From IMG/VR virus record IMGVR_UViG_3300042484_001840, positions 64,001 to 128,000 of that record: a stretch of DNA of 64,000 nucleotides. One strand, written 5' to 3'. Below the pieces are notes generated by a model. The model was not told the origin of the DNA and did not search any database. It saw only the letters and a list, made by a program, of their open reading frames with translations. Positions 1 to 64,000 of the stretch are shown one piece after another. How positions within the stretch are numbered: the stretch's first letter is position 1; each line of letters begins with the position of its first letter. This DNA is from a virus. Position numbers and translations under genes: made by a program.

Positions 1-636
1 AAACTGAAGAATGTTGGTGACTATCGCTCTTTTCAGGGTCAGTTGTCAATGTTTATGGACCGCTATGTCACGACAGACACTGGCACTGGCGTGACTCGTC
101 AATATGAGGGTAAGACTTGGTATCTCAAGAAGGGCAAGGCTCCTTCAGCCGCTCCAGACCCAACTGGTCTTAAGGGTTCTAATCATGGCTGGGGACTAGC
201 AATTGACCTTGGTTACGATGTCAACGGCAAACTCACCTCAATGGGCGGTGCTTGCTTTGATTGGATGTGCGCTAACGCCCCTAAGTATGGTTTCTACCTT
301 CAGGGCAACAATAAGGCATCCAAGGAATTTGAGGCTTGGCACTGGCAGTACTGCCTCGGTGATGCATCGCCAGACGGTTCAGTTCAAGCCGCTCCAGCGT
401 CCGCTCCCGCACCTGCCCCTGCTGGCAGTGGAATGAAGTTTGATTACCCCGGCACGCCAGTTTCGCTAGGTTCAAAAGGACCAGCCGCTTCTCTTGTTCA
501 AGCAATCATTGGTGCAAAGGCAGATGGAGACTTTGGTCCGAAGTCTGTTGCTTCACTGAAGGCTTGGCAAACTGCAAATGGCTTAACTGCCGATGGTTCA
601 GTTGGTCCTGTTACATGGAAGAAAATGTTCGGCTAA
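1..636 (+). CDS. Endolysin: M15 (VanY-like) Zn peptidase plus C-terminal peptidoglycan-binding domain; 5'-truncated by the window
   Basis: Frame is open from base 1. SNHGWGLAID (SxHxxGxAxD) and EAWH motifs, Pro/Ala linker, PG_binding_1-like repeats (ADGDFGPKS, ADGSVGPVTW). Confidence 0.85.
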   Translation, partial: KLKNVGDYRSFQGQLSMFMDRYVTTDTGTGVTRQYEGKTWYLKKGKAPSAAPDPTGLKGSNHGWGLAIDLGYDVNGKLTSMGGACFDWMCANAPKYGFYLQGNNKASKEFEAWHWQYCLGDASPDGSVQAAPASAPAPAPAGSGMKFDYPGTPVSLGSKGPAASLVQAIIGAKADGDFGPKSVASLKAWQTANGLTADGSVGPVTWKKMFG

Positions 637-641
637 GAATC

Positions 642-989
642 ATGGAACCATCTAAAATTGCATTAATTCAAGCACTTCTTAATGGCGCGCAGATCAATGT
701 CGTTCCAGATCAAATTCGTTTAAATCCAGCAGAAAAGGATTTGGCTGAATCTCTTCTGCGCATTGCTACAACTTACGGAAAATTTGACGAAGTAGGCGGA
801 GGAATCTACGCGGCTTATGATTCTGGCGCACTGAATGAAACACAAAACATTGGCGTTAAATGCTCAAATTGTGTTTTGTATGCTGGTGGAGATCGTTGTA
901 AAATTATTTCGCTAGCAGTTGAACCAACTGGTAAATGTAGATTTGCTGTTATCCCCGATGGAGTGGTTAAGGGATATGGCAAAATATGA
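642..989 (+). CDS. Hypothetical protein with C-terminal HiPIP-like Cys cluster
   Basis: ATG at 642 just after the endolysin stop; CSNC...C...C pattern (CSNCVLY-x5-C-x12-C). Confidence 0.5.
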   Translation: MEPSKIALIQALLNGAQINVVPDQIRLNPAEKDLAESLLRIATTYGKFDEVGGGIYAAYDSGALNETQNIGVKCSNCVLYAGGDRCKIISLAVEPTGKCRFAVIPDGVVKGYGKI

Positions 990-1366
990 GCGACAGGTTC
1001 TTCTATCAAGCAAAGGTTGTGAATGTTGTTGACGGTGACACTCTGGACCTCTTGGTGGACCTTGGTTTCAATGTACATCACAATATCCGCGTTCGTTTGC
1101 ATGGCATCAATACGCCTGAATCAAAGACGACGGATATCAAAGAAAAAGAACTCGGACTAAAGGCAAAAGACTATACAAAAGACTGGATTGCTCGGCATCC
1201 CGTAGTTTTTGTTAGCACGGTTAAAGATAAGAAAGAAAAGTTTGGTCGCATACTTGCAAATATCTATAGCGACGAAACTAAGAATGTTTCACTAAATGAT
1301 TCTTTAGTAGATGCTGGCTACGCTCGCGTTTACAATGGCGAGAAAAGAACTGGGTGGTTTGATTGA
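986..1366 (+). CDS. Thermonuclease (SNase-like)
   Basis: VVDGDT, RVRLHGINTPES, KFGRILA and LVDAGYA motifs. Confidence 0.88.
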   Translation: MSDRFFYQAKVVNVVDGDTLDLLVDLGFNVHHNIRVRLHGINTPESKTTDIKEKELGLKAKDYTKDWIARHPVVFVSTVKDKKEKFGRILANIYSDETKNVSLNDSLVDAGYARVYNGEKRTGWFD

Positions 1367-1406
1367 CATGGGACTCCAAAACCTACAGAAACAGTGGTAT
1401 TAAATC

Positions 1407-1925
1407 ATGGCAGATAGAAATGGTGACCTTATTGTTTATCATCGCTCAGACTGCGGTTCTGGCTATGTAAGAATGTATGGCTTCGGCGGAGATGGCACAG
1501 GTCAATCTTGCGGAAAATGGGGATTAGAAGATTGGCAAATAGACATCATTCATCAATATGACTGGAACTTCAAAGCGGAAGACCTGAACCAATTGAAAAT
1601 CTATCGCGATGGTGATTTATTTGGCAACGGGAAGTTATCCCCAGAGCAATTTCAGTTGGCAGTGAATTATGTAGCAGGATGCCATACGGATGCATATGGT
1701 CACCTACTCAACGACGATGGGAGTAGGCAGGATGGACAAAATCCTCAAGATTCCCAAGGTTTCTATTTGGCATTTAATGTAAACAATAGATGTCCAGATA
1801 GCACAAGAAGGGAATGCCCTGAGAATCACGCCCGTTGGAAAAGTTTAGAGGCATCAATGGGAGGGGACATGAGCGCTTTTGGCGGTGGACCCGAGACTTG
1901 GAAATTAATTCCGTACAACGGATAA
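1407..1925 (+). CDS. Hypothetical protein
   Basis: 172-aa ORF with TTGACA just upstream. Confidence 0.6.
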   Translation: MADRNGDLIVYHRSDCGSGYVRMYGFGGDGTGQSCGKWGLEDWQIDIIHQYDWNFKAEDLNQLKIYRDGDLFGNGKLSPEQFQLAVNYVAGCHTDAYGHLLNDDGSRQDGQNPQDSQGFYLAFNVNNRCPDSTRRECPENHARWKSLEASMGGDMSAFGGGPETWKLIPYNG

Positions 1926-1942
1926 TAAAAGTTTGGATTGAT

Positions 1943-2143
1943 ATGGGACTACAAGAAGCACTTATTGGTTTTGCTGTAGCATTTATTGGCTTATTGACGG
2001 CACTTGTTGAAAAAGGTCGTCGCGAAAATTCCCGTGATCACAATACGGTTCGTGACCGCCTAGACGACATCAAGTTAGATGTTCGCGAGGTTCGCACTGT
2101 GTTAACCGACCATCTTCAGGCTCACTCAGAAGATAAAAAGTAA
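1943..2143 (+). CDS. Small membrane protein, holin-like
   Basis: N-terminal TM (LIGFAVAFIGLLTALV) plus coiled coil ending DHLQAH, near the endolysin. Confidence 0.5.
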   Translation: MGLQEALIGFAVAFIGLLTALVEKGRRENSRDHNTVRDRLDDIKLDVREVRTVLTDHLQAHSEDKK

Positions 2144-2365
2144 TTACTTTTTAGTTTTCTTCTTTTTCTTCTTAGTAAATTCAGCATCCTGCTGGCGCTT
2201 CCACGCCAAATATTCTGGCGGATACTTTCTTTTTTCTGGATGCATCAAGTATTCGTGAATATCAAATGATTGCTTTGTGTCCTTATTGCAGTGAGGACAA
2301 ATTTGAGTACTGGCAGGGTAGTCGCTAGTTTGCCAAGTCACTGGTACTCTCCGCAGGATGGGCAC
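2144..2365 (-). CDS. Hypothetical protein (CxxC, Lys-rich tail)
   Basis: ORF track; CPHC motif. Confidence 0.4.
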   Translation of the reverse strand: MPILRRVPVTWQTSDYPASTQICPHCNKDTKQSFDIHEYLMHPEKRKYPPEYLAWKRQQDAEFTKKKKKKTKK

Positions 2366-2469
2366 TTATCATCGCCCCATTTTAGCGGCTGACCGCAGTC
2401 ATAGCAATACAGGATTTCTTCTTCGGCGTTATTGTTTTCTTTACTGTCCACAGTTGGATTGTACCGCAT
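2338..2469 (-). CDS. Small zinc-ribbon protein (43 aa)
   Basis: Manually translated MRYNPT...CYDCGQPLKWGDDKCPSCGEYQ; two CxxC motifs. Confidence 0.45.
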   Translation of the reverse strand: MRYNPTVDSKENNNAEEEILYCYDCGQPLKWGDDKCPSCGEYQ

Positions 2470-2567
2470 GATAAGTTTTACCTAGGTGAATGCAGACTAT
2501 GTAATAATAGGTATGCATGCCGAATTGAGCAAGATGAGCCTGTATTTTCTAATTTATATGGAGTAAA

Positions 2568-2900
2568 ATGAATGATGTAATTAGTAATGATGTTTTCTGG
2601 CATAAAGACAATCATGTCATTCATTTGCAACTAAACAAAAGCGAAGTATCTATCGTCCATGTTCACTGCCCTCATACTGAAGACAGAGAATGCCGTATTG
2701 GGAAATTTGAATGTATCGTTTCTTGGTTCTTGGATAGGTACGGACTTGAATGCAATGTTGGCATTTGTGAGATTTCGTCCGAGATTGAAATAGCATGGTC
2801 TGCGGTCGGGGAAGACTTTGACGATCCAGAACTATGCCAAGTTTGGGTAATCCCAGTAAACGATGAAGCGTTCTCCGCTTGGCTGATTACTCAGGCGTAA
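2568..2900 (+). CDS. Hypothetical protein
   Basis: 110-aa ORF with GGAG RBS. Confidence 0.6.
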   Translation: MNDVISNDVFWHKDNHVIHLQLNKSEVSIVHVHCPHTEDRECRIGKFECIVSWFLDRYGLECNVGICEISSEIEIAWSAVGEDFDDPELCQVWVIPVNDEAFSAWLITQA

Positions 2901-3369
2901 CTTCAGTATCTGTATATCTTTCGGCTTCTTCCACATACTTCTTAACCTCAGGCATAAGCGTGTCTAGGAACCTACTGATATCAGGGTGATTTAAGCCCTC
3001 TTTGAAATTGAACGAATAAGTGTTTCTGTTTTTGACTTTTGTCTTTGTTATGAGTTTACTTTTCAAAAGCAGTTTCACTGAGTGATTAATATTTGATTCT
3101 GAGACTCCGATGTATTTTGATAATGCTCGTTGAGTAATTCCAGAATCTTCAATGATTGCTATGAGAACTCGCCCATGACTATTGAGTAGTTGTACCTGAT
3201 TAGGTTTGGCGTAAGTAACAAGATGATGCCTGTCCAGTAAGTGCATGATCCTGTCGGTAACTGCTTCAGCAGATTCACCTTTATCCATTGCAATTTGAAT
3301 AGTGATCTTAAGTGGTTCAAAAATTTCAAGTTTACTATTAATTGACACTGGTTCAGCAGAATTAATCAT
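2887..3369 (-). CDS. Winged-helix (MarR-like) DNA-binding protein
   Basis: ITQRALSKYIGVSESNINHSVKLL HTH followed by a beta-wing. Confidence 0.7.
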   Translation of the reverse strand: MINSAEPVSINSKLEIFEPLKITIQIAMDKGESAEAVTDRIMHLLDRHHLVTYAKPNQVQLLNSHGRVLIAIIEDSGITQRALSKYIGVSESNINHSVKLLLKSKLITKTKVKNRNTYSFNFKEGLNHPDISRFLDTLMPEVKKYVEEAERYTDTEVTPE

Positions 3370-3437
3370 ACAAATGCACTATAGTACATTGGACAACCAC
3401 GGCACGCCCATTGAGCCTCAATTTATGGAGACAGTAA

Positions 3438-3680
3438 ATGAGCCTTGAAAACAAACTCAATAGCCTCAAGCAAATTAGGGATCTGAAGAATGTGTGTACC
3501 GTTGGCGGCATTATCAATGAGTTACCAGAAGTAGAGAAGAAGGCGCTAGTCAGTGCCCTTAGTTCTAAAGCCTCAACACGAGGAATCTACGATGCTCTCA
3601 AATCTGAAGGTTTCAAGATTGATAGACAAACAATAACTCTTCACCGTAAGGGCTATTGCCGATGTAAGGAGCAAGAATGA
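3438..3680 (+). CDS. Small hypothetical protein, partner of the downstream phosphoesterase
   Basis: RBS, overlaps the next start; C-terminal HRKGYCRC. Confidence 0.6.
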   Translation: MSLENKLNSLKQIRDLKNVCTVGGIINELPEVEKKALVSALSSKASTRGIYDALKSEGFKIDRQTITLHRKGYCRCKEQE

Positions 3681-4900
3681 CCGATCTATCCAAGCGCCTC
3701 GCTGCTGTAGAGAATCAAGCAGAACTTGAGGACGCAGTAAAGAAGAAGAAGTCACCCCAAGGATGGGAACCTGGTGTTGTCTGGGAAGGCACAAAAGGAA
3801 CTATCACCACAAGTGCGGTATATGAACCGCCGAAGGAATGGTCATCACTCCTGAAAGAACGAGGACTAGACCCCGACCTTTACGAGATCGTCGGAGACAC
3901 AATTCGCTGGACATCTTTTGATGGATGGAAGCGAGATGCACCTGGCGACGAGGCATATAGCACTATTTGTTATTCTTACAAGGCTGATATACGCCTGAAG
4001 TCCCCAGAACGACCCAATTTGGACGAGATATATCAGGCTATAAAGAAGGCAAAAAAGCCCTCTAAAGAAGCACCCTCTGGAGACACCACTTTTGTCATTG
4101 CTCTGTCGGATTGGCAGACAGGAAACCGTGATGGTGGCGGAGTACAAAAGCAGGTAGAAGAGATCGCCGCGCTTCCAGATAAATTAGTTAAAAGAGTTCG
4201 TGACCTGCGCAAATGCGGTACGAAAATCAACCATATCCTTATTGTTGGCTTAGGCGACCTAGTAGAAGGAACTTGCGGACACTACCCAGCCCAGCAATTC
4301 CGTATTGAAGTAGACCGCCGAGAGCAGATGAAGATTGTCCGAAGGGGAATCCGCGACATCATTATGGCTCTAGCCCCCTTAGTAGAGCGCGTCACCGTTA
4401 CTGCTGTTGGTGGAAACCACGGTGAAAACAGAGGATTGAGCGGAAAAGCCTTCACCACAACTGGAGACAACGACGATGTTGCCATCTTTGAGCAGATTGC
4501 CGAAGCCTTCCAGATGAACAAAGAAGCCTTTCCCAATGTCAGTTGGCGTATTCCGCTAGAACGATTGACCACTTCTGTTGAGATTAACGGCAAGATCATC
4601 GCCTTTACTCACGGACACCTTAGTAAGCCTTCTGGGAACGCCGCACAATCTGTATGGAATTGGTGGAAAGACCAGGCTCACGGACGCGCTCACCCAGGTG
4701 TTGCCGATGCCGACATCCTCGTAACAGGGCATTATCACCACTTCAATGCCAAAGAACAGGAAGGGCGAGCACTATTCGTCTGCCCAAGCATCGTATCTGT
4801 TGGTGAATACTTCCAAGATACCTATGGAGTCAAGACTCGTGCAGGCACTTTGACCTTCTGTGTCAATAGCGTCGGATGGACAGAAATGTCAATTGTCTAA
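3677..4900 (+). CDS. Calcineurin-like metallophosphoesterase (Mre11-like nuclease)
   Basis: SDWQ, GLGDLVEG, GNHGE, HGH and GHYHH motifs. Confidence 0.82.
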   Translation: MTDLSKRLAAVENQAELEDAVKKKKSPQGWEPGVVWEGTKGTITTSAVYEPPKEWSSLLKERGLDPDLYEIVGDTIRWTSFDGWKRDAPGDEAYSTICYSYKADIRLKSPERPNLDEIYQAIKKAKKPSKEAPSGDTTFVIALSDWQTGNRDGGGVQKQVEEIAALPDKLVKRVRDLRKCGTKINHILIVGLGDLVEGTCGHYPAQQFRIEVDRREQMKIVRRGIRDIIMALAPLVERVTVTAVGGNHGENRGLSGKAFTTTGDNDDVAIFEQIAEAFQMNKEAFPNVSWRIPLERLTTSVEINGKIIAFTHGHLSKPSGNAAQSVWNWWKDQAHGRAHPGVADADILVTGHYHHFNAKEQEGRALFVCPSIVSVGEYFQDTYGVKTRAGTLTFCVNSVGWTEMSIV

Positions 4901-4936
4901 GAAGTTCATATAAATCTAACGGAGAATTAGGGAAGT

Positions 4937-5548
4937 ATGACAACTATTATTGGACTACAAGGTGACCGCTGGTGTGCAGTAGGAGCGGACAGCCTCATTA
5001 CATCAATGGACGAAAGCGGGTTCATTACTAGTCAACAAGTCCTGTCTAGCACTTCATCTAAACTTATCTCAAAGAACGGTTACATCATAGGAGCGGCAGG
5101 AGATGTCAGAGCAATCAACATCCTGCATCATGTCTACGAACCGCCCACTATACCTAGAACACTAGTACCAAGCAGAATAGATCAGTTCGTCACTAAGGAA
5201 GTCATCCCAAGCCTAAGAGAGTGCTTTGACAACCAAGGCTACAGCCCTCCAGATAAATCTGACCGAGAACACCAAGCCCAACAAGACTCAACAATCCTCA
5301 TAGCAGTCAAAGCCCGTATCTACATTATTGACAACGACTACTCATGGGCACAAGACGAACGAGGCATTTACACCATTGGTACAGGTTGCCAGTATGCAAC
5401 AGCAACATTGCATCTACTTACAGGGAACACAACCAAAGCCCTTACCCAAGATAAGGCAATCTCCCATATACAGAAAGCCCTGTCCATCGCGTCTCACCAC
5501 GACCCGTACACAGGACCGCCACACCACATCCACACCCAGACCACATGA
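4937..5548 (+). CDS. Proteasome beta/HslV-like Ntn-hydrolase
   Basis: Begins MTTIIG (Thr nucleophile after Met removal); GADS, GAAGD, IGTG and DPYTG motifs. Confidence 0.78.
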   Translation: MTTIIGLQGDRWCAVGADSLITSMDESGFITSQQVLSSTSSKLISKNGYIIGAAGDVRAINILHHVYEPPTIPRTLVPSRIDQFVTKEVIPSLRECFDNQGYSPPDKSDREHQAQQDSTILIAVKARIYIIDNDYSWAQDERGIYTIGTGCQYATATLHLLTGNTTKALTQDKAISHIQKALSIASHHDPYTGPPHHIHTQTT

Positions 5549-5566
5549 AAGCCACACTTTTACCAC

Positions 5567-5857
5567 ATGTTTCCCATAAGCCAACCAGTGTTCTTCAAGA
5601 AGGCTAACTGCCTAGGACAGACACACTTAATGTTCCCCCAACACCATAAGGACATTACTTACATCCAACAAGCACGAGAACTCTGTAGTACTTGCAGTGT
5701 GAGCAAACAATGCCTAGAATATGCTCTTGAGTTTCCAGCAGCAGACATGCACGGAGTATGGGCAGGTTTGACAAGTAGGCAGTTATCTGCGGAACAAAAG
5801 CGCAGGGGAATCAAGGCAACACGACCCACATTGGCTCAAATGTGGGGAGATAAGTAA
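5567..5857 (+). CDS. whiB: WhiB-family transcription factor
   Basis: Four conserved Cys (C-x-CxxC-x5-C) and GVWAG turn. Confidence 0.9.
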   Translation: MFPISQPVFFKKANCLGQTHLMFPQHHKDITYIQQARELCSTCSVSKQCLEYALEFPAADMHGVWAGLTSRQLSAEQKRRGIKATRPTLAQMWGDK

Positions 5858-5941
5858 GTATCCCAATAAGTAACATAGATTTTACACAAAACACTACAAA
5901 TTCATGTAATTTACCACTATACAAACAATAGAAGGATAGTT

Positions 5942-6172
5942 ATGTCTACAACCCTCACCTACAACCAGTGGATAGCAATCGGAATAGAACAAGGATGGTG
6001 CGGACCAGCAGTCTGCTACACCCATGATGGACTACCGACTACGGCTGATGAGGACGACGAGTTTCAAGAGAGCGACCCGTGCATCCATATCATCAGACTG
6101 TATGAGGATCACGAGACGAGACTGGCGATAGAGAACAACCATTCGGCTAGCAACTGGCGCAAACCGATATGA
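5942..6172 (+). CDS. Hypothetical phage protein
   Basis: AAGGA RBS; 76-aa ORF. Confidence 0.6.
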   Translation: MSTTLTYNQWIAIGIEQGWCGPAVCYTHDGLPTTADEDDEFQESDPCIHIIRLYEDHETRLAIENNHSASNWRKPI

Positions 6173-6375
6173 GCATCCTTGACGACCTCAAGGCGAGGAT
6201 AGATCAACTCATGAAGGACACTGAGGCTCTTGATGAGGAGTTGGATGAGTGGCAGATCACCAACAACAAGAACTGCATTGCGGAGTTGAAGAGTGACCTA
6301 GTGAGGTTACAGAAACTCATTGACGGGCACTTGAGTACTAAGCAACCCGAATCCGACACTCAGGGCAAAAACTAG
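6169..6375 (+). CDS. Hypothetical coiled-coil protein
   Basis: ATGA overlap with the previous gene. Confidence 0.55.
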   Translation: MSILDDLKARIDQLMKDTEALDEELDEWQITNNKNCIAELKSDLVRLQKLIDGHLSTKQPESDTQGKN

Positions 6376-6691
6376 CACCGCCGAAACGCTCAGGGGAATC
6401 TGTGCCAGCACACCCCACGCCCTCGCGTCCGCACGGGAGCAGAATTTTGTCGCCAGTGAGGTAGGCGTGAATCATGTCGGTCTGAGTTGGGATCGGCACT
6501 CGCGCTGGCGGAGGCTCTGGTAATCCCAGTTCCTCGTCCAGTGCGCGCATCAGCGTCTGGATGCACCAGTTCGTGTAGGCTACACCTAACTTCTCTGCGT
6601 GCTCTACAAGTCGGTTCTTCTGTTTGCCCGGCAAGCGGAGAACGATTGTTGCTGGCTGGGTCTCGTTAGACTTGCGGGGTTTGGCGGGCAT
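6338..6691 (-). CDS. Ribbon-helix-helix-like DNA-binding protein with C-terminal Cys cluster
   Basis: TIVLRLP-x-KNRLVEHAEKLG pattern; CPEC. Confidence 0.55.
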   Translation of the reverse strand: MPAKPRKSNETQPATIVLRLPGKQKNRLVEHAEKLGVAYTNWCIQTLMRALDEELGLPEPPPARVPIPTQTDMIHAYLTGDKILLPCGREGVGCAGTDSPERFGGASFCPECRIRVA

Positions 6692-6839
6692 CGCGCTCCA
6701 CTAGCGTCAGCAGGTATTCGGTGATGGTCATGTCGTATCCTTCGGCTAGGGCGAGGATCTGGTTCTTCGTTTTGCCAGCGATCTTGAGAGTGATAGTCGT
6801 CTTAGGGGAGGCAGTTGGTTTTGGGGGTCGTCCGATCAT
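6666..6839 (-). CDS. Small ribbon-helix-helix protein (57 aa)
   Basis: Manually translated MIGRPPKP...TTITLKIAGKTKNQILALAEGYDMTITEYLLTLV; GRP plus RHH pattern. Confidence 0.55.
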   Translation of the reverse strand: MIGRPPKPTASPKTTITLKIAGKTKNQILALAEGYDMTITEYLLTLVERDARQTPQV

Positions 6840-6939
6840 GTTGGTAGTTTACTGAAAGGAGGTTGCTTTTTGGGGATGGGTCCTGTATAATAGTGTTATA
6901 CCGAAAAGTGTTCGGTTTAAATTACTAAGGAGTATTACT

Positions 6940-7494
6940 ATGAACCGTTTAGATTTAGGCGACTTCAAGTTCGCAGAGAGTCTTGAACGACTCGTCACCC
7001 GACCGAAGGCATTGAATGGCATCGCCCTTCCGACTGTCCGTAACCTAGTTGAGTCGCGTCTTATCAACGCTGACTTTGACGCAGTGATTACATCAGGACC
7101 AAAGGAACGCGAAGTCAACTGGGATCACCCCAACCATCGCGTCTGGGAGTTTGACGATTCGGAAGATAGTTACGGTCCTAAGTTGGAACAAGTAGAAGAG
7201 ATGATCTTTTGGGGTGCACAGCAAGACGATGTTCTCGTTCACTGTCACGCAGGGATGAGTCGCTCTACTGCTACGGCTTGGGGTATCTGTATCGCTAAGG
7301 GCTTGGATGCCAAGGAGAGTCTTGTGGCTCTACTGGATGCTCACCCTAATGATGATGGATACGACGAGAAGCGTTGGTTCTGCCCGAATGGACTTCTTGT
7401 CCGCCACATGCAGACCATCTTCAATGATCCGACTCTCTTGGATATCCGTGAAGAAGTGCTACGCGACGACAAGCGCATCAGCCACTGGCTGTGA
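6940..7494 (+). CDS. Protein-tyrosine/dual-specificity phosphatase-like protein
   Basis: VLVHCHAGMSRS (HCxxGxxRS) P-loop and CPN motif; TATAAT and AAGGAG upstream. Confidence 0.82.
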   Translation: MNRLDLGDFKFAESLERLVTRPKALNGIALPTVRNLVESRLINADFDAVITSGPKEREVNWDHPNHRVWEFDDSEDSYGPKLEQVEEMIFWGAQQDDVLVHCHAGMSRSTATAWGICIAKGLDAKESLVALLDAHPNDDGYDEKRWFCPNGLLVRHMQTIFNDPTLLDIREEVLRDDKRISHWL

Positions 7495-7947
7495 GAGTGC
7501 GTATAACTGTTTCTCATATTCCTTGACAATCTTGTCGTAGGTAGAGAGGAACATCTCTCGGTCCCCATTCGTGTGGAGGTTGTAGGAACTAACTCCTCCT
7601 AGAGCCTTCACCGTTTGGGAGACTAGAGCGTGGATAGATTCAGATGAATAGTTGCCAGAGTGTGCCGCATCAGCAGCACGCCTGAACTGCTGCCATGCTT
7701 CTCCGCCACTGGGTACTGATTCGCCGTGGATCAAATCAACAGTTCTCCGACGCACTTCGCCTACGCGAGGCATGTAACTGTTTTCTATAACAAGGTCGTC
7801 AAGCACGAGGTCAACATCATCCTTGTTTAAATCTTTGAGAATGCGCCACCACGCTTCGTACGCCTGCTTCTGATAGACAGGGTTAATCTGCTGGTTCCAA
7901 CTCAGATAAATTCTGTCAACAATTTGACACAGTTCTGTTTTAGTCAT
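7459..7947 (-). CDS. Putative replicative helicase loader/inhibitor (G39P-like)
   Basis: MTKTE...AWWRILKDL...MPRVGEVR pattern; follows the putative initiator. Confidence 0.55.
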   Translation of the reverse strand: MTKTELCQIVDRIYLSWNQQINPVYQKQAYEAWWRILKDLNKDDVDLVLDDLVIENSYMPRVGEVRRRTVDLIHGESVPSGGEAWQQFRRAADAAHSGNYSSESIHALVSQTVKALGGVSSYNLHTNGDREMFLSTYDKIVKEYEKQLYALSQPVADALVVA

Positions 7948-8347
7948 CTAAGAAGCCACCCTTGCTGTCATCCGCCACCGTGAGGTTAGAGAACCGCTCA
8001 ATGTGAGCCGAGTCCCGCAGGATTAATTCTAGCGAGTTGTAAACCGTTCCGCTTGGATTTTGTCCCATGTGCCAAGGAGATAGGGCACAGCCCCGTATCG
8101 CATCCTTAACAATGTCCGATCCAAATTGGTTGACTGCCACTGTGATCAACTTCGTCCGCTCGTCGGAGAGGCGGGGCTTCCTACCTTTACCTTGGAAAAA
8201 AGTATCTACATAGGTTTGCCAGACCTGAAGAATGATTGCGGGGCTAACAGGTTGTAGATAGTTAGCGCGCTTCTTCTCGGTGCGGGACTGTTTAGTTGGT
8301 TCATCTAAATCAAATAGACTTGGTTGTTCTGAAATAATTTCAGGCAT
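7940..8347 (-). CDS. Putative replication initiator-like protein (C-terminal domain type)
   Basis: W-x2-Y...AIRG-x3-SPWHMGQN...YNSLELILRD resembles phage initiator C-termini; coupled to the loader-like gene. Confidence 0.45.
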   Translation of the reverse strand: MPEIISEQPSLFDLDEPTKQSRTEKKRANYLQPVSPAIILQVWQTYVDTFFQGKGRKPRLSDERTKLITVAVNQFGSDIVKDAIRGCALSPWHMGQNPSGTVYNSLELILRDSAHIERFSNLTVADDSKGGFLDD

Positions 8348-8801
8348 AATTCTCCCCTTAACTTTAGTAATTCTTAGTTTACCAACAAGGATAAACATAT
8401 ATCAACTTATTCCACGGAATATTTAACAAGAAGAAAAGAACACATTACCCTGGAGTAATACGAAACTTGTTTCGTTTTACGACACCAGTAAAGAGTGCAA
8501 CATAACTAAAGAGAGATTAGGTAAGACCTGGAGGGGGGTCTGGGGGGAACCATCGTCTTTTGCTGTCGTACTTTGGGGTACGCTCAAGCAAGCCCTTCGG
8601 ACTAGAGTATGTTGTTCTGACGGGTATGAGGCCTCGTCGTGTTTGTAAGATACTGACTATAGCGCGAGTCATACGCCACCGTCGCATATAGGACATTTTT
8701 TTTGAAAAAGTTTTGCAACTGTAACATTCGTTGCGTGTTTTAGTGTAATGTAGTTACGCGGGGAATGTTTCGCCCCCTTATATTCACCGCATGGTTGAGG
8801 T

Positions 8802-8843
8802 GGTGGAGGTTAAGTGCGTCATGAGCGTTCTTTAACCTCCACC
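8802..8843 (-). terminator. Stem-loop downstream of the 8853-9323 gene
   Basis: GGTGGAGGTTAA...TTAACCTCCACC inverted repeat. Confidence 0.5.
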
Positions 8844-8852
8844 AACTCCCAC

Positions 8853-9323
8853 TTAGATGATGGGGAGATTGAACTCTCGTCGTTCTACCATGATGCCAAG
8901 AGCGCAGTAGTTCACTAGATCTAAGAATGTATCTTGCATTGCTTCGTGATTAGGCTGTCTTCCGTCACCGTCAAGATTTTCTAAGCGCGCCACTTTGTCG
9001 TGGATGCGTACTAGCAATCCTTGTCGTCCAAAGCGAGTGATTGCATCTGGACCATAATCTTTTTGCTTTGATACAAGAATATTTACACATTCTTTTTTGT
9101 TTAGATCTAGTTCTCTCAATCGCGCTACTTCAATTGCTTCCGCACCAATCTGTGAGAAGAACACACAGGCTTGGATGTTTCCACCTCGTCGGTCGTAGAG
9201 TGATTCAATAAACCCATCTAGATACTTGCGTATCATTGCTGGTGATTTATCTTTCCTCTTTAAGACGAGTGAGAAGATGGCATCAATTGCTGACTCTGCT
9301 GATTCGTTCCATGTTTGTGGCAT
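8853..9323 (-). CDS. Nucleotide-modification-associated domain (Nmad1/DUF1599-like) protein
   Basis: KQKDYG...GLLVRIHDKVARLENL...DTFLDLVNY. Confidence 0.7.
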   Translation of the reverse strand: MPQTWNESAESAIDAIFSLVLKRKDKSPAMIRKYLDGFIESLYDRRGGNIQACVFFSQIGAEAIEVARLRELDLNKKECVNILVSKQKDYGPDAITRFGRQGLLVRIHDKVARLENLDGDGRQPNHEAMQDTFLDLVNYCALGIMVERREFNLPII

Positions 9324-9370
9324 GAATCTATTTTTATCACAGAGTCATACACCACCGTCGTTTGTTGAGA

Positions 9371-9595
9371 TCAGCCCTGCCAGATTTTTTGGTATGACAG
9401 TGGCCACTGAGACACTGGTTCGCATCCCTTGTCAAAGTGATCCTTGAGTGCTTCGTCGGTACCGCATGCGGAGCAGATCTCCGTCTTGTTATCCGCTCGC
9501 GAGATCGCGCCAGGGTATGCGCCTGGTGTTTCATTGTTCGGAATGTGGTTATTCACACAGCGCGGACAGATCTTGTGGACTGTTTTAGTATTCAT
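9371..9595 (-). CDS. Small Zn-finger phage protein
   Basis: CPRC...AISRADNKTEICSACGTDEAL; AGGAG RBS. Confidence 0.65.
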   Translation of the reverse strand: MNTKTVHKICPRCVNNHIPNNETPGAYPGAISRADNKTEICSACGTDEALKDHFDKGCEPVSQWPLSYQKIWQG

Positions 9596-9653
9596 TTTTA
9601 CTCCTAGTTAGTAGATTATTTATTGTTAGTAGATGATTTATTAGATAAGTTTA

Positions 9654-9941
9654 TCAGGACTCTTCAAAGTAGTCAACAATCATTTCAAACTTGAGTGATG
9701 TCAAGTGTGCGATCACTGTGTCGGTTAGGCATATCCAGAGTTCTTGATCCTCAAGGATCTGCTCTCCTAATATTTCTAAATCCAAATCAGTGAGTTCATA
9801 CACAAAGTCATACAGGCTGTTTGGTACTACTGGCTCAAAGTTGTCGTTAACAATGCTTCGTATTAGTTGTGGGGAAAGAACAAGCGCGTTAGACGGTGGT
9901 GTCCGATCCCTCTTCCACCACCGTCGCTTGTTGAGAGTCAC
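9654..9941 (-). CDS. Hypothetical protein
   Basis: Part of an overlapping leftward operon. Confidence 0.5.
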   Translation of the reverse strand: MTLNKRRWWKRDRTPPSNALVLSPQLIRSIVNDNFEPVVPNSLYDFVYELTDLDLEILGEQILEDQELWICLTDTVIAHLTSLKFEMIVDYFEES

Positions 9942-10216
9942 TCTTCTCCGACCCAGCGGGCGAAGATGTCATAACGCTGTTTGCCGTCTTCCGATTGGAT
10001 GTATCGGCAAGTTGTTTCAATGCCGGGGTAAGCAATCTTCAGTCGTGTTGAGAATGTTGGCGATGATGCTCGCTTGAACACTGCCCATGACTTCGGCTTT
10101 TGCTTCAGTTCCTCCACGAATGGGAGATACTTCTTCATTGACTTTTCGGATGTGTCTTTTTTTTCTGTGCTCTTGCTGTGGGAAGGCTTTGGGTCTTCCC
10201 ATTGAATGTCAATCAT
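9938..10216 (-). CDS. Hypothetical protein
   Basis: Start MIDIQW with AAGGA RBS. Confidence 0.55.
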   Translation of the reverse strand: MIDIQWEDPKPSHSKSTEKKDTSEKSMKKYLPFVEELKQKPKSWAVFKRASSPTFSTRLKIAYPGIETTCRYIQSEDGKQRYDIFARWVGEE

Positions 10217-10401
10217 TTCCTTGTTTCCTTGTTCTGTGTAATCCCCATTAACCATGGGGTGTATTGGCTTGCGTACATTGACGCTTCAAAGAATGTTCTG
10301 AAGCGTCTCACTGTATCACTATGAGGAAAGTCTACACACCAATTGCGTGTGTCGCCATCCTTCTGAGTGATTTCTTCGTAGTAAATCGTAACCTTTCTCA
10401 C
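10213..10401 (-). CDS. Hypothetical protein
   Basis: Overlapping operon gene. Confidence 0.5.
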   Translation of the reverse strand: MRKVTIYYEEITQKDGDTRNWCVDFPHSDTVRRFRTFFEASMYASQYTPWLMGITQNKETRK

Positions 10402-10853
10402 TTCACCCCTCTTCCCTTAAACCTGTCGTGGGCTTCACGGATACCTTCCATGAATGAGAGATTGTAGGTTTCCCATAAATCGTCATCGCTCAAAATCCAA
10501 CTACCTGTCTCTTGGAGTTCTTCGTCAGTTGCGATACCAGCAACCCACAGGAGTGCGTCCTTGGTATCGGGGAATAAATCATAAGCACCAATGCCAATCA
10601 CTTCCCGTGCGTTCTCACGAAGCGCAGAGGGAGAGAACAGCATGGCATTGCCGTAGGTGACATCTGCTGGTACAGATGTATTGACAGGGCGACCGAGCCG
10701 TTCGGCAAGTTCGCACACGACACCATCGTCAAAGTAGTCGTCGCCAGTAATGCGAGCCTCGTCGTGGTCGTCAAGGTCGTCCATATCTATGATGACGCAT
10801 TCGCTAGCGTCAATGATTGTCTCAGTTCCTAAGTGAACAATAAACTTTGCCAT
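10398..10853 (-). CDS. Hypothetical acidic protein
   Basis: Start MAKFIV after the conserved ACTACTAACAAAGGA leader. Confidence 0.65.
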   Translation of the reverse strand: MAKFIVHLGTETIIDASECVIIDMDDLDDHDEARITGDDYFDDGVVCELAERLGRPVNTSVPADVTYGNAMLFSPSALRENAREVIGIGAYDLFPDTKDALLWVAGIATDEELQETGSWILSDDDLWETYNLSFMEGIREAHDRFKGRGVK

Positions 10854-10934
10854 AAGTAATCCTTTGTTAGTAGTTGCGTGTGTAATCATTATAGCAGGGT
10901 TATGTAGATTACACAACCCTGCTACTTAGATTTA

Positions 10935-11633
10935 TCAGATTATTTGTTCTGCTCGCTCTTTTATTTTGACTAGAGCGTCGTCAAAGAAATTATAGAACTG
11001 TTCATAACCGTCATCGTCATCAAGGTCAATGTCTCCCGATGGTGATGGCTCTTCGCTTTCGTCAAACATGACATCGCCATCCATGACGACGACATAGCCG
11101 ACATAGCCCATACCCGTTTCGCTGTACGCAACACTAAATGTAAGCGTCGGATACATCTCGGAGATTTTGACGAGGAAACCATTTGAGAATGGACTCCAAG
11201 CAGTGTTGTAGAAAATCTCCAACTGTCCGATTGGGGTAGCAGTTCCTATGGGTGCGTTTGTAATTTCAGTATCGTAGTCGCCCCACTTAGTTCCCCAGTT
11301 ACTATTTGCCCAGTCATACCAGTTGCTGTAGCCAGTCTCGGCTAGAGACTTCTGCCCAGCCTCGTACTTTTCCACTGTGTCTTTGACTAGGTGGTCGTAC
11401 CATTCCTGAGTCATCTTGCCATCGTCCAGCATGACCTTCCAATTTGGGTGAGGTTCAGGGGATGTTGGGGTTGGTGACTGCGTGCCATCTAGAGCACTAG
11501 GCATTGGGACTAATGAGGCAATTTTGACAATTCGGTTGCCATCCTTGTCGGTAGATTGGATATCGTTCCAAAAACGAGATAGTAGGGCATTGTCACCCTT
11601 GACTGTCATAGTGTTATCGCAATGGTTAGGCAT
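10935..11633 (-). CDS. DUF1281/YubB ferredoxin-like domain protein
   Basis: MPNHCDN start, NWYDWANSNWGTKW, YNTAWSP and YSETGMGYVG motifs. Confidence 0.75.
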   Translation of the reverse strand: MPNHCDNTMTVKGDNALLSRFWNDIQSTDKDGNRIVKIASLVPMPSALDGTQSPTPTSPEPHPNWKVMLDDGKMTQEWYDHLVKDTVEKYEAGQKSLAETGYSNWYDWANSNWGTKWGDYDTEITNAPIGTATPIGQLEIFYNTAWSPFSNGFLVKISEMYPTLTFSVAYSETGMGYVGYVVVMDGDVMFDESEEPSPSGDIDLDDDDGYEQFYNFFDDALVKIKERAEQII

Positions 11634-11690
11634 TGTGTGTCCTTTCGGTAGTAGTTGATTGTATAAGTATACACTGTATTTTGTGTAATG

Positions 11691-11987
11691 TCAACACGCA
11701 GAGTTAATAAAATCCTGAGCGAGGACACTAAAATCTTGATTGTCGTGCTTGAAAAATCTTTCCCAATCGCTATCCCCACAAGCAAGCAATACAGCAAGCC
11801 CTGCTAAAGCGACGGGGAGTGAGTCATATGTTTCGGTGTAATCGTTAGCAACGAAGTCTGTCCACCAAAGCGAATACTTGCCATCGTTCTCGTGGAGTTC
11901 TATGCCGATATGGTACTTGTCCACGATGAATGAGTAGAGGGAAATACCGTTCTCATTGTCTGTGCTGAAATCTTTGAAAATCTTCAT
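11691..11987 (-). CDS. Hypothetical protein
   Basis: AAGGAG RBS. Confidence 0.6.
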   Translation of the reverse strand: MKIFKDFSTDNENGISLYSFIVDKYHIGIELHENDGKYSLWWTDFVANDYTETYDSLPVALAGLAVLLACGDSDWERFFKHDNQDFSVLAQDFINSAC

Positions 11988-12295
11988 TTGTAGTTTCTCC
12001 TTAGTGAGTTAGTACGGCTTTTTGCGTCCATTGCTTCTTTGCCCCACAGACTGTGGAGTGTGTAATGTTGGATAAGTAACCCAACAGCCTTCCAGATATC
12101 CTCTGCTGTCCATTCACTGTCGTCGCCCATGTCAGGGTTATCAAAGTCAATGTCGTAGATAAATCCATCTAAAGCAACTTCAGGAGTGCTGACAAGCGTG
12201 TAGTAGTGCTCGTCAATAATCTCAGCGAGTTCGTGAATTGCCCGACTTTCGTTGGCAAGTTCTTCCATCTCTGCGTGCTGTTCCCATGAAATCAT
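11984..12295 (-). CDS. Hypothetical protein
   Basis: Conserved promoter/leader cassette upstream. Confidence 0.6.
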   Translation of the reverse strand: MISWEQHAEMEELANESRAIHELAEIIDEHYYTLVSTPEVALDGFIYDIDFDNPDMGDDSEWTAEDIWKAVGLLIQHYTLHSLWGKEAMDAKSRTNSLRRNYK

Positions 12296-12381
12296 TACTG
12301 TGTCCTTTCGTAGTAGGTATAGGTGTAAGTATACACGCTGAGAAGCAATAAAGCAACCCAGCGTGTAAACTTTTTAAAAAA

Positions 12382-12846
12382 TCACCAAGATGATGAGTAG
12401 TTAAACTCCCAGTCTTCGGGGAGTGTCAGCAACTTCCCAATAGCGTCGGCGGTGTATTGGACATTGCCCATATACCACTCGTCGTATTCTGTGCCCCCAA
12501 AGAAAAAGCCCTCTTGGACTGGCAGGAGTTCGCTAGCGAGAGAGTTGTCAGCGAGAACCTTTTTGCAAATGTCCACGAGTTCCGTTAGTTGGTCTCGTGA
12601 CACATAGGAAGTCTGACAGTTGTCTAAACCGTCTTGACAGTTCTTGACGAACCAGCCGTGAACGGCATTAGCCTTTCGCCAGTAGGCAACCTTAACTTCA
12701 ATAGAAGCAGATGGAAGTTCGTCGCTAACGAAATCGCCAATCTTGGAAAGTTCCATAAGTGACTGATAGAGAGCATTGCTCTCAGGTGTGCTCCACTTCG
12801 TTCCCGAAGCGTATTTGCGTGCGTATAAAAATTGGTCAAGTCCCAT
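12382..12846 (-). CDS. Conserved phage protein (MGLD...YWRKAN family)
   Basis: MGLDQ, YWRKANAVHGWF and GFFFGGTEYDEWY motifs; ends YSSSW. Confidence 0.75.
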   Translation of the reverse strand: MGLDQFLYARKYASGTKWSTPESNALYQSLMELSKIGDFVSDELPSASIEVKVAYWRKANAVHGWFVKNCQDGLDNCQTSYVSRDQLTELVDICKKVLADNSLASELLPVQEGFFFGGTEYDEWYMGNVQYTADAIGKLLTLPEDWEFNYSSSW

Positions 12847-12928
12847 TGTTGTGTCCTTTGTTAGTAGTTGTGTGTGTAATCATTATACAGTATCTGTAGG
12901 GGTTTTGCAACCCCTACAGAAAGATTTA

Positions 12929-13240
12929 TCAGAGTGACCGAAAGTAATAGCCGTCTGTTTCCCAAAAGTCGCCACCTTGGAATAGGTCATGGGCATACTT
13001 GGCGAAATCAAAGTATCGCCAAACTCGCTCGTGAATGCCATCCATAAAGCAACTCTCATAAGCATGGAACTCTCCGAACTCTTTATGCGAGCCGAAGTAC
13101 CCATAATAGGAGTCGGTATAGTCACTGATTTCGCCCTCTGCGTCCTCGGCAGAAATATGGTAATTGAGACAAAACTCAGTGAATGAATTGACATCTAAAC
13201 CGTTGTCCTCGGCAATGCTTTCATAAGTAATGGTGTCCAT
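12929..13240 (-). CDS. ArdA-like acidic antirestriction (DNA mimic) protein, C-terminal domains only
   Basis: Acidic; YYGYF...YFDFAKYAHDLF..GDF...GYYFR resembles the ArdA C-terminus. Confidence 0.6.
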   Translation of the reverse strand: MDTITYESIAEDNGLDVNSFTEFCLNYHISAEDAEGEISDYTDSYYGYFGSHKEFGEFHAYESCFMDGIHERVWRYFDFAKYAHDLFQGGDFWETDGYYFRSL

Positions 13241-13318
13241 AGTAATCCCTTCGTAGTGGTGTTAGATAAGTATAGCAGGTCTGTGTAAGGTTTACAACCT
13301 TATCATCAGATTTCTTTC

Positions 13319-13615
13319 TCAGAGCCGACCACCGTAGTCTCGCTCGTTGTAGTAGCGATTTTCCCACTGTGCTTGCTTTTCAGCATCAGCGATTTCGGTT
13401 TCCAACTCTTCAAAGATTTCCTTCATTGCTTCAATGACGAGTGAGTGGATATCGGCAACAGTGCCGTGGTTTTTAATTCCGATACCGACATTCTGTGCTT
13501 CTCGCACTTCGTCATACCAATTGAAAAGTGCTTGCCACTCTCCAATGTTGCGAGCGTTGTATTCGTCAGCAATAAGTTGCTTGATGACTTCCGTAAAGTT
13601 AGTGGTGGTTTCCAT
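13319..13615 (-). CDS. Hypothetical protein
   Basis: Start METTT after the conserved leader. Confidence 0.6.
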   Translation of the reverse strand: METTTNFTEVIKQLIADEYNARNIGEWQALFNWYDEVREAQNVGIGIKNHGTVADIHSLVIEAMKEIFEELETEIADAEKQAQWENRYYNERDYGGRL

Positions 13616-13777
13616 AGTTGTCCTTTTCCGTAGTAGTGGCTTACCAGATAAGTATAGCAGATATGTGTAACAATTACAACATCTAAATAGATATTTATTA
13701 GATTTTTTTTTGCGCCGTAACCTATAGGACAAGTATAGCAGATGGGTGTAACAATTACAACCTATTTATAGATAAAG

Positions 13778-13810
13778 TTATCCACAAAGTTATCCACAGA
13801 CTTATTCACA
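13778..13810 (+). promoter_or_regulatory. DnaA-box cluster (3 boxes, 12-bp pitch)
   Basis: TTATCCACA at 13778 and 13790; TTATTCACA at 13802. Confidence 0.75.
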
Positions 13811-13940
13811 GGCAAAAAATAGGGGGTCATCCGCCACCGTACGAAAAAGAGACACACAGTCCCGTACCCCAAATCGGGGAGCGGGGCTATCAACCTTCAT
13901 GACAAATTCTGTCAATACTTGCAAGCATTAGCCCCGCAAC

Positions 13941-13954
13941 CGAACTAATGTTCG
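13941..13954. promoter_or_regulatory. LexA (SOS) box
   Basis: CGAAC-TAAT-GTTCG matches the Gram-positive/actinobacterial GAAC-N4-GTTC consensus; ends 4 bp before the ATG at 13959. Confidence 0.7.
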
Positions 13955-13958
13955 TAGC

Positions 13959-14324
13959 ATGATCAACCAGAATAAGTGGACAACCCACATCACAGCACTC
14001 CGCTCATATGCGGAACGAACAGGAACTACGCGAGTCCCGCGGACTCATGTAGAAAATACAGAAACAGGTGAAGTGCGCCTCGGCGCTTGGGTGTCGTATG
14101 TTCGTCACCGCCAGCGCAAGGGACACTTGTCAGTTGTGCAGATTCAGGAACTTGCAACACTCCCGAATTGGCACTACGAACCACTGCCCGCAGGACGGAC
14201 AGGCGACTCTGCCCGTGACGCTCTCATTCAAGCACGGTCTGAAGATGGCGCACGAGTCCGTGAACTCTCACAAGAGTTTGGTCTTACTCGTCAGCGGATT
14301 CATCAAATTATTTCAGCCAAGTGA
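13959..14324 (+). CDS. Helicase-associated (HA) domain plus C-terminal HTH protein
   Basis: W...L..Y...G..RVP..H...LGAWV...R HA motif; VRELSQEFGLTRQRIHQI HTH. Confidence 0.72.
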   Translation: MINQNKWTTHITALRSYAERTGTTRVPRTHVENTETGEVRLGAWVSYVRHRQRKGHLSVVQIQELATLPNWHYEPLPAGRTGDSARDALIQARSEDGARVRELSQEFGLTRQRIHQIISAK

Positions 14325-14608
14325 ACAAGATGAATGAGTCATACGCCGAGTGGCAGAGAGAGTTTAGGAAGTCACAACAGGTGAAGCCGAAGAGTGAGAA
14401 AGTGAAACCAAAAGGTTTCGTACTGTTTCTCGCAATGATCTTCTACTCGCTCATAGTGTCTGTGATTTTTTTCGTTGTCGTCACTCTTGCCCTAAGTATT
14501 GCAGGGTGGTCAGACTTCCTGTCTGCTCGTGAAGTGTTCGGTATATGTTTTGGCATCTCTTCACTCAGGGGACTTGACAGAGTTTTCTACGGTAGGAATC
14601 CTTTTTAG
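14321..14608 (+). CDS. Membrane protein
   Basis: Long hydrophobic segment. Confidence 0.55.
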   Translation: MNKMNESYAEWQREFRKSQQVKPKSEKVKPKGFVLFLAMIFYSLIVSVIFFVVVTLALSIAGWSDFLSAREVFGICFGISSLRGLDRVFYGRNPF

Positions 14609-14615
14609 ATATAGC

Positions 14616-14650
14616 AAAGAGCGGTAGGTGATAAACACCTACCGCTCTTT
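14616..14650. terminator. Bidirectional intrinsic terminator
   Basis: AAAGAGCGGTAGGTG-ATAAA-CACCTACCGCTCTTT perfect stem between convergent genes. Confidence 0.8.
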
Positions 14651-14694
14651 TGTGAAGCAGAGAGGAAAGGACAAGTAACCCTCTGCTAAGAAAG

Positions 14695-16044
14695 TCAGTC
14701 GTCTAAGTTTCGTTCTTTCCAAACTGACGAGTTCTTGATTTCACCAACAGCGTTAGCCTTAAGTCTCTTGCCTTGCTTGACTTGTTTCAATGCCTTGATA
14801 GCACCTTCAACATCATTAACTTGGTGAATACTGTGCTTAATAACAAGGTTCGCACACTCATCAGTCAGGTTGGCAAAGTTATTGTCGCCCTTGCCATCGG
14901 TAACATAACCATCGCAAACCCAAATGAATGGTTCGCCTTGCTTACGCTTGGCTTGTGCGAAACGAATAGCAGGACCATCAACGCCGTTACCGCCGTTGCC
15001 AGTAGGAACTTTCTCAACAACCTTGCCTCGTTCTGCCATTACCCAAACATTCGGGATTTCCTCAGAACCAACTCGGTGAGAGTAACCAATGATTACGCAA
15101 CCGGGCGCTTCCTCAATAATCTCCCACAAGTTTTCTGTTTCCAAACGCATTGAACCTGATTGGTCAATAAGAACAACACCGCCTCGTCCCTTAGCACGAC
15201 GATCAAAAATGCGTCGCTCAGGGTCTGTCAACATTCGTCCAATGCGACGAGGGTTGCGACCAATGTTAGTAGCAACTCTTTTTCGTCCAAGGTTTCCGTC
15301 AACAGCACGAGGCTTTGGAAGTTCTAATTCAATGAGTCTAGCGAACGCACCAGCGCCTGATTTTGCAATGTTCTTGACATCAGGAATTTCCTCGTTACCA
15401 AACTCATCAGGAGTTCCATCGTTACCTTCAGGCTTTAGCAAACTTTCAAGAAGTCGTGCGATAGGAACGGTCAACTTGTTGAAACCTTGCGGTAGACCAT
15501 TCTCATCCGCCACCGTGGAAGCAACAGCAGGTGTTTTTTTCCATATCTTGGCGAGTGCTTTTTGCAATTCTCGTGCTTGCTTCTCAAACTCAGGATTCGT
15601 TGTCTTGAGTCCTCGTAAGAAGTTTGCACCAGCCTTAGTGCCAGCGACAGCAGGAAGGAAACGAACAACTCCGTTCCAATCTCCGTTCTCGCCAATGATT
15701 TTTCCTGTCTGCGATTCAGAACCGTCTGCTAGTGCGTCAATAGGGAAGCCCTGTTTTGCAACCAACATATTCACACGAAACTCCTCTGCCATCATAAGCA
15801 GGTCAGTTTCAATTCCTAGTGCCAGCATTGCTTCAGGATTCGTTGGCGAAACTTTTGCGTGCATAAGTTCGTGAGCACGAACGACACGAGAAGTGTCGTC
15901 AGCGCCGTACGGTACTCGCATTTTTGCCGCTCGCATTTCTGTCCAAGCGTCACCTCGCACGGGGTTGCCCTCTTGGACTTCCCACGCACGAGGCTCAATG
16001 TCACGCCTGTTGATAAATTCGGGCATTGCTTTCATAACCTGCAT
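14695..16044 (-). CDS. vWA-domain protein with N-terminal HExxH metallopeptidase motif (CobT-like MoxR partner)
   Basis: AHELMH; MIDAS motif IDQSGSM; GGN.D and VCDG. Confidence 0.75.
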   Translation of the reverse strand: MQVMKAMPEFINRRDIEPRAWEVQEGNPVRGDAWTEMRAAKMRVPYGADDTSRVVRAHELMHAKVSPTNPEAMLALGIETDLLMMAEEFRVNMLVAKQGFPIDALADGSESQTGKIIGENGDWNGVVRFLPAVAGTKAGANFLRGLKTTNPEFEKQARELQKALAKIWKKTPAVASTVADENGLPQGFNKLTVPIARLLESLLKPEGNDGTPDEFGNEEIPDVKNIAKSGAGAFARLIELELPKPRAVDGNLGRKRVATNIGRNPRRIGRMLTDPERRIFDRRAKGRGGVVLIDQSGSMRLETENLWEIIEEAPGCVIIGYSHRVGSEEIPNVWVMAERGKVVEKVPTGNGGNGVDGPAIRFAQAKRKQGEPFIWVCDGYVTDGKGDNNFANLTDECANLVIKHSIHQVNDVEGAIKALKQVKQGKRLKANAVGEIKNSSVWKERNLDD

Positions 16045-16045
16045 A

Positions 16046-16765
16046 TCAAGAAACTCCGTTCACTAAGATTGCGTCTAATACGGACTGATAGTGTTTTCCG
16101 AAAGTTAGGCGTGCCGCCTTCTCCACAGAAACTGTTTTGCGTAGAGTGTCAAACGCCATAAATGCTCGGATAGAGAAACGCCTATCCTTGTCAGCGTCAG
16201 CCGAAGCGGCCGCCGCTCCTCGCAAATCAGGCGAGAGCATTGTCAGAGCGTCAGGGTGAGGCGTGTTGATTCGCACAGCAACGGGAAAGCGGTCTTTGAG
16301 AGCCTGAGGCAACTCACGCATATCCTCAATGTTCGTGGTCATAAACACCGAGAAGCCTTTTTTCGGCTTCAAGATTCGTCCTGTCTCAGGATGTTCCCAA
16401 GAGGCAGATTCCTCACTGTCAAACATCGCAAGTAGTTGCGACATAACATCGCCTGACGCACGGTCAATTTCGTCAGCGACAACTCGTCCGCCGTTGATAC
16501 CGTCGCCTTGCCACGCCTTGATAACAGTGCCATCTTGCCATTTCCAAGTGCCATCGCCTGATGGCTTGAAGTGACCAGTAACATCGGCACTCGTCATATC
16601 CTCGTTACAGATAAGACGGTGAGCACCTGCCGAAACATTGCCAAATGTAAGACCAGCGAATGTTTTGCCCGTTCCTGGCGGTCCGAACAGAATTAGTTTG
16701 TTGATTCCTGAGTCAAGAATGTCGTTGACATCTTGCCAGCATTCGGGGAGATTAGTAGTAGTCAT
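16046..16765 (-). CDS. MoxR/CobS-like AAA+ ATPase
   Basis: Walker A GPPGTGKT, Walker B VADEID, TTN sensor and ALKDRF. Confidence 0.85.
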   Translation of the reverse strand: MTTTNLPECWQDVNDILDSGINKLILFGPPGTGKTFAGLTFGNVSAGAHRLICNEDMTSADVTGHFKPSGDGTWKWQDGTVIKAWQGDGINGGRVVADEIDRASGDVMSQLLAMFDSEESASWEHPETGRILKPKKGFSVFMTTNIEDMRELPQALKDRFPVAVRINTPHPDALTMLSPDLRGAAAASADADKDRRFSIRAFMAFDTLRKTVSVEKAARLTFGKHYQSVLDAILVNGVS

Positions 16766-16909
16766 AGTTTGTCCTTTGCTAGTAGCGGGTTTTCCCGTGT
16801 TTGATAAGTATACACCCTGTGTGTAGAAATTGCAACTTTATTTCAGAAATTATTTGACATTTTTTTTAGAATGTAGTGGCAGGGAGATTTCCCCCCTGCC
16901 ACTCACTCA

Positions 16910-17308
16910 TCAGGCGACCTGAGAGATATTGACTACATTCTCAGTGTCGTTGGCGATTTCCGTGACTCGTACTTGGTCGTACTTAGTGACGGTAGTAATC
17001 GCCTCAGCAATATCGCTGGGGATAACGCCCAACTCAACGGCGGACTTGAATTTCTTACCGTCCACTTCAAGTTTGGTAACTTGCTTGAGAACGATAGGCG
17101 AGACAAGTTCGGTCAATGCCTTCAGGTTGTACTTGGGTCGCTCACCATTGACGATGAGAACCTTTTGTCCGTCCACGACATTGAAGTTGAGTCCCTTTTC
17201 AGCGTAGGCAAGTTTCAAGTCTGCCTCTGCTTGGGCTTTAGCCTTTTCAGCATTTTCCAATGCTTGCTTGGCATTCAAGTAGTTGAGAGTGATTTGTGTG
17301 AGATTCAT
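16910..17308 (-). CDS. Hypothetical protein (N-terminal coiled coil)
   Basis: Conserved promoter/leader upstream; hairpin at 16876-16902 downstream. Confidence 0.65.
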   Translation of the reverse strand: MNLTQITLNYLNAKQALENAEKAKAQAEADLKLAYAEKGLNFNVVDGQKVLIVNGERPKYNLKALTELVSPIVLKQVTKLEVDGKKFKSAVELGVIPSDIAEAITTVTKYDQVRVTEIANDTENVVNISQVA

Positions 17309-17387
17309 AATTTGTCCCTTTCAGTAGTGGTGTGTATTCATTATACAGGTTGTGCGTAACAATTGCAACCTTATTTCTAAATTATTT

Positions 17388-17615
17388 TCAGAATTCGTAT
17401 TCGTCGCCTGTTGATACCCAACAGATTTCGCCATCTTGAAAACCTTGGCGGTAAAGTTTGCCAAGAACAACAAGTAAGCCGTTAGAGATACTCCCCAACT
17501 TGCTTGTGATGTATTCCTCGGCGGTAGCGTCGGTACTAAACAACTCGTAATTAGTGGCAATGTAATCGCCGTGCATTTCTCCATAAAGAACCGCTTGAAA
17601 GAAATTCGTACTCAT
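17388..17615 (-). CDS. Hypothetical protein
   Basis: Cassette leader upstream. Confidence 0.6.
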   Translation of the reverse strand: MSTNFFQAVLYGEMHGDYIATNYELFSTDATAEEYITSKLGSISNGLLVVLGKLYRQGFQDGEICWVSTGDEYEF

Positions 17616-17698
17616 ATTGTGTCCCTTCGTTAGTAATTGCTTGCGGAAATAAGTATATCAGGTGGGTGTATGAATTACAACATTATTACTTAGATTTA

Positions 17699-17764
17699 TC
17701 AGATATTTTTCAGAACCATAGATAATGTTCCGAGTAGGTATAGACCAACGAATAAGAGTCCCAT
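17699..17764 (-). CDS. 21-aa hydrophobic micropeptide
   Basis: MGLLFVGLYLLGTLSMVLKNI, with its own promoter and CTACTACAGAAGGA leader. Confidence 0.5.
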   Translation of the reverse strand: MGLLFVGLYLLGTLSMVLKNI

Positions 17765-17880
17765 AGTAATCCTTCTGTAGTAGGTGAAATATAAGTATAC
17801 AGGTTGGGTGTAAGAATTACAACCTTATTTATGTTACAGAATGATTACAATAATTGTAACAGAAATGTTATATTAAAATG

Positions 17881-17947
17881 TTGTATTTGTTACACAGAAG
17901 TGCTATACTTATATTCGTAAGTTACTACTACCGAAAAGGACAAAACT
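17881..17947 (+). promoter_or_regulatory. Representative early promoter plus leader
   Basis: TTGTAT-17bp(containing TACAC)-TATACT, then ACTACTACCGAAAAGGA before the ATG; about 35 related copies occur in 10.8-42.9 kb. Confidence 0.8.
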
Positions 17948-18145
17948 ATGGAAGCGAAATGTTGCGCCGATAAGCCGATGCTAGAAGTTTATGGTTACGA
18001 GGGTTGTGCGGATTGTTACGATAAATGGTGCGAGGGCGAACTTATCGCCTATGAAGATTTACGCCGTGCAGAGTTCGCAAACTCTTGGGTGATTGGTGGC
18101 GGTTACGCCTCAGACGCTGATCTCGCTTACGAACAGTTTGCGTGA
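17948..18145 (+). CDS. Small Cys-rich hypothetical protein
   Basis: Cassette promoter/leader upstream. Confidence 0.6.
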   Translation: MEAKCCADKPMLEVYGYEGCADCYDKWCEGELIAYEDLRRAEFANSWVIGGGYASDADLAYEQFA

Positions 18146-18298
18146 TGGCGAGTCCCACTGCTGAAAGGCGGTGGGACAACCACTTAGTCCCGCTTGGGCA
18201 GTCTCATCCGCCACCGTCATTCATTGGGAGCGCGCGTGCGGGGCTATCTCGGTATACCCCACCCCTAAAGCCCCGTATCCCCCAAAAATTTCTGGGGG

Positions 18299-18330
18299 TT
18301 ATCCACAGGCTGGGGATAACCTGTGGATAA
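18299..18330. promoter_or_regulatory. DnaA-box cluster (3 boxes)
   Basis: TTATCCACA at 18299, TGGGGATAA at 18311 (1 mismatch), TGTGGATAA at 18322. Confidence 0.7.
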
Positions 18331-18340
18331 CTTTGACCCG

Positions 18341-18517
18341 TCAGCAAGCCCCCTCACAATACTCGCAAGTGGTCTCGTCAACTTCGTGACAGCCATTCCA
18401 GCCTTCGTCAACTTTGTTGTTGTCGGCGCAATACTGTATGCGACACCAGTCAGAACAGAAAACAATTCTGTCAACGATGTCGCCACTCTTATCTTCAATC
18501 AAAAGTAGGTGAGCCAT
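18341..18517 (-). CDS. Small Cys-rich hypothetical protein (58 aa)
   Basis: Manually translated MAHLLLIEDKSG...FCSDWC...CEYCEGAC after a cassette leader. Confidence 0.6.
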   Translation of the reverse strand: MAHLLLIEDKSGDIVDRIVFCSDWCRIQYCADNNKVDEGWNGCHEVDETTCEYCEGAC

Positions 18518-18647
18518 TATTTTGTCCCTTCGGTAGTAGTGCCTTACCTTATCTATTATAGCAGGCGGGTGTAGAAATTACAACTCGATTTGTTAAATTT
18601 ATTTAGAACTTTGGGGGCGGACTTTCGCCCGCCCCCAACGCTCATGA

Positions 18648-18935
18648 TCAGGCTTCGCACTCGCAGTCGTAGTGGAGTTCTTCGCACCAACCGCAGTGGT
18701 CACGATCCCACTCTTCGTCTTCGTCTTCTTCGTCCTGAATGTCAAAAGACACCCAAGCCATGACGGTACGAAGCAAGTGGTCGTAATCGCCAGCAGTGGC
18801 GTTCTGAGTGAACTCAGCGATTACTTCCCGTGATACGCCGTGATTACGGAGCGCACCACAAACTCTTGCGATAATGCTGAACGCATTACCGTCCTGCCCG
18901 ACGAGCAGAACCGAAACTTCAGGATACTTAACCAT
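18648..18935 (-). CDS. Conserved small phage protein
   Basis: LVGQDGNAFSII...AL...GDYDHLL motif. Confidence 0.7.
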   Translation of the reverse strand: MVKYPEVSVLLVGQDGNAFSIIARVCGALRNHGVSREVIAEFTQNATAGDYDHLLRTVMAWVSFDIQDEEDEDEEWDRDHCGWCEELHYDCECEA

Positions 18936-19108
18936 AATTTGTCCCTTCGTTAGTAGTTTTTCCTTACCTGATAAGTATAGCAGATAGGTGTAACAACTAC
19001 ACCATTGTAGAGCGTGTCATTTGTCACATAAGATTTATTCGTAAAAGTGTGTAAATGCTACACCCACCTGCTATAATATATATATCACCTACTACGAAAG
19101 GAAAAAAT

Positions 19109-19441
19109 ATGATTTGGAAAGCAAAAGCCTCCGACATTATTGACCACCTTGTTTACTCAGGGGCAGACACCTATGAGTGGTATCACGAACTCACCGAAAC
19201 CAAAGACGGACAAATTGTCTGTACGATGGAAACGGGCGAGTACGACGATGAGTCTGAACCGTTGACAGCGAGTGTTGCGTTCTCCCCCACTCACGCCTTG
19301 ACAGTCGCCAATGCGATTATCAAGGGACAGGGAGCGGGTTGGCGCACCGTTCAGTCAGCAGTCGCTAATGACGACTTTGACTCCGATGCCGCGGACATCG
19401 TTCTCCAGCACATCGTGCTGAGCGACTTGGTGTTCGGCTGA
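19109..19441 (+). CDS. Hypothetical acidic protein
   Basis: Start MIWKAK after the leader; ends DSDAADIVLQ...VFG. Confidence 0.65.
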   Translation: MIWKAKASDIIDHLVYSGADTYEWYHELTETKDGQIVCTMETGEYDDESEPLTASVAFSPTHALTVANAIIKGQGAGWRTVQSAVANDDFDSDAADIVLQHIVLSDLVFG

Positions 19442-19479
19442 GACTTCAGGGCGGGGGAGGGAAACCTCCCCCAAGACCC

Positions 19480-19523
19480 TGTGGATAACCTTTTCCACAG
19501 CCTGTGGATAACCCTGTGGATAA
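19480..19523. promoter_or_regulatory. DnaA-box cluster (4 boxes)
   Basis: TGTGGATAA at 19480, 19503 and 19515; TTTTCCACA at 19491. Confidence 0.78.
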
Positions 19524-19802
19524 CTTTCCCGATAGCCCCGTATACAAAGTGCGGGTGCGGGACTGTCACGATAAATAGTCGTGGAAATTCTTGAATTGAA
19601 AAAACGGGAAGCGGGGCTAACAAACTAAATAGCAGGGGTCAAGCCCCTGCCACACTAGTCACTCGGTCCACGAGAACCCGCAAATCCAACAGAATGTCTG
19701 TCATTTTGCCCGCCTCGGCAATACTGACTCCCCGCAAATCACGGAGAGTCTCGTCAATGAGGTTATATATTTCCTCGGTTGGCGTGAGTAAATTTAACTG
19801 AC

Positions 19803-20195
19803 TCATACTGTCGCCCCTTCCTTGATCTTGGCTAGTTGTTCGGCACGAATTGCGTTTACTTCCTCGGCTGAGAATACCTTACCGAACACGCTCAACATGG
19901 TACGAATGTCGTCGTCCACGCCCGTAGTGTTACCTTCCTCGTCGTACCCTGCGATAACAGCAGGTCCGACAAGTCGGTAACCTTCGCCAGCCAAAGTAGA
20001 AGCGAACTCGTTTAAGGCGAAGTCAGAACGGAATAAACCTTCCTCGTTCAACCACAAGTCAAGACCGTTCACCAATTGAACGCTCTCAATGAGTCCCTGA
20101 ACGAGACTCTGGAGAAACTCCAAAGACTTTTGACCTTCGGGCTTCTGAACAATGTACGGCGAACCGTCTAAATCGTTGATGTAAATGACTTGCAT
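19803..20195 (-). CDS. DUF3846-like protein
   Basis: LEFLQSLVQGLIE...LWLNEEG...N..A...LVGPAVI. Confidence 0.7.
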   Translation of the reverse strand: MQVIYINDLDGSPYIVQKPEGQKSLEFLQSLVQGLIESVQLVNGLDLWLNEEGLFRSDFALNEFASTLAGEGYRLVGPAVIAGYDEEGNTTGVDDDIRTMLSVFGKVFSAEEVNAIRAEQLAKIKEGATV

Positions 20196-20287
20196 AATTA
20201 GTCCCTTTCGTAGTAGTGTTTATATATTATAGCCTTGTGGGGCAGGAAAGTCAAATCCTGCCCCACAATTATTTCATTTCTTTAGGC

Positions 20288-20476
20288 TCAGACCGTGACC
20301 TTGCGTGCCTTGCGTCGCGCGCGGACATTGCGGATCTCTGCGCGAAGTGATGCGGTGAGTCCAGCCTTGATCCAAATGGCGGTTATCAAAGAAGCGTTGA
20401 TCATAACCAGCAAGCCTCTGATGACTTCCAAAGTGTAATCCGAGAGAGTGAAGTTGATAGTGTATTGAGCAATCAT
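20288..20476 (-). CDS. Small membrane protein
   Basis: One TM segment and a basic tail; cassette leader. Confidence 0.55.
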   Translation of the reverse strand: MIAQYTINFTLSDYTLEVIRGLLVMINASLITAIWIKAGLTASLRAEIRNVRARRKARKVTV

Positions 20477-20630
20477 TTTGTGCCTTTCGTAGTAGGTATG
20501 AGATAAGTATAGCGACTTTGTGTAACTTTTACAACCTTCTAGTAAGTGTCATTTGTCACACTACTCAATGTTGTAATTTCTACACAGACTCGCTATAATA
20601 TACTTGTACACAACTACTAAAGGAGAAAAT

Positions 20631-20864
20631 ATGCTCAGCACCAAAATTGGAAATAGTGACTGGTACTTCGTTCTCAACAACGGAGCGACTCGCAAGTTCT
20701 CAGTTCAGTTTCTCGGCAGACGACGAGGAGACGACAAGCGAGACATCGTGACATTCCGTGAAGGTGCGCCACACTACGAGGCGTACACGACCGAGACGGG
20801 CAAAGCAATTCCGAAGTTTGTCGCAAAAGCAATTTGGGAAGCAATGGAAAAGTCCCCCGCCTGA
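20631..20864 (+). CDS. Hypothetical protein
   Basis: Start MLSTK after ACTACTAAAGGAG. Confidence 0.6.
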   Translation: MLSTKIGNSDWYFVLNNGATRKFSVQFLGRRRGDDKRDIVTFREGAPHYEAYTTETGKAIPKFVAKAIWEAMEKSPA

Positions 20865-21045
20865 CAAGCGGGGGAAACCCTTTAGCCCCGTTGGATATAT
20901 GCGTGCGTGGAAAGTTTTGACGCTTCTCTTCCGCCACCGTCAATAGTAGGGAACACAGGGGCGGGGCTGTCACCCCTAAATAGGGGTGTTCAGGGGGCGT
21001 ACCTCACGATACGCCCCCTTCGGGTGGCCAAACTCGCCACTCGCC

Positions 21046-21492
21046 TCACTCCTCGTTGAACAAGTCGTTCAGCATTTGCGTTTCTAAGTTCCGCATACTA
21101 GAACTTTCCACGATGTCACTAACCATCTTGCCTAGGTCAAAGCCCGCTTCTGCGAGTTCTGCTAGAAGTTCCTCAGACGGTTCTTCCTCAACTTCGGCGT
21201 AGTGTTGTTGCTTCTCGTCGTCGCTCATCGCTTGGATACTGCGGTCATAGCCAACCCAATTCCCAATGTTTGAGTACTCGTCTAGTTGCTCGTGAGTAAG
21301 ATTGAACTCACGCATAACACGCTCGGTCATGACCGATGAAGGTATGCCTTCACCTAACTCCACGCTTCGCTTAGCGTTCTCTATGAGAAGGCTCGTACGG
21401 TAGTTACAAAGCCGTACGAAGTGGTCAGGGTAGTAGAACGATACTCCATTGGGGAATTCGCTATCAGGGAAAAAATCGGACTTGGTAATCAT
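21046..21492 (-). CDS. Hypothetical protein
   Basis: Start MITKS after CGAAAGGA. Confidence 0.6.
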   Translation of the reverse strand: MITKSDFFPDSEFPNGVSFYYPDHFVRLCNYRTSLLIENAKRSVELGEGIPSSVMTERVMREFNLTHEQLDEYSNIGNWVGYDRSIQAMSDDEKQQHYAEVEEEPSEELLAELAEAGFDLGKMVSDIVESSSMRNLETQMLNDLFNEE

Positions 21493-21508
21493 TAGTAATC
21501 CTTTCGGG

Positions 21509-21736
21509 TCAGAGGTCTGGTAAGTAATCAAATTCTACGGTTGTCTCCCAAGAGATATCTTTCATTTCCCAACCGTAGTGGTAGCGAAGGTTCTTGGTTG
21601 CCATGTCAATGGCGACTTCTGTTAGTTGGTCATTATCCAAGTTGGTGAATGACGGCTCCTCTAAATCTATCTCAACAAAGTGAGTCAGAGAAAAGAAATC
21701 TCCAACAAAGGTGACATTACAACTTGCGTGCTTCAT
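21509..21736 (-). CDS. Hypothetical protein
   Basis: Leader with CGAAAGGA. Confidence 0.55.
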   Translation of the reverse strand: MKHASCNVTFVGDFFSLTHFVEIDLEEPSFTNLDNDQLTEVAIDMATKNLRYHYGWEMKDISWETTVEFDYLPDL

Positions 21737-21779
21737 AGTAATCCTTTCGGTTGTAGTTGGTATGGGGTGAAGTTGGGGG

Positions 21780-22295
21780 TCAGACCCCCAACTCCTCGGC
21801 TAGTTGCTTCTGAGTCTTACCTAGGTGCTTCTTAGCGCACACAGGGCCGACTCCGACACGATGACCGTAGCCATCCTTGTCGTCTAGTTCGGCACTACAG
21901 AACAAACAAACGCCCGTACGCACGCCGTACTCCATAGCGACGAGTGCGGTGACCTTTTCGGTTGGCGAGAGCAGGGAGATCGCTCCACGCTCGTAAATCC
22001 AACCGCTTTCGCCACGACGCATTGCGTAGAGATTGCCACCTTCGGATTGCTTCACCTTGTAGATCAAGTGACCGACGAGGTAGAAACCGACTTCGGTAAC
22101 CTTCTCGGCAGGCTTGACTTCCGTAGCAGGCTTAGCCATAACCTTGGCGAACATTGAACGGATAGCCTTTTCTTGCGCTTCGCTCAATGCGCCCTTGTTC
22201 TCAAAAGTCTTAGCGATTGAGATTGCGAACGCACTCCACTGTTGGGCTTTCGCCCATTCAATGACGGAAGTAATCGGGGTCAATGTGGTAGTCAT
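21780..22295 (-). CDS. DUF6011-like Zn-finger protein
   Basis: G.CLFCSAELDD...GVGPVCAKK. Confidence 0.7.
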   Translation of the reverse strand: MTTTLTPITSVIEWAKAQQWSAFAISIAKTFENKGALSEAQEKAIRSMFAKVMAKPATEVKPAEKVTEVGFYLVGHLIYKVKQSEGGNLYAMRRGESGWIYERGAISLLSPTEKVTALVAMEYGVRTGVCLFCSAELDDKDGYGHRVGVGPVCAKKHLGKTQKQLAEELGV

Positions 22296-22370
22296 AATTT
22301 CTCCTTAGTAGTAGTGGTGATAAATACAAGTATACAGCAGGGGTGTATGAATTACAACCCCTGCCTCGGC

Positions 22371-22493
22371 TCACCAAGTTGGTGGCCGACCGATGAAGTT
22401 GCCATCGGAGTCGTAGCAACCATTGTCGGGGTCAAGGTAGCCCTGAGCGTCGTAGCGGTCAGGATCGTTGTAGTCGTCATGATCGTTATTCAT
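22371..22493 (-). CDS. 40-aa acidic peptide
   Basis: MNNDHDDYNDPDRYDAQGYLDPDNGCYDSDGNFIGRPPTW, with its own promoter/leader. Confidence 0.55.
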   Translation of the reverse strand: MNNDHDDYNDPDRYDAQGYLDPDNGCYDSDGNFIGRPPTW

Positions 22494-22816
22494 AATTTCC
22501 CCTTTGTAGTAGTTGGTATTTAATAAGTATACAGGCTTCGTGTAAGAATTACAACCTTATTCGCAAGATTATTGGTGTGACATTGGTCACAGGCCAGTCG
22601 TCTGGGGGCTTGGGGGTCGTCGGCCGGGTTTGGGGAGTTTGGCCACCCTGCTTCGGAGGCATTTAGTCCCGCTTGGTTATGGCGAGTTTCCCGTGTTTGT
22701 CGCAAGCCCCGCAGGTGAAAACGGCAAAGCGGAGATGCGGGGCTAGTGGTGGTTTTCGGATTAGCAATTATATGTAAGGGGTGGGGCAGGGTTTCCCCCG
22801 CCCCACCATGCCCCTG

Positions 22817-23185
22817 TCACCACACAGGAGTAAATCGTCGCTCGTCGGCGTTGTAAGCGTGTTCGTAGTGAGTGCCTTTATTCTCAAGGTTACGAACTTC
22901 AATTTCTTGAACGAGACGCTTGGCAATTGCGCTGAAGTTCAAGCCATCAGTGCCTGCCACCATTCGCTTGCGTCGGTGGGCGATAACCGAAGCGGTAACC
23001 AATTCCGAACGCTTGAGTGCGTTCTCGTCGGCGTACACCTTCGTTACTGCGTCGGCTACTTGTTGGTAATCCCAACAGGCGTTGTACATTCCGCCGAGCA
23101 GTGTAATTAAATCAAATCGTGACGGAAGTGAATAGTAATCGCCCTGTAATTTGGTGGGCTTATTCTTATGCCATTTGGTAAGCAT
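22817..23185 (-). CDS. Hypothetical protein
   Basis: Cassette promoter/leader upstream. Confidence 0.6.
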   Translation of the reverse strand: MLTKWHKNKPTKLQGDYYSLPSRFDLITLLGGMYNACWDYQQVADAVTKVYADENALKRSELVTASVIAHRRKRMVAGTDGLNFSAIAKRLVQEIEVRNLENKGTHYEHAYNADERRFTPVW

Positions 23186-23358
23186 ATTTTTTCCTTTCGT
23201 AGTAGTGGTTATGAATATAAGTATACACCTTCTGTGTAGGAATTACAACTTCTAGCGTCAAATAATTGTGTGACAAATGACACTAGGCAGAACTGTGTAA
23301 ATGCTACACCCACCTGCTATACTTGTATATGTAAGGAAAACCTACCGAAAGGAATACT

Positions 23359-23541
23359 ATGAATAACGCAGAATTGTTCGTGTGGAATGAAATTGAAGAG
23401 GGCTTCATTCGTGAGTATGGAATTGAAGACGGTATACGAGTGTGCGATTACGCACAGCGTGTATATTACAGGAGTGGCAAGATGACCCTAGCCGTCAAGG
23501 CGGCAACGGAATGGGCTAGCAGAATGAGAATGGGAGTCTGA
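23359..23541 (+). CDS. Small protein, paralog family A
   Basis: WNEIEEGFIREYGIEDGIR, similar to the 25375 and 28374 genes. Confidence 0.6.
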   Translation: MNNAELFVWNEIEEGFIREYGIEDGIRVCDYAQRVYYRSGKMTLAVKAATEWASRMRMGV

Positions 23542-23542
23542 T

Positions 23543-23743
23543 ATGGCAAGTGTTTCAGTAAGCGGTGTCGCCCTACTAGGTAAGACAACGGCAGTAGGTT
23601 CTCATATAGATTTACGAGAACGCCTAGCCTACCTAGAGGGCGTTCTCAGCGGGCTAGAGAACGCTGGAGTAGTTCTGCCTACGGGAGACTACGAGACGCT
23701 CTACAGGACGCTCAAAGATACCAAAGAATTTCTTTACGAATAA
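23543..23743 (+). CDS. Hypothetical protein
   Basis: Immediately follows the previous gene. Confidence 0.5.
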   Translation: MASVSVSGVALLGKTTAVGSHIDLRERLAYLEGVLSGLENAGVVLPTGDYETLYRTLKDTKEFLYE

Positions 23744-23744
23744 C

Positions 23745-23773
23745 TTGACATTCCTACACCTAGGGTGTATAAT
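23745..23773 (+). promoter_or_regulatory. Perfect sigma-70/SigA consensus promoter
   Basis: TTGACA-17bp-TATAAT. Confidence 0.8.
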
Positions 23774-23808
23774 ATACCTATAACGAAAACTAACCGAAAG
23801 GACTACTA

Positions 23809-23979
23809 ATGGCTACCGTTCCCAACTACGAAATTGAACGACTAAATGAGTTTGTCGCAGAAATTGAAATTGCGATTAAGGAACACGGTTACGCATATGC
23901 GTACGGTGCGACAATGTTCAACTTGAAGTCTTTGCTCAACCAAATTACCCGTGAGCCAGCACCTTGGGAGAACCTATGA
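23809..23979 (+). CDS. Small hypothetical protein (56 aa)
   Basis: MATVPNYEIERLNEF... after CGAAAGGA and the consensus promoter. Confidence 0.55.
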   Translation: MATVPNYEIERLNEFVAEIEIAIKEHGYAYAYGATMFNLKSLLNQITREPAPWENL

Positions 23980-24091
23980 AATACAAATGGAATGAACTAG
24001 AAAAGTTCGCCTTCGCCACGCAGAAGTTGCGGGCGAACCGAATTCCTGACAAGAAAAAAGAGTCAAACCGAAAAGCGTGTAGGAAGCGAGA

Positions 24092-24364
24092 CTACTGAGT
24101 CTCGCCAACTACTCCGCTAGCCCCGCCCTCATCTTGAGCGTGCGGGGCTTTTGCTTTCCATAAACCAATTGGACATTCTGCATTGGACAGGGTTGTCTTC
24201 AATGGCATGAAGCACCCGCAAATTCCGCAAGTGCTTAGACGCTTACTGAAGTGGTCACAGCCCCGACAGATGTCTAAGCGTTCTTTTCGTTCCAAGCGGG
24301 TCAAGCGGGGGATTGACGGGCGTAGTAAATCCGTGAATTGCGCAGGAGATTGTTCTTCGTTCAT
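24092..24364 (-). CDS. Cys-rich small protein (DUF6171-like)
   Basis: RLDICRGCDHF...CGICGCFMPLK...CPIGLW. Confidence 0.6.
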   Translation of the reverse strand: MNEEQSPAQFTDLLRPSIPRLTRLERKERLDICRGCDHFSKRLSTCGICGCFMPLKTTLSNAECPIGLWKAKAPHAQDEGGASGVVGETQ

Positions 24365-24434
24365 ACGCTAATTGTATCCACGGAAGTATACCTAAGGGGT
24401 ATGACATAGTTGCCCATGCCATACCCCTTGATTA

Positions 24435-24788
24435 TCACAATTGGATAAACCTACCCAATTTGAATATCTGCTGGATAAGTGCGCCCCATGAGCAGTAGTA
24501 GTGCATGACTACCAATTTCTTGCTCGCTGGGTAATACTTGCCCGTACCCCAAGTATCTGTCTTAGTGGGGTTCTCGCCTTGATTAACAGCATACGGTTGA
24601 TTGAGTGCCACTCCGCAACAGGAACAGGGTAGTGAACCAAATTCGCCATCAAGGGCTAAGTGGATCATCTGCATGTTGCGCTTACGCTTCATGCCTTGGC
24701 GGAGTGCTTCAAGCGTGTCTGCTTCGGCGTATGCCTTAGCACCGTGTTCCCACGGTTTACGGTAAGCGGGTTTAGTAATGGTAGTCAT
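24435..24788 (-). CDS. Hypothetical protein
   Basis: Start MTTITK after the leader. Confidence 0.6.
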   Translation of the reverse strand: MTTITKPAYRKPWEHGAKAYAEADTLEALRQGMKRKRNMQMIHLALDGEFGSLPCSCCGVALNQPYAVNQGENPTKTDTWGTGKYYPASKKLVVMHYYCSWGALIQQIFKLGRFIQL

Positions 24789-24903
24789 TAGTAGTCCTCT
24801 CAGTAGTTGTAAATATAAGTATACAGGAGAAGTGTAACAATTACAACATTGCATAGTATGACAATTGTCACTATCGGTATTGCGCCTAATTACTTATGAG
24901 TAT

Positions 24904-24932
24904 ATTATACACGATAGGTGAATGAATGTCAA
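24904..24932 (-). promoter_or_regulatory. Perfect sigma-70/SigA consensus promoter with AT-rich upstream tract
   Basis: Minus-strand TTGACA-17bp-TATAAT; 24933-24993 is almost all A/T. Confidence 0.75.
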
Positions 24933-25187
24933 GTATTTACACAAAATAATTTATTATATTTAGTTTTATAAATAATATCTATAATATATAAATGTCTTCC
25001 GCCACCGTCAATAGTAGAAGCGCTTAGCCCCGTTCATTTTTTGGCAAATTTATATCATTTCTACCAATTTCATATCAGTTCGGGTGCGGGGCTGTCAGCC
25101 TTCTGAAATACTTTGTAATACAAGGTGATACAGGGAATTACTGCGTGCGGGGCTAATAGTTTTCTTTCCCGCCAATCAAGTCGCCCC

Positions 25188-25292
25188 TCATTCCATCAAA
25201 TCTTTAAAATCATCCCAAAACAGAGCGACAATAATTCCCGCAACCATTCCAAGCGCCCCAAGTCCAATCAAAAAGTCGTTTAGCAATTCCAT
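25188..25292 (-). CDS. 34-aa membrane micropeptide
   Basis: MELLNDFLIGLGALGMVAGIIVALFWDDFKDLME after ACTACAAAGGAG. Confidence 0.55.
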   Translation of the reverse strand: MELLNDFLIGLGALGMVAGIIVALFWDDFKDLME

Positions 25293-25374
25293 AATTTCTC
25301 CTTTGTAGTAGTTGGTTACATAGACAATTATACAGGAGGGGTGTGGCAGAGTTTCCCCTGCCACCCCCAAGCGA

Positions 25375-25554
25375 TCAGTAGACCGCTCGCTCTCGGCGTT
25401 CCCACTCAATCGCATTGGCGACTGCCTTGGCAATCCCCTTGGCGGTTTGGCTATGAGTACGACTGGCTCGTTCACCAATTCGCAACCCTCGCTCTAACCC
25501 GTACTGGCGGATTAGGTTTTCGTGGATCTCATCCCATAAGAATTTGGTATTCAT
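25375..25554 (-). CDS. Small protein, paralog family A
   Basis: MNTKFLWDEIHENLIRQYGLERGLR. Confidence 0.6.
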   Translation of the reverse strand: MNTKFLWDEIHENLIRQYGLERGLRIGERASRTHSQTAKGIAKAVANAIEWERRERAVY

Positions 25555-25642
25555 ATTTTCTCCCTTAGTAGTGGTGACTTCCTTACATATATAAGTATAC
25601 ACAAGGGGTGTGGCAGAGTTCCCTCCGCCACGCCCCCAGCGA

Positions 25643-26008
25643 TCAGTAATCCTCATCCTCATCGTCCTCGTCCTCTTGGCTGAGAAACTCCTCATCGTCC
25701 ATCCATTCGCCCTGCCCGATGAGACTCACGAAACCTGCGTTGGGGTTCTCGTGGTTGGTTGTGACTGCGTTGATGAACTTCAGACCACACGACTCGTCCC
25801 ACCAAACTTTGAGCGTGGTGAGCATTTCCTCAGAAGTGCCCTCAAAAGTGCGGTCATCGCAGTGAACGCCGTTATAGTTCTCACGGAACCAGCCCGCCTG
25901 CTCCTCGTCCATTGCGAGGTAGATTTTGTGGCAACCGTCCCAAGCGATAAGGAGAGCGCCCTCAAGAGCGTCCTCAACTGGGTCAAATAAATTGTCTAAG
26001 GTTTTCAT
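25643..26008 (-). CDS. Hypothetical phage protein with acidic tail
   Basis: IAWDGCHKIYLAMD...WWDESCGLKFI. Confidence 0.65.
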   Translation of the reverse strand: MKTLDNLFDPVEDALEGALLIAWDGCHKIYLAMDEEQAGWFRENYNGVHCDDRTFEGTSEEMLTTLKVWWDESCGLKFINAVTTNHENPNAGFVSLIGQGEWMDDEEFLSQEDEDDEDEDY

Positions 26009-26098
26009 AGTTTGTCCCTTTCAGTAGTTGTTGCTTACTTAGTAATTATACACAAGGGGTGTGGCAGAGTTTCCTCCGCCACCCCCTGACGCTTGAGA

Positions 26099-26314
26099 TC
26101 AGATCTCAGCCTCCCACATACGGCAGATCTCCTTGGTGATATGGAGACCCTGAACAAGTGCCAAGCCAATGGCTCGCTTTAGTTCGTTGGGCGTTGCCAA
26201 GGGGAGGTAGTTGTCAATGTCCTCCCAAGCCTTGAGACCAGCAAGGATTTCCTCGTAGGTCTTGCTGGCATAAGCCTTGTCATTACTAGTTGGGAACTTG
26301 GTTTCGGTAGTCAT
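26099..26314 (-). CDS. Hypothetical protein
   Basis: Cassette promoter/leader upstream. Confidence 0.55.
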   Translation of the reverse strand: MTTETKFPTSNDKAYASKTYEEILAGLKAWEDIDNYLPLATPNELKRAIGLALVQGLHITKEICRMWEAEI

Positions 26315-26654
26315 AATTTGTCCTCTCGGTAGTGGTTTTCCTTACCTAGTAAGTATACACCTTGGGTGTAGCACTTACACCATTATTCGTGTTACAGAAT
26401 GGTTACAGATTTATGACGGAAATGTAATGGAGAGCCAAAATGCCGATATGGGCAATGTGTCACCATTACACGCTAGAACGCCCCCTAAGCGCCTGACCCC
26501 CCTCTCCGCCCCTAGCACCCAATCCTGAGCCTGAAACGGCTGAGAGACGATTTCCACAGATTTATACACAGCCTCTGAGCAGGGGAAATGTGGCAAAACC
26601 CCAGCGTGAGGGCACTTTTTGCATAACCCCTGCTAGTGGGCTTACACACGGTGG

Positions 26655-26950
26655 TTATCCACAGAAGTGACCACTTACCACCAGATTTCACCAGTAGTTA
26701 TCCACAGGGGTGTGTATAAAGTTGGGGATAAGGTTATCCACAGGATATCCACAGGGTGTGGATAAAGTAGTTGTACTGTGCAAGTAAGTTATCCACAGGG
26801 GGTGTGGATAAAGGTGTGGATAAAGTTTTCCACAGGGTGTGGATAAACCTGTGGAAAAGATAGTTGTAGTCTACAAGTAAGTTTTCCACAGGATGGGGAT
26901 AAAGTTGTGGATAAAGTTATCAACAGGGCTGTGGATAAAGTTGTGGATAA
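26655..26950. repeat. Dense DnaA-box array (19 boxes: one lone box plus three ~92-bp units of 6)
   Basis: 15 exact TTWTNCACA matches (either strand) plus 4 one-mismatch boxes at 11-14-bp pitch. Confidence 0.9.
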
Positions 26951-27059
26951 CTTTTTGCTCTGTAAAAAATTCTCTTCCGCCACCGTCAAAGTTTTAGAAA
27001 CGAGGGGGCGGGGCTAGTCCCCTACTAACAAGAATTGAAAAATCTGAACTTATAAAAAA

Positions 27060-27147
27060 AAGCATTAGCCCCGTTTGTTTTTTCAAGAAGCATTAGCCCC
27101 GTTTGTTTTTTGAGTTTTCCACAGGTTTTTCCACAGGCTGTGGATAA
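27060..27147. repeat. 28-bp tandem duplication followed by 3 DnaA boxes
   Basis: AAGCATTAGCCCCGTTTGTTTTTT x2; TTTTCCACA at 27115 and 27127, TGTGGATAA at 27139. Confidence 0.75.
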
Positions 27148-27179
27148 GGGGGTAGGGTTTGACCCCCACCCCCACTCAA

Positions 27180-27377
27180 TCACCAAGGGCACTCGTTGTG
27201 TCCTTTTCTCATTATCCATCGCGATTTCATTTCGCTGACGAATCGGTAGGCAACTTTGTGCGGACTCCATAAGTAAGCGAGTCGCCTGATGCCTGTCATG
27301 TCCTCAGCCTCGTCCAATTCGCAATTGGCGGGCATGTAAAGCGAACCGCTCCACTCTAGTCCTTTGAGCCATTTCAT
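27180..27377 (-). CDS. Hypothetical protein
   Basis: Start MKWLKG after AAGGAG. Confidence 0.55.
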   Translation of the reverse strand: MKWLKGLEWSGSLYMPANCELDEAEDMTGIRRLAYLWSPHKVAYRFVSEMKSRWIMRKGHNECPW

Positions 27378-27555
27378 ATTTTCTCCTTCTAGTAGTTCCT
27401 TACATATACAAGTATAGCAGACTTGTGTAACCATTACAACATTTATCAACAAATATCTTTGTGACAAAAGACACGCCGTACAATGGTGTAAACTCTACAC
27501 CCTCATGCTATACTTATGGAGTACGGAAAACCTACTACTAAACAAGGGAGACAGT

Positions 27556-27834
27556 ATGAAGTTCATGACCGAAACGCTAGTGACAGACACGCTCTGCTAC
27601 GAAGTAATTGCCGAGACAGCCAAGACGCTGACAATCAGGTCAATGGCACGAGGCGAGCAGGTGTACACCGATGGCGCACCATTGCCAGTAATCGGACTCC
27701 GAGCGATTTCTGATCCGAACGGAGACACCAAAGTGGTGAGACTCCGTAAAGACGGAACTTACCGCAAGGCTCAGGGATACAACCCCCTGCGGTTCACCGA
27801 GACTCCGATCTTCTACACGGACTACAAGTACTGA
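27556..27834 (+). CDS. Hypothetical phage protein
   Basis: Start MKFMTE after the leader; RLRKDG motif. Confidence 0.6.
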   Translation: MKFMTETLVTDTLCYEVIAETAKTLTIRSMARGEQVYTDGAPLPVIGLRAISDPNGDTKVVRLRKDGTYRKAQGYNPLRFTETPIFYTDYKY

Positions 27835-27870
27835 GAGATGGGCGGGGGGCGAAAGCCCCCCCCCCCCCAG

Positions 27871-27892
27871 TTATCCACAGGGCTGTGGACAA
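27871..27892. promoter_or_regulatory. DnaA-box pair
   Basis: TTATCCACA at 27871, TGTGGACAA at 27884. Confidence 0.65.
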
Positions 27893-28008
27893 CTTTGCGC
27901 GGAAAATCCGTGCGGGGCTATGGGCTTCCCGACGCGCCCGCTAGCCCCGTTGCTTCAAAATCTGGAGACTCACGGTATGGGCAGAACCCCGCAGGGCTTA
28001 GCGCCCCC

Positions 28009-28296
28009 TCAATCGGGGACGCTTGCCCATGCTTCGGCTTCGGTACTGAACTCGCCAAACTCGGAGACGGTACGAACTTCGGTCAGGCTTACGGCTTGAC
28101 GGACAGTAAAGCGACGCTCGCCGTCCCAAGCGAAGCCGTTAGGGTCTTGCTCAGAAGTGACAAAGTAGCCATCGCCGTAGATATCTCCGTGAACCCTTGA
28201 CGCAAACCAGCGCATAGTGCTATCGGAGAAAAAGTGGTAGCCAGCGTCTTTACTAGCCTCCACGAACTCACTTAGTGTCATGGTTGAAATACTCAT
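28009..28296 (-). CDS. Conserved small phage protein
   Basis: G.HFFS..TMRWF.SR...YFVTSE...RRFTVR. Confidence 0.65.
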   Translation of the reverse strand: MSISTMTLSEFVEASKDAGYHFFSDSTMRWFASRVHGDIYGDGYFVTSEQDPNGFAWDGERRFTVRQAVSLTEVRTVSEFGEFSTEAEAWASVPD

Positions 28297-28373
28297 AGTT
28301 ATCTCCTTAGTAGTTGATGGATAAATTATACCGAGGGGGTGTGGCTCAGTTCCCCAAGCCACACCGAAGCCCC

Positions 28374-28541
28374 TCAGAACCGAGGTAGTTGGCTTAGGAC
28401 ATAATCCTCGGCACGGGTGATGTACTTAGCCGTAACAGCGCCTCGTGCTTTTCTATAAGCGAGGTCATAGATACGGTCAGCAACTTCAAAGCCATGCTTA
28501 CGGATAAGAGCCTCGTAAAGTTCATTTTCTGAGAATGTCAT
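28374..28541 (-). CDS. Small protein, paralog family A (divergent)
   Basis: ELYEALIRKHGFEVADRI. Confidence 0.55.
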   Translation of the reverse strand: MTFSENELYEALIRKHGFEVADRIYDLAYRKARGAVTAKYITRAEDYVLSQLPRF

Positions 28542-28636
28542 TATTTTCTCCTTAGTAGTGGTGACAGATATAAGTATACACCCGCCGAGTGTAGAAACTA
28601 CAACCATACGGTGTGTCTCTTGTCACACTACCTAAC

Positions 28637-28772
28637 CGAACAGGTGTTCGCACGGAGACACCGAACAAGTGTTCCCCGAACGGGTGTTCGTACCGAACAA
28701 GTGTTCGCTTGATAAAAATACGCACCGACGCATAAAAATACACCGAACAGGTGTTCTACGAACAGGTGTTCG
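28637..28772. promoter_or_regulatory. Array of six LexA (SOS) boxes
   Basis: CGAAC-N4-GTTC at 28637, 28662, 28677, 28694, 28744 and 28759. Confidence 0.85.
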
Positions 28773-28858
28773 CTTGACAAATGTAGCCACATTACGGAGG
28801 GAATGTGGACACAATAAAAGCACAGAACTAGAACCGATAGCCCCGCTAGACTAAAGAT

Positions 28859-30766
28859 ATGAATGGGCAACTAATACTAGGAACGGACACGCTTGTTGCC
28901 GTGTTCCCGTACGATAAGGCGCAAGTTGCGCGGATCAGAACCATACGCGGGGCTGTATGGGACAACGCATCTAAAACATGGCGGATACCCCTTACTCAAT
29001 TCTCCAAGGCAACAGAATTGGCGTTGGAACTCGGCTGGTGGATTAGCCCCGAAGTAGCAATGCTGAACATACCCAGTGAACCCGTGGACATGATGACGGT
29101 GAACAGCAAAACCGTGAGGCTTTCGTTCTCGTTTGACCCAGTAAAAGTGCGTGCGGTTAAGCGGATACCAGGCATAACTTGGGACAAAAAGACGGCATCG
29201 TGGGAAGCCCCGCTCTCGTCACTATCGGAATGTGCTGACTGGGCGAAGCAGTTTGACATGGAAGTAAGCGAAGATACGCAGACGCAAATATCAGAAATAA
29301 CCGAAACCAGGTCAAAACTGATTGAGCAGTCAAGGCAAACCGATGCTGACCTTGAAGTGGCGGGACTACCACTGCTTCCGTACCAAAGAGCGGGCGTGAA
29401 GTACGCTGCTGAGGCACGCAGATGCTTCATTGCTGACGACATGGGACTTGGTAAAACACTCCAAGCAATCGCAACTCTTGAGTATGTTATGGATAGTTAC
29501 CCCGCAGTTGTTGTCTGCCCACCCACGCTGGTACTGAACTGGAAGAACGAGTACAACAAGTGGCTACCAGGTAGAAATGTTGTCACGGTGAAGAACCGAA
29601 GCGAATTCCCAGACGGGGCTTATGATGTTGTCGTTGTTGGTTACTCAAACATCAACGCATGGGCGAACAAACTCCAAAAGCACCGAAGTTATGTGTTTGA
29701 CGAGTCGCATTACTGCAAAAGTGCTGATGCGCAGCGCACGAAGGCTGCCATCAAGATGGCGAAGTCGGCACCGAAAGAAGGAATTGTTCTTTGTTTGACT
29801 GGTACGCCCGTAACCAACCGCCCCGCTGAATACGCCCCGCAGTTGGACATGCTTGGAAAACTTTCTGATTTTGGTGGCAAATGGGGCTTTTACCGACGAT
29901 ATTGCGCGGCTTTCCGAGACAGATTTGGGCAATGGAACATCTCAGGCAACTCCAACTTGGAAGAACTCAACGACAGACTCCGAGGAAACTGTTATATCCG
30001 AAGAACTAAGGACCAGGTACTGGAAGAACTCCCACCCGTGCGTCACAACACGATCCTGATTGAAGGAACTGATGCGGGGCTGAAGGAGTATCGCAAGGCG
30101 GAAAACGACATCGTAAAATATCTAATGGAGCGTGCACGGCAAATCGCTGAAGAACTTGGTGAATCACCGAACTCCGCTGCTGTGCGAGCAAAAATGAGGG
30201 CAGAACGGAACGAACATTTGATTCGCATCGGCGTTCTTCGGAAGTTAGCCGCTAAAGCGAAGATGCCCGCTGTTATTGAATGGGTTGATGGGCGCATTGA
30301 AGCGGGGCAAAAGGTGGTTATCGCCGCTCACCACCGTGAAATCGTTGATGAACTTGCTCAGAAGTATGGGAACATAAAGATTCAGGGAGGCATGGATGTC
30401 AATGATGTGGAAGCAAACAAGAAGATGTTTCAAGAGAAAAGTGTCACAGAAAGCCCCGTTATCGTTCTTTCCATCCAAGCAGCGAAAACAGGTCACACGC
30501 TGACCGCTTCTCAAGATGTTCTCTTCGTGGAACTTCCATGGACACCGAGCGATGTGGATCAAACTTACTCAAGATGCCACCGACTGGGACAAAAGGGCAG
30601 TGTAACAGCAACTTATCTGCTTTGTCAAGGAACTGTTGATGAAAAAATCTACGATGTCATTGAGCAGAAGCGTGGAGTTGTGAACGCTGCGACTGAAGGA
30701 ACCGAAGTGAGCGGGGCTGGTGGAGAATTGTTTGACCATTACCTCCAACTGTCAATGAAATACTGA
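28859..30766 (+). CDS. SNF2-family (SMARCAL1/HARP-like) helicase/annealing ATPase
   Basis: ADDMGLGKT, DESH, LTGTP and QTYSRCHRLGQ motifs; two N-terminal HARP-like repeats (WD...TW/SW). Confidence 0.88.
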   Translation: MNGQLILGTDTLVAVFPYDKAQVARIRTIRGAVWDNASKTWRIPLTQFSKATELALELGWWISPEVAMLNIPSEPVDMMTVNSKTVRLSFSFDPVKVRAVKRIPGITWDKKTASWEAPLSSLSECADWAKQFDMEVSEDTQTQISEITETRSKLIEQSRQTDADLEVAGLPLLPYQRAGVKYAAEARRCFIADDMGLGKTLQAIATLEYVMDSYPAVVVCPPTLVLNWKNEYNKWLPGRNVVTVKNRSEFPDGAYDVVVVGYSNINAWANKLQKHRSYVFDESHYCKSADAQRTKAAIKMAKSAPKEGIVLCLTGTPVTNRPAEYAPQLDMLGKLSDFGGKWGFYRRYCAAFRDRFGQWNISGNSNLEELNDRLRGNCYIRRTKDQVLEELPPVRHNTILIEGTDAGLKEYRKAENDIVKYLMERARQIAEELGESPNSAAVRAKMRAERNEHLIRIGVLRKLAAKAKMPAVIEWVDGRIEAGQKVVIAAHHREIVDELAQKYGNIKIQGGMDVNDVEANKKMFQEKSVTESPVIVLSIQAAKTGHTLTASQDVLFVELPWTPSDVDQTYSRCHRLGQKGSVTATYLLCQGTVDEKIYDVIEQKRGVVNAATEGTEVSGAGGELFDHYLQLSMKY

Positions 30767-30874
30767 AATCACCCCACCCGTAGTATTCATTTGATAAACT
30801 ATAGGGGCACAGAAAAACTACTACTTGCTATCGGCGTATGCGCCTGACCTTATCCACCGAACAACGGAGCAAAA

Positions 30875-31426
30875 TTGAAACCATCAACTGTAGCGAAGCA
30901 TTATCTAATACCAATTTCTATCATCGCAAGTGCCATCATATTCATCTCAAGTACATTTGGAAGTAATCCAAGTAATCAAACATCGGTCTCTATAACCCCA
31001 ACAGAAACACCAACAACTACTAGCGTTTTGACAACCGAAGCCCCGTCAACTACTACGACAACGCTTCTTCCCCCGAACTGGACTCCACCGACATTGCCGT
31101 CTGATGTTCCATGTCAAGAGTGGACTCAAACAGCACTTGATGCTGGCTGGCATTGGGCGCTCCTACCCGACCTGCTCCGTATTGTATGGCGTGAATCTCG
31201 CTGTCAGAATGTGATTGAAGGTCACCCTCAATGGAATGGACATGACCGAGGACCGCTTCAGATCAATCAGGTGTGGCTTGACGAGATTGAGGCGAAGTAT
31301 GGCACTTGGGAAGTGGTTGACGATCCCCACTACAACTTTGCTTGGGCGTGGGAAATGTACATCTGGTTTGAGGCTAATCGTGGGTGTGGATTTGACCCGT
31401 GGTACAAAACACATTCGTGTAAGTGA
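30875..31426 (+). CDS. Secreted lytic transglycosylase (SLT-like)
   Basis: Signal anchor, Thr-rich linker, WRESRC catalytic Glu, GPLQIN and PW motifs. Confidence 0.72.
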   Translation: MKPSTVAKHYLIPISIIASAIIFISSTFGSNPSNQTSVSITPTETPTTTSVLTTEAPSTTTTTLLPPNWTPPTLPSDVPCQEWTQTALDAGWHWALLPDLLRIVWRESRCQNVIEGHPQWNGHDRGPLQINQVWLDEIEAKYGTWEVVDDPHYNFAWAWEMYIWFEANRGCGFDPWYKTHSCK

Positions 31427-31435
31427 GGAGCAAAA

Positions 31436-31948
31436 ATGAACATATTCAACAAATGGATCATCGGAGTCACCCTCTCCTTCGCAGTCATCGGCGTTTCCTT
31501 ATGCGGGACTGCGGACAACAAGGCAAATGCTGAAAAAATAGTTCCAGCAACAGCACCGATTGACCTTTCGGGAGTGAATTGGACTGAACTCGCTCGTTTT
31601 ATGTATGGAAGATGCGGGGAATACCATGACCTCGCCATCGCAGTCGGCTGGACTGAAGCGCATTGGAAGAAGTTGAGTTTCGTCATGTACCGCGAGTCCC
31701 GCTGTAACACGATGTCGTTCAACAAGAAGGACCCAAACGGTGGAAGTCGTGGACTTATCCAGATCAACGGTTTCTGGTGTAAACCAAGCAAGTACAACAA
31801 ATCTGGCTGGTTACAGGCGCAAGGAATACTTAACACTTGCGAGGATCTGTTCATTCCCGAAGTAAACCTCCGTGCGGGGCTAGCGATGTGGAACTACAGC
31901 CAACAGCGCAACAAGTGCGGCTGGCAGCCATGGGCAACACGGTGCTGA
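31436..31948 (+). CDS. Secreted lytic transglycosylase (SLT-like)
   Basis: Signal peptide, YRESRC, GLIQIN, NLRAG and GWQPW motifs. Confidence 0.78.
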   Translation: MNIFNKWIIGVTLSFAVIGVSLCGTADNKANAEKIVPATAPIDLSGVNWTELARFMYGRCGEYHDLAIAVGWTEAHWKKLSFVMYRESRCNTMSFNKKDPNGGSRGLIQINGFWCKPSKYNKSGWLQAQGILNTCEDLFIPEVNLRAGLAMWNYSQQRNKCGWQPWATRC

Positions 31949-32078
31949 CCCCATTGTTCTGATAAATCTAACGGAACACAAAAGTGCTGGTCAGAGGCTT
32001 TTTTGTCGTATGACTTGCTTTAGATAAATCCATACGCTAGTATTTCATATAAATCCAAACAGATACTAAGGAGAAATA

Positions 32079-33107
32079 ATGGCACATGAACTAGAAATGA
32101 AGGCAGACGGAACAGCGAAGTTCGCTTATTCGCTCAAGGGCGGTATCCCGTGGCATCGCCTCGGAGTCCCGCTTGAAGGTTTACAGACAGTAGACGCAAT
32201 GCTCAAAGCATCGGAAGCCGACTACGAAGTAAAACTCACCAAAGTGGCGGCAGTTGATGATGATGGCAACTTCATTCTTGATGGCAATGGAAAGCCGATC
32301 ATTATTGAAGATACCCGTGCCACTATCCGAGACAACGGAGATGGAACGCTTGACGCACTTTCTTCAGTTGGAACTCGCTATGTGGTCAAACAGAACAGGG
32401 AAGTAGCAGAACGCGCGCTCGCAGTAGTCGGGGCTTCTGAGGGAGAGGCAGTTGTTGACACCGCTGGCGTTCTTCAGAACGGAAAGCGTTTCTTCATGAC
32501 GCTTGACTTAGGATCACTCATCATTGATCCGATGGGTGTGAATGACAAGATCGCTCGCTATCTCGTTGTATCCACGGGACATGACGGAGTGTGGCCAGTT
32601 CGCTACGCAAATACCGACATTCGTGCTGTTTGTAACAATACTGTTCGCCTTGGAATCAAGGAAGCAGAACGAGTGTTCGTGGCACGACATACAAAGAACA
32701 TGGACTCAGCGTTTGACGATGCGAAGGAAGTCTTGCGCATCAGCGTTGACTGGGCGAAGAACTTCAAGGTCATGGCAGAAGAGATGCTGTCTATCGCAGT
32801 CCCGAAAGATTCAGGCAAGGTGGACAAGGTTCTCAACCGAGTCTTCCCCATCAAGAAAGATGAGACGGATCGCCAACGAACGAATCGTGAACGCACCAAC
32901 ATGATTATCCGTTCACTCTACGAATCGGACAAGAACGCTGGTGGTTTCGGACATAACGGCTGGAGTATGTACAACGCCATTGGCGAATACCTTGACCATC
33001 ACCGAGACGCAGAGTTAGATGAGCGAGCATTTGCTTCACTTGACGACAACTCATGGGTGACACGCATCAAGTTGGAAACCCAGCAGGCTGTTCTTTCACT
33101 AGTCTGA
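32079..33107 (+). CDS. DUF932 (phage/plasmid-like, TIGR03299-type) protein
   Basis: MAHE, PWHRLG, VG.RY...QN, GHDG and R.VCNNT motifs. Confidence 0.82.
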   Translation: MAHELEMKADGTAKFAYSLKGGIPWHRLGVPLEGLQTVDAMLKASEADYEVKLTKVAAVDDDGNFILDGNGKPIIIEDTRATIRDNGDGTLDALSSVGTRYVVKQNREVAERALAVVGASEGEAVVDTAGVLQNGKRFFMTLDLGSLIIDPMGVNDKIARYLVVSTGHDGVWPVRYANTDIRAVCNNTVRLGIKEAERVFVARHTKNMDSAFDDAKEVLRISVDWAKNFKVMAEEMLSIAVPKDSGKVDKVLNRVFPIKKDETDRQRTNRERTNMIIRSLYESDKNAGGFGHNGWSMYNAIGEYLDHHRDAELDERAFASLDDNSWVTRIKLETQQAVLSLV

Positions 33108-33176
33108 CAAACATCAAAAATAGAGTCATAATGGGGTGGGACAAAATAGTCCCGCCCCATTCTATTTGGAGAAAAA

Positions 33177-33542
33177 ATGAACTACGAAGGTATGGACCCT
33201 GACAAACTTCATAAAATAGTTCAATCCGCAATCAACCCGCTTGAGGTTTTTCGGAGGGCTTTCTGCCAACGAGTAGTTGAATCGGTGAACAGCCAATTCG
33301 GTGACGAAGGTTTGTACGACTTACTTCTTGGAATAGATGCAGTGGGCAACTTTGGTTCAGTAGTTGTTATCAACCGAGATGAAATAGATAACTATATGTT
33401 TTCAACATTCGGGACTTTTGACGAGTACATGTACGACAAAATCGTCATGTCAGAAGAATGGGCGGACTTCTTGGGTCATGTTATGGCGGAAGCGGGCGCA
33501 ACCTTAGGTAAAATCATTGACGACGCAATGGATAACGACTAA
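33177..33542 (+). CDS. Hypothetical protein
   Basis: GGAG RBS; 121 aa. Confidence 0.6.
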   Translation: MNYEGMDPDKLHKIVQSAINPLEVFRRAFCQRVVESVNSQFGDEGLYDLLLGIDAVGNFGSVVVINRDEIDNYMFSTFGTFDEYMYDKIVMSEEWADFLGHVMAEAGATLGKIIDDAMDND

Positions 33543-33772
33543 CTCCAGCCGTTGATGGGGTGGAACTCAGCGTAAGCAGTGTTATCTGAGAACGCAGTAA
33601 CTACTAATCCAAGTTCCGTAACGAGAAGGTCTGCGACTTGACCGAAATGGTCCCGCATCACTTCTAAGTCAACATCTTCTCCGCCGTCATTCGCCAAATC
33701 AACGAGCAAATCACGAATGTAGTTTGTGATGAAAAGTTGAGCAGTATGAGTTTCTGAAATTTCTGAATTCAT
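33539..33772 (-). CDS. Hypothetical protein
   Basis: ORF track. Confidence 0.5.
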   Translation of the reverse strand: MNSEISETHTAQLFITNYIRDLLVDLANDGGEDVDLEVMRDHFGQVADLLVTELGLVVTAFSDNTAYAEFHPINGWS

Positions 33773-33843
33773 GTTGACAATCTAGCATGATGCTGGTAAC
33801 CTTGTCGGTAACAACCCCACAGGGGAACACGAGGAGAATACGA

Positions 33844-34305
33844 ATGTCAGCATCACCGACAACACTTACAGGAAACCTTGTTTCAGATCCCGAACTCAAG
33901 TTCTTGGATAATGGAACAGCGAAACTATCAGGCTCAATTGCCGTTGGTCACTATTGGACTGACGCATCGGGCGAAAAGCAAGAAAAGACTTCATTCATTG
34001 ACTTCGTTGCTTGGCGTTACCTTGCCGACGACGCAGCACGAGTGTTGGAAAAGGGCGTTCGTATCATTGTTACGGGTCGCCTTGAACAGCGTTCGTGGGA
34101 ACAAGACGGGGCTAAGCGAAGCAAGGTTGAACTTATCGCTGACGACATCGCAGTCGCAGTGAAGTCAATTGAGTCGTTTGACCGTCGCCGTGCTGGTGAA
34201 AAGGGTGCTGTTGCGCCGAAGCCAGCCGCTGCTAGGCAGGCACAACGCCCTGTACTTAAGGCGACACCAACGCAATCCGTAATGGAAGATGCCGAGCCAT
34301 TCTGA
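33844..34305 (+). CDS. ssb: Single-stranded DNA-binding protein
   Basis: GNLVSDPELKF, KGVRIIVTGRLEQRSW, acidic EPF C-terminus. Confidence 0.92.
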   Translation: MSASPTTLTGNLVSDPELKFLDNGTAKLSGSIAVGHYWTDASGEKQEKTSFIDFVAWRYLADDAARVLEKGVRIIVTGRLEQRSWEQDGAKRSKVELIADDIAVAVKSIESFDRRRAGEKGAVAPKPAAARQAQRPVLKATPTQSVMEDAEPF

Positions 34306-34394
34306 GCGAATTCTCGTTCTTCATAGTGTGTCTACTAGGGACATACGCAGTAGTGAAATTGGTTGATGGTCGGGGCAAGAAATAGCCCCGACCA

Positions 34395-34613
34395 TTACCA
34401 TTTCTGATGTATGAATTCCCACACTTCAACTGGCACAGAGTCCTCGTAGTACGGATCAAGGATTGTACCGATGAGTTCCGAAGCAATGTCGGGTCTGACC
34501 ATCGCAAGGAAGTTTGATATCGCCTGCCCTAGTCGTTGACTCTCCCTATTGCGTTCAAAGTAATCGGTTGAGTTACTAAGGAACTCTATGTAGTTCACTC
34601 TGTCCACTCCCAA
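34395..34613 (-). CDS. Hypothetical phage protein
   Basis: QRLGQA..N.L...RPD...DPYY motif. Confidence 0.55.
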   Translation of the reverse strand: MGVDRVNYIEFLSNSTDYFERNRESQRLGQAISNFLAMVRPDIASELIGTILDPYYEDSVPVEVWEFIHQKW

Positions 34614-34858
34614 GTTCCGTTTTGGTGAAGCGTAGCATTTGACGGAGCGTCACAGTTCTTGATGTCCACGAACATTTGCCCGTCGTTCTCCCAAGTAAAG
34701 TTAGCGTTGAGCACTACTGGGCAGGGATTGTCATTATCGGGGTCTACGATGTCTGCTAGGCGTGTTATACCAAGCATAGAGAATATTCCTAGTCCACCCC
34801 AAAAAGTGAAGCGGACTGCTGTGCGGATAGAGTAGTAGAGTGATGTTTTAGTAGTCAT
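34595..34858 (-). CDS. Membrane-anchored hypothetical protein
   Basis: One TM segment. Confidence 0.5.
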   Translation of the reverse strand: MTTKTSLYYSIRTAVRFTFWGGLGIFSMLGITRLADIVDPDNDNPCPVVLNANFTWENDGQMFVDIKNCDAPSNATLHQNGTWEWTE

Positions 34859-34886
34859 AGTTACATTATACAAAACCTATCCATGA

Positions 34887-35354
34887 ATGTCAAGGATTGT
34901 TATGGCAGATAAGATAAACAAAAAATCAGCACCAAGACAGAAAATCTTAGGGATAGAACGGGAAGGCGCATGGGGAAGGGTTGAGTATCTCCATCGGTTG
35001 GCGTGCGGGCATACCGAGCGACGGAAGCGACCAGCGAAAACTGAGATTATCTCTTGTTCGTGGTGCGTGGTTGCGGAAGAGCAAACGGAAGTTCTACAGA
35101 GTTTCGCCACGAAGAGACCACAAAGCCCCGCTGAAGATGATGTTTTTGACAGAATGGGATCGCTGATTGCTGTTTCGGAAAGAGAAGTTTCCAAACTGAA
35201 GGCAGAAATTGCGTCTAAGTTTGATGTTCCTGTGGACTATGTTGATGTTGTCGTGGAAGACGATGACGGGACTCTTTCGGTTTCGTACGCAATTATCTTC
35301 TTGTCAGCGCAAGACATCAAGAACATTCTCGTGGACTCTAAAGAAAATACTTGA
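34887..35354 (+). CDS. Hypothetical protein
   Basis: 155-aa ORF with LACGH...CSWC. Confidence 0.55.
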   Translation: MSRIVMADKINKKSAPRQKILGIEREGAWGRVEYLHRLACGHTERRKRPAKTEIISCSWCVVAEEQTEVLQSFATKRPQSPAEDDVFDRMGSLIAVSEREVSKLKAEIASKFDVPVDYVDVVVEDDDGTLSVSYAIIFLSAQDIKNILVDSKENT

Positions 35355-35420
35355 CATTCACCCACTCACTCAGTAGACTATGGCTAAAGTTACTACTAAC
35401 AACAACAGAAAGATACAATC

Positions 35421-35837
35421 ATGAAGCGACTTATCCCAATTATCATCGCCACCCTCGCACTTACTGCGTGTGGAACTAAAACCGTGTATGTCACCAGCAC
35501 CGAAGCACCCGACACAACTGTAGAAGTTACCGAGACGACTGATGCGCCAATTGCGACTCCTGCGCCTACAGTCCCGTCTTACACTTCAGAAGATGAATTC
35601 ATCGCAGACATCTACAACGAAAACACTGGTCCCATCTACCTTGAAGACCAAGACCTGATTGACACAGGATATGCGGTTTGTGATGGTTTGCGTAGTGGTA
35701 TGACTGGCTACGATGCACTTGATGCAATTGTCTCATCATCTGAAGGTGATACCGCTGTAGAGGAACTGCTTATCAATGTTACAGCATCGGCGGTTGTGAA
35801 CTTCTGCCCTGAGCAGGCATACAAGTTCGGAGAATGA
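35421..35837 (+). CDS. DUF732-like lipoprotein
   Basis: Lipobox LTAC; G.AVC..L..G...SAVVNFCPE. Confidence 0.75.
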   Translation: MKRLIPIIIATLALTACGTKTVYVTSTEAPDTTVEVTETTDAPIATPAPTVPSYTSEDEFIADIYNENTGPIYLEDQDLIDTGYAVCDGLRSGMTGYDALDAIVSSSEGDTAVEELLINVTASAVVNFCPEQAYKFGE

Positions 35838-35838
35838 T

Positions 35839-36024
35839 ATGACCAATAGAGACACTTACGACATTTTGTCATACGAAGAAGAACAGAAGCAATCAAAAAG
35901 CGGGACTAACATTCAGATCAACACCCTGATTGACGCAATGATTGATGCGGAGAAGTGTTTATTCCGTAACAAAGACGAAAACCTAATGCCTGTCAGTGAA
36001 CAAGAATACAAATTAGGAGAATGA
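35839..36024 (+). CDS. Hypothetical protein
   Basis: Position within the operon. Confidence 0.45.
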   Translation: MTNRDTYDILSYEEEQKQSKSGTNIQINTLIDAMIDAEKCLFRNKDENLMPVSEQEYKLGE

Positions 36025-36025
36025 A

Positions 36026-36457
36026 ATGAAGCGACTCGCCTTAATCGCACTACTAGTCCCGTTACTCGTTTCATGTAGCGCAGCCATGAGCAACGAGACA
36101 ACAACTCTTCAGCCGCTACCAACAACGATCAACATTCCCGTTTTTGACACAATTCCCGCACTAGATGGCAAGCCATACACCGACGAAGAGTTCGCGTTTT
36201 TTGATGATGTAACTTTCTTCTACGGGGCTAGTACCGACTTGAGCGATGAGAAACTTCTTGAGTTGGGAGTTACATGGTGTCAGTTAATGATCGGAGGCAT
36301 GAGTGCCGAAGATGTTATCGGGCGGATCAACGAAGGATCAAGCGATAACGCCGATGCTCTTCTTCACTTCTCTGTTGTAAATGCAGGGATTGAGAACTTA
36401 TGCCCCTCGCAGTGGGATAAAGCGGAGTATATTGCTCTCAATTCGTTCTTGCCGTGA
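36026..36457 (+). CDS. DUF732-like lipoprotein
   Basis: Lipobox LVSC; LG..WC.L..G...AGIENLCP. Confidence 0.7.
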   Translation: MKRLALIALLVPLLVSCSAAMSNETTTLQPLPTTINIPVFDTIPALDGKPYTDEEFAFFDDVTFFYGASTDLSDEKLLELGVTWCQLMIGGMSAEDVIGRINEGSSDNADALLHFSVVNAGIENLCPSQWDKAEYIALNSFLP

Positions 36458-36879
36458 TGTCATACGGGACTATCTGAAAGTGTGAGAAACTTTGTGATGG
36501 GGAAAAAAATGAAATTAGCCTCAGTTGGCATCGCCACAATTACTGTTTCGTATGTTTTTTCAGCACTTCTGTTCATGCTTATTGCCATGACTCTCATGAA
36601 CCCTACGCCTCGTGTTCGGGAGATATTCCTACAGCCCCGCACTACGGGTCGTCGGCGTGGTTCGTTGTCTGACTTCACTTCATAGGTTTTTCGGTGAGTC
36701 TGATGTACGGACTTGCCATCGCCTTCGCATAGGCGCGCGAGTGGCTTAGTCCTTCTTGGTGGCGCTGTAGGACATACTCCATAGAGAACGCCCTACTCCA
36801 CCTATTCGCCTTCATCGTTCTGAGTGTTAGTAGTTGGTAGTTCATTGTTGCCCTCCGTTCTAGGGGAACAGTACAGCGG

Positions 36880-37143
36880 TCACCACCCGCTGTACTGTTC
36901 GTATTCTTCCCGTGTTGGTACTTCGTTCAGCATACGCTGGTAGGACTCAACGCAACTCTCAAAGTCGCTGGTCTCGTGCCAATCTTCTTCGGACTTGCCT
37001 TCGTTGGTCTCTAGCCAAAAGCCGTATGACTCGTGGTAGGAGTCGGTTCCGATGAAACTCTCTGATGCCTCATCGTAAGCGTCTTGCGCTTCGTGCCTGT
37101 CTTGGTATGGCTGTTGTAGCCAAGTGTCGTAGTCAACGCCCAT
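36880..37143 (-). CDS. Acidic hypothetical protein
   Basis: Start MGVDYD after ACTACTACAAAGGAG. Confidence 0.6.
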   Translation of the reverse strand: MGVDYDTWLQQPYQDRHEAQDAYDEASESFIGTDSYHESYGFWLETNEGKSEEDWHETSDFESCVESYQRMLNEVPTREEYEQYSGW

Positions 37144-37317
37144 TGTCTTGCTCCTTTGTAGTAGTTGCTTCCTTATGAATACAAGTATAGCGAGAATGTG
37201 TAAGGTTGTCAACCTTTTGTTGGAAAATATTTAGAAATATATTTTTGGGAAATAGTTGACATTCTCTCACTTATCCCGTATAATGTATCTATACACAAAT
37301 CTACTAAAAGGAAAAAT

Positions 37318-37506
37318 ATGAAAATCTTAGAAATCCCCGAAAACGAAACTATTGAAATCATCTCGGCTAATGTCATAGAGTTTTGGCGAGACGGGCAACT
37401 GATGGGCGATACCCACAAGGGTCTAGCCGATACCATTCGCCTGACGGGTATCAAGGGGCTGACAGTAGTCCTGACCGACAGACTCCCCAACGAGAGCGAG
37501 CGGTGA
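37318..37506 (+). CDS. Hypothetical protein
   Basis: TTGACA-17-TATAAT (37256-37284) and CTACTAAAAGGA leader. Confidence 0.6.
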   Translation: MKILEIPENETIEIISANVIEFWRDGQLMGDTHKGLADTIRLTGIKGLTVVLTDRLPNESER

Positions 37507-37745
37507 CAGCCGCTCGGCAAGCGGGGCTAGTTGAGATACTGGGGTAAAACCCGAACGACCTGAGTATGTCGTAAAACTACTCTTCTTTGCTATCTCCCGA
37601 TAGCCCCGTACTCGCCACGAACTCGGATTTTTTTGTGACGGACTTTTTGCTACTGCCGTTTTTTCATTTCGTGCTTCGGATTTTTTTGTGAAAACTTTTC
37701 GCTACTGCTATTTTTTCAGTACGGGCTTTTATGCAAAAAAAAAAG

Positions 37746-37778
37746 TTATCCACAGGCTGTTGATAAACCTGTGGATAA
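37746..37778. promoter_or_regulatory. DnaA-box cluster (3 boxes)
   Basis: TTATCCACA at 37746, TGTTGATAA at 37758 (1 mismatch), TGTGGATAA at 37770. Confidence 0.7.
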
Positions 37779-37781
37779 CTC

Positions 37782-38090
37782 TCATTGCTGACTCGTGGAA
37801 ACTTTTGTTCTGTTCCGTAACCCAATCATTGCGGACAAATAAAATCCTGCCGCGTGACGCTCCATCTCTGTTTCTCCGCCCCACACGCCGTACTCGTGGT
37901 TTTTCCTGCCGTACTCTCGGCACTCTGCGGATACAGGGCATTGCCGACATATAGCGACCGCTTGTGCTTCACGCTTTACCCGTCTCTCAGGTCGCTCGGC
38001 AACCTTAGGGAAGAATAGGTCTAACTTGCCACTACAAATTCCCAACTTCTGCCATTCGGTATCTAGAGTTTGAGTGTCGTTGTCGGTCAT
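37782..38090 (-). CDS. whiB: WhiB-family transcription factor
   Basis: W...C...LFFP...ICRQCPVSAECREY...YGVWGG. Confidence 0.92.
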   Translation of the reverse strand: MTDNDTQTLDTEWQKLGICSGKLDLFFPKVAERPERRVKREAQAVAICRQCPVSAECREYGRKNHEYGVWGGETEMERHAAGFYLSAMIGLRNRTKVSTSQQ

Positions 38091-38782
38091 ACAAACTCCA
38101 TAATCAGAACTGAGTCGTCTTCCATTGTGTCTCTGCCAAGCACATGAACTTCCGTGCCTTCGCTATTCCATATTGCTCGCACATGATGATGACCGCAAAT
38201 GTGAAAGCGAGGCTTCACCTTCTGCTGGATCTCAAGTACTAACTCTCGCTGGTACACAGATACGGGAATGTCGTCCTTGTATGTGAGTTCAACTCCGTAG
38301 GGTGCGTCATGAGTAATGAGCACATCTACTTCCTCGTCGCTGAGTGTGTCAATATGGTAGGGGCTGATGAGTTCTTGCTTCCACCAAGTACGACCTAGTT
38401 CCCTATCTTTCCAATCCACGCTATACGCTCCGCCATACCCCATAAAGGTATAGCCGTTCATATCAAAGCGACAGCCACGAGGTATCCACTTCACCCATTC
38501 GTTGGGCGTAGGGATAGGTCTAGTGTCTCCGTGCTGAGTGCGTAGGTCGTCTAGTAGGTCGTGGTTCTCGTGGTTGCCATCTATCCACATGAGTGGAATA
38601 TTGTTGGCTTCTGCGAGTGCCACACAGCGTGCTAGGAACTTCTTACCAAAGGGCAAATGTACCCAGTAGCCAAAGTCACCGCAAGCGATAATCGTATTCA
38701 CTTCGTTCTTGTGTGCGTGGGCGTATAGCCATTCAAGGTGCTGAATGTTTCCGTGAATGTCGCCTGCGAATAGTACTTTCAT
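38087..38782 (-). CDS. Metallophosphoesterase
   Basis: GDIHG, GDFG, DGNHE, THDAP and CGHHH motifs. Confidence 0.85.
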   Translation of the reverse strand: MKVLFAGDIHGNIQHLEWLYAHAHKNEVNTIIACGDFGYWVHLPFGKKFLARCVALAEANNIPLMWIDGNHENHDLLDDLRTQHGDTRPIPTPNEWVKWIPRGCRFDMNGYTFMGYGGAYSVDWKDRELGRTWWKQELISPYHIDTLSDEEVDVLITHDAPYGVELTYKDDIPVSVYQRELVLEIQQKVKPRFHICGHHHVRAIWNSEGTEVHVLGRDTMEDDSVLIMEFV

Positions 38783-38877
38783 TATGTTCACCTCCAGGGT
38801 GATTAGTAGTTATGTGTATAGTATATCAGAATTGTATATAGATTACAACCCCGATGAGCGTGTGATTAGTCACACGA

Positions 38878-39183
38878 TTACTTGACATCTCCCCAACCTC
38901 GCCAAGCCTTACCCCAACGAGGCGAGGTAGTGCGTAGGTAGCACGCCCACAAGGGGTGGCGCTCTACGACCATCTCGGGCAAGATGACATGAACGAATAG
39001 GTCTAGTCGCCGTATGAACCTACAAGGCGAACCTAACCTATAGCGAGACACAGGGGCGCTCTCATGAGCCTCCACGAACGCTCTAAGGCTCGTAGGGTCT
39101 ATATCCCAAGGGTCAAGCCCTACTCTGTCTGCGAGTGTGCGTATCAAACTAGTTCGTACCACTTCATGATATGCGGACCACAA
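38878..39183 (-). CDS. Hypothetical protein
   Basis: ORF track. Confidence 0.4.
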   Translation of the reverse strand: MWSAYHEVVRTSLIRTLADRVGLDPWDIDPTSLRAFVEAHESAPVSRYRLGSPCRFIRRLDLFVHVILPEMVVERHPLWACYLRTTSPRWGKAWRGWGDVK

Positions 39184-39410
39184 CCCCCATAGTGGATAGC
39201 CATGATCTCGGCAAGCACTAACTCAAACTCTTTGCCTTGTGAGTAGGTCAAGGTAGGGTCGTTGCCTAGCACTTGCTTGACTCCCTTGTATGTGTCTGCG
39301 ATGAGTTGAGCCTGCCTAAGTGACTCAAGGCGAGGCGTTGTATTCTTTGATACTGCCTTGCTTCTGACGATCTCTCGTACTTGCTCTATGTTGCTGAGTA
39401 GGTCGTTCAT
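39144..39410 (-). CDS. Hypothetical protein
   Basis: ORF track; coupled to the upstream gene. Confidence 0.5.
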   Translation of the reverse strand: MNDLLSNIEQVREIVRSKAVSKNTTPRLESLRQAQLIADTYKGVKQVLGNDPTLTYSQGKEFELVLAEIMAIHYGGCGPHIMKWYELV

Positions 39411-39411
39411 C

Positions 39412-39642
39412 TCATTTCCCCTTCGTTGTTTGTAGTCGTACTCGTGTGCTCGTGACTTTCTTTTGCTCTGTTGCCTTGCGTGTCAAGCGACCCCAACCCC
39501 AACTAGTAGGTGACTTCACTTCGCTTTGCTTTGCCTTGCGTGTCAAGTAAAAGTGTGCGACAAGTGTGTCATTGGGATTGAACTCTGACAGTTCATCTAT
39601 GAGCATTTGTACTGTCATTTTTGATAATGTATTGCGTGTCAT
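39412..39642 (-). CDS. Hypothetical basic protein
   Basis: Start MTRNT after ACTACTACTAAAGGA. Confidence 0.55.
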   Translation of the reverse strand: MTRNTLSKMTVQMLIDELSEFNPNDTLVAHFYLTRKAKQSEVKSPTSWGWGRLTRKATEQKKVTSTRVRLQTTKGK

Positions 39643-39793
39643 GCTTTGTCCTTTAGTAGTAGTGACAAGGTAATCATACACAACTATCAAACAAAAAGCA
39701 ACCTTTATCAAAAGAAATATTTATTATAGTTATGTGACATAATCAACAACTATCATAACAATAATGATTACATATATAGCAATTACATATCAG

Positions 39794-39968
39794 TTATACA
39801 CAACCTGTGGATAAGGTGTGGATAACTTTGTACACAGGCTGTGGGTAACGCTGTGGATAACGATGAGTGCTGTGGATAATGCTGTGTATAACCTGTGTAT
39901 AACCTGTGGATAAAGCGAGGCATCAACTGTGGATAACTAGCACCATCTGTGGACAAAGATGTGGATAA
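39794..39968. repeat. DnaA-box array (13 boxes, mostly co-oriented) next to an AT-rich tract
   Basis: TGTGGATAA/TGTGTATAA/TGTGGACAA at 39806, 39817, 39852, 39871, 39883, 39894, 39905, 39928, 39948 and 39960, plus 39794, 39828 and 39840; AT-rich 39690-39793. Confidence 0.88.
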
Positions 39969-40132
39969 CTGTTGCGAAAATGAGGATGCGGGGCTATTTT
40001 TCAGACGACCTCAGAACAGGGGGGTAGAGACACACACACCATATTGCATTGTTTCCATATAGATTTATCCAAAGTCGTCGTAGTGCACTACCCTTTAATC
40101 TCGGTGTAGTGCACTACTTCAACTTTTCGTGA

Positions 40133-40360
40133 TTACAGCGACGCGATGAATTCGCGTGATGCGCTGTCGTACGCTACGAGTGACAAGCCTGCATAACCCA
40201 GTGCGTCCAGTAGGAGGCTAGGTGTGAGTTCGCCACCGTCATCTTCATACGGCATGAATTGCGCGAGTTCTTTGAGGAGGGCTTCTGCATAAGCAGTTTG
40301 CTTACCATCCGCAAGTTTTTGTAGTGTTTTTTCTTCTGTTGAGTTAAGTATGATTTCCAT
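40133..40360 (-). CDS. Hypothetical protein
   Basis: Start MEIILN. Confidence 0.5.
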   Translation of the reverse strand: MEIILNSTEEKTLQKLADGKQTAYAEALLKELAQFMPYEDDGGELTPSLLLDALGYAGLSLVAYDSASREFIASL

Positions 40361-40370
40361 AGTTGATATT

Positions 40371-40577
40371 CTACCTTCCAGTTTCAGTATTGTCAAGTGT
40401 TTGTTTGATTTGTTTTCTTTTACCATTTTTGCTCGTGGATAGTCCGTTGATGCACTTGTGGTTTTTATGCCAGTCTTCAACATGTTTCCATTCGCCCCAT
40501 CTGAATGATTTTCTATTACAGAGGGTGCATTGACCCCTGTGATTTTTACCAGTTGTTATGTTCTTTAGGGTCAACAT
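40371..40577 (-). CDS. Small Zn-finger-like protein
   Basis: CTLC...H..HKC. Confidence 0.45.
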   Translation of the reverse strand: MLTLKNITTGKNHRGQCTLCNRKSFRWGEWKHVEDWHKNHKCINGLSTSKNGKRKQIKQTLDNTETGR

Positions 40578-40782
40578 TTTTATTTACTCTGCGTTGTTTC
40601 TGTTTAGATTTATCTAACTTTTTCTCATACTCGCGCCGATCTTGCTCGTAATATTTTTGCATCTCTTCTTCGTAATATTTTTGCAATTTACGATGAGCGA
40701 GTTGCGTTTTGATGGCATCTCTCGCGTAGTCAAAAAACATAAGTGCGTGTACTGTCAGACTGATTGTCAAGATTGTTTTCAC
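40546..40782 (-). CDS. Hypothetical protein
   Basis: GAGGAG RBS. Confidence 0.5.
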   Translation of the reverse strand: MKTILTISLTVHALMFFDYARDAIKTQLAHRKLQKYYEEEMQKYYEQDRREYEKKLDKSKQKQRRVNKNVDPKEHNNW

Positions 40783-41241
40783 TTGAATATCTCCTCTAAT
40801 TTTTGCATGATGTCTTCAGGTAAGTTTTTTTGCGTTGTGTAAATTTGCTTCAGCACTTCGTAGTAATACTCTCGTTCTTCTACTTCACAATGATGACAAC
40901 CTTTTACAGAGCATCGTACAAGTGCAAGATTTTTTACTATCGGTTCTTTGTCTGTTTTTTGGTAATAGTTCATGGGGTGCCTCTCAAAAAAAAAATCGGT
41001 TTTGTTCTGTGCGTTTAGATTTATCTGATATTGCATGTGGGCTGTTTCTAAATACGAGGGGGTTTTGTTTCTAAACACGAGGGTAAAAAAGTTATACCCT
41101 CTACCATCATTTTCAGATCGCAGAGGGTACAACCCCGTAGTTGGTTTAAGTTGTCAATGGCAATTTTTGCCACCGTCAGATTTCTCTGCACCAACATATT
41201 ATCTGCGCCCGCTATTTTTGTCAACCTAAGCAACAAAATTT

Positions 41242-41538
41242 TCAGTCCATTAAGGATTCAAATTCTTCATAAATCTTGCCTGTGATATCTGCGATCTGAT
41301 TGTTCCACCAGTGTTCGGGTGGGCAGGTTGGCGAGATGAGAACTTCAATTGACTTGGAAACTTTTTTTGCTTCGGGATGGCTCTTGAAGAACTTGTCAAC
41401 TTCTGTCATGTTCTTGAATGGACCGAAGAACACTCGGTCAGTTGCTCGGACATGATGAAGGATGAGTGAATAGTTGGGCGTTTCGGGCTTCTCGGGTTCG
41501 TTATTCTCCACGAAAAGCATTTCTCCTCGGTAAATCAT
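41242..41538 (-). CDS. Hypothetical protein
   Basis: Operon gene. Confidence 0.5.
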   Translation of the reverse strand: MIYRGEMLFVENNEPEKPETPNYSLILHHVRATDRVFFGPFKNMTEVDKFFKSHPEAKKVSKSIEVLISPTCPPEHWWNNQIADITGKIYEEFESLMD

Positions 41539-42138
41539 TTATGCGCTCCTTATAGCAGTTTTGATGTATGTGATTGCTTTGCCAATGTCTCGGGCGTAGT
41601 TGAATATCCAGTCATTGGCATTCTTGTATGAATTGTCTTTGATTGGGTGCCAAAAGAAATGACCCTCATCTATGGGTGTGTGTAAAAAATCTTTGAGTTC
41701 AGAGACAGCCAAAAAGTTCTTATTGAAGTCAGTCAATTTTCTAACGATTGACTTGCCTGTATCTATATTGTATGCGTGTCGGTCAAATTGACTTGAAGAT
41801 AAATCAACAAAATGAGTTCGTGTTACCGTCACTAGATGGGCATTGAAATCGCCTGTAGTGCTTTTGATTTCTCCGACCCAGTTCGGTCCAACACCAACAC
41901 TCCAAGCAGTCTTAGACCATTTATCCCGTGGTACAGAGGTGCTGATGCTCTCTACCATCTCCTCATTGCAAACAAACGCAGACACAGGTATCACTTTGTT
42001 CTGAATATTGAAGTAGTTGAATACTTCTGATGTGATCCGTGCTGAAAGTATGCAACAATTCTTTTTGACATTTGGGGCTACTTCTGCTTGCCAAAATTCG
42101 TTGAGTTTCTCGGTTACAAATGCTTGTTTAGTAGTCAT
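41539..42138 (-). CDS. Hypothetical protein (possible Cys-His-Asp papain/transglutaminase-like fold)
   Basis: NCCI...AHLV...FVDLS spacing is suggestive only. Confidence 0.5.
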   Translation of the reverse strand: MTTKQAFVTEKLNEFWQAEVAPNVKKNCCILSARITSEVFNYFNIQNKVIPVSAFVCNEEMVESISTSVPRDKWSKTAWSVGVGPNWVGEIKSTTGDFNAHLVTVTRTHFVDLSSSQFDRHAYNIDTGKSIVRKLTDFNKNFLAVSELKDFLHTPIDEGHFFWHPIKDNSYKNANDWIFNYARDIGKAITYIKTAIRSA

Positions 42139-42359
42139 GAAATTTTGATTTTCTTGATTTTGATTTCGTCTAGCGGAAGCCAACCGAACCATTTGTTATT
42201 GATGCTTTTCAATAGAACCTGATTGACTCTATTTGGATTGGGCATCATAAAGAATTCAGGTCCGTGTTCTTTGACTCGGTTGCGTGTTCTCTTTGATGCA
42301 GTTTGACCGTTGATTGTAATAAATACTTCTTCGGTAATTTGAGGGTCAGGCGCTGTCAC
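42135..42359 (-). CDS. Hypothetical phage protein
   Basis: RTRNRVKEHG...WFGWLP. Confidence 0.55.
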   Translation of the reverse strand: MTAPDPQITEEVFITINGQTASKRTRNRVKEHGPEFFMMPNPNRVNQVLLKSINNKWFGWLPLDEIKIKKIKIS

Positions 42360-42811
42360 TTCTCTGCCTTTCTCTCTTCTTTCGGATTACGAACTTGGTA
42401 AAGACCTTTTTTGATCTTTCTAAAGTACTGAGGGTTTGATTCAATAAACTTAAGAATTGTCGGATATGACATTTCGGATAAGTCTGTCAAAAATTGAGTA
42501 GTGACGGTTGCTTCAGCGTTGTCATCTAGCCACTTGTAGATTTCGTCATACTTGTCAACACGCTTAACTTTTGGTTCTAGACCATCAAACTCGGGATTGA
42601 CCTTGGCAATAATGCTCGGTGGGAACATATATTTACTGAGTGTTTCAGCGGTGACTTTGCCTTCGTATTTTTGCATGGTGTAGCGAAGGCGAATAATCTC
42701 TGACGGCTCCCGCATTTCTTCGGGTGGAACGCTTGTGGCATTACCATACTTAGCAATGAGATTTTGAATTGCGATGCGGTATTCGTTTTCGGCGGTTTCA
42801 ATAGTTGTCAT
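42356..42811 (-). CDS. Hypothetical protein with C-terminal winged-HTH
   Basis: TTQFLTDLSEMSYPTILKFI...FRKIKKGLY; conserved leader. Confidence 0.55.
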   Translation of the reverse strand: MTTIETAENEYRIAIQNLIAKYGNATSVPPEEMREPSEIIRLRYTMQKYEGKVTAETLSKYMFPPSIIAKVNPEFDGLEPKVKRVDKYDEIYKWLDDNAEATVTTQFLTDLSEMSYPTILKFIESNPQYFRKIKKGLYQVRNPKEERKAEK

Positions 42812-42904
42812 AATTGTCCTTTGCTAGTAATCGGTTATGTATATTATGGCATGTCTAAAAGCAAAAAGCAAATAATTATTAAAAATAGCCTCTGACCAGC
42901 GGTT

Positions 42905-43237
42905 TTAGTCAACTATGTTTTTGGTGAATTTGCTTTCTTTTACCTTTTTGACAATTCTTGAGATGTCATCTTCCGAAGCATCGTCAACAATGAAGAGTTC
43001 TGCCGTGGATGTTGACCCAAGGTTCATCTTGTAACAATCCTTGATAAATTCATATGAATCACTAGCCATACTTTGTTCGCCATTTTTTGTGTAGCGAACA
43101 GCAGTTTTCTTATCTTCTAGGAGAACGGCGAACGGAATGTTCCCATTTTTGTTTTCATAGTAGAAAATTGCTGGATATGTGAATTTTTCTTTCAGATTCT
43201 TCTTTGCTCGCTCTGTTACATCAATATCTTGCTTCAT
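42905..43237 (-). CDS. Hypothetical protein
   Basis: Coupled to the kinase-like gene. Confidence 0.55.
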   Translation of the reverse strand: MKQDIDVTERAKKNLKEKFTYPAIFYYENKNGNIPFAVLLEDKKTAVRYTKNGEQSMASDSYEFIKDCYKMNLGSTSTAELFIVDDASEDDISRIVKKVKESKFTKNIVD

Positions 43238-45276
43238 CAGAGTCCGCCAGTGGAATTGCTTGCGCCGAAGCCCAAGTCACTAAATGTCTCCGTAAGAGCG
43301 CCGGGGTTGTCTTCTAGATATTTAAGTCGTGTCATAGCAAGTGTCCTCATCGCATTCATATGCGCTTTCTCAGTAGGTGTCAATTCTATACCACGACCAC
43401 TAAGCCTGTCAAGTGAAAAAATCTGGTCAAGTTGGGCACGAATTCTTTCTACGGCAATTTTTTGCCCATTATTAAATCGTTCCATTGCTTCATCATCACT
43501 AAAAACCCTAGTTCCAAAATCGCCCAAATAATTAAAAAATATGTTTCCCCCACTACTTGAATAGTTTGTCGGAGTCATATCTTTGCGATATAGGGCATGT
43601 TCGTCAAATTCGGTGCCTAAGACTTCTACATCGTAACCTATTGACATAAGTTCTGACGCTCGCCCTCCGAACATTAAACCATTGTCAATCACGCCGAGTC
43701 GCTGGTCGCCCTTTTCGTCATATGCAACTTTTACATTAAACTCATGGCGGTCAAGATTGTCAAAAATATAATCAAGCGCAAGAATTTGGGCAACATCTTC
43801 AGGACTTACATTGTCTGCGTCAATTCCACCAGCATCGCCAGAGTCACGCCAAAGTACAGTCTCACCCTCATCGTCCATTTGAGTTTTTAGGGGCACTGTC
43901 GTTTCCCATGACTCAATACTCCTCATTGCTGTCCAGCGAACACTTCTTCCCTGTGTGTTATTCCAGTCTGGTGATTGAGGGTTAACAACTGGAACCCTTG
44001 TCCCTGTACGAATTTCCTTGGAATCATTCCTAGCAGCGAGGTCAAGAACGGCGGATGCTTCCATCCCGATATTTTCAAGAAGTCCATCGTTAGCGCCAAA
44101 TGTTGAAGCCTTCATGTACCAGACTTCGCCAGTTTCTTTATCTTCTACCTTAAATACAGTCCAGAGTCCGCCATACTCATGACCACCATTTGACTCTTTA
44201 CCTTGATTACCCTTGAGCGCCTTGAATTTAAAACGCTTATTTTCAAATGTTGTGTCCTTGTCTATCGTGTCTGGTTCAAAGTTCCCAGTCATGATGTCCT
44301 CAAATGTGATGTCAACACCCTGAGGATTTAGTAGACCTAGCCCACTATTTTCATCAATAATAATATTTTCGTCAAAGACTGCGGCTGCAAAAATATCATC
44401 ATCAAGGTCAGCGACATCGCCACCTCCATAGTGAATATCGGCTACAGCATTGCGATACTTCTCGTCATCAATTGTACTAATGCGGGTTGGACCAATAAGT
44501 TCAGCCTTTGCTTCTTCTGCTCCAGCAAATTGGACCTTGGGCTTTCCGTATCGCATGACTTCTACGCCATCGGGTACATTTCCAGATCCGCCAATTCTGT
44601 TAATAAAATCGTCGTAGTCTCGCTTTGAAAGAACTAATATTTCCTTATCCGTCTCAACAACATAATGGTCGCCCGAAGTAAATGCGAGTTCTTGTGCTTT
44701 TTCGTCAGCACGCTTAAATGCGCGATTTCTATTGATACGAATAGGGACACGCTGGTCCTGAGGTAGACCTCGCGCGAGGGCACTAAATGCATCTTCAAAA
44801 TCTTCTGCTGGCTCTTCTGGAGCACTGGTATCTGCAATGCTCGCATCAAAACCAAGACGATCTTGTGAAATTTCACTAGATGGCTGTGGAGGGTCAAGAA
44901 TGTTCTCAACCGATGGAACCCGAGTTTCAAGACCGGGGTATCCAATTTCCTCAAGCGATGAAGATCCCAGCGATAGCCCACGCTCTGAAAGTGATGGGTA
45001 TCCAAGTTTTCCTAATTGAGAAGGTTTCCCGCGCTTTTTTGCAGACGCAGCCGACCCATAGGAAGGCTTGTAGGAAATATCCGCACCGTCAGAACCGACC
45101 ACCCTCATTGAGGGACGGTTCATTGAGGTTAATCCCCGCTGAACCTCATTGCCAATTTCGTCAAGTAAGCGACTCCCAGCAGGGCGTTCCCATGCTGTAC
45201 CTTCTTGGACAATGCCGTCATTGTCAGCATCTATGGCATCTGGGTCATAGGGTTCTACGCGGAGTTTTAGTGCCAT
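43237..45276 (-). CDS. Large acidic protein with C-terminal HipA/PI3-4-kinase-like domain
   Basis: WYMK lysine, LDYIFDNLDRHEFN catalytic loop, VIDNG metal motif; N-terminal DADNDGIVQEGTAWERP. Confidence 0.65.
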   Translation of the reverse strand: MALKLRVEPYDPDAIDADNDGIVQEGTAWERPAGSRLLDEIGNEVQRGLTSMNRPSMRVVGSDGADISYKPSYGSAASAKKRGKPSQLGKLGYPSLSERGLSLGSSSLEEIGYPGLETRVPSVENILDPPQPSSEISQDRLGFDASIADTSAPEEPAEDFEDAFSALARGLPQDQRVPIRINRNRAFKRADEKAQELAFTSGDHYVVETDKEILVLSKRDYDDFINRIGGSGNVPDGVEVMRYGKPKVQFAGAEEAKAELIGPTRISTIDDEKYRNAVADIHYGGGDVADLDDDIFAAAVFDENIIIDENSGLGLLNPQGVDITFEDIMTGNFEPDTIDKDTTFENKRFKFKALKGNQGKESNGGHEYGGLWTVFKVEDKETGEVWYMKASTFGANDGLLENIGMEASAVLDLAARNDSKEIRTGTRVPVVNPQSPDWNNTQGRSVRWTAMRSIESWETTVPLKTQMDDEGETVLWRDSGDAGGIDADNVSPEDVAQILALDYIFDNLDRHEFNVKVAYDEKGDQRLGVIDNGLMFGGRASELMSIGYDVEVLGTEFDEHALYRKDMTPTNYSSSGGNIFFNYLGDFGTRVFSDDEAMERFNNGQKIAVERIRAQLDQIFSLDRLSGRGIELTPTEKAHMNAMRTLAMTRLKYLEDNPGALTETFSDLGFGASNSTGGL

Positions 45277-45288
45277 AGGTTAACTATT

Positions 45289-45654
45289 TTACTCTTTTTT
45301 CTGTTGACTGACAGGTTCCCAACCTTGTTCACAAAAAGAATGATGAAGCGTTTTGAAATGACCGTGTTTACCCTTGCGCATAAGTTCGCCAGGTTTCCCT
45401 GTTACTTCACAAGTTAAAAGGGAGATCCGTTCTGCATTTCGTATTAAGCCATCAATTCGTTCGCTGAATTCAGGATTTGAAGGTGCGTAGTAAAATCGTA
45501 AACCACCAAATTTTTCTTTAATTTGGTAGATCTTATAATCTGGGTCTATTTTGAGAATATCATTATGTAGTCGCTCAATCAGCGGGAACCAACCCTCATC
45601 ACAACTAACTGTTGCGGGAAATGTTGGGTGGAATCTTAGTAAAATATCTTCCAT
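45289..45654 (-). CDS. Conserved phage protein (QIKEKFGGLRFY family)
   Basis: GW..LI...QIKEKFGGLRFY...TCEVTGKPG. Confidence 0.7.
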   Translation of the reverse strand: MEDILLRFHPTFPATVSCDEGWFPLIERLHNDILKIDPDYKIYQIKEKFGGLRFYYAPSNPEFSERIDGLIRNAERISLLTCEVTGKPGELMRKGKHGHFKTLHHSFCEQGWEPVSQQKKE

Positions 45655-45677
45655 AAAATCCTTATCGTTTATTTTGC

Positions 45678-46298
45678 TTAAAAATCATATTGCAAAAAAT
45701 ACCCTGCTGTCTCGTGTAAGCCAACAGAAATTGCTAGATGAAATGTATCTATGTCTTCTGGAATTATACCAGTTTCCATATTTAAAATTTCTTGCGCTTC
45801 GCTAATATATTCATTATTTCTAAGTACAGTAGGGTCTTCCGAATGGACCAAAGCGCCCCATGTAACCTTTTTACCTAATTTTATCTTAAATGGTATAGCG
45901 CATAAATCTATAGTGTCTACATCAACATAATTTATTGTTAAGCATTCATTAACTCCGCTTTTTGGATCAAGAAATGCCTCTACTAGGTTTTTGTCGCGGG
46001 TTAGTTCGGGGTTTTTAGACATATACCCCTCTGCTAGGACGGTGAATGAATCACAATGCCACCCTCGCCTGAGTGCATTATATGCATCGTGCGTGCGCTC
46101 AATCTTTTCATCGTCATCGCTCATAAAAGATGTGTCCATTTGCGCCACGCAAACAAGTTCATCATCGCGCCATCCAAAAATATTCATGGCTAGTTCTTCA
46201 CCGATACCGTGGTCTTTGACAACTTGCGTTTTAGCAGCCTGACCAACAGCGAGTGTCAAACTAATCTTTGAAATAGAATCTGGATATTTTCCCTGCAT
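45678..46298 (-). CDS. Hypothetical protein
   Basis: 206-aa ORF. Confidence 0.6.
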   Translation of the reverse strand: MQGKYPDSISKISLTLAVGQAAKTQVVKDHGIGEELAMNIFGWRDDELVCVAQMDTSFMSDDDEKIERTHDAYNALRRGWHCDSFTVLAEGYMSKNPELTRDKNLVEAFLDPKSGVNECLTINYVDVDTIDLCAIPFKIKLGKKVTWGALVHSEDPTVLRNNEYISEAQEILNMETGIIPEDIDTFHLAISVGLHETAGYFLQYDF

Positions 46299-46378
46299 AT
46301 AGACAACTTAGTAGGAAAATAGTATGGGTGGGGGGAACCTTCCACTAGCGGTCAAAGTAATCCACTAATGTTTCGTTT

Positions 46379-46702
46379 ATGACACAGAGCAATAATCCCA
46401 AAAAGAAGGCAGTAGCCAAAAAAACTACTGTCCCCAAAAAAGCAACAGCAAAGAAAACCAGTCCTTCACTAGCCCCAGCAAAGCGTGGTCGCCCACCGAA
46501 GAAGAAGGCAGAAGAAGTTGTTGAGGAAATCAACAATGCAGTAGATTCAGCACAAGATACTGTTACTGAAATTGTTGAAGAAAAAATTGATCAGGCTTTT
46601 GCCTTGATTGATGATTTGGTTGAATATGTTGTTACACCAGAAAACATCAAAAAGGCAAATCGGGTACAACGATTTTTCCGTTCACTTTTTAAGCGTAAGT
46701 AA
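46379..46702 (+). CDS. Histone-like protein with AT-hook
   Basis: Lys/Ala/Thr-rich N-terminus and KRGRPPKK. Confidence 0.6.
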   Translation: MTQSNNPKKKAVAKKTTVPKKATAKKTSPSLAPAKRGRPPKKKAEEVVEEINNAVDSAQDTVTEIVEEKIDQAFALIDDLVEYVVTPENIKKANRVQRFFRSLFKRK

Positions 46703-46704
46703 AA

Positions 46705-47037
46705 CTATTTAATATTTTTCCCGCACTTCATACAGCGCGTTCCCCACGGAAACCATTTTAGTGTTTCCGCTGGGTGACCACACTCAAGGATGCCTATTGC
46801 CATCTTGTTTGCTGCGTTGCGTAAAAATTCACTGAGAGTAATGTTTTCTTTGTCTGCAGCGCGCTTCCAGTAAGCGTGATCTTCGTCTGTTGTCCTAATT
46901 AAAACTTGTTTTGTAGCAGTAGAACCATCTTCTGCTCCAGTATTAGGCTTGCGAGTGGGCGTAATTGTTTCAGCAACTTTAGCCATGGCTGCTTCTACAT
47001 TGTCAATATTTTCGTCATTCATAAACTGTTTCCTCAT
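46705..47037 (-). CDS. Ribbon-helix-helix-like DNA-binding protein
   Basis: QVLIRTTDEDHAYWKRAADKENITLSEFLR plus a Cys tail. Confidence 0.55.
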   Translation of the reverse strand: MRKQFMNDENIDNVEAAMAKVAETITPTRKPNTGAEDGSTATKQVLIRTTDEDHAYWKRAADKENITLSEFLRNAANKMAIGILECGHPAETLKWFPWGTRCMKCGKNIK

Positions 47038-47653
47038 CGTCGTCTATATCTGCTGTCTGCGCTTCAATTTCCGCAAGGGAAGGCAAAGCCCTAACATTTT
47101 CTCCTAGAATTTGCTTAACCGTATCAGATGGAAGTACTCCAGATAATCCCATAAGTTCAAGAAGTGCTCGCGCCTCTGTCTCGGGGTTAAATTTATTGAT
47201 TTCTGCTGGTCCAGCATTGGAAGTACCAGCAAGAATAGCCCGTGGCAAACTATCTATTGTCTCCACTGTCAGGTTGACGGTCTGTTGCTCCATGCCTAGT
47301 AGTTTTGCTCGCCTGTCCATAATTCCAAGTACCTGTTGTATTGCCTTCAAATCTGGCTCTACGGTAATTTCAGTACCATCATCTAGCGTGGTTTTACGGT
47401 GCTGGGTTAGCGGCCAGATTGCTTGTTGCAATGCGTCTAGTCGCTCTAATTCCATGCGAAGCACTTCGGGATATGCCATTAGTGCTTCTTTATTCATTTT
47501 TTCCAGTTGACGCTTAATAGCAGCATTAACTGATTGGGTCGTAATATTGAAACGCCGACCAATTTCCTGCGGAGAAACACCTGCTTGACGCATCTTGAAA
47601 ATACGCAAATCGCGTTCAGCCAAAAATTCTTTTGTCAAGCCTTTGCTACTCAT
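47015..47653 (-). CDS. HTH DNA-binding protein (possible terminase small subunit)
   Basis: N-terminal HTH (R.AG.S..EI...F); ELERLDALQ...RRAKLLG pattern. Confidence 0.55.
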   Translation of the reverse strand: MSSKGLTKEFLAERDLRIFKMRQAGVSPQEIGRRFNITTQSVNAAIKRQLEKMNKEALMAYPEVLRMELERLDALQQAIWPLTQHRKTTLDDGTEITVEPDLKAIQQVLGIMDRRAKLLGMEQQTVNLTVETIDSLPRAILAGTSNAGPAEINKFNPETEARALLELMGLSGVLPSDTVKQILGENVRALPSLAEIEAQTADIDDDEETVYE

Positions 47654-49365
47654 CAGTCACCTTCTAGGAATTCTAGCACTTCAAACGGAAATACCTTCCC
47701 ACGCTTCATTTTAGTCGGCCATCTACGCTGGTCACGGGCACCTCGGAAGTGTCTGACCTCGTAAACATAGCCATCAACTGATGTTGGATCTGGCTGTAAG
47801 GACAAGCCAAATTCAGGCCAGCGTGACCATACGGCGGAACCAAATGGTCGTAGATCTCTTGATGCCATGGCGCTACCAAGCGGAGCATGATGCTCAAACC
47901 AAAAGGCGCACTTAAAATACTCACGAAGAGTGTCAAAGTATTTAGCAATCTCAATTGCTACCGATTCGCTTGTTCTTCCGCCTGGGTCAATAAATGACTT
48001 ATAAATAGGACCAAGGAATACAATGTCAGGCTTAACTATTTCAAGTTTTTCCTCAATCATCATCCTGTCCTGCATTCTCATCAAGTCAATACCGTCAGGC
48101 TTGATAAGTAGATGGGCATCAGGAACATGCTTATTGCCGTAATGCAATGTCGCATTATAGATATTTCGCGATGTTCGCCTAATGATTCTTTCTGGGTTTT
48201 CCAAGTCAATCATGAGAGTACGCATAGGTGGAATTGCCTCAAAGGTAAAAGGATGCAGACCAGAGGAAACGCAAAGTGCCACCTGTCGTGCAAGCATTGT
48301 TTTTCCAACACCCTCGGCAGCAACAACCATAACTCGCTCGCCACGCTCTAGGAGACCAGGTATAACCCAATCGTATGTATCCGTCTCTGACTCATTAACG
48401 AATTCTCCCCACTCAACTAATCGTCCCTCGTTCTTTACTGCCACCACCTGAGGGTCTAATTCAAGAAGAATTCTTTCAGCACGCTGGATTTTTGCTTGAT
48501 GGGATAAATTATCTTTCTCAAATAATTTGTGAAGTTTGTCTAAGACTGGCGCATATGGATCGTGAGCCTCAGGCTCATCTACCATTTGATCAAAATCACG
48601 CAAGTCCTCAAGTTTCCCGCCACCCTTAAGAAGATCAGTTACATCTTTTACCTTGTCGGCAATTTTAACTGAGACTTGACACTCTGCTTGGATTAATCTA
48701 TTTGAAACATCAATAGCGTGCTTTTTACCAACTTCATCGTTGTCAGCAACTATGACGATCTTTGCACCAGCAAGTGTCTCGGTGTGAATGTCTAGCCATT
48801 TACCAGCACCGCCCGGCATTGTTGTTGCAGGTATTCCCATTTTAATAAGGGTATTTGAGTCCTTTTCACCCTCAACTACCCAAATTGTTTCGTCTGCATC
48901 ACGAGCAGCACAAATCATTGGCAAGTTATATAGGACTTTTTCAATCCCATCAAGATTCATTACCCATTCGCCACTTACTGGGTCTACACGGCGTTGACGG
49001 AATGTTTTTTTACCATCCTCATCAACAAATCTTTGTTTTTGAAATAGTAATTCACCCAAAGCATCACGATAATCGTAAGTTTCTACGAGGGTTAATCTTT
49101 GTTTCTTTTTTGGAATATCTTTCGGTGGCATTAGATCAGAAACTGTCATTCCAACCGACCCACAAATAGTTTCCACATCACACGGAATTCCGCGGTGACA
49201 TGTAACTAGGACGCGACCATCAGTACCTTGACCAATTGAAAGGGATGGGTTTTTATCATCATTTCTACACGGGCATTGTGCTGACCAATTTTGACCGTTT
49301 TGTTTTACGCCATTAAGTTTTGATAGAAATTTCTCTACCTCTGATGAAGTATTTTCCCTTGCCAT
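47653..49365 (-). CDS. DNA primase-helicase (Zn-finger, TOPRIM, RecA-like AAA_25)
   Basis: CPC..DKNPSL, VEGEKD, ADND and AAEGVGKT Walker A. Confidence 0.85.
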   Translation of the reverse strand: MARENTSSEVEKFLSKLNGVKQNGQNWSAQCPCRNDDKNPSLSIGQGTDGRVLVTCHRGIPCDVETICGSVGMTVSDLMPPKDIPKKKQRLTLVETYDYRDALGELLFQKQRFVDEDGKKTFRQRRVDPVSGEWVMNLDGIEKVLYNLPMICAARDADETIWVVEGEKDSNTLIKMGIPATTMPGGAGKWLDIHTETLAGAKIVIVADNDEVGKKHAIDVSNRLIQAECQVSVKIADKVKDVTDLLKGGGKLEDLRDFDQMVDEPEAHDPYAPVLDKLHKLFEKDNLSHQAKIQRAERILLELDPQVVAVKNEGRLVEWGEFVNESETDTYDWVIPGLLERGERVMVVAAEGVGKTMLARQVALCVSSGLHPFTFEAIPPMRTLMIDLENPERIIRRTSRNIYNATLHYGNKHVPDAHLLIKPDGIDLMRMQDRMMIEEKLEIVKPDIVFLGPIYKSFIDPGGRTSESVAIEIAKYFDTLREYFKCAFWFEHHAPLGSAMASRDLRPFGSAVWSRWPEFGLSLQPDPTSVDGYVYEVRHFRGARDQRRWPTKMKRGKVFPFEVLEFLEGD

Positions 49366-49407
49366 AATGTCCTCTTGTTTAGCATAGAACTACTAGAAGG
49401 ACGCAGA

Positions 49408-50085
49408 TTACGGCGCTTTTCTTCCATTAGCAATAAATGAATTATATGTCGCTGGCATTTGTTCGGCAAGGATTTGCTCTAATGCATTGGCATAGTCACG
49501 AATTTCTTTTTGTGCATGCGAGTCTGCCCTTAGTTCAATGAAGTTCATCAAAGAACGAGCATTACATGTTGCGTAGAACTGAGTAAATGTCCCTACAGGA
49601 AGAACAACACGAGCAAGTTCCTTAGCAACACCAAGTTCTAAAAGTAAACGATACGAATCATAAGCATGAAGCATGAGTCCGTTCATTATCTCTGACGCAT
49701 CAACCGCAATATCCTCATTTAGTGGTTCAAAAGAGTAGCGACCAGGTACGCCAACTTGCGTACGAAAATCTTCAATTTCTGGGATAAAAAACTCATCGGT
49801 CATTTCTGCATACCGCGCTGAAAATTCGTTATACGACCAGCCGATTCTGTGACGGAACCATTCTCTTGTTACAAAAATAGGTGCCTTGATATGAAGTCTA
49901 AAAAAGTTATGTTCAAATGGCGTGCCGTGCTGATTTTTTAAAAGATAGTTAATGAGTCCAATGTCTCCATCGGAAATTTCCTCTACGCGCTTTCCAAAAG
50001 ACACTCGCGCACTATTCACAACACTTCTGTCATCAGCCATTACTGCGTCTAGGCGTACAAAACCGCCACCTGCTATTTCAATCAT
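49408..50085 (-). CDS. thyX: Flavin-dependent thymidylate synthase
   Basis: HGTPFEH, RHR-x-SYNEFSARY and HAQKEIR motifs. Confidence 0.95.
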   Translation of the reverse strand: MIEIAGGGFVRLDAVMADDRSVVNSARVSFGKRVEEISDGDIGLINYLLKNQHGTPFEHNFFRLHIKAPIFVTREWFRHRIGWSYNEFSARYAEMTDEFFIPEIEDFRTQVGVPGRYSFEPLNEDIAVDASEIMNGLMLHAYDSYRLLLELGVAKELARVVLPVGTFTQFYATCNARSLMNFIELRADSHAQKEIRDYANALEQILAEQMPATYNSFIANGRKAP

Positions 50086-50339
50086 TTTGATATTGCACTC
50101 ACTCTCCGTGAAACACCTCGTTCTATCGGTGTTTTTCCTCCCCAAATACCAAAAATTTCTTTATTCTCTAAAGCGGACAACAAGCATTGTTCCCTGACTT
50201 TACATATACCGCAAAGTGTTTTTGCCTGAACCATCAACTTACGACTTTCGCGACTGTTCATTTCTTTTGGGTACCACCATTCTTGTGGTTGCCCCTTGCA
50301 CATGGCATCTTTAGCCCAATCGTTATTTTTGAATTCCAT
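50082..50339 (-). CDS. whiB: WhiB-family transcription factor
   Basis: AMC...LCGICKVREQCL...FGIWGG. Confidence 0.9.
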   Translation of the reverse strand: MEFKNNDWAKDAMCKGQPQEWWYPKEMNSRESRKLMVQAKTLCGICKVREQCLLSALENKEIFGIWGGKTPIERGVSRRVSAISK

Positions 50340-50501
50340 TTTGCCTCCTTGGAAATGAAGAATTGATCTTACGCACAATGTTTTTCAATGTCAAGTATTT
50401 GCGATTTAAATATTTACTTTTACTCCGAGAAGGCGCAATCCAATTTTTGTATTCAGGATTATTCGTAAAATCTTTGTACCTGAAATACTGATTGCTATCG
50501 T

Positions 50502-51626
50502 TCACAGTTCCCCAAATAAAGATAACTGTTCTTGCTTTTCGGAATGAGCCTTTACTGCTTCGTTGACTCGCTTATCAATAAGCGTTAAGTATTCAGGGTT
50601 TAACTCTATGGCAACGCCTTTTCTGTCATTCAAAATTGCAACAGCAACAGTTGTTCCAGATCCACCAAAAGGATCAATTACAGTTCCGTCTGGCGGACAA
50701 CCAGCAAGAATGCAAGGTTCAATAAGGTCTGGTGGGAAAGCGGCAAAGTGTGCGCCCTTGTATGGTCGCGTTGCTACTGTCCACACTGATCTTTTATTCT
50801 TGAATTCTCCCGTAGCGCCTGACATGTTATTCATTGCTGTACCACGGCGTGAGTCTTTTCGTGCACCCCTATTATCGCCTGCATAAACTGCTGGCTCTTT
50901 GATTGCGTCAGCATCAAAGTAGTAGTGAGGATTCTTGGATAGTAAGAAAATATACTCGTGCGCTTTTGTGCACCTATCTTTTACAGACTCAGGCATTGGG
51001 TTCGGCTTGTGCCAAATAATGTCTTGGCGTAAATACCAACCATCAGCCTGCAATGCAAGTGCTACTCGCCAAGGAATTCCTACAAGGTCTTTTGGCTTTA
51101 GACCATCGGAAATTCTGTTAGTTATCGTTTCTCGTGGATTGCCAAATCCAGCCCTGCCTCCATTGCTGGCGCGCGAATTATTCCCTGCGTATGAATCACC
51201 AAGATTCAACCAAAGCGTTCCATCATCTTTAAGCACTCGTCGTAGTTCTCTAAATACCAAGACCATTTGCTCAACGAATTCATCGGGGGATTGCTCTAAG
51301 CCAATTTGTTGATCAATTCTAGTTGCTCCGCACAAATGGCAGTTGTCTGATGCTCCGCCCCTATTCGCCACCTCTGGTCGTAGTACTTGAGTCCCACGCT
51401 TTGGGTCGTTCCATTTGGTTGGCATGGAAATTGTATGTTCACAGTCGGGTTCGCCACCTTCCCACTCTGCTGTGCCATAGTCGCGAAGCCCCCAATAGGG
51501 TGGAGAAGTTACACAGCAATTAATGCTTTTTTCTGGCAACAGCGACAATACTTCTCGGCAGTCGCCATTATAAATGCGATATTTCTCGCCCTCTAATGCG
51601 GGTAAAATGTCCAATTTGGTCTCCAA
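50502..51626 (-). CDS. DNA N4-C/N6-A methyltransferase (beta class)
   Basis: TSPPY before DPFGGSGT; IIWHK and HFAAFP motifs. Confidence 0.9.
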   Translation of the reverse strand: METKLDILPALEGEKYRIYNGDCREVLSLLPEKSINCCVTSPPYWGLRDYGTAEWEGGEPDCEHTISMPTKWNDPKRGTQVLRPEVANRGGASDNCHLCGATRIDQQIGLEQSPDEFVEQMVLVFRELRRVLKDDGTLWLNLGDSYAGNNSRASNGGRAGFGNPRETITNRISDGLKPKDLVGIPWRVALALQADGWYLRQDIIWHKPNPMPESVKDRCTKAHEYIFLLSKNPHYYFDADAIKEPAVYAGDNRGARKDSRRGTAMNNMSGATGEFKNKRSVWTVATRPYKGAHFAAFPPDLIEPCILAGCPPDGTVIDPFGGSGTTVAVAILNDRKGVAIELNPEYLTLIDKRVNEAVKAHSEKQEQLSLFGEL

Positions 51627-51708
51627 TAGTTAAGATAAATGTGAAAATACATACAAAAGCAAATATGCTGACGCTACCAAGGCAGTAATTTCTTGCCAGT
51701 CTCGCATT

Positions 51709-52086
51709 TTAGAATCCTTGTGATTTTGCTTCATCAGTTAACGCCTTCCTATAGTCCTGCCACTCTGTAATTGGCGAGATATCAATTTCTGACATCAGAC
51801 TAGGGTCAGTGAATACTAGGCGGTCATAGAGCGCCTGAGATAGGTCTGCAAGCGATTGCGCATGGTCTGTCTCTGTTGAGTACAAAGAAAATCCACTCAC
51901 CGCCATTGCCATCAATACCAAGAGTGAACGGGATGCCGTAGAAATGACCTGAGCGTCTTCTTCAGACATGTTTTCATACTTGCCAATTTTGCCCAGTAGT
52001 GTAGATGTTGCTAGAATATAGTCAACCATGTCTTCATCTGGCGGACGGAATTCAGTATTAAATAAATTCTCTGGAGTATCAGGCAT
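51709..52086 (-). CDS. Hypothetical protein
   Basis: GAGGAG RBS. Confidence 0.55.
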   Translation of the reverse strand: MPDTPENLFNTEFRPPDEDMVDYILATSTLLGKIGKYENMSEEDAQVISTASRSLLVLMAMAVSGFSLYSTETDHAQSLADLSQALYDRLVFTDPSLMSEIDISPITEWQDYRKALTDEAKSQGF

Positions 52087-52427
52087 TACTTGCTCCTCGT
52101 TTGTAGGGTTGAATCTCTAAATGAACCTATTGCCCTCTGAACTAACGAATTAGAAGCCAAGTCTGGGTATATTTTTACACAATTAAAGAGTGCATCAACT
52201 AGTTCTTTATTAATACTAGCAAGATGATCTTGTTCGGTTAGTTTTTTTCTTTTTGCGTAAAACATTCGGCAACAGTAATCAGGGAAGATGCGCTTGTCAA
52301 GCATTTGAATGACTGTAAAAATAAAATTGAAAAATATTCTTACAGAAGTTGCATAATTATTTGACTGTAGGTACTATGTACTCGTGGTTAGAACCACAAC
52401 AACTACAAACATTTAGGAGAAACTATT

Positions 52428-52679
52428 ATGGCAACAGAGTTTGAAAAACTTGCGAGCAGTCCAACTGGGATGCGCCGTGGACGCATTAGTCGTCTTACGG
52501 CGGAACAGAAGGCTGAAAAACTTGTTGAGACAAAGGCAAAGAATCGTCTTCGCAACGAAGCGCGTCGCCGTGCTCACATCGTCTTACAGTATCGCTACCA
52601 GAGCGAATTTGAACAATTGATTGAATCAGAAATGAAGAATTTGATTGCTAACGATCCTCGTTACGCAACAATTTCCTGA
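52428..52679 (+). CDS. Hypothetical basic protein
   Basis: Promoter-like sequence and AGGAG RBS; hairpin at 52700-52721. Confidence 0.6.
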   Translation: MATEFEKLASSPTGMRRGRISRLTAEQKAEKLVETKAKNRLRNEARRRAHIVLQYRYQSEFEQLIESEMKNLIANDPRYATIS

Positions 52680-52773
52680 AAATAAAAAATATGTGGCGGG
52701 AGGCACCCTTCGGGGTGTCTTTTTGCTTTATAAGGTCTAACGGCAAAACCCCGTTGTGATGTACCATCTTTAG

Positions 52774-53079
52774 ATGAGTTATGAAGCCGACAAAAACACA
52801 GAATATGTTCTCGGCAACATAAAAGTCCTCAGGCAAAGTCATGAACCGTGCATTGTTTGTGGACACCCAACAGGAGACTGCTCAACTAGCACATCTCAGC
52901 CTCATCATATTTGGGGGATGACGGAAGTGCCGTCGCTACAAGATACAAACATGATGCTTGTAGAGCATGATGTTATTGAATGGAGACAAATAACGCCATT
53001 CACAAAAGCGAAAGTGATTATTGTTCGTGCTGGACAACAGATACCAGTCTCACGAGCAATAGAACTCGGAATCATCTAG
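52774..53079 (+). CDS. Hypothetical protein
   Basis: CIVCGHPTGDC motif. Confidence 0.55.
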   Translation: MSYEADKNTEYVLGNIKVLRQSHEPCIVCGHPTGDCSTSTSQPHHIWGMTEVPSLQDTNMMLVEHDVIEWRQITPFTKAKVIIVRAGQQIPVSRAIELGII

Positions 53080-53162
53080 TCTGTCCGTTAAACCAACGAG
53101 CAGACGAAAGATTTTTTGACTCTGCTTTATAACATCAACCAAAAACATAGAAAGAAAAAAAA

Positions 53163-55091
53163 GTGGCTCACATTAGCGACCAATTTGTATCAAAGTACGC
53201 AGCACAGCAAGCACCTTGGGGATTCGGTGGACTTGGAGAAATTGTTTATCTCCGAACCTACAGTCGTCGTATTGAAGAAATTGATCGTAATGAAATGTGG
53301 CATGAAACAATTCAGCGCGTCATCAATGGTGCCATTGAAATTGGAGTTCCATATACGCAAGAAGAAGCAGAAGTTTTATTTGACCACATGTTCAATCTTC
53401 GTTGCTCATTTTCTGGTCGCGCATTGTGGCAACTAGGAACGCCATTAGTCAAGCAATTCAACGCCGCTTCGCTTAACAATTGTTACTTTGTAAACATTGA
53501 ATCTGTTAACGATTTTGAATTTCTTTTTGATCACTTGATGCTTGGCGGTGGAGTTGGTTTCTCTGTTGAACGAGCAAAAATTCACGAATTGCCAAAAGTT
53601 AAAAGCAATGTGAAGATTTCGCATGAGCGAACAAACGATGCCGACATCATTGTTCCAGACTCGCGTCAAGGATGGAGCAGACTTCTTCATTCCGTATTGA
53701 AGTCATACTTTGAAACAGGAAAATCTTTTACTTATTCAACAATTCTTGTTCGTGAATTTGGCGCTCCACTAAAGAAGTTTGGTGGCACAGCATCAGGACC
53801 GGGCGCTCTTATTGATGGCGTTACCGACATCTGTAAGGTCATGGAAAATCGCGCTGGCAAGAAGTTGCGTTCAGTTGATGTGTTGGATATTTGTAACATC
53901 ATTGGTCGTATTGTTGTTTCAGGTTCATCGCGCCGTTCAGCGCAAATTGCAATCGGAGACCCCGACGATGTTTTGTTCCTTCGTGCAAAGAACTGGTCAT
54001 CAGGAACTGTTCCAGCATGGCGAGCAAATAGCAACAACAGTATTTATGCCGATGCGTGGGACGAAATTCTTCCCGAAGTATGGAAAGGCTATGACGGTTC
54101 TGGTGAGCCGTATGGTCTCGTAAATCGCAAGTTGGCTCGTACCGTTGGTCGTTTGGGCGAGAAGCACGCAGACCCATCAATTGAGGGATACAACCCTTGT
54201 GCAGAAATCGCACTTGGCGATGGTGAGTCGTGCAACCTTGCAACACTTTTCTTGCCCAATGTTGAATCACTTGAGCAGATGAAAGAAATCTCTCGCTTGC
54301 TTTACATGTGCCAAAAGCAAATTACTCGTCTTGAGTACCCATACGAAAAGACCAATAAGATTGTTGCAAAGAATGCTCGCCTAGGTCAGTCAATCACTGG
54401 AATTCTTCAGTGTGATGAAGAGCACCTTTCATGGTTGTCGCCAACATACGACTATCTGCGTTCAGTAGATAAAGAGTACTCAAAAGAGCACGGCTTCCCC
54501 GAGAGTATTCGCTTAACGACTGTTCAGCCATCAGGAACATTGGCACTCTTGCCTGGTAATACGCCTGGTATTCACCCCGCTTATGCCCGTTACTACATTC
54601 GCCGTGTTCGTTTCGGTGCATCAGATCCACTAGTTGATGCCTGTCGTCGCCGTGGATATGCCGTGAAGTGGGATGTCGGTCTTGATGGACGCGAAGACCA
54701 CACTCGTTATGTGGTTGAGTTCCCAGCAGAGTCGCCAGAGAACGCTGTCCTCGCTAAGGACATGACTGCCGTTGAGCAGTTGGAATGGGTAAAGAAGATG
54801 CAGACCGAATGGGCGGACAACGCCGTATCAGTAACGGTCTATTACCGCAAGGAAGAACTTCCGTCCATTAAAGAATGGCTTGCATCTAACTACACGAATT
54901 CAGTGAAGTCAGTTTCATTCCTTCTCCACAGTGACCACAACTTCCCACTTCCCCCTTATGAGGAAATCACCAAGGATGTTTACGACAAGATGCTTTCAAA
55001 GGTTGATTATTCATTACCCTTGGTTTTGATCGCTTCGGGAACCGAGTTGGACGATACTGACTGCGCTACTGGCGCTTGTCCAATCCGCTGA
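53163..55091 (+). CDS. nrdJ: Class II (adenosylcobalamin-dependent) ribonucleotide reductase
   Basis: NNC, GGGVG, NPCAE, ESCNL and TVQPSGT motifs; C-terminal CATGACPIR. Confidence 0.92.
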   Translation: MAHISDQFVSKYAAQQAPWGFGGLGEIVYLRTYSRRIEEIDRNEMWHETIQRVINGAIEIGVPYTQEEAEVLFDHMFNLRCSFSGRALWQLGTPLVKQFNAASLNNCYFVNIESVNDFEFLFDHLMLGGGVGFSVERAKIHELPKVKSNVKISHERTNDADIIVPDSRQGWSRLLHSVLKSYFETGKSFTYSTILVREFGAPLKKFGGTASGPGALIDGVTDICKVMENRAGKKLRSVDVLDICNIIGRIVVSGSSRRSAQIAIGDPDDVLFLRAKNWSSGTVPAWRANSNNSIYADAWDEILPEVWKGYDGSGEPYGLVNRKLARTVGRLGEKHADPSIEGYNPCAEIALGDGESCNLATLFLPNVESLEQMKEISRLLYMCQKQITRLEYPYEKTNKIVAKNARLGQSITGILQCDEEHLSWLSPTYDYLRSVDKEYSKEHGFPESIRLTTVQPSGTLALLPGNTPGIHPAYARYYIRRVRFGASDPLVDACRRRGYAVKWDVGLDGREDHTRYVVEFPAESPENAVLAKDMTAVEQLEWVKKMQTEWADNAVSVTVYYRKEELPSIKEWLASNYTNSVKSVSFLLHSDHNFPLPPYEEITKDVYDKMLSKVDYSLPLVLIASGTELDDTDCATGACPIR

Positions 55092-55800
55092 TAACAGTTT
55101 CAATAAATGTGTTGACCACTTGCTCAATTGCTTGTTCTAGCGGTTGAAGCAAGTGGGATACACCTTTTATTTGCGTAACTGGCTTTCCCCAGACATGATT
55201 GTCTGCCGTAATAAGAGAAACTTCTAGTTCTTTGGGGAATTCTTCGGTATCTAAAACAAATGCCGTTGAGTTTGAGTAGCAGATACCAAAAAGGACAGTT
55301 CTTTGCGACATTAGTTTCTTAAATTTGTCATCTCTAATATCGCATTTGTTGTGCGTTTTCCAGTGCGTTTTCAGATCAGTAACTAATTCAAGATTTCTTA
55401 TAAATTTATTAAATCCAAATGTAAAGTCTGCACTTGAACTAACACTTGCACCTTTTAGAAAAACACGATTTTTATCTGCTCCATGCGTTCTTAGTGGAAG
55501 CCCTGCGTCCTTGAATTGTATGGCTATTGCATCCTCGCAGAGCCAACCAAGAGCAATGTCCGTTGCGTACTCCACTGGCGTACGAGTATCCCTATTATGA
55601 GAAAGACTTTGCGATCCAAGTATTGAATCTATATAAGCCTGTGTTTTTTCGCTAACTTGGCTATTGACAAGTTCATAAAATACTTCAGACTTGATAATGT
55701 CGCTATTTGGAAATGTTTCATTTTCGTATTCAGATAATAATGAAGACATATCTATTTGAGAACGCTCAAGAAATTGTGTAAAAATTTTAGTACTGTTCAT
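55066..55800 (-). CDS. PD-(D/E)xK restriction-endonuclease-like protein
   Basis: GWLCED...ADF...LEL pattern; tentative. Confidence 0.4.
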   Translation of the reverse strand: MNSTKIFTQFLERSQIDMSSLLSEYENETFPNSDIIKSEVFYELVNSQVSEKTQAYIDSILGSQSLSHNRDTRTPVEYATDIALGWLCEDAIAIQFKDAGLPLRTHGADKNRVFLKGASVSSSADFTFGFNKFIRNLELVTDLKTHWKTHNKCDIRDDKFKKLMSQRTVLFGICYSNSTAFVLDTEEFPKELEVSLITADNHVWGKPVTQIKGVSHLLQPLEQAIEQVVNTFIETVISGLDKRQ

Positions 55801-55819
55801 TTTCTACTCTCGTTCGCCC

Positions 55820-56476
55820 TTAAATCCAGTCATCCTTAAGATACCCAATAGCAATAGGAGTATCCTCGGTCATATCAAGGATTGTTCGCCCAACGGTCAA
55901 GGTTAGCACATGTCTTAGTTGCCCAATCCAGTGTTCGGCAAAATATCTATTTATATATCCAAGTGGAGAGTTTAGTCGGACCGCATCACATCGTGCCCAC
56001 CAATATGTTCCACCATAAAACATATTTTCATCTGGCGTTCCTCTGGCTACCTCTAGCCAATGACATCCTGCAAGGTACATACCATTAACTAGTGCCTGCC
56101 TCGGTATTTCCCAATTTACAAAGTTGTGGTATTCCATACTTCGTCGCCACGATGTATTAATTTCTGACGGATGAGCGGAACCTTTTGAATGGGAGTAAAT
56201 TACTATCCCATCGTTTTCTTTACTAAATTTATGTAAATGCTCTAGCGTCACTTGTTCCCAGCCAGATTCTTGCTCCGCTATGACGGTATAGGTTAAATTT
56301 TGGTCATTTAAAAATTGTTTTACTGCTTGAGTATTTTCTACTGAACCAACAAGCCCAATATTTATTGATGACAATTGTTGGTCAAATGAATTCCTTCTTA
56401 GTGCTGTGATATGCTCGGATACAGGTTCATGCCAACTCCCATCGGCATAAATATGGTAAAAATGATGTAACTCCAA
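55820..56476 (-). CDS. Putative glycosyltransferase-like protein
   Basis: YSHSKG...WR..M...YGGTYWW...R..AEHWIG; probable TTG start after AAGGA. Confidence 0.55.
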   Translation of the reverse strand: MELHHFYHIYADGSWHEPVSEHITALRRNSFDQQLSSINIGLVGSVENTQAVKQFLNDQNLTYTVIAEQESGWEQVTLEHLHKFSKENDGIVIYSHSKGSAHPSEINTSWRRSMEYHNFVNWEIPRQALVNGMYLAGCHWLEVARGTPDENMFYGGTYWWARCDAVRLNSPLGYINRYFAEHWIGQLRHVLTLTVGRTILDMTEDTPIAIGYLKDDWI

Positions 56477-56490
56477 CTTGTGAGGTCCTT

Positions 56491-57225
56491 TTGTCAATTG
56501 AAACATACATAACAGTTCACGATTCAACAATAGTTGCTGAATGCGAGAATTCGGGGAGGTTCAATTCGGTTAGCCATACATATTTATTTGTTGGACCGAG
56601 GACTGTTGATGTTGCGGATGATATTAAAATAATTGTTTGTAAAGACATACAGCCAAACTATGAACACCTACCGCATTTTTATGATTTCACTGGATGGTTT
56701 GTCCTTGGAAAATACGAATTATTTTCAACAGACAACGCCATATTTTTACAGTATGACCACCTCATTAACTCCGAAAACTTAGAGTCTCAGACTGAATCAG
56801 CATTGGCTGATAATCACATGATTGGGTATGCGCCAGCAGGACCAGAGTTATGGACATTGCAATTGCCAAACTTCTACGAACGACAATTAGATGGCATTAG
56901 GGCGTGTGGCAACGACTGGGAAAAACTGCTGACTGAAGTTCCCTTTACAATTTGGCCAACGACTCAAGGTACGGCTTGGCGAACAAATGAATTTTGCCAG
57001 TTTATGAAGTGGTTTGAACCAGCCTTTGAATCCTTTAAAGACCACACATTTGCTGGACATCTTGCTGAACGAATGATTCAGCCATTTTTGATGGCAAACG
57101 GCATGACTGCTGGTTATTTACCAGGCTTAATTTCTCATGAATCACTTGACTGCCATGGAACTAAGGATTTAATTTTGGGGAATATTGATTCCTACAATAA
57201 AAAAACATCAACCTTCGGATTATAG
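56491..57225 (+). CDS. Putative glycosyltransferase-like protein
   Basis: IFLQYD (DxD-like) and GHLAER; lies within the glycosylation cluster. Confidence 0.5.
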   Translation: MSIETYITVHDSTIVAECENSGRFNSVSHTYLFVGPRTVDVADDIKIIVCKDIQPNYEHLPHFYDFTGWFVLGKYELFSTDNAIFLQYDHLINSENLESQTESALADNHMIGYAPAGPELWTLQLPNFYERQLDGIRACGNDWEKLLTEVPFTIWPTTQGTAWRTNEFCQFMKWFEPAFESFKDHTFAGHLAERMIQPFLMANGMTAGYLPGLISHESLDCHGTKDLILGNIDSYNKKTSTFGL

Positions 57226-57831
57226 AATTTTTTTATTGACATACCAGTCTTCGTAGGGCTTCATGTAATACAGGGGATTCGTGTCAAGACATGGCGCATC
57301 TTCAACAACTCGCTCAAATCCATTATTTGACATAATTTGGAATATTAAGTTTTTATTTACTGGACCATCCATGTATAGATTATGCTCAATTGTTGCTGAG
57401 TTAATTTGATATTTAGAAAAATCAAAAGACAGCAATACATCTGGTTCCATGCCCTCAATGTCCATTGACATGTAATCAATCTCATATGGGGCGTTTGCCA
57501 ACTCAAGAATTGTCTCAAGTTTTGAACAAGGAACTAATGGGGCATTTTTATCTGATGTTGATGAAAATCCAGAAAAGTTTATTTCTCCTTCAAATGAAGC
57601 AGCGGCTACATTTAAATTTTTACAGTTAGGGCGATTAACAATAAGCGACTGAAATACCTCTGGGCTTGCTTCAACGCATACCCCAGTCCATCCTTGTTCT
57701 TCCAATGCCCATGTATTGCTCGTATTGATGCCATCGTATGCGCCAATATCCACAAAAAATTTAGGAGATTGCTTGTACTGCATTATTTCTAAAACCCACT
57801 TATCCTGACCTGCTTGGGAATAGAAGTTCAT
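57220..57831 (-). CDS. FkbM-family methyltransferase
   Basis: YSQAGQD, FVDIGAYDG..SNT and IDYMSMDIEG motifs. Confidence 0.85.
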   Translation of the reverse strand: MNFYSQAGQDKWVLEIMQYKQSPKFFVDIGAYDGINTSNTWALEEQGWTGVCVEASPEVFQSLIVNRPNCKNLNVAAASFEGEINFSGFSSTSDKNAPLVPCSKLETILELANAPYEIDYMSMDIEGMEPDVLLSFDFSKYQINSATIEHNLYMDGPVNKNLIFQIMSNNGFERVVEDAPCLDTNPLYYMKPYEDWYVNKKIL

Positions 57832-58778
57832 AAAATCTCCTTAATCATTTTTTCAATATCATTAATAAATAAGTTTGCATATTTATTCTTCAAGTCAATA
57901 GCATTATTGCTAAATGTATCGTAACTATTAACAATATCTGCAAAGTTTACATTTGGATATCTTGGGACACTTTCATCAATGTGCCTAAAAAGTGCACAGT
58001 CGCTCAATAACATTGGTTTTCCAGATGCAATCAAATAGTCAGCAGAAGAAGATATCCCAGCATTGCTTGGTGGGAGTTCATAAAATAGTGCATTGATATC
58101 ATTTGAGGCAAGCATTTCAACAATTTCTTCTTCACTTACATAATCACTAGTGTGGTTAAAGCGAATATTGGGTTTTGTAATTTCCCTAAGGATTGATTGA
58201 ATAATCTCATCTGTATAATCCCCAGTAAAAGTACCAACTGTCATGTGTAGGTTAAAAACGGCATTATCAAAATGTTTGTTTATTTCTCGCATAATGATAT
58301 GAAAATTCTTATGGGGTAAACCAAAGCCAAAACTGCCTATTCGTATTTCGCCATCACTTAGTTGGGTGTCTACGCTTTTACCCGCGTGAATTGTTCTACC
58401 AACTGGGAATATACGATTATCCGATGTTTTTAGTGTTGGATCATTGCATATCATGTAGTCAAACAAGCCAGAATAACCATTCATTATTGCGGTGATGCTT
58501 GTTGGATCAAATAGGTGCTGTACTACGACTCTCTTGGCGGGGAAACCAGATATTGAGTCTTTTGATACCCATGGCATAACAAGTTGCATATAATTAAAGA
58601 AAACAATAGACGGCTGATGTATTGCGTAGATAGAGGCGTACTCGTCTGCTGAATTACACTCAGCGTAAACAGCATCCAAGAGTGAACTCTTCGCTAACTG
58701 ATTAAACTGCCGTTTTCCAAAGTCATAAACACCACAGCGAGAACCGAGACCGTGGTTTATATAAAGGACTTTTATCAT
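57828..58778 (-). CDS. GT-B glycosyltransferase-like protein
   Basis: CGVYDF, IGSFGF..PHK and ISS.ADY.IA..KP motifs. Confidence 0.65.
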   Translation of the reverse strand: MIKVLYINHGLGSRCGVYDFGKRQFNQLAKSSLLDAVYAECNSADEYASIYAIHQPSIVFFNYMQLVMPWVSKDSISGFPAKRVVVQHLFDPTSITAIMNGYSGLFDYMICNDPTLKTSDNRIFPVGRTIHAGKSVDTQLSDGEIRIGSFGFGLPHKNFHIIMREINKHFDNAVFNLHMTVGTFTGDYTDEIIQSILREITKPNIRFNHTSDYVSEEEIVEMLASNDINALFYELPPSNAGISSSADYLIASGKPMLLSDCALFRHIDESVPRYPNVNFADIVNSYDTFSNNAIDLKNKYANLFINDIEKMIKEIL

Positions 58779-60001
58779 GAACCAACTATATCAAACACTG
58801 GACAAGGGAAAACAAACTTTCCGCCACCATCAAGGTATGACTTTTCGCGGGTAATGAATTCAGCGCGGAAGTGCCAAGGGAGTACAAGGAGATAGTCTGG
58901 TTTTGCTTCTCGCATTTCATCTTCTGATTTGATCGGGATATTTGTGCCGATAGTGCGGAGACCAAACTTATACGGAGAGCGTTCTGCAATTGCGTCTACC
59001 ATTGTTTCGTCAATGCCAAAGTATTGCAACAATGTATTGCCCTTAGTTGAGGCACCGTAACCCCAAACAGTCTTACCTTCTTCTTTTGCCTTCTTAAGAA
59101 AAGCCAAAGTTTGCGCTTTAAGGTTTTCAATCTTTACAAAGAAATCATTCCATACTTCTGGAGTATTAACTTTTGTTTCGCGCTCATGAGCAAGAATAGA
59201 ATCAACTCTAAATTTACATACATCACGATGAGGCTGTGTGCCAAATTTTGTCTTATCAGCAACATCTTTCATCGCGTAAATTCGGAAACTTCCGCCGTTT
59301 ACATCATTGAGTTGACAGTCCATAATTTTAAAACCGCATGATTCAAATAGTGTTTTGATTGATTCAAGGCTGTAATAATAAACATGTTCGTGGCAAATAT
59401 TATCAAATGCGACTTGAGCCAACATTAATGGCGTATAACTCATCTGAAGAATAAAAATTCCATCATCGTCCAAGACTGAATATGCATCATTCAAGAATGG
59501 ACGCGGATTGTCTAAATCATAGAACATAGCAATACATGTAATAATGTCCGCTTTTGGAGCATTTGAAGGGTATGACTTGGCAGAAAAATAATCACGGATA
59601 ACTACATCGCCGTGCTTTTTTGCTTCTTCCGTAAAAGACTCATCAGCAGGGTCAATGCCGATTTTGTAGATATTCTGTGGGATTTTTTCAAGAAGTGTTC
59701 CGTCATTACAGGCAATATCAAGCCATGTTGAAATATTCTTTTGCCCCTTAACTTGAAGTGCAGAAGCAACAATTCCAGCAAGTTCATCTTTCATAGTTTG
59801 GTTAGTGCCAGACCGATACCAATAACGACCATACATAAATGAAGGATCAGCAGTTTGCTTAAGGCGGGCACAGTTGAGTTCTGAGTCCCACTCCAACTGA
59901 AGATCAACTGGCTCGCATCGCGGTTCTTCACCATTGGCAAGAAAGTCAGACAGAAATAGATTTCCAAGATTGAACAAATCCACAATAAACTCCAAAGTCA
60001 A
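58775..60001 (-). CDS. NDP-hexose C-methyltransferase (Methyltransf_13/14)
   Basis: YWYRSG, LDIACNDG, ICHEH, NGGS, YGASTKGNTLLQ and LVLPWHF motifs. Confidence 0.85.
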   Translation of the reverse strand: MTLEFIVDLFNLGNLFLSDFLANGEEPRCEPVDLQLEWDSELNCARLKQTADPSFMYGRYWYRSGTNQTMKDELAGIVASALQVKGQKNISTWLDIACNDGTLLEKIPQNIYKIGIDPADESFTEEAKKHGDVVIRDYFSAKSYPSNAPKADIITCIAMFYDLDNPRPFLNDAYSVLDDDGIFILQMSYTPLMLAQVAFDNICHEHVYYYSLESIKTLFESCGFKIMDCQLNDVNGGSFRIYAMKDVADKTKFGTQPHRDVCKFRVDSILAHERETKVNTPEVWNDFFVKIENLKAQTLAFLKKAKEEGKTVWGYGASTKGNTLLQYFGIDETMVDAIAERSPYKFGLRTIGTNIPIKSEDEMREAKPDYLLVLPWHFRAEFITREKSYLDGGGKFVFPCPVFDIVGS

Positions 60002-60054
60002 AACATTGTTTATTTTTGTTTATTATAGATCAATATTTTTTTACAAGGTATAAG

Positions 60055-60840
60055 TCAATTTATTGTCTTTAATTCTTTGAACCTAGCCGTCATATCATCG
60101 CGATATAAATTTGCAATATCAGCAACTAATGTTTGAATTTGTTCGTTGCGTACTCGTTGTGCAGTAGATGGTCCAATATGTTGTTTATATAATAACTTAC
60201 CAATATGAAACATCTTAGTTATAAGAAAAGTTCTAACAATTAATTCATAGTCATCAGCAACAGGATATTTGGGATCGTGACCATTTAGTGCTCTATAAAC
60301 ATCAGCGCGCCAAGCACGAACATGATTAGGTGCAGAAACGATATGACGGATAGTTGCATCATTAATTTCAGGTGCGCTCATTACACTCACACCATACTCC
60401 TCGGACCAATACTCTGAACCAAAACCAAAAGCCCAACCCATAGGGTAAACGCCTGATTGACCGTTTGGTAACAGTTCACACCAGTCCGAGTAAACAAATC
60501 CAACTTCGGGGTCTTGAAAGGCGTTATGGATTTCCTGCAAACAGTCAGGGGTTAACTCATCATCGTGGTCTAACTCAACAAGAATGTCGCCCTCAGCAAC
60601 CATAAAGCCTTGACGCTTTAGACGACCAATGTTGCCTGAGTGAACATGTGAACGATGCATGGAAATCTTGTAGCGTTCATCAGAACAGAATCCGTATAGT
60701 TGACTCCAAGTTTCAGTATTAGTAGAGTCATCCCAAATAACCCATTCCCAGTCTGTGAAAGTTTGTGCTTTTAGCGATGCCCAAGTGCGAGCAAGAATGT
60801 CTGGGTCTGTGTTATAGGTTGGCGTAATAACTGAGATCAT
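60055..60840 (-). CDS. GT2 glycosyltransferase
   Basis: ISVITPTYN, WDDS, LDHDD and DDYEL motifs. Confidence 0.88.
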   Translation of the reverse strand: MISVITPTYNTDPDILARTWASLKAQTFTDWEWVIWDDSTNTETWSQLYGFCSDERYKISMHRSHVHSGNIGRLKRQGFMVAEGDILVELDHDDELTPDCLQEIHNAFQDPEVGFVYSDWCELLPNGQSGVYPMGWAFGFGSEYWSEEYGVSVMSAPEINDATIRHIVSAPNHVRAWRADVYRALNGHDPKYPVADDYELIVRTFLITKMFHIGKLLYKQHIGPSTAQRVRNEQIQTLVADIANLYRDDMTARFKELKTIN

Positions 60841-60909
60841 TGAAAAACATTAACACGCATCAACATCTAGTTGTACATTGGACATTGGTTATTTTCCTAT
60901 GGCGTTTTA

Positions 60910-61170
60910 TTAAATGACAGAATTATTATATGATGGAACTACAAAAGTATCTGTTTCGGGATCGTATGTGTAACCAATTCCTGGATAACATCCACGGAAG
61001 TTAGCATTATATGATGCCTGAATCCATGTCCCTCCCCCGAAGAGGTTAGTGCAGAAAGCAATACCAATCTCTTCTGATTCATTACCATCTTCATCAAAAA
61101 TATCAAAGTTGTTAACAACAATAATCTGTACTACCTGGTTAAGTTCGTCTAACTGAGCAAAATGTGCCAT
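60910..61170 (-). CDS. Conserved small virion-associated protein (MAHFA family)
   Basis: MAHFAQLDE..V..IIVV...WIQASYN.NFR..YPGIGYTYD. Confidence 0.7.
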   Translation of the reverse strand: MAHFAQLDELNQVVQIIVVNNFDIFDEDGNESEEIGIAFCTNLFGGGTWIQASYNANFRGCYPGIGYTYDPETDTFVVPSYNNSVI

Positions 61171-62168
61171 TATGCCTCCCATCCGATAAACACTACGCCA
61201 CTTCCGCCTGAGCCACCAGACCCCGAGTTACCAGCACCGCCTCCGCCACCACCATGATTTGCTAATCCAGCACTTGCAGCAAATACACTTCCATAAGTTC
61301 CACCACTACCACCATTACCACCACTACCTGTTGCAAGTCCTCTACCATAAGTTAAACCATTGTTTGCTTCATCTTGTGCGCCGCCGCCACCACCCGAACT
61401 ACATGCGGTACTTGTTACAAATCCTGCAAAACCAGGACTTATTCCAATACCACCGTTACCACCAGTTCCTGTTCCAGTTGATACTGTGGCGTTTGAACCA
61501 GCGGTTAGGGCACCACCTCCACCACCACCACCAAAAGTACCTGTACCAGAACCACTGTTGTATCCTGTTCCTCCACCGTATCCTTGAGAACCTATCCAAG
61601 TAATTGCTGGGGCTGGTGGAAATGCGTGACTACCGCCACCACCGCAACCACCCGCTGCACCAGAAGTGCTTGGATGCCAACCTTGACCACCACCACCACC
61701 AATAGCAACCGTTAAAGGATCAAGAAGGCTGTTACAAATAGAAGTAGTAATTCCCATGCTTCCACCTGTACTTGAACCAGATGAACCACCAGCACCCCCC
61801 GCACCAACAACAATAGTGTAAGTTCCGACGGGTACATTTGTTATATATTGTTGAAGATATCCGCCACCGCCACCGCCACCACCTGCTCTTAGTACACCAG
61901 AATCAGCACCTGCGCCACCTCCACCACCACCACACGCAAACACTCTCAATACACCACCACCATTAACTACAGTAAAAGTACCTGAACCATTCCATTTTGC
62001 AATGTTGTAGTTAACACCAGATACAGCGACAGTAGTTACTGATGCTGCACCAGTAGTGGTAATTGTATAGTTTGCCTGCTTTGATGGGACAGAAATAGTT
62101 CCATTGTTTTGACCAAACCATGTAGACACCTGACTAGACGCTAAAGATTTATTAACTCTGAAAGTCAT
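61170..62168 (-). CDS. Glycine-rich virion/tail-fibre-like protein
   Basis: GGGGGG repeats; ends GSGGSGVVFI. Confidence 0.75.
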   Translation of the reverse strand: MTFRVNKSLASSQVSTWFGQNNGTISVPSKQANYTITTTGAASVTTVAVSGVNYNIAKWNGSGTFTVVNGGGVLRVFACGGGGGGAGADSGVLRAGGGGGGGGYLQQYITNVPVGTYTIVVGAGGAGGSSGSSTGGSMGITTSICNSLLDPLTVAIGGGGGQGWHPSTSGAAGGCGGGGSHAFPPAPAITWIGSQGYGGGTGYNSGSGTGTFGGGGGGGALTAGSNATVSTGTGTGGNGGIGISPGFAGFVTSTACSSGGGGGAQDEANNGLTYGRGLATGSGGNGGSGGTYGSVFAASAGLANHGGGGGGAGNSGSGGSGGSGVVFIGWEA

Positions 62169-62530
62169 GGAGTAATCCTATTCACATATCCAGAGATAGT
62201 AATAACATTGGCAGTTCCCGCAAAAGCGGTAATTGTTGATGCCGCCGACCCAGTACCAGTAAGAATTAGCCCGGGAGTAATTAATGTTAGCCCTGATGTT
62301 GCTGGAATAGATAGTTTGATTTGGTTATCTGGTGCGGTAACGCCACCATATTCAATGGTCAAGACAACGGCACTGCCGCTTGAGTTATACGCGTACAGCC
62401 ATGCTTCGTCAATTGTTGTTGCTGATGTGCCTGTACTATGTATGGTTGTTCCAAGGGTTGCTGTTGCAACAACTTTAATTGCTTTACCTTGAGATGATGC
62501 TGATAAGAGTGTTTTTGCGAATATAGTCAT
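62165..62530 (-). CDS. Putative virion structural protein
   Basis: DEAWLYAYN...LTIEYGG...ISGYVNRI. Confidence 0.6.
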   Translation of the reverse strand: MTIFAKTLLSASSQGKAIKVVATATLGTTIHSTGTSATTIDEAWLYAYNSSGSAVVLTIEYGGVTAPDNQIKLSIPATSGLTLITPGLILTGTGSAASTITAFAGTANVITISGYVNRITP

Positions 62531-62540
62531 TATCTACCTC

Positions 62541-62750
62541 CTAAGAAAAAACTTGCATTGCAAGTATAATTTGGTCGTCAACAACTGTTGTAAAGTACTC
62601 AAGAACAGACCATGCTGTGGAGCCATTACCAATCTTTAACTTGCCTGTATCTGTTTCAAAGCCCATTTCACCTGAGGCAAGAGTTGGGTTTTTGTCAGTC
62701 CATTCAGCGGCGGTATCACGCCGTACTTGGATTAGGTCGTTACGAGGCAT
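62541..62750 (-). CDS. Mtd-N/hyaluronidase-N-like tail-fibre domain protein
   Basis: IQVRRDTAAEW...NPTLASGEMGFETDTGKLKIGNG.TAW. Confidence 0.75.
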   Translation of the reverse strand: MPRNDLIQVRRDTAAEWTDKNPTLASGEMGFETDTGKLKIGNGSTAWSVLEYFTTVVDDQIILAMQVFS

Positions 62751-62758
62751 TGGTACTC

Positions 62759-63058
62759 CTAAATAAAGTGTTTAATAATTGAGGCACTAGCCAGGATAGT
62801 CCATAGAACATTAAATAAAATGATGGTCGGCAGGGTTTTCTTAGTAGATGACCAAATCAGGGAAACGCTTGAGATAATGGCAAAAATGTACAGCCACCAC
62901 CATTGTTTCCCTAAGAGCAGACCAGGGAAGATAATTGCGATTTTTGTTGCAAATCCCCATGCCTCAACAGTATTAGGACGATCCCAGTACTGCTTTTTGG
63001 ACATCGTTTTAACGGCATGAACTATCTTTTGAGTAAAATCCACTAAGTGACTAATCAT
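62759..63058 (-). CDS. Membrane protein
   Basis: Three hydrophobic segments. Confidence 0.55.
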   Translation of the reverse strand: MISHLVDFTQKIVHAVKTMSKKQYWDRPNTVEAWGFATKIAIIFPGLLLGKQWWWLYIFAIISSVSLIWSSTKKTLPTIILFNVLWTILASASIIKHFI

Positions 63059-63288
63059 TCTGACGAGCCTAGAAGTTCAGAAAATGATAGGAGACTAGTT
63101 AAATCAAAAACTGCTTGAGATACTTCCTCGGGGGGTAGTGAATAATGAAGGCGACCTCTAACTTCAAGGTAATTCTCATTAGTAACGACCTGAGGCTCCA
63201 TGCCCGCACGAATGGTGAGTTTATGTGATTCTTTTGTGCAGTAATCTCTCAAAACTTGATGCAGTTCTTTATGCGTTACTTCAGTCAT
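63055..63288 (-). CDS. Hypothetical protein
   Basis: Start MTEVTH after GAAGGA. Confidence 0.5.
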   Translation of the reverse strand: MTEVTHKELHQVLRDYCTKESHKLTIRAGMEPQVVTNENYLEVRGRLHYSLPPEEVSQAVFDLTSLLSFSELLGSSE

Positions 63289-64000
63289 TTGCTTTTCCTT
63301 CCAATACTGTCTCTGGCGGGGGAGGGCATGTGCATGGGGCGTTTGGGGGAATGCATCTAATGAAAGATGAAACAATCCACTTATCTGAAGAAAGTGGCAT
63401 CAAGCCTTCATGAGGGTGAGTCCAATATGAAGGGAATAGTGCAACTCGCCCAGCAACAGCATCTACCGTTGTTTGGTGGAATGGGAAATTCGTCCCCCCA
63501 CCTTCGCTTACGGTGTTGAGATAAAGAATCAGACCCAAAGTCCTCGTCTCAGAACCACCGAGCCAAGGCGCTCCATCAATATGCTCATTATAGAAACCGC
63601 TATTTTGTTTATATTTCTGAACTTGATAACCAGTATCTGAAACCATGCAATAATCAAAACTATCAGCATGGCGCAATGTTGGAAAAGTTTCTTTATATAA
63701 ATTAACTACTTTCCATATTTGTTCAAAAATTCTTTTGTCAAATTCTAATTCTTTTTCTGAAGGAGAATTCGCTTCAACATTTAAGTTCCAGTCAGTAGAA
63801 ACTTTTACGCGGAAATCCGTACCACCCATAGTTCTACCAATTTTGGAATAATGCGAATTTTCTTCACAGTGTTTAATTAAATTTGTACAAAAACCTTCGT
63901 CAAATACGCCATCAACATAAGCAATGGCAGATTGCCTTCCAACTGGAAAGGTGAGAGGTGAGTTAAAGAACTTTTCTGCGCTTCCAGCAAAGTTAATCAC
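63281..64000 (-). CDS. 2OG-Fe(II) oxygenase (prolyl-4-hydroxylase-like)
   Basis: HID (HxD), LYLN.V..GG.T.F, FPS.WTHPH and K.IV motifs; the start may lie outside the window. Confidence 0.85.
   Translation of the reverse strand: MINFAGSAEKFFNSPLTFPVGRQSAIAYVDGVFDEGFCTNLIKHCEENSHYSKIGRTMGGTDFRVKVSTDWNLNVEANSPSEKELEFDKRIFEQIWKVVNLYKETFPTLRHADSFDYCMVSDTGYQVQKYKQNSGFYNEHIDGAPWLGGSETRTLGLILYLNTVSEGGGTNFPFHQTTVDAVAGRVALFPSYWTHPHEGLMPLSSDKWIVSSFIRCIPPNAPCTCPPPPETVLEGKAND

What the first reader, a model, noticed from the sequence alone, without database searches (positions are those of the whole stretch)
8089..39995. CGGGGCT heptamer enriched more than 10-fold and confined to the 8-40 kb region, including inside genes
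Seen: at least 43 copies of CGGGGCT/AGCCCCG by manual count. Examples are 8089, 8172, 8239, 13882, 13930, 18239, 18269, 19534, 19612, 20884, 20962, 22705, 22738, 25026, 25087, 25148, 27009, 27067, 27095, 27913, 27943, 37522, 37602 and 39989. A rough random expectation is about 3 in 32 kb, and I noticed none in 1-8 kb or 40-64 kb. In spacers they often form inverted pairs 25-80 bp apart. Seven are embedded in the SNF2 CDS on both strands (28948-30712), implying DNA-level selection. Inference: a binding, loading or protection signal marking one genome domain, such as a Chi-like nuclease-attenuation site, an organiser-protein site or a mark on first-injected DNA. I do not recognise it as a known motif.
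Basis: partly seen in the sequence, partly recalled or inferred. Interest (0 to 1): 0.8.

Follow-up and report, generated by a model that had tools for sequence, protein, structure and literature searches.

The report
Domain-marking DNA word in lake phages
A large family of lake bacteriophages packs a 7-letter DNA word into one quarter of the genome and has purged it from the rest, which points to an undescribed protein signal that marks that segment, probably the repeated, first-injected end of the viral chromosome.

Summary
Confirmed and larger than reported. The motif is CGGGRCT: 62 copies at 8011-39995 (43 G, 19 A) and none in the other 102 kb of this ~134-kb actinophage. Both enrichment and absence survive codon-preserving shuffles. 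All 27 further long relatives searched carry it, clustered in one block of about 25-46 kb; outside the block 1 copy was seen against 77 expected (9 genomes). The block runs from a replication-initiator/helicase-loader gene pair to a conserved boundary element. Sites form divergent pairs at a 24-bp offset with ~10-bp phasing, and are not hairpins. The motif is not Chi, KOPS or a stoperator: it has no polarity and is neutral in the candidate host class. A second, polar GGTGG-containing motif faces the left edge, and length compensation across 18 genomes weakly suggests the block is the terminal redundancy. Best guess (0.35): a phage protein cuts or loads recombination machinery at these sites, which is safe only where a second copy exists. 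The recogniser is unidentified, and read depth could not be tested. The scan had noted this only on this genome; I found no paper on it.

The parts
8011..39995 (.). The marked domain: 62 CGGGRCT sites (43 G, 19 A) on both strands, 32.0 kb
   Evidence: none in the other 101.6 kb of the unit genome
8011..8289 (.). Left-edge cluster of 5 sites (8011-, 8089-, 8172+, 8239+, 8283+), inside the initiator-like gene here but upstream of it in most relatives
7940..8398 (-). Replication-initiator-like gene (short, C-terminal-domain type); marks the left edge in every relative whose fetched DNA covers it
   Evidence: phrog_16167 E=1.3e-10
7459..7947 (-). G39P-like helicase loader gene
   Evidence: phrog_2289 E=1.5e-6; PF11417 below cut-off
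13858..13888 (.). Canonical divergent pair AGYCCCG-N17-CGGGRCT (offset 24); others at 19534/19558 and 24119/24143. Wider divergent pairs: 22705/22738, 18186/18239, 25026/25087, 20884/20962
28839..36639 (.). Densest zone: 28 mostly single sites about every 280 bp through the SNF2, SLT-like, DUF932 and SSB genes, both orientations
7974..26986 (-). Second, polar motif (top strand RCCACCGT, bottom strand ACGGTGGY) at 7974, 8675, 9351, 9917, 13833, 15509, 18210, 20933, 25001, 26979; candidate Chi facing the left edge
   Evidence: GGTGG is the most strand-skewed 5-mer in G030
39989..40072 (+). Right boundary element: lone last site, T-run, G-run, then GATTTATCC at 40062-40070; same layout in relatives
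13778..39968 (.). DnaA-box arrays beside site clusters (13778-13810, 18299-18330, 19480-19523, 26655-26950, 27115-27147, 27871, 37746-37778, 39794-39968); lineage-specific
13959..14324 (+). HA-domain + sigma4-like HTH gene, with a site cluster and a LexA box (13941) upstream; candidate recogniser, but not found in two site-bearing relatives
28859..30766 (+). SNF2 helicase carrying 8 sites; LexA-box array upstream (28637-28772)
32079..34305 (+). DUF932 gene (32079-33107), 121-aa gene and SSB (33844-34305), with 6 sites

Best explanation
SHOWN: CGGGRCT is a double-stranded-DNA recognition site. It is gained inside one bounded block and purged everywhere else, across a family of 130-170-kb freshwater actinophages in which no DNA polymerase was found. 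Its reader prefers two sites back to back on one helix face (17-bp spacer). INFERRED (about 0.55): the block is the long terminal redundancy of the virion DNA, entering left edge first. The two copies of the block then recombine to circularise the genome and start replication. Sites help where a second copy exists and are lethal in single-copy DNA, hence enrichment plus graded avoidance. The same activity would hit the host chromosome about every 3 kb.
For: Outside the block 1 vs 77 expected, and the core 6-mer 49 vs 315, while the other 6-mer neighbours tested sit at 0.9-1.4; CGGGGC and CGGGAC are the two most depleted 6-mers across 9 genomes. The motif is shared by lineages with different restriction-site avoidance, neutral in candidate hosts, and shows lineage shifts to A-only or G-only use, with avoidance weaker for the unused variant in G450. 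Divergent pairs: 63 of 146 at offsets 23-26, longer offsets phased at 9.5-10 bp; 23 of 37 pairs mix G and A variants, so no stem is needed. Terminal-redundancy signs: regression of unique length on block length has slope -1.96 +/- 0.31 (n=18; -2 predicted, p=0.008 against -1); polar GGTGG-type motif 73:6 and crowded at the left edge; conserved right boundary element; early, small-gene and recombination content. Rad52-like, PD-(D/E)XK, RuvC and HNH genes are core. Terminal redundancy is needed for recircularisation in SPP1 (PMC6316719); cutting of both terminal repeats was proposed for T5 (bioRxiv 10.1101/866236).
Against: No physical ends were measured. The length slope weakens to -1.6 (p=0.07) on closed genomes, -1.8 (p=0.15) without two genomes, and -1.7 (p=0.11) with another boundary choice; genomes are related and boundaries were set after the fact. 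Sums still range 162-173 and 184-205 kb. No site-specific nuclease or recombinase was identified (no tyrosine integrase). A cutter would have to be switched off once one copy remains. 40-60 sites are far more than circularisation needs. Site density peaks mid-block, not at an end. Depletion of CGGGRC[ACG] inside the block (46 vs 133) is unexplained.
Confidence: 0.35

Rival explanations
1. Domain silencer or organiser: a phage protein binds the pairs, spreads or bridges, and shuts down or compacts the early block after the early phase, binding host DNA too. Middle and late genes must avoid the site.
For: Explains 40-60 sites, even coverage through CDSs, orientation independence and avoidance without lethal cutting. 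A site cluster lies upstream of the HA-HTH gene in most of the genomes that have it.
Against: About 22 of 26 intergenic sites lie at gene 3' ends or between convergent genes, not on promoters (hand count). HA-HTH was not found in G450 or in the G312 block. Primase and the TerS-like gene lie inside the block in G315 and the SSB is often inside. It does not predict the length slope.
Confidence: 0.25
2. Iterons of a distributed origin: the initiator and loader bind the phased pairs beside DnaA boxes and load helicase, so replication starts only in the block.
For: No PolA, PolB or DnaE found. The initiator/loader pair sits at the left edge, with 5 sites in the initiator gene here, as oriL lies in SPP1 gene 38. 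DnaA arrays adjoin site clusters and pairs sit in islands between terminators. Composition flips from AC-rich to GT-rich at the last site in 5 genomes.
Against: DnaA arrays are absent in many lineages. Single sites every 300 bp in genes and avoidance of the 6-mer are not iteron features. The initiator is short and has no recognisable N-terminal DNA-binding domain.
Confidence: 0.15
3. Packaging sites: terminase small subunit or HNH reads the motif, so genome ends are cut only within the block.
For: Conserved boundary element; TerL is related to the psiM2 and Gordonia phage Gray terminases; core HNH and TerS-like HTH.
Against: The TerS-like recognition helix is highly variable across genomes that share the motif. 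Density does not fall away from one end. Gray shows no clustering.
Confidence: 0.1
4. Site for a conserved host protein (Chi, KOPS, nucleoid protein or defence enzyme) that the first-injected DNA recruits or titrates.
For: The block carries other host-factor sites (DnaA, LexA). A host reader would act before any phage protein is made.
Against: Observed/expected about 1.0-1.3, no strand skew and no pairs in G030; pairs at background in 151 class genomes; no genome in 301 showed clear over-representation. The true host is not identified, so this is not excluded.
Confidence: 0.1
5. By-product of repeated cassette ends, terminator hairpins or composition.
For: Many pairs lie next to terminators in repeated cassette junctions.
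Against: Half the sites are in CDSs, made independently by synonymous changes; mixed pairs break the stem; avoidance outside cannot arise this way.
Confidence: 0.02

Closest known systems
Stoperators of cluster A mycobacteriophages (PMC6550527)
   Same: Many short asymmetric sites in an actinophage genome, inside and between genes, mostly not at promoters.
   Different: Stoperators are 13 bp, genome-wide, oriented with transcription and tied to a temperate repressor. Here: 7 bp, one block, sense:antisense about 15:14, phased divergent pairs, exclusion elsewhere, no integrase found.
matS/MatP Ter macrodomain; Noc and SlmA sites (own knowledge)
   Same: A short site enriched in one domain and absent from the rest defines a chromosomal region.
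   Different: Those are palindromic 12-14-bp host sites at one per tens of kb. This is an asymmetric heptamer at one per 0.5 kb in a phage, with no homologue of the readers identified.
Chi and KOPS (own knowledge)
   Same: Short, G-rich, asymmetric, selected inside coding sequence with positional turnover.
   Different: Not polar, not over-represented or skewed in the candidate host class, and avoided outside the block. The separate GGTGG-containing motif fits Chi better.
T5 first-step-transfer region and terminal repeat (bioRxiv 10.1101/866236)
   Same: Small early genes, DnaA-box arrays in non-coding DNA; a proposed phage nuclease cutting both repeats to circularise.
   Different: T5's repeat is about 8% of the genome with one proposed cut site, and that model is a hypothesis; no dispersed heptamer is described.
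SPP1 gp38/gp39 with oriL and oriR (PMC6316719); iteron plasmid origins (own knowledge)
   Same: Initiator plus G39P-like loader, repeats inside the initiator gene, host replisome, annealase/exonuclease/resolvase set, DnaA boxes beside repeats.
   Different: SPP1 repeats are confined to two origins; here there are 62 sites over 32 kb and avoidance elsewhere.
Gordonia phage Gray/GMA6 and Brevibacterium phage Cantare (closest cultured phages)
   Same: Capsid about 49-50% and TerL 41-43% identical; Gray has a contractile tail.
   Different: Gray is 89 kb, encodes DnaE, and its 16 CGGGRCT are scattered.

Membership tests
Stoperators | Oriented with transcription | tested here: not met
   In-gene sites about 15 sense: 14 antisense (positions, genes)
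Stoperators | Spread through the whole genome | tested here: not met
   0 outside the block
Stoperators | Bound by a phage repressor that blocks elongation | not testable with these tools
   needs EMSA and transcription assays
Chi | Over-represented and leading-strand skewed in the host chromosome | tested here: not met
   G030 O/E 1.0-1.3; CGGGRC 199:225, CGGGRCT 51:33. Host assignment is only to class level
Chi | Polar toward a DNA end | tested here: not met
   30 plus: 32 minus in the window
Chi | Attenuates RecBCD/AddAB/AdnAB | not testable with these tools
   biochemistry needed
KOPS | Replichore polarity in the host | tested here: not met
   strands mixed along the single-contig G030
matS-type domain marker | Restricted to one domain and absent elsewhere | tested here: met
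matS-type domain marker | Palindromic site bound by a host MatP/Noc/SlmA-type protein | tested here: not met
   site is asymmetric; not enriched in host-class genomes
Iteron origin | Initiator gene adjacent; repeats phased; DnaA boxes nearby | tested here: inconclusive
   met at the left edge and in some lineages, absent in others
Iteron origin | Repeats confined to a short origin | tested here: not met
   spread over 32 kb
Long terminal repeat (T5/SPO1 type) | Two copies in virion DNA: double read depth, fixed ends | not tested
Hairpin/terminator or attC-type folded site | Arms keep base-pairing | tested here: not met
   18 of 37 pairs put C opposite A
Ordinary restriction-site avoidance | Depleted genome-wide and varying with host | tested here: not met
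   9-13-fold enriched in the block; shared by lineages with different avoided palindromes

The most novel reading that the evidence does not exclude
These phages carry a chromosome-like domain system: a phage protein reads one heptamer that tags the ~25% terminally redundant, first-injected segment for controlled cutting or machinery loading. The tag is forbidden in single-copy DNA, and the same word makes the host chromosome a target. The segment is bounded by the initiator operon and a conserved boundary element.
Probability: 0.35. Interest if true: 0.9.

Novelty: categorically new. Interest (0 to 1): 0.8.

Why it matters
Domain-defining DNA words with an exclusion zone are known from bacterial chromosomes; I found none described for a phage genome. 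This one is conserved across a large uncultured family of lake phages. If the block is the terminal redundancy, the motif predicts genome ends and first-injected anti-defence genes from sequence alone. It would also offer a test of the long-standing question of how phages with long terminal repeats protect, join and shut off their first-injected DNA.

Tried and rejected
I did not try read laying with run ids from other tools. (2) Apparent all-plus polarity in host genomes was a listing artefact; one search showed mixed strands. (3) The first skew test on G030 assumed two clean replichores; it was redone by local GC skew, which itself favours G-rich words. (4) 'Unit + block = constant' looked exact in five genomes and loosened with more; only the regression is reported, with its sensitivity. 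(5) Contig counts of in-block vs outside proteins were equal (median about 6-7 vs 6); clusters were larger inside but this is confounded. (6) Contig ends were not informative. (7) HA-HTH as reader: invariant recognition helix, confident model (pLDDT 87), no PDB match at E<=0.001, not found in G450 or the G312 block. The TerS-like helix is too variable; no residue tracked A-only vs G-only use by eye. (8) L006 (SNF2 80% identical) has no sites, but only 5.3 kb exists and its gene context differs. (9) Literature: CGGGGCT gave three unrelated papers; three other searches gave none. The library is incomplete. (10) No earlier scan notes on other genomes.
Full report
OBSERVATION. The 43 CGGGGCT copies are real and at the stated coordinates. 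The window is part of a 145-kb record whose first and last 11.3 kb overlap at 99.6%, probably an assembly overlap, so the unit genome is about 133.7 kb. No copy occurs outside window 8089-39995 in the whole genome. A scan of single-base variants showed a second form, CGGGACT, with 19 copies in the same block and none outside. The motif is CGGGRCT, 62 copies, against 8.6 +/- 2.7 in dinucleotide shuffles. Codon-preserving shuffles give 34 vs 4.2 inside and 0 vs 8.3 outside; the core CGGGRC is 3 vs 29.5 outside. In SNF2 orthologues the sites fall in all three frames and on both strands, arise by synonymous choice and move between lineages.

THE PHAGE. WhiB genes, an SSB whose best bacterial matches (7 of the top 9 genomes) fall in one actinobacterial class, and metagenome sources that I recognise as freshwater (own knowledge) point to a lake actinophage. 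That class includes ~1-Mb genomes with very few G+C-rich words, so I infer Acidimicrobiia; the host itself is not identified. The closest cultured phages are Gordonia phage Gray and its relatives (capsid about 49%, TerL 43%). No PolA or tyrosine integrase was found in this genome, and no PolB or DnaE in it or four complete relatives. Rad52-like, exonuclease, RuvC, HNH and primase-helicase genes are core.

FAMILY-WIDE DOMAIN. The motif is present in 74 of 77 SNF2 loci and in all 27 further long records searched; where positions were listed it is clustered in one block. Where the fetched DNA covers it, the block begins at an initiator-like gene and G39P-like loader and ends 25-46 kb away (mostly 28-37 kb) at a lone site followed by a conserved element ending in RTTTATCY. 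Gene content between the edges varies. Some lineages use only the G form and others only the A form. Outside the block, nine genomes hold 1 CGGGRCT against 77 expected and 49 CGGGRC against 315. Because block limits were drawn around the sites, the non-T variants are the independent check: 48 vs 238 outside, with most other one-mismatch neighbours near 1. These lineages avoid different palindromes, so this is not ordinary restriction avoidance. Gray shows no clustering.

GEOMETRY. Of 209 site pairs within 130 bp, 146 are back to back; 63 of these have offsets of 23-26, with a peak at 24. Longer offsets are phased at 9.5-10 bp (R=0.44, n=59, not independent). Of 37 canonical pairs, 23 mix the G and A forms and 18 would put C opposite A, so the pairs are read as duplex DNA and not as hairpins. 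Intergenic sites lie mostly at gene 3' ends or between convergent genes; in-gene sites are about 15 sense to 14 antisense.

HOST OR PHAGE READER. In a closed host-class genome (G030, 400 kb sampled) the motif is at expectation, unskewed and unpaired. Pairs are at background in 151 class genomes. With the lineage shifts in the R base, this favours a phage reader (inference).

WHAT THE BLOCK IS. A second motif, top-strand CCRCCACCG, is polar inside the block (73:6), crowded at the left edge (39, 18, 16, 0, 0 by fifths) and often 20-140 bp left of a site. Its GGTGG core is the most strand-skewed 5-mer in G030 (561:248). By analogy with E. coli Chi polarity (own knowledge), it faces a DNA end at the left edge. 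If the block is packaged twice, unique length should fall 2 kb per kb of block. The fitted slope is -1.96 +/- 0.31 over 18 genomes, but it is not significant against -1 in three sensitivity runs. The block holds strong-promoter cassettes of small genes plus DUF932, SSB, AAA and SNF2 genes. I put terminal redundancy at about 0.55. The direct test was unavailable.

MECHANISM. A signal that is useful in one block and purged elsewhere, with graded avoidance of near-matches, suggests an action that is harmful in single-copy DNA. My best reading (0.35) is cutting or nicking, or loading of recombination and replication-restart proteins, so that the two copies of the block join. SPP1 needs terminal redundancy to recircularise (PMC6316719), and a repeat-cutting model was proposed, untested, for T5. 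Rivals are a spreading silencer or organiser (0.25), distributed iterons (0.15), packaging sites (0.10) and a host reader (0.10). Unexplained: why so many sites, why density peaks mid-block, why near-matches are depleted inside the block, and why left-G/right-A pairs dominate.

COMPARISON AND VERDICT. It works most like a matS-type domain marker or stoperators, but fails membership tests for stoperators (PMC6550527), Chi, KOPS, matS, iteron origins, hairpins and restriction avoidance. I found no description in the held literature and no scan note on another genome. The feature is solid and family-wide, and the mechanism is open. Interest 0.8.

Noticed in passing
G000, G318, G324, G327, G328 (whole genomes): 130-160-kb phages with ribonucleotide reductase and primase-helicase but no detectable PolB or DnaE (and no PolA or tyrosine integrase in G000); unusual at this size and implies use of the host replisome.
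   Followed up: partly
window 7974-26986 and relatives: Polar motif, full form about CTCTTCCRCCACCGTCA, facing the left edge; candidate Chi of an actinobacterial class for which I know of no described Chi. Absent in G315.
   Followed up: partly
L042 4200-12200; G328 51800-56000: Lineages without DnaA arrays carry dense arrays of another word (GTTATCTACTCTC or ACTTATCTATT), 30-60 copies in the block.
   Followed up: no
whole genome: No ACGT or AGCT, one TCGA, no GGCGCC, GACGCC, GAGCCC or GGATCC; GGCC and CCGG about 10-fold down. Relatives avoid other sets. AGTCTA is depleted outside the block in 9 of 9 genomes.
   Followed up: no
G323 56990, G324 119096, G325 65085, G004 21491, L146 15771: Composition flips from A+C-rich to G+T-rich (keto skew down to -0.5 and up to +0.56) exactly at the last site.
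   Followed up: partly
L002 5308-7855 (genome 24308-26855): Core PAPS-reductase-like gene flanked by two ParB_N genes; possible DNA-modification module.
   Followed up: no
window 13941-13954 and 28637-28772: LexA boxes at the HA-HTH and SNF2 genes; boxes near HA-HTH also in G324, G325 and G328, in a phage with no integrase found.
   Followed up: partly
window 16910-17308: Conserved 132-aa gene that resembles Gam/Gp157-type end-binding proteins by eye; no PHROG hit.
   Followed up: no
protein P0053: The same SSB occurs on a 147.5-kb and a 196.4-kb contig; the longer one could be a unit genome plus redundancy or an artefact. It could not be fetched.
   Followed up: partly
G449 121-141 kb: Here the sites are mostly on one strand (17:3), unlike other relatives.
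   Followed up: no
G009 24735-27320; L042 12136-12726: Genes resembling a dTDP-rhamnose (rml) cluster, and a ParA/MinD-like gene inside the block of that lineage (by eye).
   Followed up: no
genome 1-11341 and 133702-145042: 11.3-kb end repeat at 99.6% identity over tail-fibre-like genes; probably an assembly overlap and not a real terminal repeat.
   Followed up: partly

Follow-up and report, generated by a model that had tools for sequence, protein, structure and literature searches.

Gene content and DnaA-box clusters of the early region

The uncultured phage IMGVR_UViG_3300042484_001840 has a unit genome of ~134 kb, contained in a 145-kb record whose ends are redundant (1-11341 of the record = 133702-145042, 99.63% identical). 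This redundancy holds structural genes and no DnaA-box clusters. The window analysed here is a 64-kb stretch of that record, to which the feature coordinates below refer. The phage encodes a primase-helicase and an SSB, as a preliminary description of the window had reported, and dnaA and dnaN are indeed absent, PF00308, PF08299 and PF00712 being without a match in the whole record. Neither was DnaA domain IV encoded by the phage, and a phage-encoded DnaA was rejected because no match was found. Searches for PolA, PolB, Pol III alpha and a clamp detected none in the phage, and a 679-aa ORF (43237-45276), considered as a hidden polymerase, was rejected since it lacks PDB or Pfam support. The initiator/loader-like pair of the preliminary description was not borne out: 16046-16765 encodes an AAA_5/CobS-like ATPase, and the neighbouring 449-aa protein matches an unknown PHROG only. 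No Rep-like family was present among the flanking ORFs scanned. No integrase or resolvase was found, the sole related matches being ParB_N-domain proteins, and a temperate or plasmid lifestyle was rejected on these grounds. WhiB, DUF732 and HA domain genes speak for an actinobacterial host, as do capsid relatives in phages of Brevibacterium and Gordonia; a ThyX search of genome contigs, aimed at identifying the host, gave no match.

In the window, TTWTNCACA occurs 47 times against 7.58 +/- 2.63 in 100 shuffles (largest 15), in line with the claimed excess. The preliminary description had counted about 50 boxes in about nine clusters, and 41 of the 47 sites lie where it had placed them. With up to one mismatch to TTATCCACA, the 145-kb record contains 76 sites, of which 60 fall within 13.7-40.1 kb of the window. 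All nine clusters lie in this interval, spread over 26 kb; none was found in 1-13 kb or 40-64 kb of the window, as had been noted, or in the remaining genome. The clusters are non-coding, again as described, except for short ORFs arising from the repeats themselves. Relative to a 99% identical phage, two of these ORFs are hit by indels, one of 22 nt and one of 11 nt, and this speaks against their being genes. The triad at 18299 may be part of the 3’ terminus of a genuine small gene. The claim that spacers are often convergent applies to 19480 and the main array, whereas 13778 is divergent and 37746 and the 39.8-kb array are co-directional. Five clusters begin 4-39 nt past a stop codon and two lie upstream of promoters.

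The leftmost cluster consists of three tandem boxes on the + strand (13778-13810; two perfect, 12-bp pitch), situated 18 nt upstream of the -35 of a shared early promoter on the - strand (13732-13760). At a distance of 130 bp to its right are a LexA box (position 13941) and the promoter that serves the + gene at 13959, and the 13.8-kb control region holds both kinds of site. The AT-rich flank at this cluster has p=0.05. At 18299-18330, a triad of forward, inverted-degenerate and inverted boxes, which can form a hairpin, is found ~230 bp downstream of an early promoter (18555-18583). Four boxes, three of them perfect (19480-19523), occupy a convergent spacer 39 nt past the stop of the + gene 19055-19441.

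The main array (26562-26950) comprises 20 boxes (20-23 in other counts), 11 of them perfect. In its core (26696-26950) a 92-bp unit occurs 2.8 times, a unit being two triads plus a 20-bp spacer with a short palindrome of the TTGTAG-T-CTACAA type; this palindrome is present 2-3 times and could be bound by an unknown protein. The array lies in a convergent spacer, does not adjoin a promoter and has no AT-rich flank (p=0.25 to 0.93). Two copies of AAGCATTAGCCCCGTTTGTTTTTT separate it from three further boxes (27115-27147), 33 nt past the stop of the - gene 27180-27467. A head-to-head pair (27871-27892) follows 37 nt past the stop of the + gene 27505-27834, immediately after a G/C hairpin. Further on, six LexA-type operators (CGAACnnnnGTTC) on the + strand (28637-28772) abut a TTGACA upstream of an SNF2 helicase gene.

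The two remaining clusters bracket a - strand operon (39711-37782). At its end, a - strand triad (37741-37783; boxes at 37746-37778) forms, on the - strand, an 18-pair hairpin with a T10 tract after it, a terminator-like arrangement 4 nt after the WhiB gene (37782-38090). Upstream of the operon, 13 boxes (39794-40073, - strand) include 11 that are co-oriented (TGTGGATAA on the + strand), with a pitch of 11-23 bp. This array adjoins an AT-rich stretch (39680-39800; 78-82% AT, 99.5th percentile of the genome, p=0.03) whose polarity agrees with that of the E. coli DUE relative to box R1. The stretch is also a promoter region and holds, on the - strand, a TATAAT (39723-39728) placed 12 nt ahead of the operon's first start codon.

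Identity and distribution of the boxes

Among the clustered boxes, 29 of 49 (59%) are perfect TTATCCACA. Of the 20 single changes, 13 affect positions 3 and 5, at which TTWTNCACA is degenerate, and the remaining variants, TTATCAACA and TTATCCCCA, are those described in T5. The flanks are G...G, and neighbouring boxes are 11-13 bp apart in 33 of 41 intervals, a close and helically phased spacing of the kind that would permit cooperative binding. The 9-mer and its tolerated variation are thus those of a DnaA-box cluster. The recurring module is a triad of two tandem boxes plus one inverted, and of 80 bacterial loci with exactly this triad, 47 have dnaA no more than 8 kb away, the triad being upstream of it by 60-900 bp in most cases. 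That these DnaA-type boxes belong to a genuine phage was also upheld: because dnaA/dnaN are absent, phage genes flank the clusters on both sides and an independent assembly shows the same clusters, a chimera with a host oriC was rejected.

Conservation proved partial: all clusters are kept in the 99% relative, and relatives at 59-82% identity have several clusters despite gene shuffling, whereas G001 (55% identity), a 50-kb fragment spanning the syntenic early region, has none. The boxes are therefore not indispensable to the phage family. G001 had suggested arrays peculiar to one lineage, a notion overturned by the metagenome relatives with clusters. The nearest cultured capsid relatives (Cantare, Gordonia phages) carry no clusters, and relatives at 80% identity have three box pairs only. 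Arrays of near-identical strains differ by whole modules. Between two close strains, substitutions inside and outside boxes were 10/306 and 17/432 (p=0.69), giving no signal of purifying selection in strains that are too similar for this comparison. In the 59-82% relatives the boxes are often interleaved with LexA operator arrays, predicted LexA and DnaA sites coming as close as overlapping, and each hub has 4-7 LexA operators, likewise an excess.

DnaA-box arrays occur widely among viral contigs: three tandem perfect boxes are carried by more than 120 of them, and the conserved triad is present in cultivable Streptomyces phages. Other phage contigs with such boxes mostly have one cluster each, and across 67 viral arrays surveyed AT-rich flanks are ~2-3 times enriched. 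DnaA is encoded by none of the 50 triad-bearing viral records tested, while the same box consensus is found in viral contigs spanning 26-66% GC, which suggests a universal host protein, not a phage-specific binder. Four triad-bearing contigs of ~130 kb (G008, G011, G030, G049) were considered as kin and rejected, having no primase-helicase match. A Pfam scan of array neighbours in ten other viral contigs was uninformative.

Possible roles of the arrays

Binding of DnaA and LexA, and every functional step below, is what we infer from these sequences. We favour, with a probability of about 40%, a platform on which host DnaA, along with LexA, would be recruited so as to gate early transcription and set its boundaries, possibly including one DnaA-assisted origin. 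The clusters would be selected sites for host DnaA, built from the box module of bacterial oriC and dnaA surroundings, and the phage would load DnaA at at least nine places in its early region. DnaA is a transcription factor, and can also block transcription at DnaA boxes. Small clusters past stop codons, one of which has the hairpin and T10 described above, would be DnaA-reinforced boundaries or terminators of short early cassettes, and those upstream of the 13.7- and 39.7-kb promoters would modulate these promoters. Next to the 39.7-kb AT-rich stretch, the co-oriented 11-box array may also assist DNA opening for the helicase-primase of the phage. The main array, with 20-23 boxes and no unwinding element, would be a high-capacity DnaA sink, and draining of DnaA from the host origin would be a physical consequence of it. 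Together, the DnaA sites and LexA operator arrays would wire early transcription to the replication and DNA-damage state of the host.

This reading is consistent with the perfect boxes, tolerated variants, pitch and flanks, with the triad beside bacterial dnaA, with the consensus in viral contigs that encode no DnaA, with the placement relative to stop codons and promoters, and with the clusters kept in relatives. It also accommodates the LexA sites at 13.8 kb and at the SNF2 gene. We assign the array at 28637-28772 to the same platform because relatives interleave DnaA and LexA boxes, an arrangement that points to gene control or wider host-factor use. Against it, 20 or more boxes far exceed the need of promoter control or of a boundary, and the main array adjoins no promoter. 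The lack of clusters in G001 and of any substitution difference inside and outside boxes also count against it. The reading is moreover composite, giving separate predicted roles to separate clusters.

The preliminary description had proposed that the boxes could act as a sponge, sequestering host DnaA on incoming and replicating phage DNA and blocking re-initiation. In this reading the main array above all would serve that end at the expense of host oriC, and the host replisome would be freed, which the phage would need because it is without a recognisable polymerase. The LexA arrays, likewise excessive in number, could be a decoy that switches on the SOS response. As precedents, DnaA is titrated by two kinds of chromosomal locus, E. 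coli datA and the DnaA-box clusters of B. subtilis, and initiation is upset by DnaA boxes on multicopy plasmids. The phage carries 31 perfect boxes in 134 kb versus 27, 27 and 59 in whole actinobacterial genomes (2.6-4.4 Mb), a load that shows heavy use of the host master regulator DnaA via predicted sites and, equalling the perfect-box content of a whole genome, makes titration physically plausible if DnaA binds. The main array, with 23 boxes in 600 bp where the 80 chromosomal triad sites sampled have 6-7 (median) and at most 17, resembles the datA/DBC type in being a cluster of putative high-affinity boxes away from an unwinding element. Its convergent spacer, the proportion of perfect boxes and the whole-module changes between strains would suit a sponge as well. 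The chromosomal clusters differ in serving the host cell cycle, whereas those of the phage are on a virus and known from sequence; datA furthermore needs IHF and promotes ATP hydrolysis. Three box pairs, as in the 80% relatives, are too few for a sponge, and the ancestral role therefore cannot be bulk titration. Small clusters are precisely positioned relative to stop codons and promoters, and LexA sites are interleaved; strong titration requires many genome copies, which arrive late in infection; and a literature search found no paper on such a mechanism. The proposal is partly supported, and we regard the sponge as possible but doubtful. Its dual form, in which interleaved DnaA-box and LexA-operator arrays soak up both regulators without any protein, shutting off host initiation, freeing the replisome and turning on SOS without DNA damage, with array size tuned via module gain and loss, is unlikely.

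The other suggestion of the preliminary description, recruitment of DnaA to a phage origin, suits the 39.8-kb array only. DnaA would oligomerise on the large arrays and open adjacent DNA for the phage helicase-primase and host Pol III, the small clusters being auxiliary or relics. The phage has a helicase-primase and SSB and no recognisable initiator, polymerase or clamp. Actinobacterial oriC contains 11-19 boxes. Two such oriC regions have 11-14 perfect boxes per ~300 bp, a density similar to that of the phage arrays, and bacterial oriC and dnaA promoter regions share with the phage the module of two tandem boxes plus one inverted. The 39.8-kb array adjoins an AT-rich stretch with the polarity of E. 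coli oriC. The single cluster of most other box-bearing phage contigs and the enriched AT-rich flanks of viral arrays also agree with an origin. Nine dispersed clusters are too many, however, and they are without dnaA/dnaN linkage; the largest array lacks an unwinding element, and the 39.7-kb stretch is also a promoter region. Using the very degenerate DnaA-trio rule of PMC8287927 (a run within 16 bp of a box), we saw by eye no run of three or more trios at the 39.8-kb array. GC skew (minimum in the genome at 31.8 kb, maximum in the window at 35.3 kb) tracks gene orientation only and was rejected as an origin marker. Clusters are missing from the syntenic region of G001, and a phage initiator could be among the many unannotated ORFs. 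P1 oriR, lambda, RK2 and pSC101 offer an analogy, as mobile elements without dnaA that borrow host DnaA via consensus boxes; they carry 1-5 boxes next to iterons at which a Rep protein of their own acts, whereas the phage has ten times as many boxes, and neither a Rep gene nor iterons could be recognised in it. We consider phage origin(s) improbable as an account of the clusters.

The closest published case is the non-coding injection-stop (iss) region of T5-like phages, with 7-8 DnaA boxes in pairs 3 bp apart in inverted repeats (bioRxiv 10.1101/866236; Heusterspreute 1987, as cited there). A role in DNA entry or anchoring was hypothesised for them (Davison 2020, bioRxiv 10.1101/866236). By this model, membrane-associated DnaA would hold incoming DNA at the clusters, pausing injection or tethering the early region. 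Both phages lack dnaA and have consensus and near-consensus boxes, the latter including the same two variants, in non-coding repeat-rich early DNA, with a 12-bp pitch and inverted repeats, here for example the triad at 37741-37783. T5 has its boxes at one site in the long terminal repeat, whereas those described here number ~60, occupy nine sites spread across 26 kb, are accompanied by LexA operators and lie outside the 11.3-kb end redundancy. Given this, and as the T5 role is itself a hypothesis, entry or anchoring is very improbable here. We give equally little credence to a phage protein that binds a look-alike motif or to selfish repeats without function: several small HTH proteins are encoded nearby (13959-14324, 47015-47653) and arrays grow and shrink by modules, but the motif follows the universal DnaA consensus exactly and varies as DnaA sites typically do, it recurs in unrelated phages of very different GC and beside bacterial dnaA, and the phage has no DnaA domain IV.

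Meaning for phage-host interaction

To our knowledge, earlier descriptions of DnaA boxes on phages are limited to a few auxiliary ones (P1, lambda) and to the eight of T5, which lack an explanation. In this phage family they occupy many sites, in arrays whose density is that of a chromosomal origin, alongside predicted LexA operator arrays, and no polymerase or initiator of its own is recognisable. As cultivable Streptomyces phages carry the conserved triad, the general question is accessible to bench experiments. Should the arrays govern early genes, as in the host-DnaA platform that we favour, the phage would read the replication and damage status of its host via two host proteins. If instead they titrate DnaA, with or without LexA, they would represent a new protein-free host takeover and a natural test of the initiator-titration model.

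Gene content of the phage and its replication functions

The source record is a 145,042-bp IMG/VR virus entry labelled 'linear', of which bases 64001-128000 make up the window. The opening 11,341 bases, which cover structural genes, are repeated directly at the record end (G000:C1:1-11341 = 133702-145042 in the single contig C1 of the whole record, G000; 99.63% identity, 40 mismatches, 2 gaps), which leaves a unit genome of about 133.7 kb. The redundancy looks like an assembly overrunning one genome unit across strain variants. Portal, prohead protease and major capsid protein are encoded in the record. In the window are found a CobS-like AAA_5 ATPase, an SNF2 helicase, a DUF932 protein, SSB, a metallophosphoesterase, WhiB, two DUF732 proteins, a Toprim/AAA_25 primase-helicase, ThyX, a class II ribonucleotide reductase (RNR) and a DNA methylase; the primase-helicase gene spans 47653-49365. 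WhiB, DUF732, an HA domain and the closest capsids (Brevibacterium phage Cantare and Gordonia phages, 48-50% identity) point to a putative actinobacterial host.

DnaA, DnaN, PolA, PolB, Pol III alpha, tyrosine integrase and resolvase were not detected anywhere in the record, while positive controls worked. The preliminary description was right that the phage has its own primase-helicase and SSB and no dnaA or dnaN. Its initiator/loader pair did not survive: the two genes (window 14695-16765) encode an AAA_5/CobS-like ATPase of 239 aa and a 449-aa partner matching only an unknown PHROG, and resemble the CobS/CobT type of other phages. No sliding clamp or family A, B or C DNA polymerase was detectable in the 134-kb genome, despite helicase-primase, SSB, RNR and ThyX, indicating either dependence on the host replisome or an unrecognised polymerase. 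A 679-aa ORF (window 43237-45276) gave nothing in Pfam or PDB past one weak kinase-like match. GC skew tracks transcription and marks no origin.

Structure and identity of the box clusters

TTWTNCACA sites number 47 in the window versus 7.6 +/- 2.6 in shuffled controls. With up to one mismatch to TTATCCACA, 76 sites are found in the genome, 60 of them inside window 13.7-40.1 kb, and the clusters listed in the preliminary description are all recovered from this set. The main array (window 26562-26950) contains 20 boxes, or 23 within 600 bp if its three-box neighbour at 27115 is included. It consists of 2.8 copies of a 92-bp unit, in which six boxes form two "forward, inverted, inverted" triads and a 20-bp spacer bears a short palindrome. 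The spacers (window 26766-26788 and 26860-26882) hold a TTGTAG-T-CTACAA-type palindrome, and TTGTA-N4-TACAA-type repeats fill the non-coding gap beside a DnaA triad in Streptomyces phage Faust (L216:3670-3990); both may be sites for a second protein. ORFs overlapping the arrays appear to be by-products of the repeats, because a 99% identical relative has 22-nt and 11-nt indels inside such ORFs.

All the sequence evidence agrees that the boxes are DnaA sites, binding being predicted. The consensus is perfect in 29 of 49 clustered boxes, and 13 of 20 single changes fall at positions 3 and 5, both degenerate in the classical consensus; other variants, TTATCAACA and TTATCCCCA, are ones described in T5. 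Clustered boxes have G...G flanks and a pitch of 11-13 bp. The exact triad, TTATCCACA-N2-5-TGTGGATAA-N2-3-TGTGGATAA, occurs in at least 120 bacterial genomes; among the matches listed, 47 of 80 bacterial loci have a DnaA gene within 8 kb, mostly 60-900 bp downstream of the triad, and DnaA and DnaN beside the triads were verified by Pfam. The same triad is present in 67 stretches of IMG/VR contigs (GC 26-66%), none of the 50 triad-bearing viral records tested encodes DnaA, and three tandem perfect boxes occur in at least 120 viral contigs. Because the motif is common to unrelated phages with unrelated hosts and to bacterial dnaA regions, its best explanation is the universal host protein, and a binder other than DnaA seems very improbable.

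Arrays in relatives, other viruses and chromosomes

A near-identical strain (99%) from another sample keeps every cluster, its array differences consisting of whole-module indels only. Metagenome relatives with 59-82% SNF2 identity (51-64% GC) have clusters close to the SNF2 gene: 23 boxes grouped into five clusters within 5 kb in L352, an 8-box array in L347 and L350, and three pairs of boxes in L339-L341. In G001, a relative at 55% identity, a 50-kb fragment spanning the syntenic early region has none. Conservation in relatives, on which the preliminary description depended, thus extends to the 99% strain and the metagenome relatives but not to the G001 fragment. The arrays of G000 are the largest among the relatives compared.

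In the metagenome relatives and at the end of viral record G003, DnaA boxes are interleaved with 4-7 LexA-type operators, some sites overlapping (operator arrays at L339:9632-9810, L352:1972-2141 and 4541-4675, and L208:8851-8990). In the window, six such operators (CGAACnnnnGTTCG) abut the SNF2 promoter (28637-28772) and one more lies beside the 13778 cluster. Judged by their predicted sites, the arrays in relatives are composite hubs where two host regulators would bind. To our knowledge, LexA acts only as a repressor, and bacteria have two known read-outs of replication stress, LexA and DnaA.

Viral clusters usually comprise 3-9 boxes at one site, whereas nine sites are seen here. Among the matches listed, the median over 80 chromosomal triad sites is 6-7 boxes and the maximum 17, versus 20-23 in the main array. 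Two actinobacterial oriC regions pack 11-14 perfect boxes into about 300 bp, so the main array is as dense as an actinobacterial origin. An unrelated 133-kb viral contig (53% GC; G030:C1:95639-104181, L207) carries six perfect DnaA triads at 17-18-bp pitch over 9 kb, and is a second, independent phage with many DnaA clusters. Very large arrays also occur in other viral contigs (L029:6642-7202; L081:4841-5071 and 9789-9964; L043:4514-4744; L071:938-1209), with 30 boxes in 560 bp or co-oriented runs of 12-14 boxes; in L043 and L081, a 37-40% homologue of the G000 primase-helicase is encoded nearby. The cultured Streptomyces phages Faust, Wakanda, Ankus, Byblos and MeganTheeKilla have a triad conserved within a 1.5-kb non-coding gap rich in repeats, and so provide a handle that can be tested at the bench.

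Placement of the clusters and their possible function

A 29-nt early promoter, TTGTAATTnnTACACCCnnCTGCTATAcT, is common to nine sites in window 13651-27439, where zero are expected (for example 13732-13760, 18555-18583, 19049-19077 and 27411-27439), and delimits short early gene cassettes. The clusters at 19480, 26562, 27115, 27871 and 37746 start 4-39 nt past a stop codon, the 37746 triad with an 18-pair hairpin then T10 on the WhiB operon strand. The cluster at 13778 is found 18 nt upstream of a -35 element, and the 39.8-kb array (window 39794-40073, 13 boxes), eleven of whose boxes are co-oriented, lies upstream of a five-gene minus-strand operon ending at the 37746 terminator. The heptamer CGGGGCT is present in 43 copies, only in window 8089-39989, in genes and spacers, often as inverted pairs (GCGGGGCTA...TAGCCCCG(C/T)) 20-70 nt apart and often 15-60 nt from a DnaA cluster.

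Besides initiating replication, DnaA acts as a transcription factor and is able to block RNA polymerase. We favour, with a probability of roughly 0.4, a core function in which the clusters would wire and bound early genes transcriptionally, because they sit at promoters and at the ends of genes, are linked to LexA and, in 80% relatives, amount to no more than pairs of boxes. This leaves the size of the main array unexplained. That size would suit titration of host DnaA by the arrays, a tentative second choice: box numbers speak for it (31 perfect boxes in the phage; 27, 27 and 59 in three whole actinobacterial genomes), expansion is by modules and the main array has no unwinding element, but relatives have few boxes and the idea is without precedent, our literature search finding no publication on a DnaA decoy in phages. 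A DnaA-dependent phage origin is somewhat more doubtful. It would match the 39.8-kb array, which with the 13778 cluster is alone in having AT-rich flanks (p=0.03 and p=0.05, respectively), and the lack of a phage initiator and polymerase, but it fails to account for nine clusters or for the main array, which has no such flanks. The most AT-rich 60 bp of the genome (window 24934-24993, 93% AT, in spacer 24854-25188) lies 1.6 kb left of the main array and adjoins three CGGGGCT motifs. A role in DNA entry or anchoring is highly unlikely; the nearest published case is that of T5, where eight DnaA boxes in the injection-stop region have a role that is itself only a hypothesis (bioRxiv 10.1101/866236).

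Transcriptional wiring and bounding of early genes is thus the best-supported reading for G000. From the pattern of clusters and LexA-type operators across relatives, the family trait would therefore be the possession of several DnaA and LexA hubs in a mosaic early region.

What the first reader, a model, noticed from the sequence alone, without database searches (positions are those of the whole stretch)
28637..28772. Array of six LexA SOS boxes upstream of the SNF2 helicase
Seen: six CGAAC-N4-GTTC sites (spacers AGGT, AAGT, GGGT, AAGT, AGGT, AGGT) within 136 bp, followed directly by TTGACA at 28774. They lie between a divergent cassette promoter and the SMARCAL1-like gene. Established: GAAC-N4-GTTC is the LexA operator of Actinobacteria and Firmicutes, and host promoters usually carry only one to a few. 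Inference: six copies suggest a LexA sponge that derepresses host SOS recombination/repair genes for phage benefit, or very tight damage-gated expression of the helicase. It parallels the DnaA arrays as a second decoy array.
Basis: partly seen in the sequence, partly recalled or inferred. Interest (0 to 1): 0.82.

Follow-up and report, generated by a model that had tools for sequence, protein, structure and literature searches.

The report
Phage array of host LexA operators
A large uncultured phage of actinobacteria carries six side-by-side docking sites for LexA, the host's DNA-damage repressor, in front of its replication and repair genes, so the phage probably ties those genes to the host's SOS state or soaks up the repressor.

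Summary
Six CGAAC-N4-GTTC sites lie at 28637-28772, and they are the only such cluster in the 145-kb phage. A 99% relative has eight.

The LexA reading is well supported by comparison, not by binding data:
- The phage has three WhiB genes, so its host is an actinobacterium.
- The 14-bp core CGAAC-RNNY-GTTCG equals the boxes I found upstream of lexA, recA and dnaE2 in a 1.5-Mb actinobacterial genome.
- Host lexA promoters themselves carry 2-5 such boxes at 14-17 bp spacing.
- More than 120 distinct arrays occur in viral contigs of 26-69% GC, with no shared neighbouring protein. None of 30 array-bearing records tested has a LexA-type DNA-binding domain above Pfam's cut-off.
- Cultured Gordonia phage Marietta has three canonical boxes at the head of its replication operon.

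The one failed feature, the missing outer T/A, is explained. This genome has purged TCGA (1 found, 395 expected).

Function is unresolved. SOS-gated control of the divergent region heading the helicase/SSB block is most likely. A LexA sink is possible. The TTGACA at 28774 has no matching -10.

This scan has noted similar arrays in other phages, and I found no paper describing them. I class it as a new variant of a known kind.

The parts
28637..28650 (+). LexA-type box 1, CGAACAGGTGTTCG
   Evidence: PWM 17.7 bits
28662..28675 (+). LexA-type box 2, CGAACAAGTGTTCC (last base off consensus)
   Evidence: PWM 11.1 bits
28677..28690 (+). LexA-type box 3, CGAACGGGTGTTCG, 15 bp after box 2
   Evidence: PWM 16.9 bits
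28694..28707 (+). LexA-type box 4, CGAACAAGTGTTCG. Same 14-bp core as the box upstream of lexA in genomes G043 and G073
   Evidence: PWM 19.0 bits
28709..28743 (+). Spacer with TTGATA (28709-14), two ATAAAAATAC repeats (28712-21, 28732-41) and a weak -10 candidate TAAAAA (28733-38). Possible promoter P1 followed by boxes 5 and 6
   Evidence: The layout resembles host lexA promoters, -35/box/-10/box/box. The -35 is lost in L009
28744..28757 (+). LexA-type box 5, CGAACAGGTGTTCT
   Evidence: PWM 16.5 bits
28759..28772 (+). LexA-type box 6, CGAACAGGTGTTCG, 15 bp after box 5
   Evidence: PWM 17.4 bits
28774..28779 (+). TTGACA hexamer 2 bp after box 6, with no TAnnnT 16-19 bp downstream
28780..28815 (.). 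Two copies of a second palindrome, AATGT-N4-ACATT (28780-93 exact; 28802-15 with one mismatch). Probable operators of another, unknown protein
   Evidence: only exact copy in the genome. In L009 there are two copies 21 bp apart
28847..28852 (+). TAGACT, a -10-like hexamer 6 nt before the helicase ATG. There is no Shine-Dalgarno, so the start is probably leaderless
   Evidence: Conserved in L009 while the flanks diverge. Inference
28859..30766 (+). SNF2-family helicase, first gene of the rightward block (DUF932 at 32079-33107, SSB at 33787-34305)
28374..28541 (-). 55-aa gene reading leftward from the same spacer (strong AAGGAG ribosome site). No family match
28612..28627 (.). CRP/GlxR-like palindrome TGTGT-N6-TCACA, 9 bp left of box 1
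   Evidence: two such sites in the phage, none in the control. The same element sits beside arrays in L014 and L019
13941..13954 (+). Seventh, single LexA-type box CGAACTAATGTTCG. It overlaps a -10-like TAATGT just before gene 13959-14324 (HA domain plus C-terminal HTH)

Best explanation
The six sites are operators for the host's SOS repressor LexA. They are written without the outer T/A because this phage tolerates no TCGA. They sit in the divergent control region that heads the phage's replication and repair block (SNF2 helicase, DUF932, SSB). LexA dimers bound side by side, as on the host's own lexA promoter, keep transcription from or through this region low. When LexA is cleaved, by DNA damage or by the SOS response that infection itself triggers, these genes switch on sharply. 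Shown: the sequence match, the recurrence in many phages, the native host precedent for tandem boxes, and the absence of a phage LexA-type binder. Inferred: LexA binding, repression, and which promoter is controlled.
For: Host. The phage has three WhiB genes.

LexA in the host phylum. lexA was found in 77 of 81 sampled Actinomycetes genomes and in 4 of 5 small genomes.

Host boxes. Boxes upstream of lexA read aTCGAAC-RNNY-GTTCGAt. In the 1.5-Mb genome G073 all four CGAACRNNYGTTCG sites lie at lexA, recA, a DUF6504-dnaE2 cassette and one other locus. Their centres are AAGT, AGGT and AGAT, as in the phage.

Native tandem design. Of 120 genome loci with tandem pairs, 26 hold lexA, about 22 of them with the pair within 300 bp upstream. 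Spacings are 14-17 bp and some promoters have up to 5 boxes.

Selection on the arms. The arms are invariant in all 14 boxes of the window and L009, and all centre changes are transitions.

No phage-encoded binder found. The phage has no LexA_DNA_bind or S24 domain. None of 30 array-bearing viral records has LexA_DNA_bind above cut-off. No protein family is shared by more than 10 of 128 arrays.

Cultured parallel. Gordonia phage Marietta has three perfect TCGAAC-N4-GTTCGA boxes in the divergent spacer that heads its WhiB, helicase, Cas4, RecA, DnaE and primase operon.

Flanks. TCGA occurs once against 395 expected in the genome, which explains the C/C flanks.

Timing. Host SOS genes rise within 5 minutes of infection in Rhodococcus phage WC1 (PMC10986025).
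Against: There are no binding data. The boxes overlap no complete promoter: TTGACA at 28774 lacks a -10, the P1 candidate is weak and its -35 is lost in L009, and the helicase's TAGACT lies 75 bp past box 6. The sites score 11-19 bits against a median of 24 for host lexA sites. Across 128 arrays, consensus promoters are no commoner within 100 bp than at random positions (10% against 9.7%), although the promoter model is crude. In relatives the arrays sit beside DnaA boxes in long spacers away from the helicase. The exact host is unknown.
Confidence: 0.5

Rival explanations
1. LexA sink. The array's main role is to bind up host LexA as phage DNA multiplies. This would derepress host SOS genes (recA, dnaE2, division inhibitors) for the phage's benefit. 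The DnaA-box arrays in the same early region would do the same for DnaA.
For: A whole 1.5-Mb actinobacterial chromosome has only 3-4 exact CGAACRNNYGTTCG sites. The 136-bp array has 4 exact sites plus 2 near-exact, and the relative has 8 boxes. Copy number varies between 99% relatives. The arrays are not tied to consensus promoters. They recur next to DnaA-box clusters (0.75 against 0.12 boxes per kb), sometimes in spacers with no obvious promoter. Most complete array-bearing phages tested lack a tyrosine integrase (5 of 6).
Against: lexA is negatively autoregulated (boxes at its own promoter), which buffers free LexA against decoys. The phage sites are weaker than host sites, where a decoy should be at least as strong. 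Array size does not rise in genomes forced to use weaker, TCGA-free boxes (rho -0.11, p 0.23). No expression data exist.
Confidence: 0.2
2. The sites are operators of a phage-encoded regulator whose specificity merely resembles the LexA box. The protein could be an activator of the middle (replication) genes that binds upstream of a weak promoter.
For: The array lies upstream of promoter-like elements rather than over them. The phage encodes an HA-domain plus HTH protein (13959-14324) that has one such box at its own promoter, and its relatives lie within about 500 bp of arrays in 8 loci. All six boxes point the same way. Viral boxes carry the outer T/A less often than host lexA boxes, even where TCGA is tolerated (32% against 80%).
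Against: The same 14-bp core recurs in phages of 26-69% GC with no shared neighbouring protein. The HA domain is present in only 4 of 30 array-bearing records and 1 of 6 complete ones. No LexA-type DNA-binding domain was found. The common orientation is explained by tandem duplication plus transition-only drift.
Confidence: 0.12
3. The array is part of a replication-origin or other architectural nucleoprotein hub, in which LexA boxes and DnaA boxes gate or organise initiation rather than transcription.
For: In L018, L021, L040/L044 and L069 the boxes directly abut DnaA-box arrays. An AT-richer 35-bp spacer splits the array.
Against: Within 300 bp of the window's array there are no DnaA boxes. 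Only 15 of 128 arrays have two or more DnaA boxes nearby. The spacer has a GC-rich centre and is not a convincing unwinding element. Earlier notes on the DnaA arrays also report no unwinding element; I did not test this.
Confidence: 0.08

Closest known systems
Autoregulatory operator of the host lexA gene in Actinomycetota, especially the Acidimicrobiia type
   Same: Same core CGAAC-RNNY-GTTCG. Tandem boxes at 14-17 bp spacing. Up to 4-5 boxes per promoter. The Acidimicrobiia versions also lack T/A at the junctions and use 14-15 bp spacing.
   Different: The phage array has 6-8 boxes and lies on a phage. It is not interleaved with a recognisable -35/-10 pair. None of its 12 half-sites has the outer T/A.
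Phage GIL01 promoters P1 and P3 with tandem host-LexA boxes and corepressor gp7 (PMC4551915, PMC6182141)
   Same: A non-integrating phage with no repressor of its own places tandem host LexA operators at promoters for its replication and late genes.
   Different: GIL01 has two boxes per promoter, lying within the promoter. It is a 15-kb temperate linear plasmid phage of Bacillus and needs gp7. No gp7 counterpart is known here, and the lifestyle here is probably lytic (no integrase).
Virulent phages that read host master regulators through multiple sites: phi29 with Spo0A, and alphaproteobacterial phages with CtrA (PMC9437464)
   Same: Several copies of a host transcription-factor site lie in phage early regions and are used to defer or time the lytic cycle.
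   Different: The regulator and the signal differ. Those sites are promoter-associated.
Transcription-factor titration loci such as E. coli datA for DnaA (from my own knowledge)
   Same: A dense cluster of sites for one host protein whose number, rather than position, could matter.
   Different: Titration is demonstrated for DnaA at datA. Nothing comparable is shown for LexA or for a phage.
Gordonia phage Marietta (MH669007.1), spacer between genes 77 and 78
   Same: Three LexA-type boxes at 55213-55273 in the divergent spacer that heads an operon with WhiB and an SNF2-type helicase related to the window's.
   Different: The boxes are fully canonical, TCGAAC-N4-GTTCGA, because TCGA is not avoided in that genome. 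There are three boxes, not six. They are not annotated in the record.

Membership tests
LexA operator of Gram-positive/actinobacterial type (SOS or Cheo box) | Palindromic core CGAAC-N4-GTTCG | tested here: met
   All 6 sites have CGAAC-N4-GTTC and 4 of 6 have the final G. The arms are invariant in all 14 boxes of the window and L009.
LexA operator of Gram-positive/actinobacterial type (SOS or Cheo box) | Purine at the first and pyrimidine at the last spacer position (RNNY) | tested here: met
   All six are R..T. Host lexA-locus boxes show R at 85% of these positions.
LexA operator of Gram-positive/actinobacterial type (SOS or Cheo box) | Outer T and A (TCGAAC...GTTCGA) of the 16-bp actinobacterial box | tested here: not met
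   0 of 12 half-sites have it, against 80% in host lexA loci. This is explained by genome-wide purging of TCGA, 1 found against 395 expected. Acidimicrobiia lexA promoters also lack it at 14-15 bp junctions.
LexA operator of Gram-positive/actinobacterial type (SOS or Cheo box) | The host encodes LexA and uses this box at SOS genes | tested here: inconclusive
   This holds for the phylum: 77 of 81 sampled genomes have lexA, and boxes lie at lexA, recA and dnaE2. The phage's own host species is not identified.
LexA operator of Gram-positive/actinobacterial type (SOS or Cheo box) | The operator overlaps or abuts a promoter that it represses | tested here: inconclusive
   Box 6 abuts a TTGACA that has no -10. 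Boxes 5 and 6 follow a weak P1 candidate. No transcription start data exist.
LexA operator of Gram-positive/actinobacterial type (SOS or Cheo box) | Bound by LexA and released on RecA-stimulated cleavage | not testable with these tools
   Needs EMSA, footprinting or ChIP.
GIL01-type LexA-controlled phage switch | Small phage corepressor that stabilises LexA on DNA (gp7) | not tested
   The divergent 55-aa gene (28374-28541) has no family match. No gp7 reference was compared.
GIL01-type LexA-controlled phage switch | Temperate, plasmid-like carrier state | tested here: inconclusive
   No tyrosine or serine integrase was found. ParB_N proteins are present. This is not evidence of a carrier state.
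Transcription-factor decoy or titration locus | Site number comparable to or exceeding the host's own sites for that factor | tested here: met
   The array has 4 exact and 2 near-exact boxes, against 3-4 exact boxes in whole 1.5-Mb genomes.
Transcription-factor decoy or titration locus | A measurable drop of free factor and derepression of its regulon | not testable with these tools
   Needs host reporter or RNA-seq experiments.

The most novel reading that the evidence does not exclude
Large, non-integrating phages of actinobacteria, and of other hosts that use this type of LexA box, carry non-coding platforms of binding sites for host master regulators: LexA arrays, DnaA-box arrays and CRP-like sites. 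These would work by titrating or re-routing those proteins, and would amount to a DNA-based host-takeover device rather than ordinary promoters.
Probability: 0.15. Interest if true: 0.85.

Novelty: new variant of a known kind. Interest (0 to 1): 0.62.

Why it matters
Phages that borrow LexA are known mainly as temperate elements with one or two boxes at a lytic-switch promoter. Here a large, probably lytic phage holds six to eight boxes. The same design recurs in well over a hundred uncultured phage contigs and in a cultured Gordonia phage, often beside DnaA-box arrays. If the boxes gate replication and repair genes, lytic phages sense host DNA damage directly. If they act as a sink, phages manipulate a host regulon with DNA alone. 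Both ideas can be tested now with Gordonia terrae and phage Marietta.

Tried and rejected
1. HA-domain/HTH protein (13959-14324) as the general binder. The HA domain is in only 4 of 30 array-bearing records and 1 of 6 complete ones.
2. A phage-encoded LexA homologue. None was found in this phage or in 30 other records.
3. 'More boxes compensate for weaker, TCGA-free boxes'. There is no correlation (rho -0.11, p 0.23).
4. Enrichment of consensus promoters next to arrays. None was seen (10% against 9.7%). The promoter model is crude, so I count this as inconclusive.
5. Classing flanking genes as divergent, convergent or tandem by longest ORF. It misclassified the window itself, so I discarded it.
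6. BLAST of the array and of other arrays against cultured phages. No match.
7. Known RNA families or unusual RNA structure in the spacer. None in Rfam, and the fold z-score is -2.0.
8. Naming the host through the closest WhiB in 401 actinobacterial genomes.
9. TTGACA at 28774 as a complete promoter. It has no TAnnnT at 16-19 bp, unlike the phage's TTGACA-N17-TATAAT promoters.
10. Same-strand orientation as evidence against a symmetric binder. It is explained by segmental duplication and transition-only changes. Tandem pairs in bacterial genomes show the same bias, 32 same against 8 opposite.

Full report
**Observation**

The sequence holds six exact CGAAC-N4-GTTC sites between 28637 and 28772. 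Their spacers are AGGT, AAGT, GGGT, AAGT, AGGT and AGGT, and TTGACA follows at 28774-28779. GAAC-N4-GTTC occurs 9 times in the window against 1.14 expected, and no shuffle out of 100 reaches 9. The stricter word CGAACRRGTGTTC occurs six times in the whole 145-kb virus record, all here and all on one strand, with none in the backwards control.

Each site is a 14-bp near-palindrome, CGAACA-NN-TGTTCG. Start-to-start spacings are 25, 15, 17, 50 and 15 bp. The array is built from duplicated two-box and box-plus-GCTTGAYA units.

A contig whose helicase is 99% identical (L009) has eight boxes, through a 30-bp insertion of two more units. In all 14 boxes the arms are invariant, and the centres differ only by A/G transitions. 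That pattern fits a protein-binding repeat that grows and shrinks by unequal exchange. It also explains why all boxes point the same way. More distant relatives of the helicase (80%, 59% and 55% identity) have no array in front of it.

**Setting**

The array lies in a 318-bp spacer between two genes:
- a leftward 55-aa gene (ATG at 28541, strong AAGGAG site);
- a rightward SNF2 helicase (28859-30766), followed by DUF932 and SSB genes.

The spacer also holds three other elements:
- a CRP/GlxR-like TGTGT-N6-TCACA site at 28612-27 (two in the phage, none in the control);
- two copies of a different palindrome, AATGT-N4-ACATT, at 28780-93 and 28802-15;
- a -10-like TAGACT six bases before the helicase ATG, which has no Shine-Dalgarno. 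This suggests a leaderless start.

The phage's clear promoters read TTGACA-N17-TATAAT. The TTGACA at 28774 has no such -10, so I do not accept it as a demonstrated promoter. A weaker candidate is TTGATA-N18-TAAAAA (28709-38), followed at once by boxes 5 and 6. It copies the layout of host lexA promoters, but its -35 is lost in L009.

**Are these LexA boxes?**

The phage encodes three WhiB proteins, a family that in the control genomes appeared only in Corynebacterium. The host is therefore an actinobacterium.

- I found lexA in 77 of 81 sampled Actinomycetes genomes and in 4 of 5 further small genomes of the phylum.
- The boxes beside lexA give aTCGAAC-RNNY-GTTCGAt.
- Two 1.5-Mb, roughly 50% GC genomes carry CGAACAAGTGTTCG upstream of lexA. 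That is the same 14 bases as phage box 4.
- In one of them (G073) the only four CGAACRNNYGTTCG sites in the genome lie at lexA, recA, a DUF6504-dnaE2 cassette and one more locus. This is the expected actinobacterial SOS set.
- An orientation-free scan of bacterial genomes for two boxes 14-18 bp apart returned 120 loci. Of these, 26 contain lexA, about 22 with the pair just upstream. Spacings are 14 to 17 bp, and some promoters have up to five boxes.

Closely packed tandem boxes are therefore a native LexA operator design, and the phage array is an enlarged copy of it.

Three of the 29 consensus sites (three of the 26 used for the weight matrix), and part of the 77-of-81 tally, come from genomes flagged as unpublished: G040, G019 and G047, plus G011, which contributed no site. 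No conclusion depends on them alone.

**The failed feature**

None of the twelve phage half-sites has the outer T/A of the 16-bp actinobacterial box, against 80% in host lexA loci. In a weight matrix the sites accordingly score 11-19 bits, against a host median of 24 and a minimum of 13.7.

The reason is visible in the genome. TCGA occurs once where 395 are expected. ACGT and AGCT never occur (422 and 427 expected), and CCGG and GGCC are about tenfold depleted. A canonical TCGAAC...GTTCGA box cannot exist in this DNA.

Across 110 arrays, TCGA-purged loci have no T/A flanks, against 32% in tolerant loci (p 1.3e-5). Even tolerant phages stay below the host's 80%, so the explanation is complete for this phage but only partial in general. 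Acidimicrobiia lexA promoters use 14-15 bp spacing without T/A at the junctions, like the phage. This is a weak lead on the host.

**A phage-encoded binder?**

- The phage has no LexA_DNA_bind or peptidase S24 domain.
- Tandem pairs of the box occur in 58 viral contigs under a strict pattern.
- I counted 128 distinct arrays of 2 to 8 boxes, in loci of 26-69% GC.
- No protein family within 2.5 kb is shared by more than 10 of them.
- One candidate is an HA-domain plus HTH protein. It carries a seventh box over its own -10-like element at 13941-54. However, the HA domain is present in only 4 of 30 array-bearing records and 1 of 6 complete ones.
- None of the 30 has a LexA-type DNA-binding domain above Pfam's cut-off.

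A conserved host protein is the simplest common factor.

**A cultured example**

One hit is Gordonia phage Marietta. Three perfect TCGAAC-N4-GTTCGA boxes, two of them 16 bp apart, lie in the 650-bp divergent spacer between genes 77 and 78. That spacer heads the leftward operon containing WhiB, an SNF2-type helicase related to the window's, Cas4, a RecA-like protein, DnaE and primase. At least two further cultured relatives keep a tandem pair (L219, L224). The record does not annotate the boxes.

**What does the array do?**

I rank SOS-gated control of this divergent region first (0.5). It matches the Marietta layout and the host promoter design. It also fits the report that host SOS genes rise within five minutes of actinophage infection, before phage DNA-synthesis genes (PMC10986025).

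Against this reading:
- No complete promoter is overlapped.
- Arrays in general are not enriched for consensus promoters (crude model).
- In the complete relative L021 the homologous array sits beside ten DnaA boxes, 2.6 kb from the helicase. In L018 the boxes again sit beside DnaA boxes, in a spacer more than 400 bp long after the upstream genes.
- DnaA boxes are six-fold enriched within 300 bp of arrays.

These points keep a LexA sink alive (0.2), as do the site counts: the array has as many exact boxes as a whole 1.5-Mb chromosome. However, lexA autoregulation and the sub-consensus sites argue against a sink. A phage-encoded regulator (0.12) and an origin-linked hub (0.08) remain possible.

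Of six complete array-bearing phages tested, five have no tyrosine integrase. This phage has neither a tyrosine nor a serine integrase. The classic temperate lytic-switch use of LexA (GIL01, PMC4551915 and PMC6182141; overview in PMC9437464) is therefore not the obvious model.

**Prior knowledge**

My literature searches found LexA co-option by temperate phages and host-factor reading by phi29 and CtrA phages. They found nothing on multi-box LexA arrays in lytic or actinobacterial phages.

Earlier notes of this scan record similar arrays in other phage genomes and DnaA-box arrays in this one. I treated them as leads only.

Noticed in passing
whole record G000 (window = 64001-128000): Extreme avoidance of 4-bp palindromes. 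ACGT occurs 0 times (422 expected), AGCT 0 (427), TCGA 1 (395), CCGG 26 (251) and GGCC 27 (356). AGCT is also absent from every related contig checked, while TCGA avoidance varies among relatives.
   Followed up: partly
G000 1-11341 and 133702-145042: The two ends of the record are 99.6% identical over 11.3 kb, with an exact run at 656-11273. The unique genome is therefore about 133.7 kb, with either a long terminal repeat or an assembly overlap. IMG/VR lists the record as having no end repeats.
   Followed up: partly
window 28780-28793 and 28802-28815: A second palindrome, AATGT-N4-ACATT, occurs in two copies. It is the only exact copy in the genome. In L009 two copies lie 21 bp apart. This looks like a two-site operator for an unidentified regulator between the array and the helicase.
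   Followed up: partly
window 28612-28627 and 22576-22591: CRP/GlxR-like TGTGA-N6-TCACA palindromes. Nearly the same 18-mer abuts the -35 of consensus promoters next to LexA-type pairs in L014 and L019.
   Followed up: partly
window 13941-14324: A single LexA-type box overlaps a -10-like TAATGT seven bases before the ATG of a 121-aa protein with an HA domain and a Sigma70_r4/Mor-like HTH. Three DnaA boxes lie 160 bp upstream.
   Followed up: partly
window 28847-28861 and 13946-13961: Both genes start 6-7 bases after a TAnnnT hexamer with no Shine-Dalgarno. They are probably leaderless mRNAs, whereas the neighbouring leftward genes use strong AAGGAG sites.
   Followed up: no
window 23745, 24932, 34893, 37212, 37256, 11694 and others: A set of near-consensus promoters, cTTGACAttc-N14-TATAAT, on both strands of the early region.
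   Followed up: no
L344 (Gordonia phage Marietta MH669007.1) 55213-55273; also 48583: Three unannotated canonical LexA boxes head the replication operon. A fourth GAAC-N4-GTTC lies about 150 bp upstream of the RecA-like gene 66.
   Followed up: partly
L052 and L059 (26% GC viral contigs): Arrays of CGAACAAATGTTC lie just upstream of a perfect TTGACA-N17-TATAAT promoter. The promoter is followed by a shared sequence, gtatttggtggaaagcgacc, which may be a conserved RNA leader.
   Followed up: no
window 49408-50145 (-), 50082-50378 (-), 37782-38090 (-): A ThyX-type thymidylate synthase (RHRxxSxxxxSxR motif) and WhiB-like proteins lie in the later part of the window.
   Followed up: no
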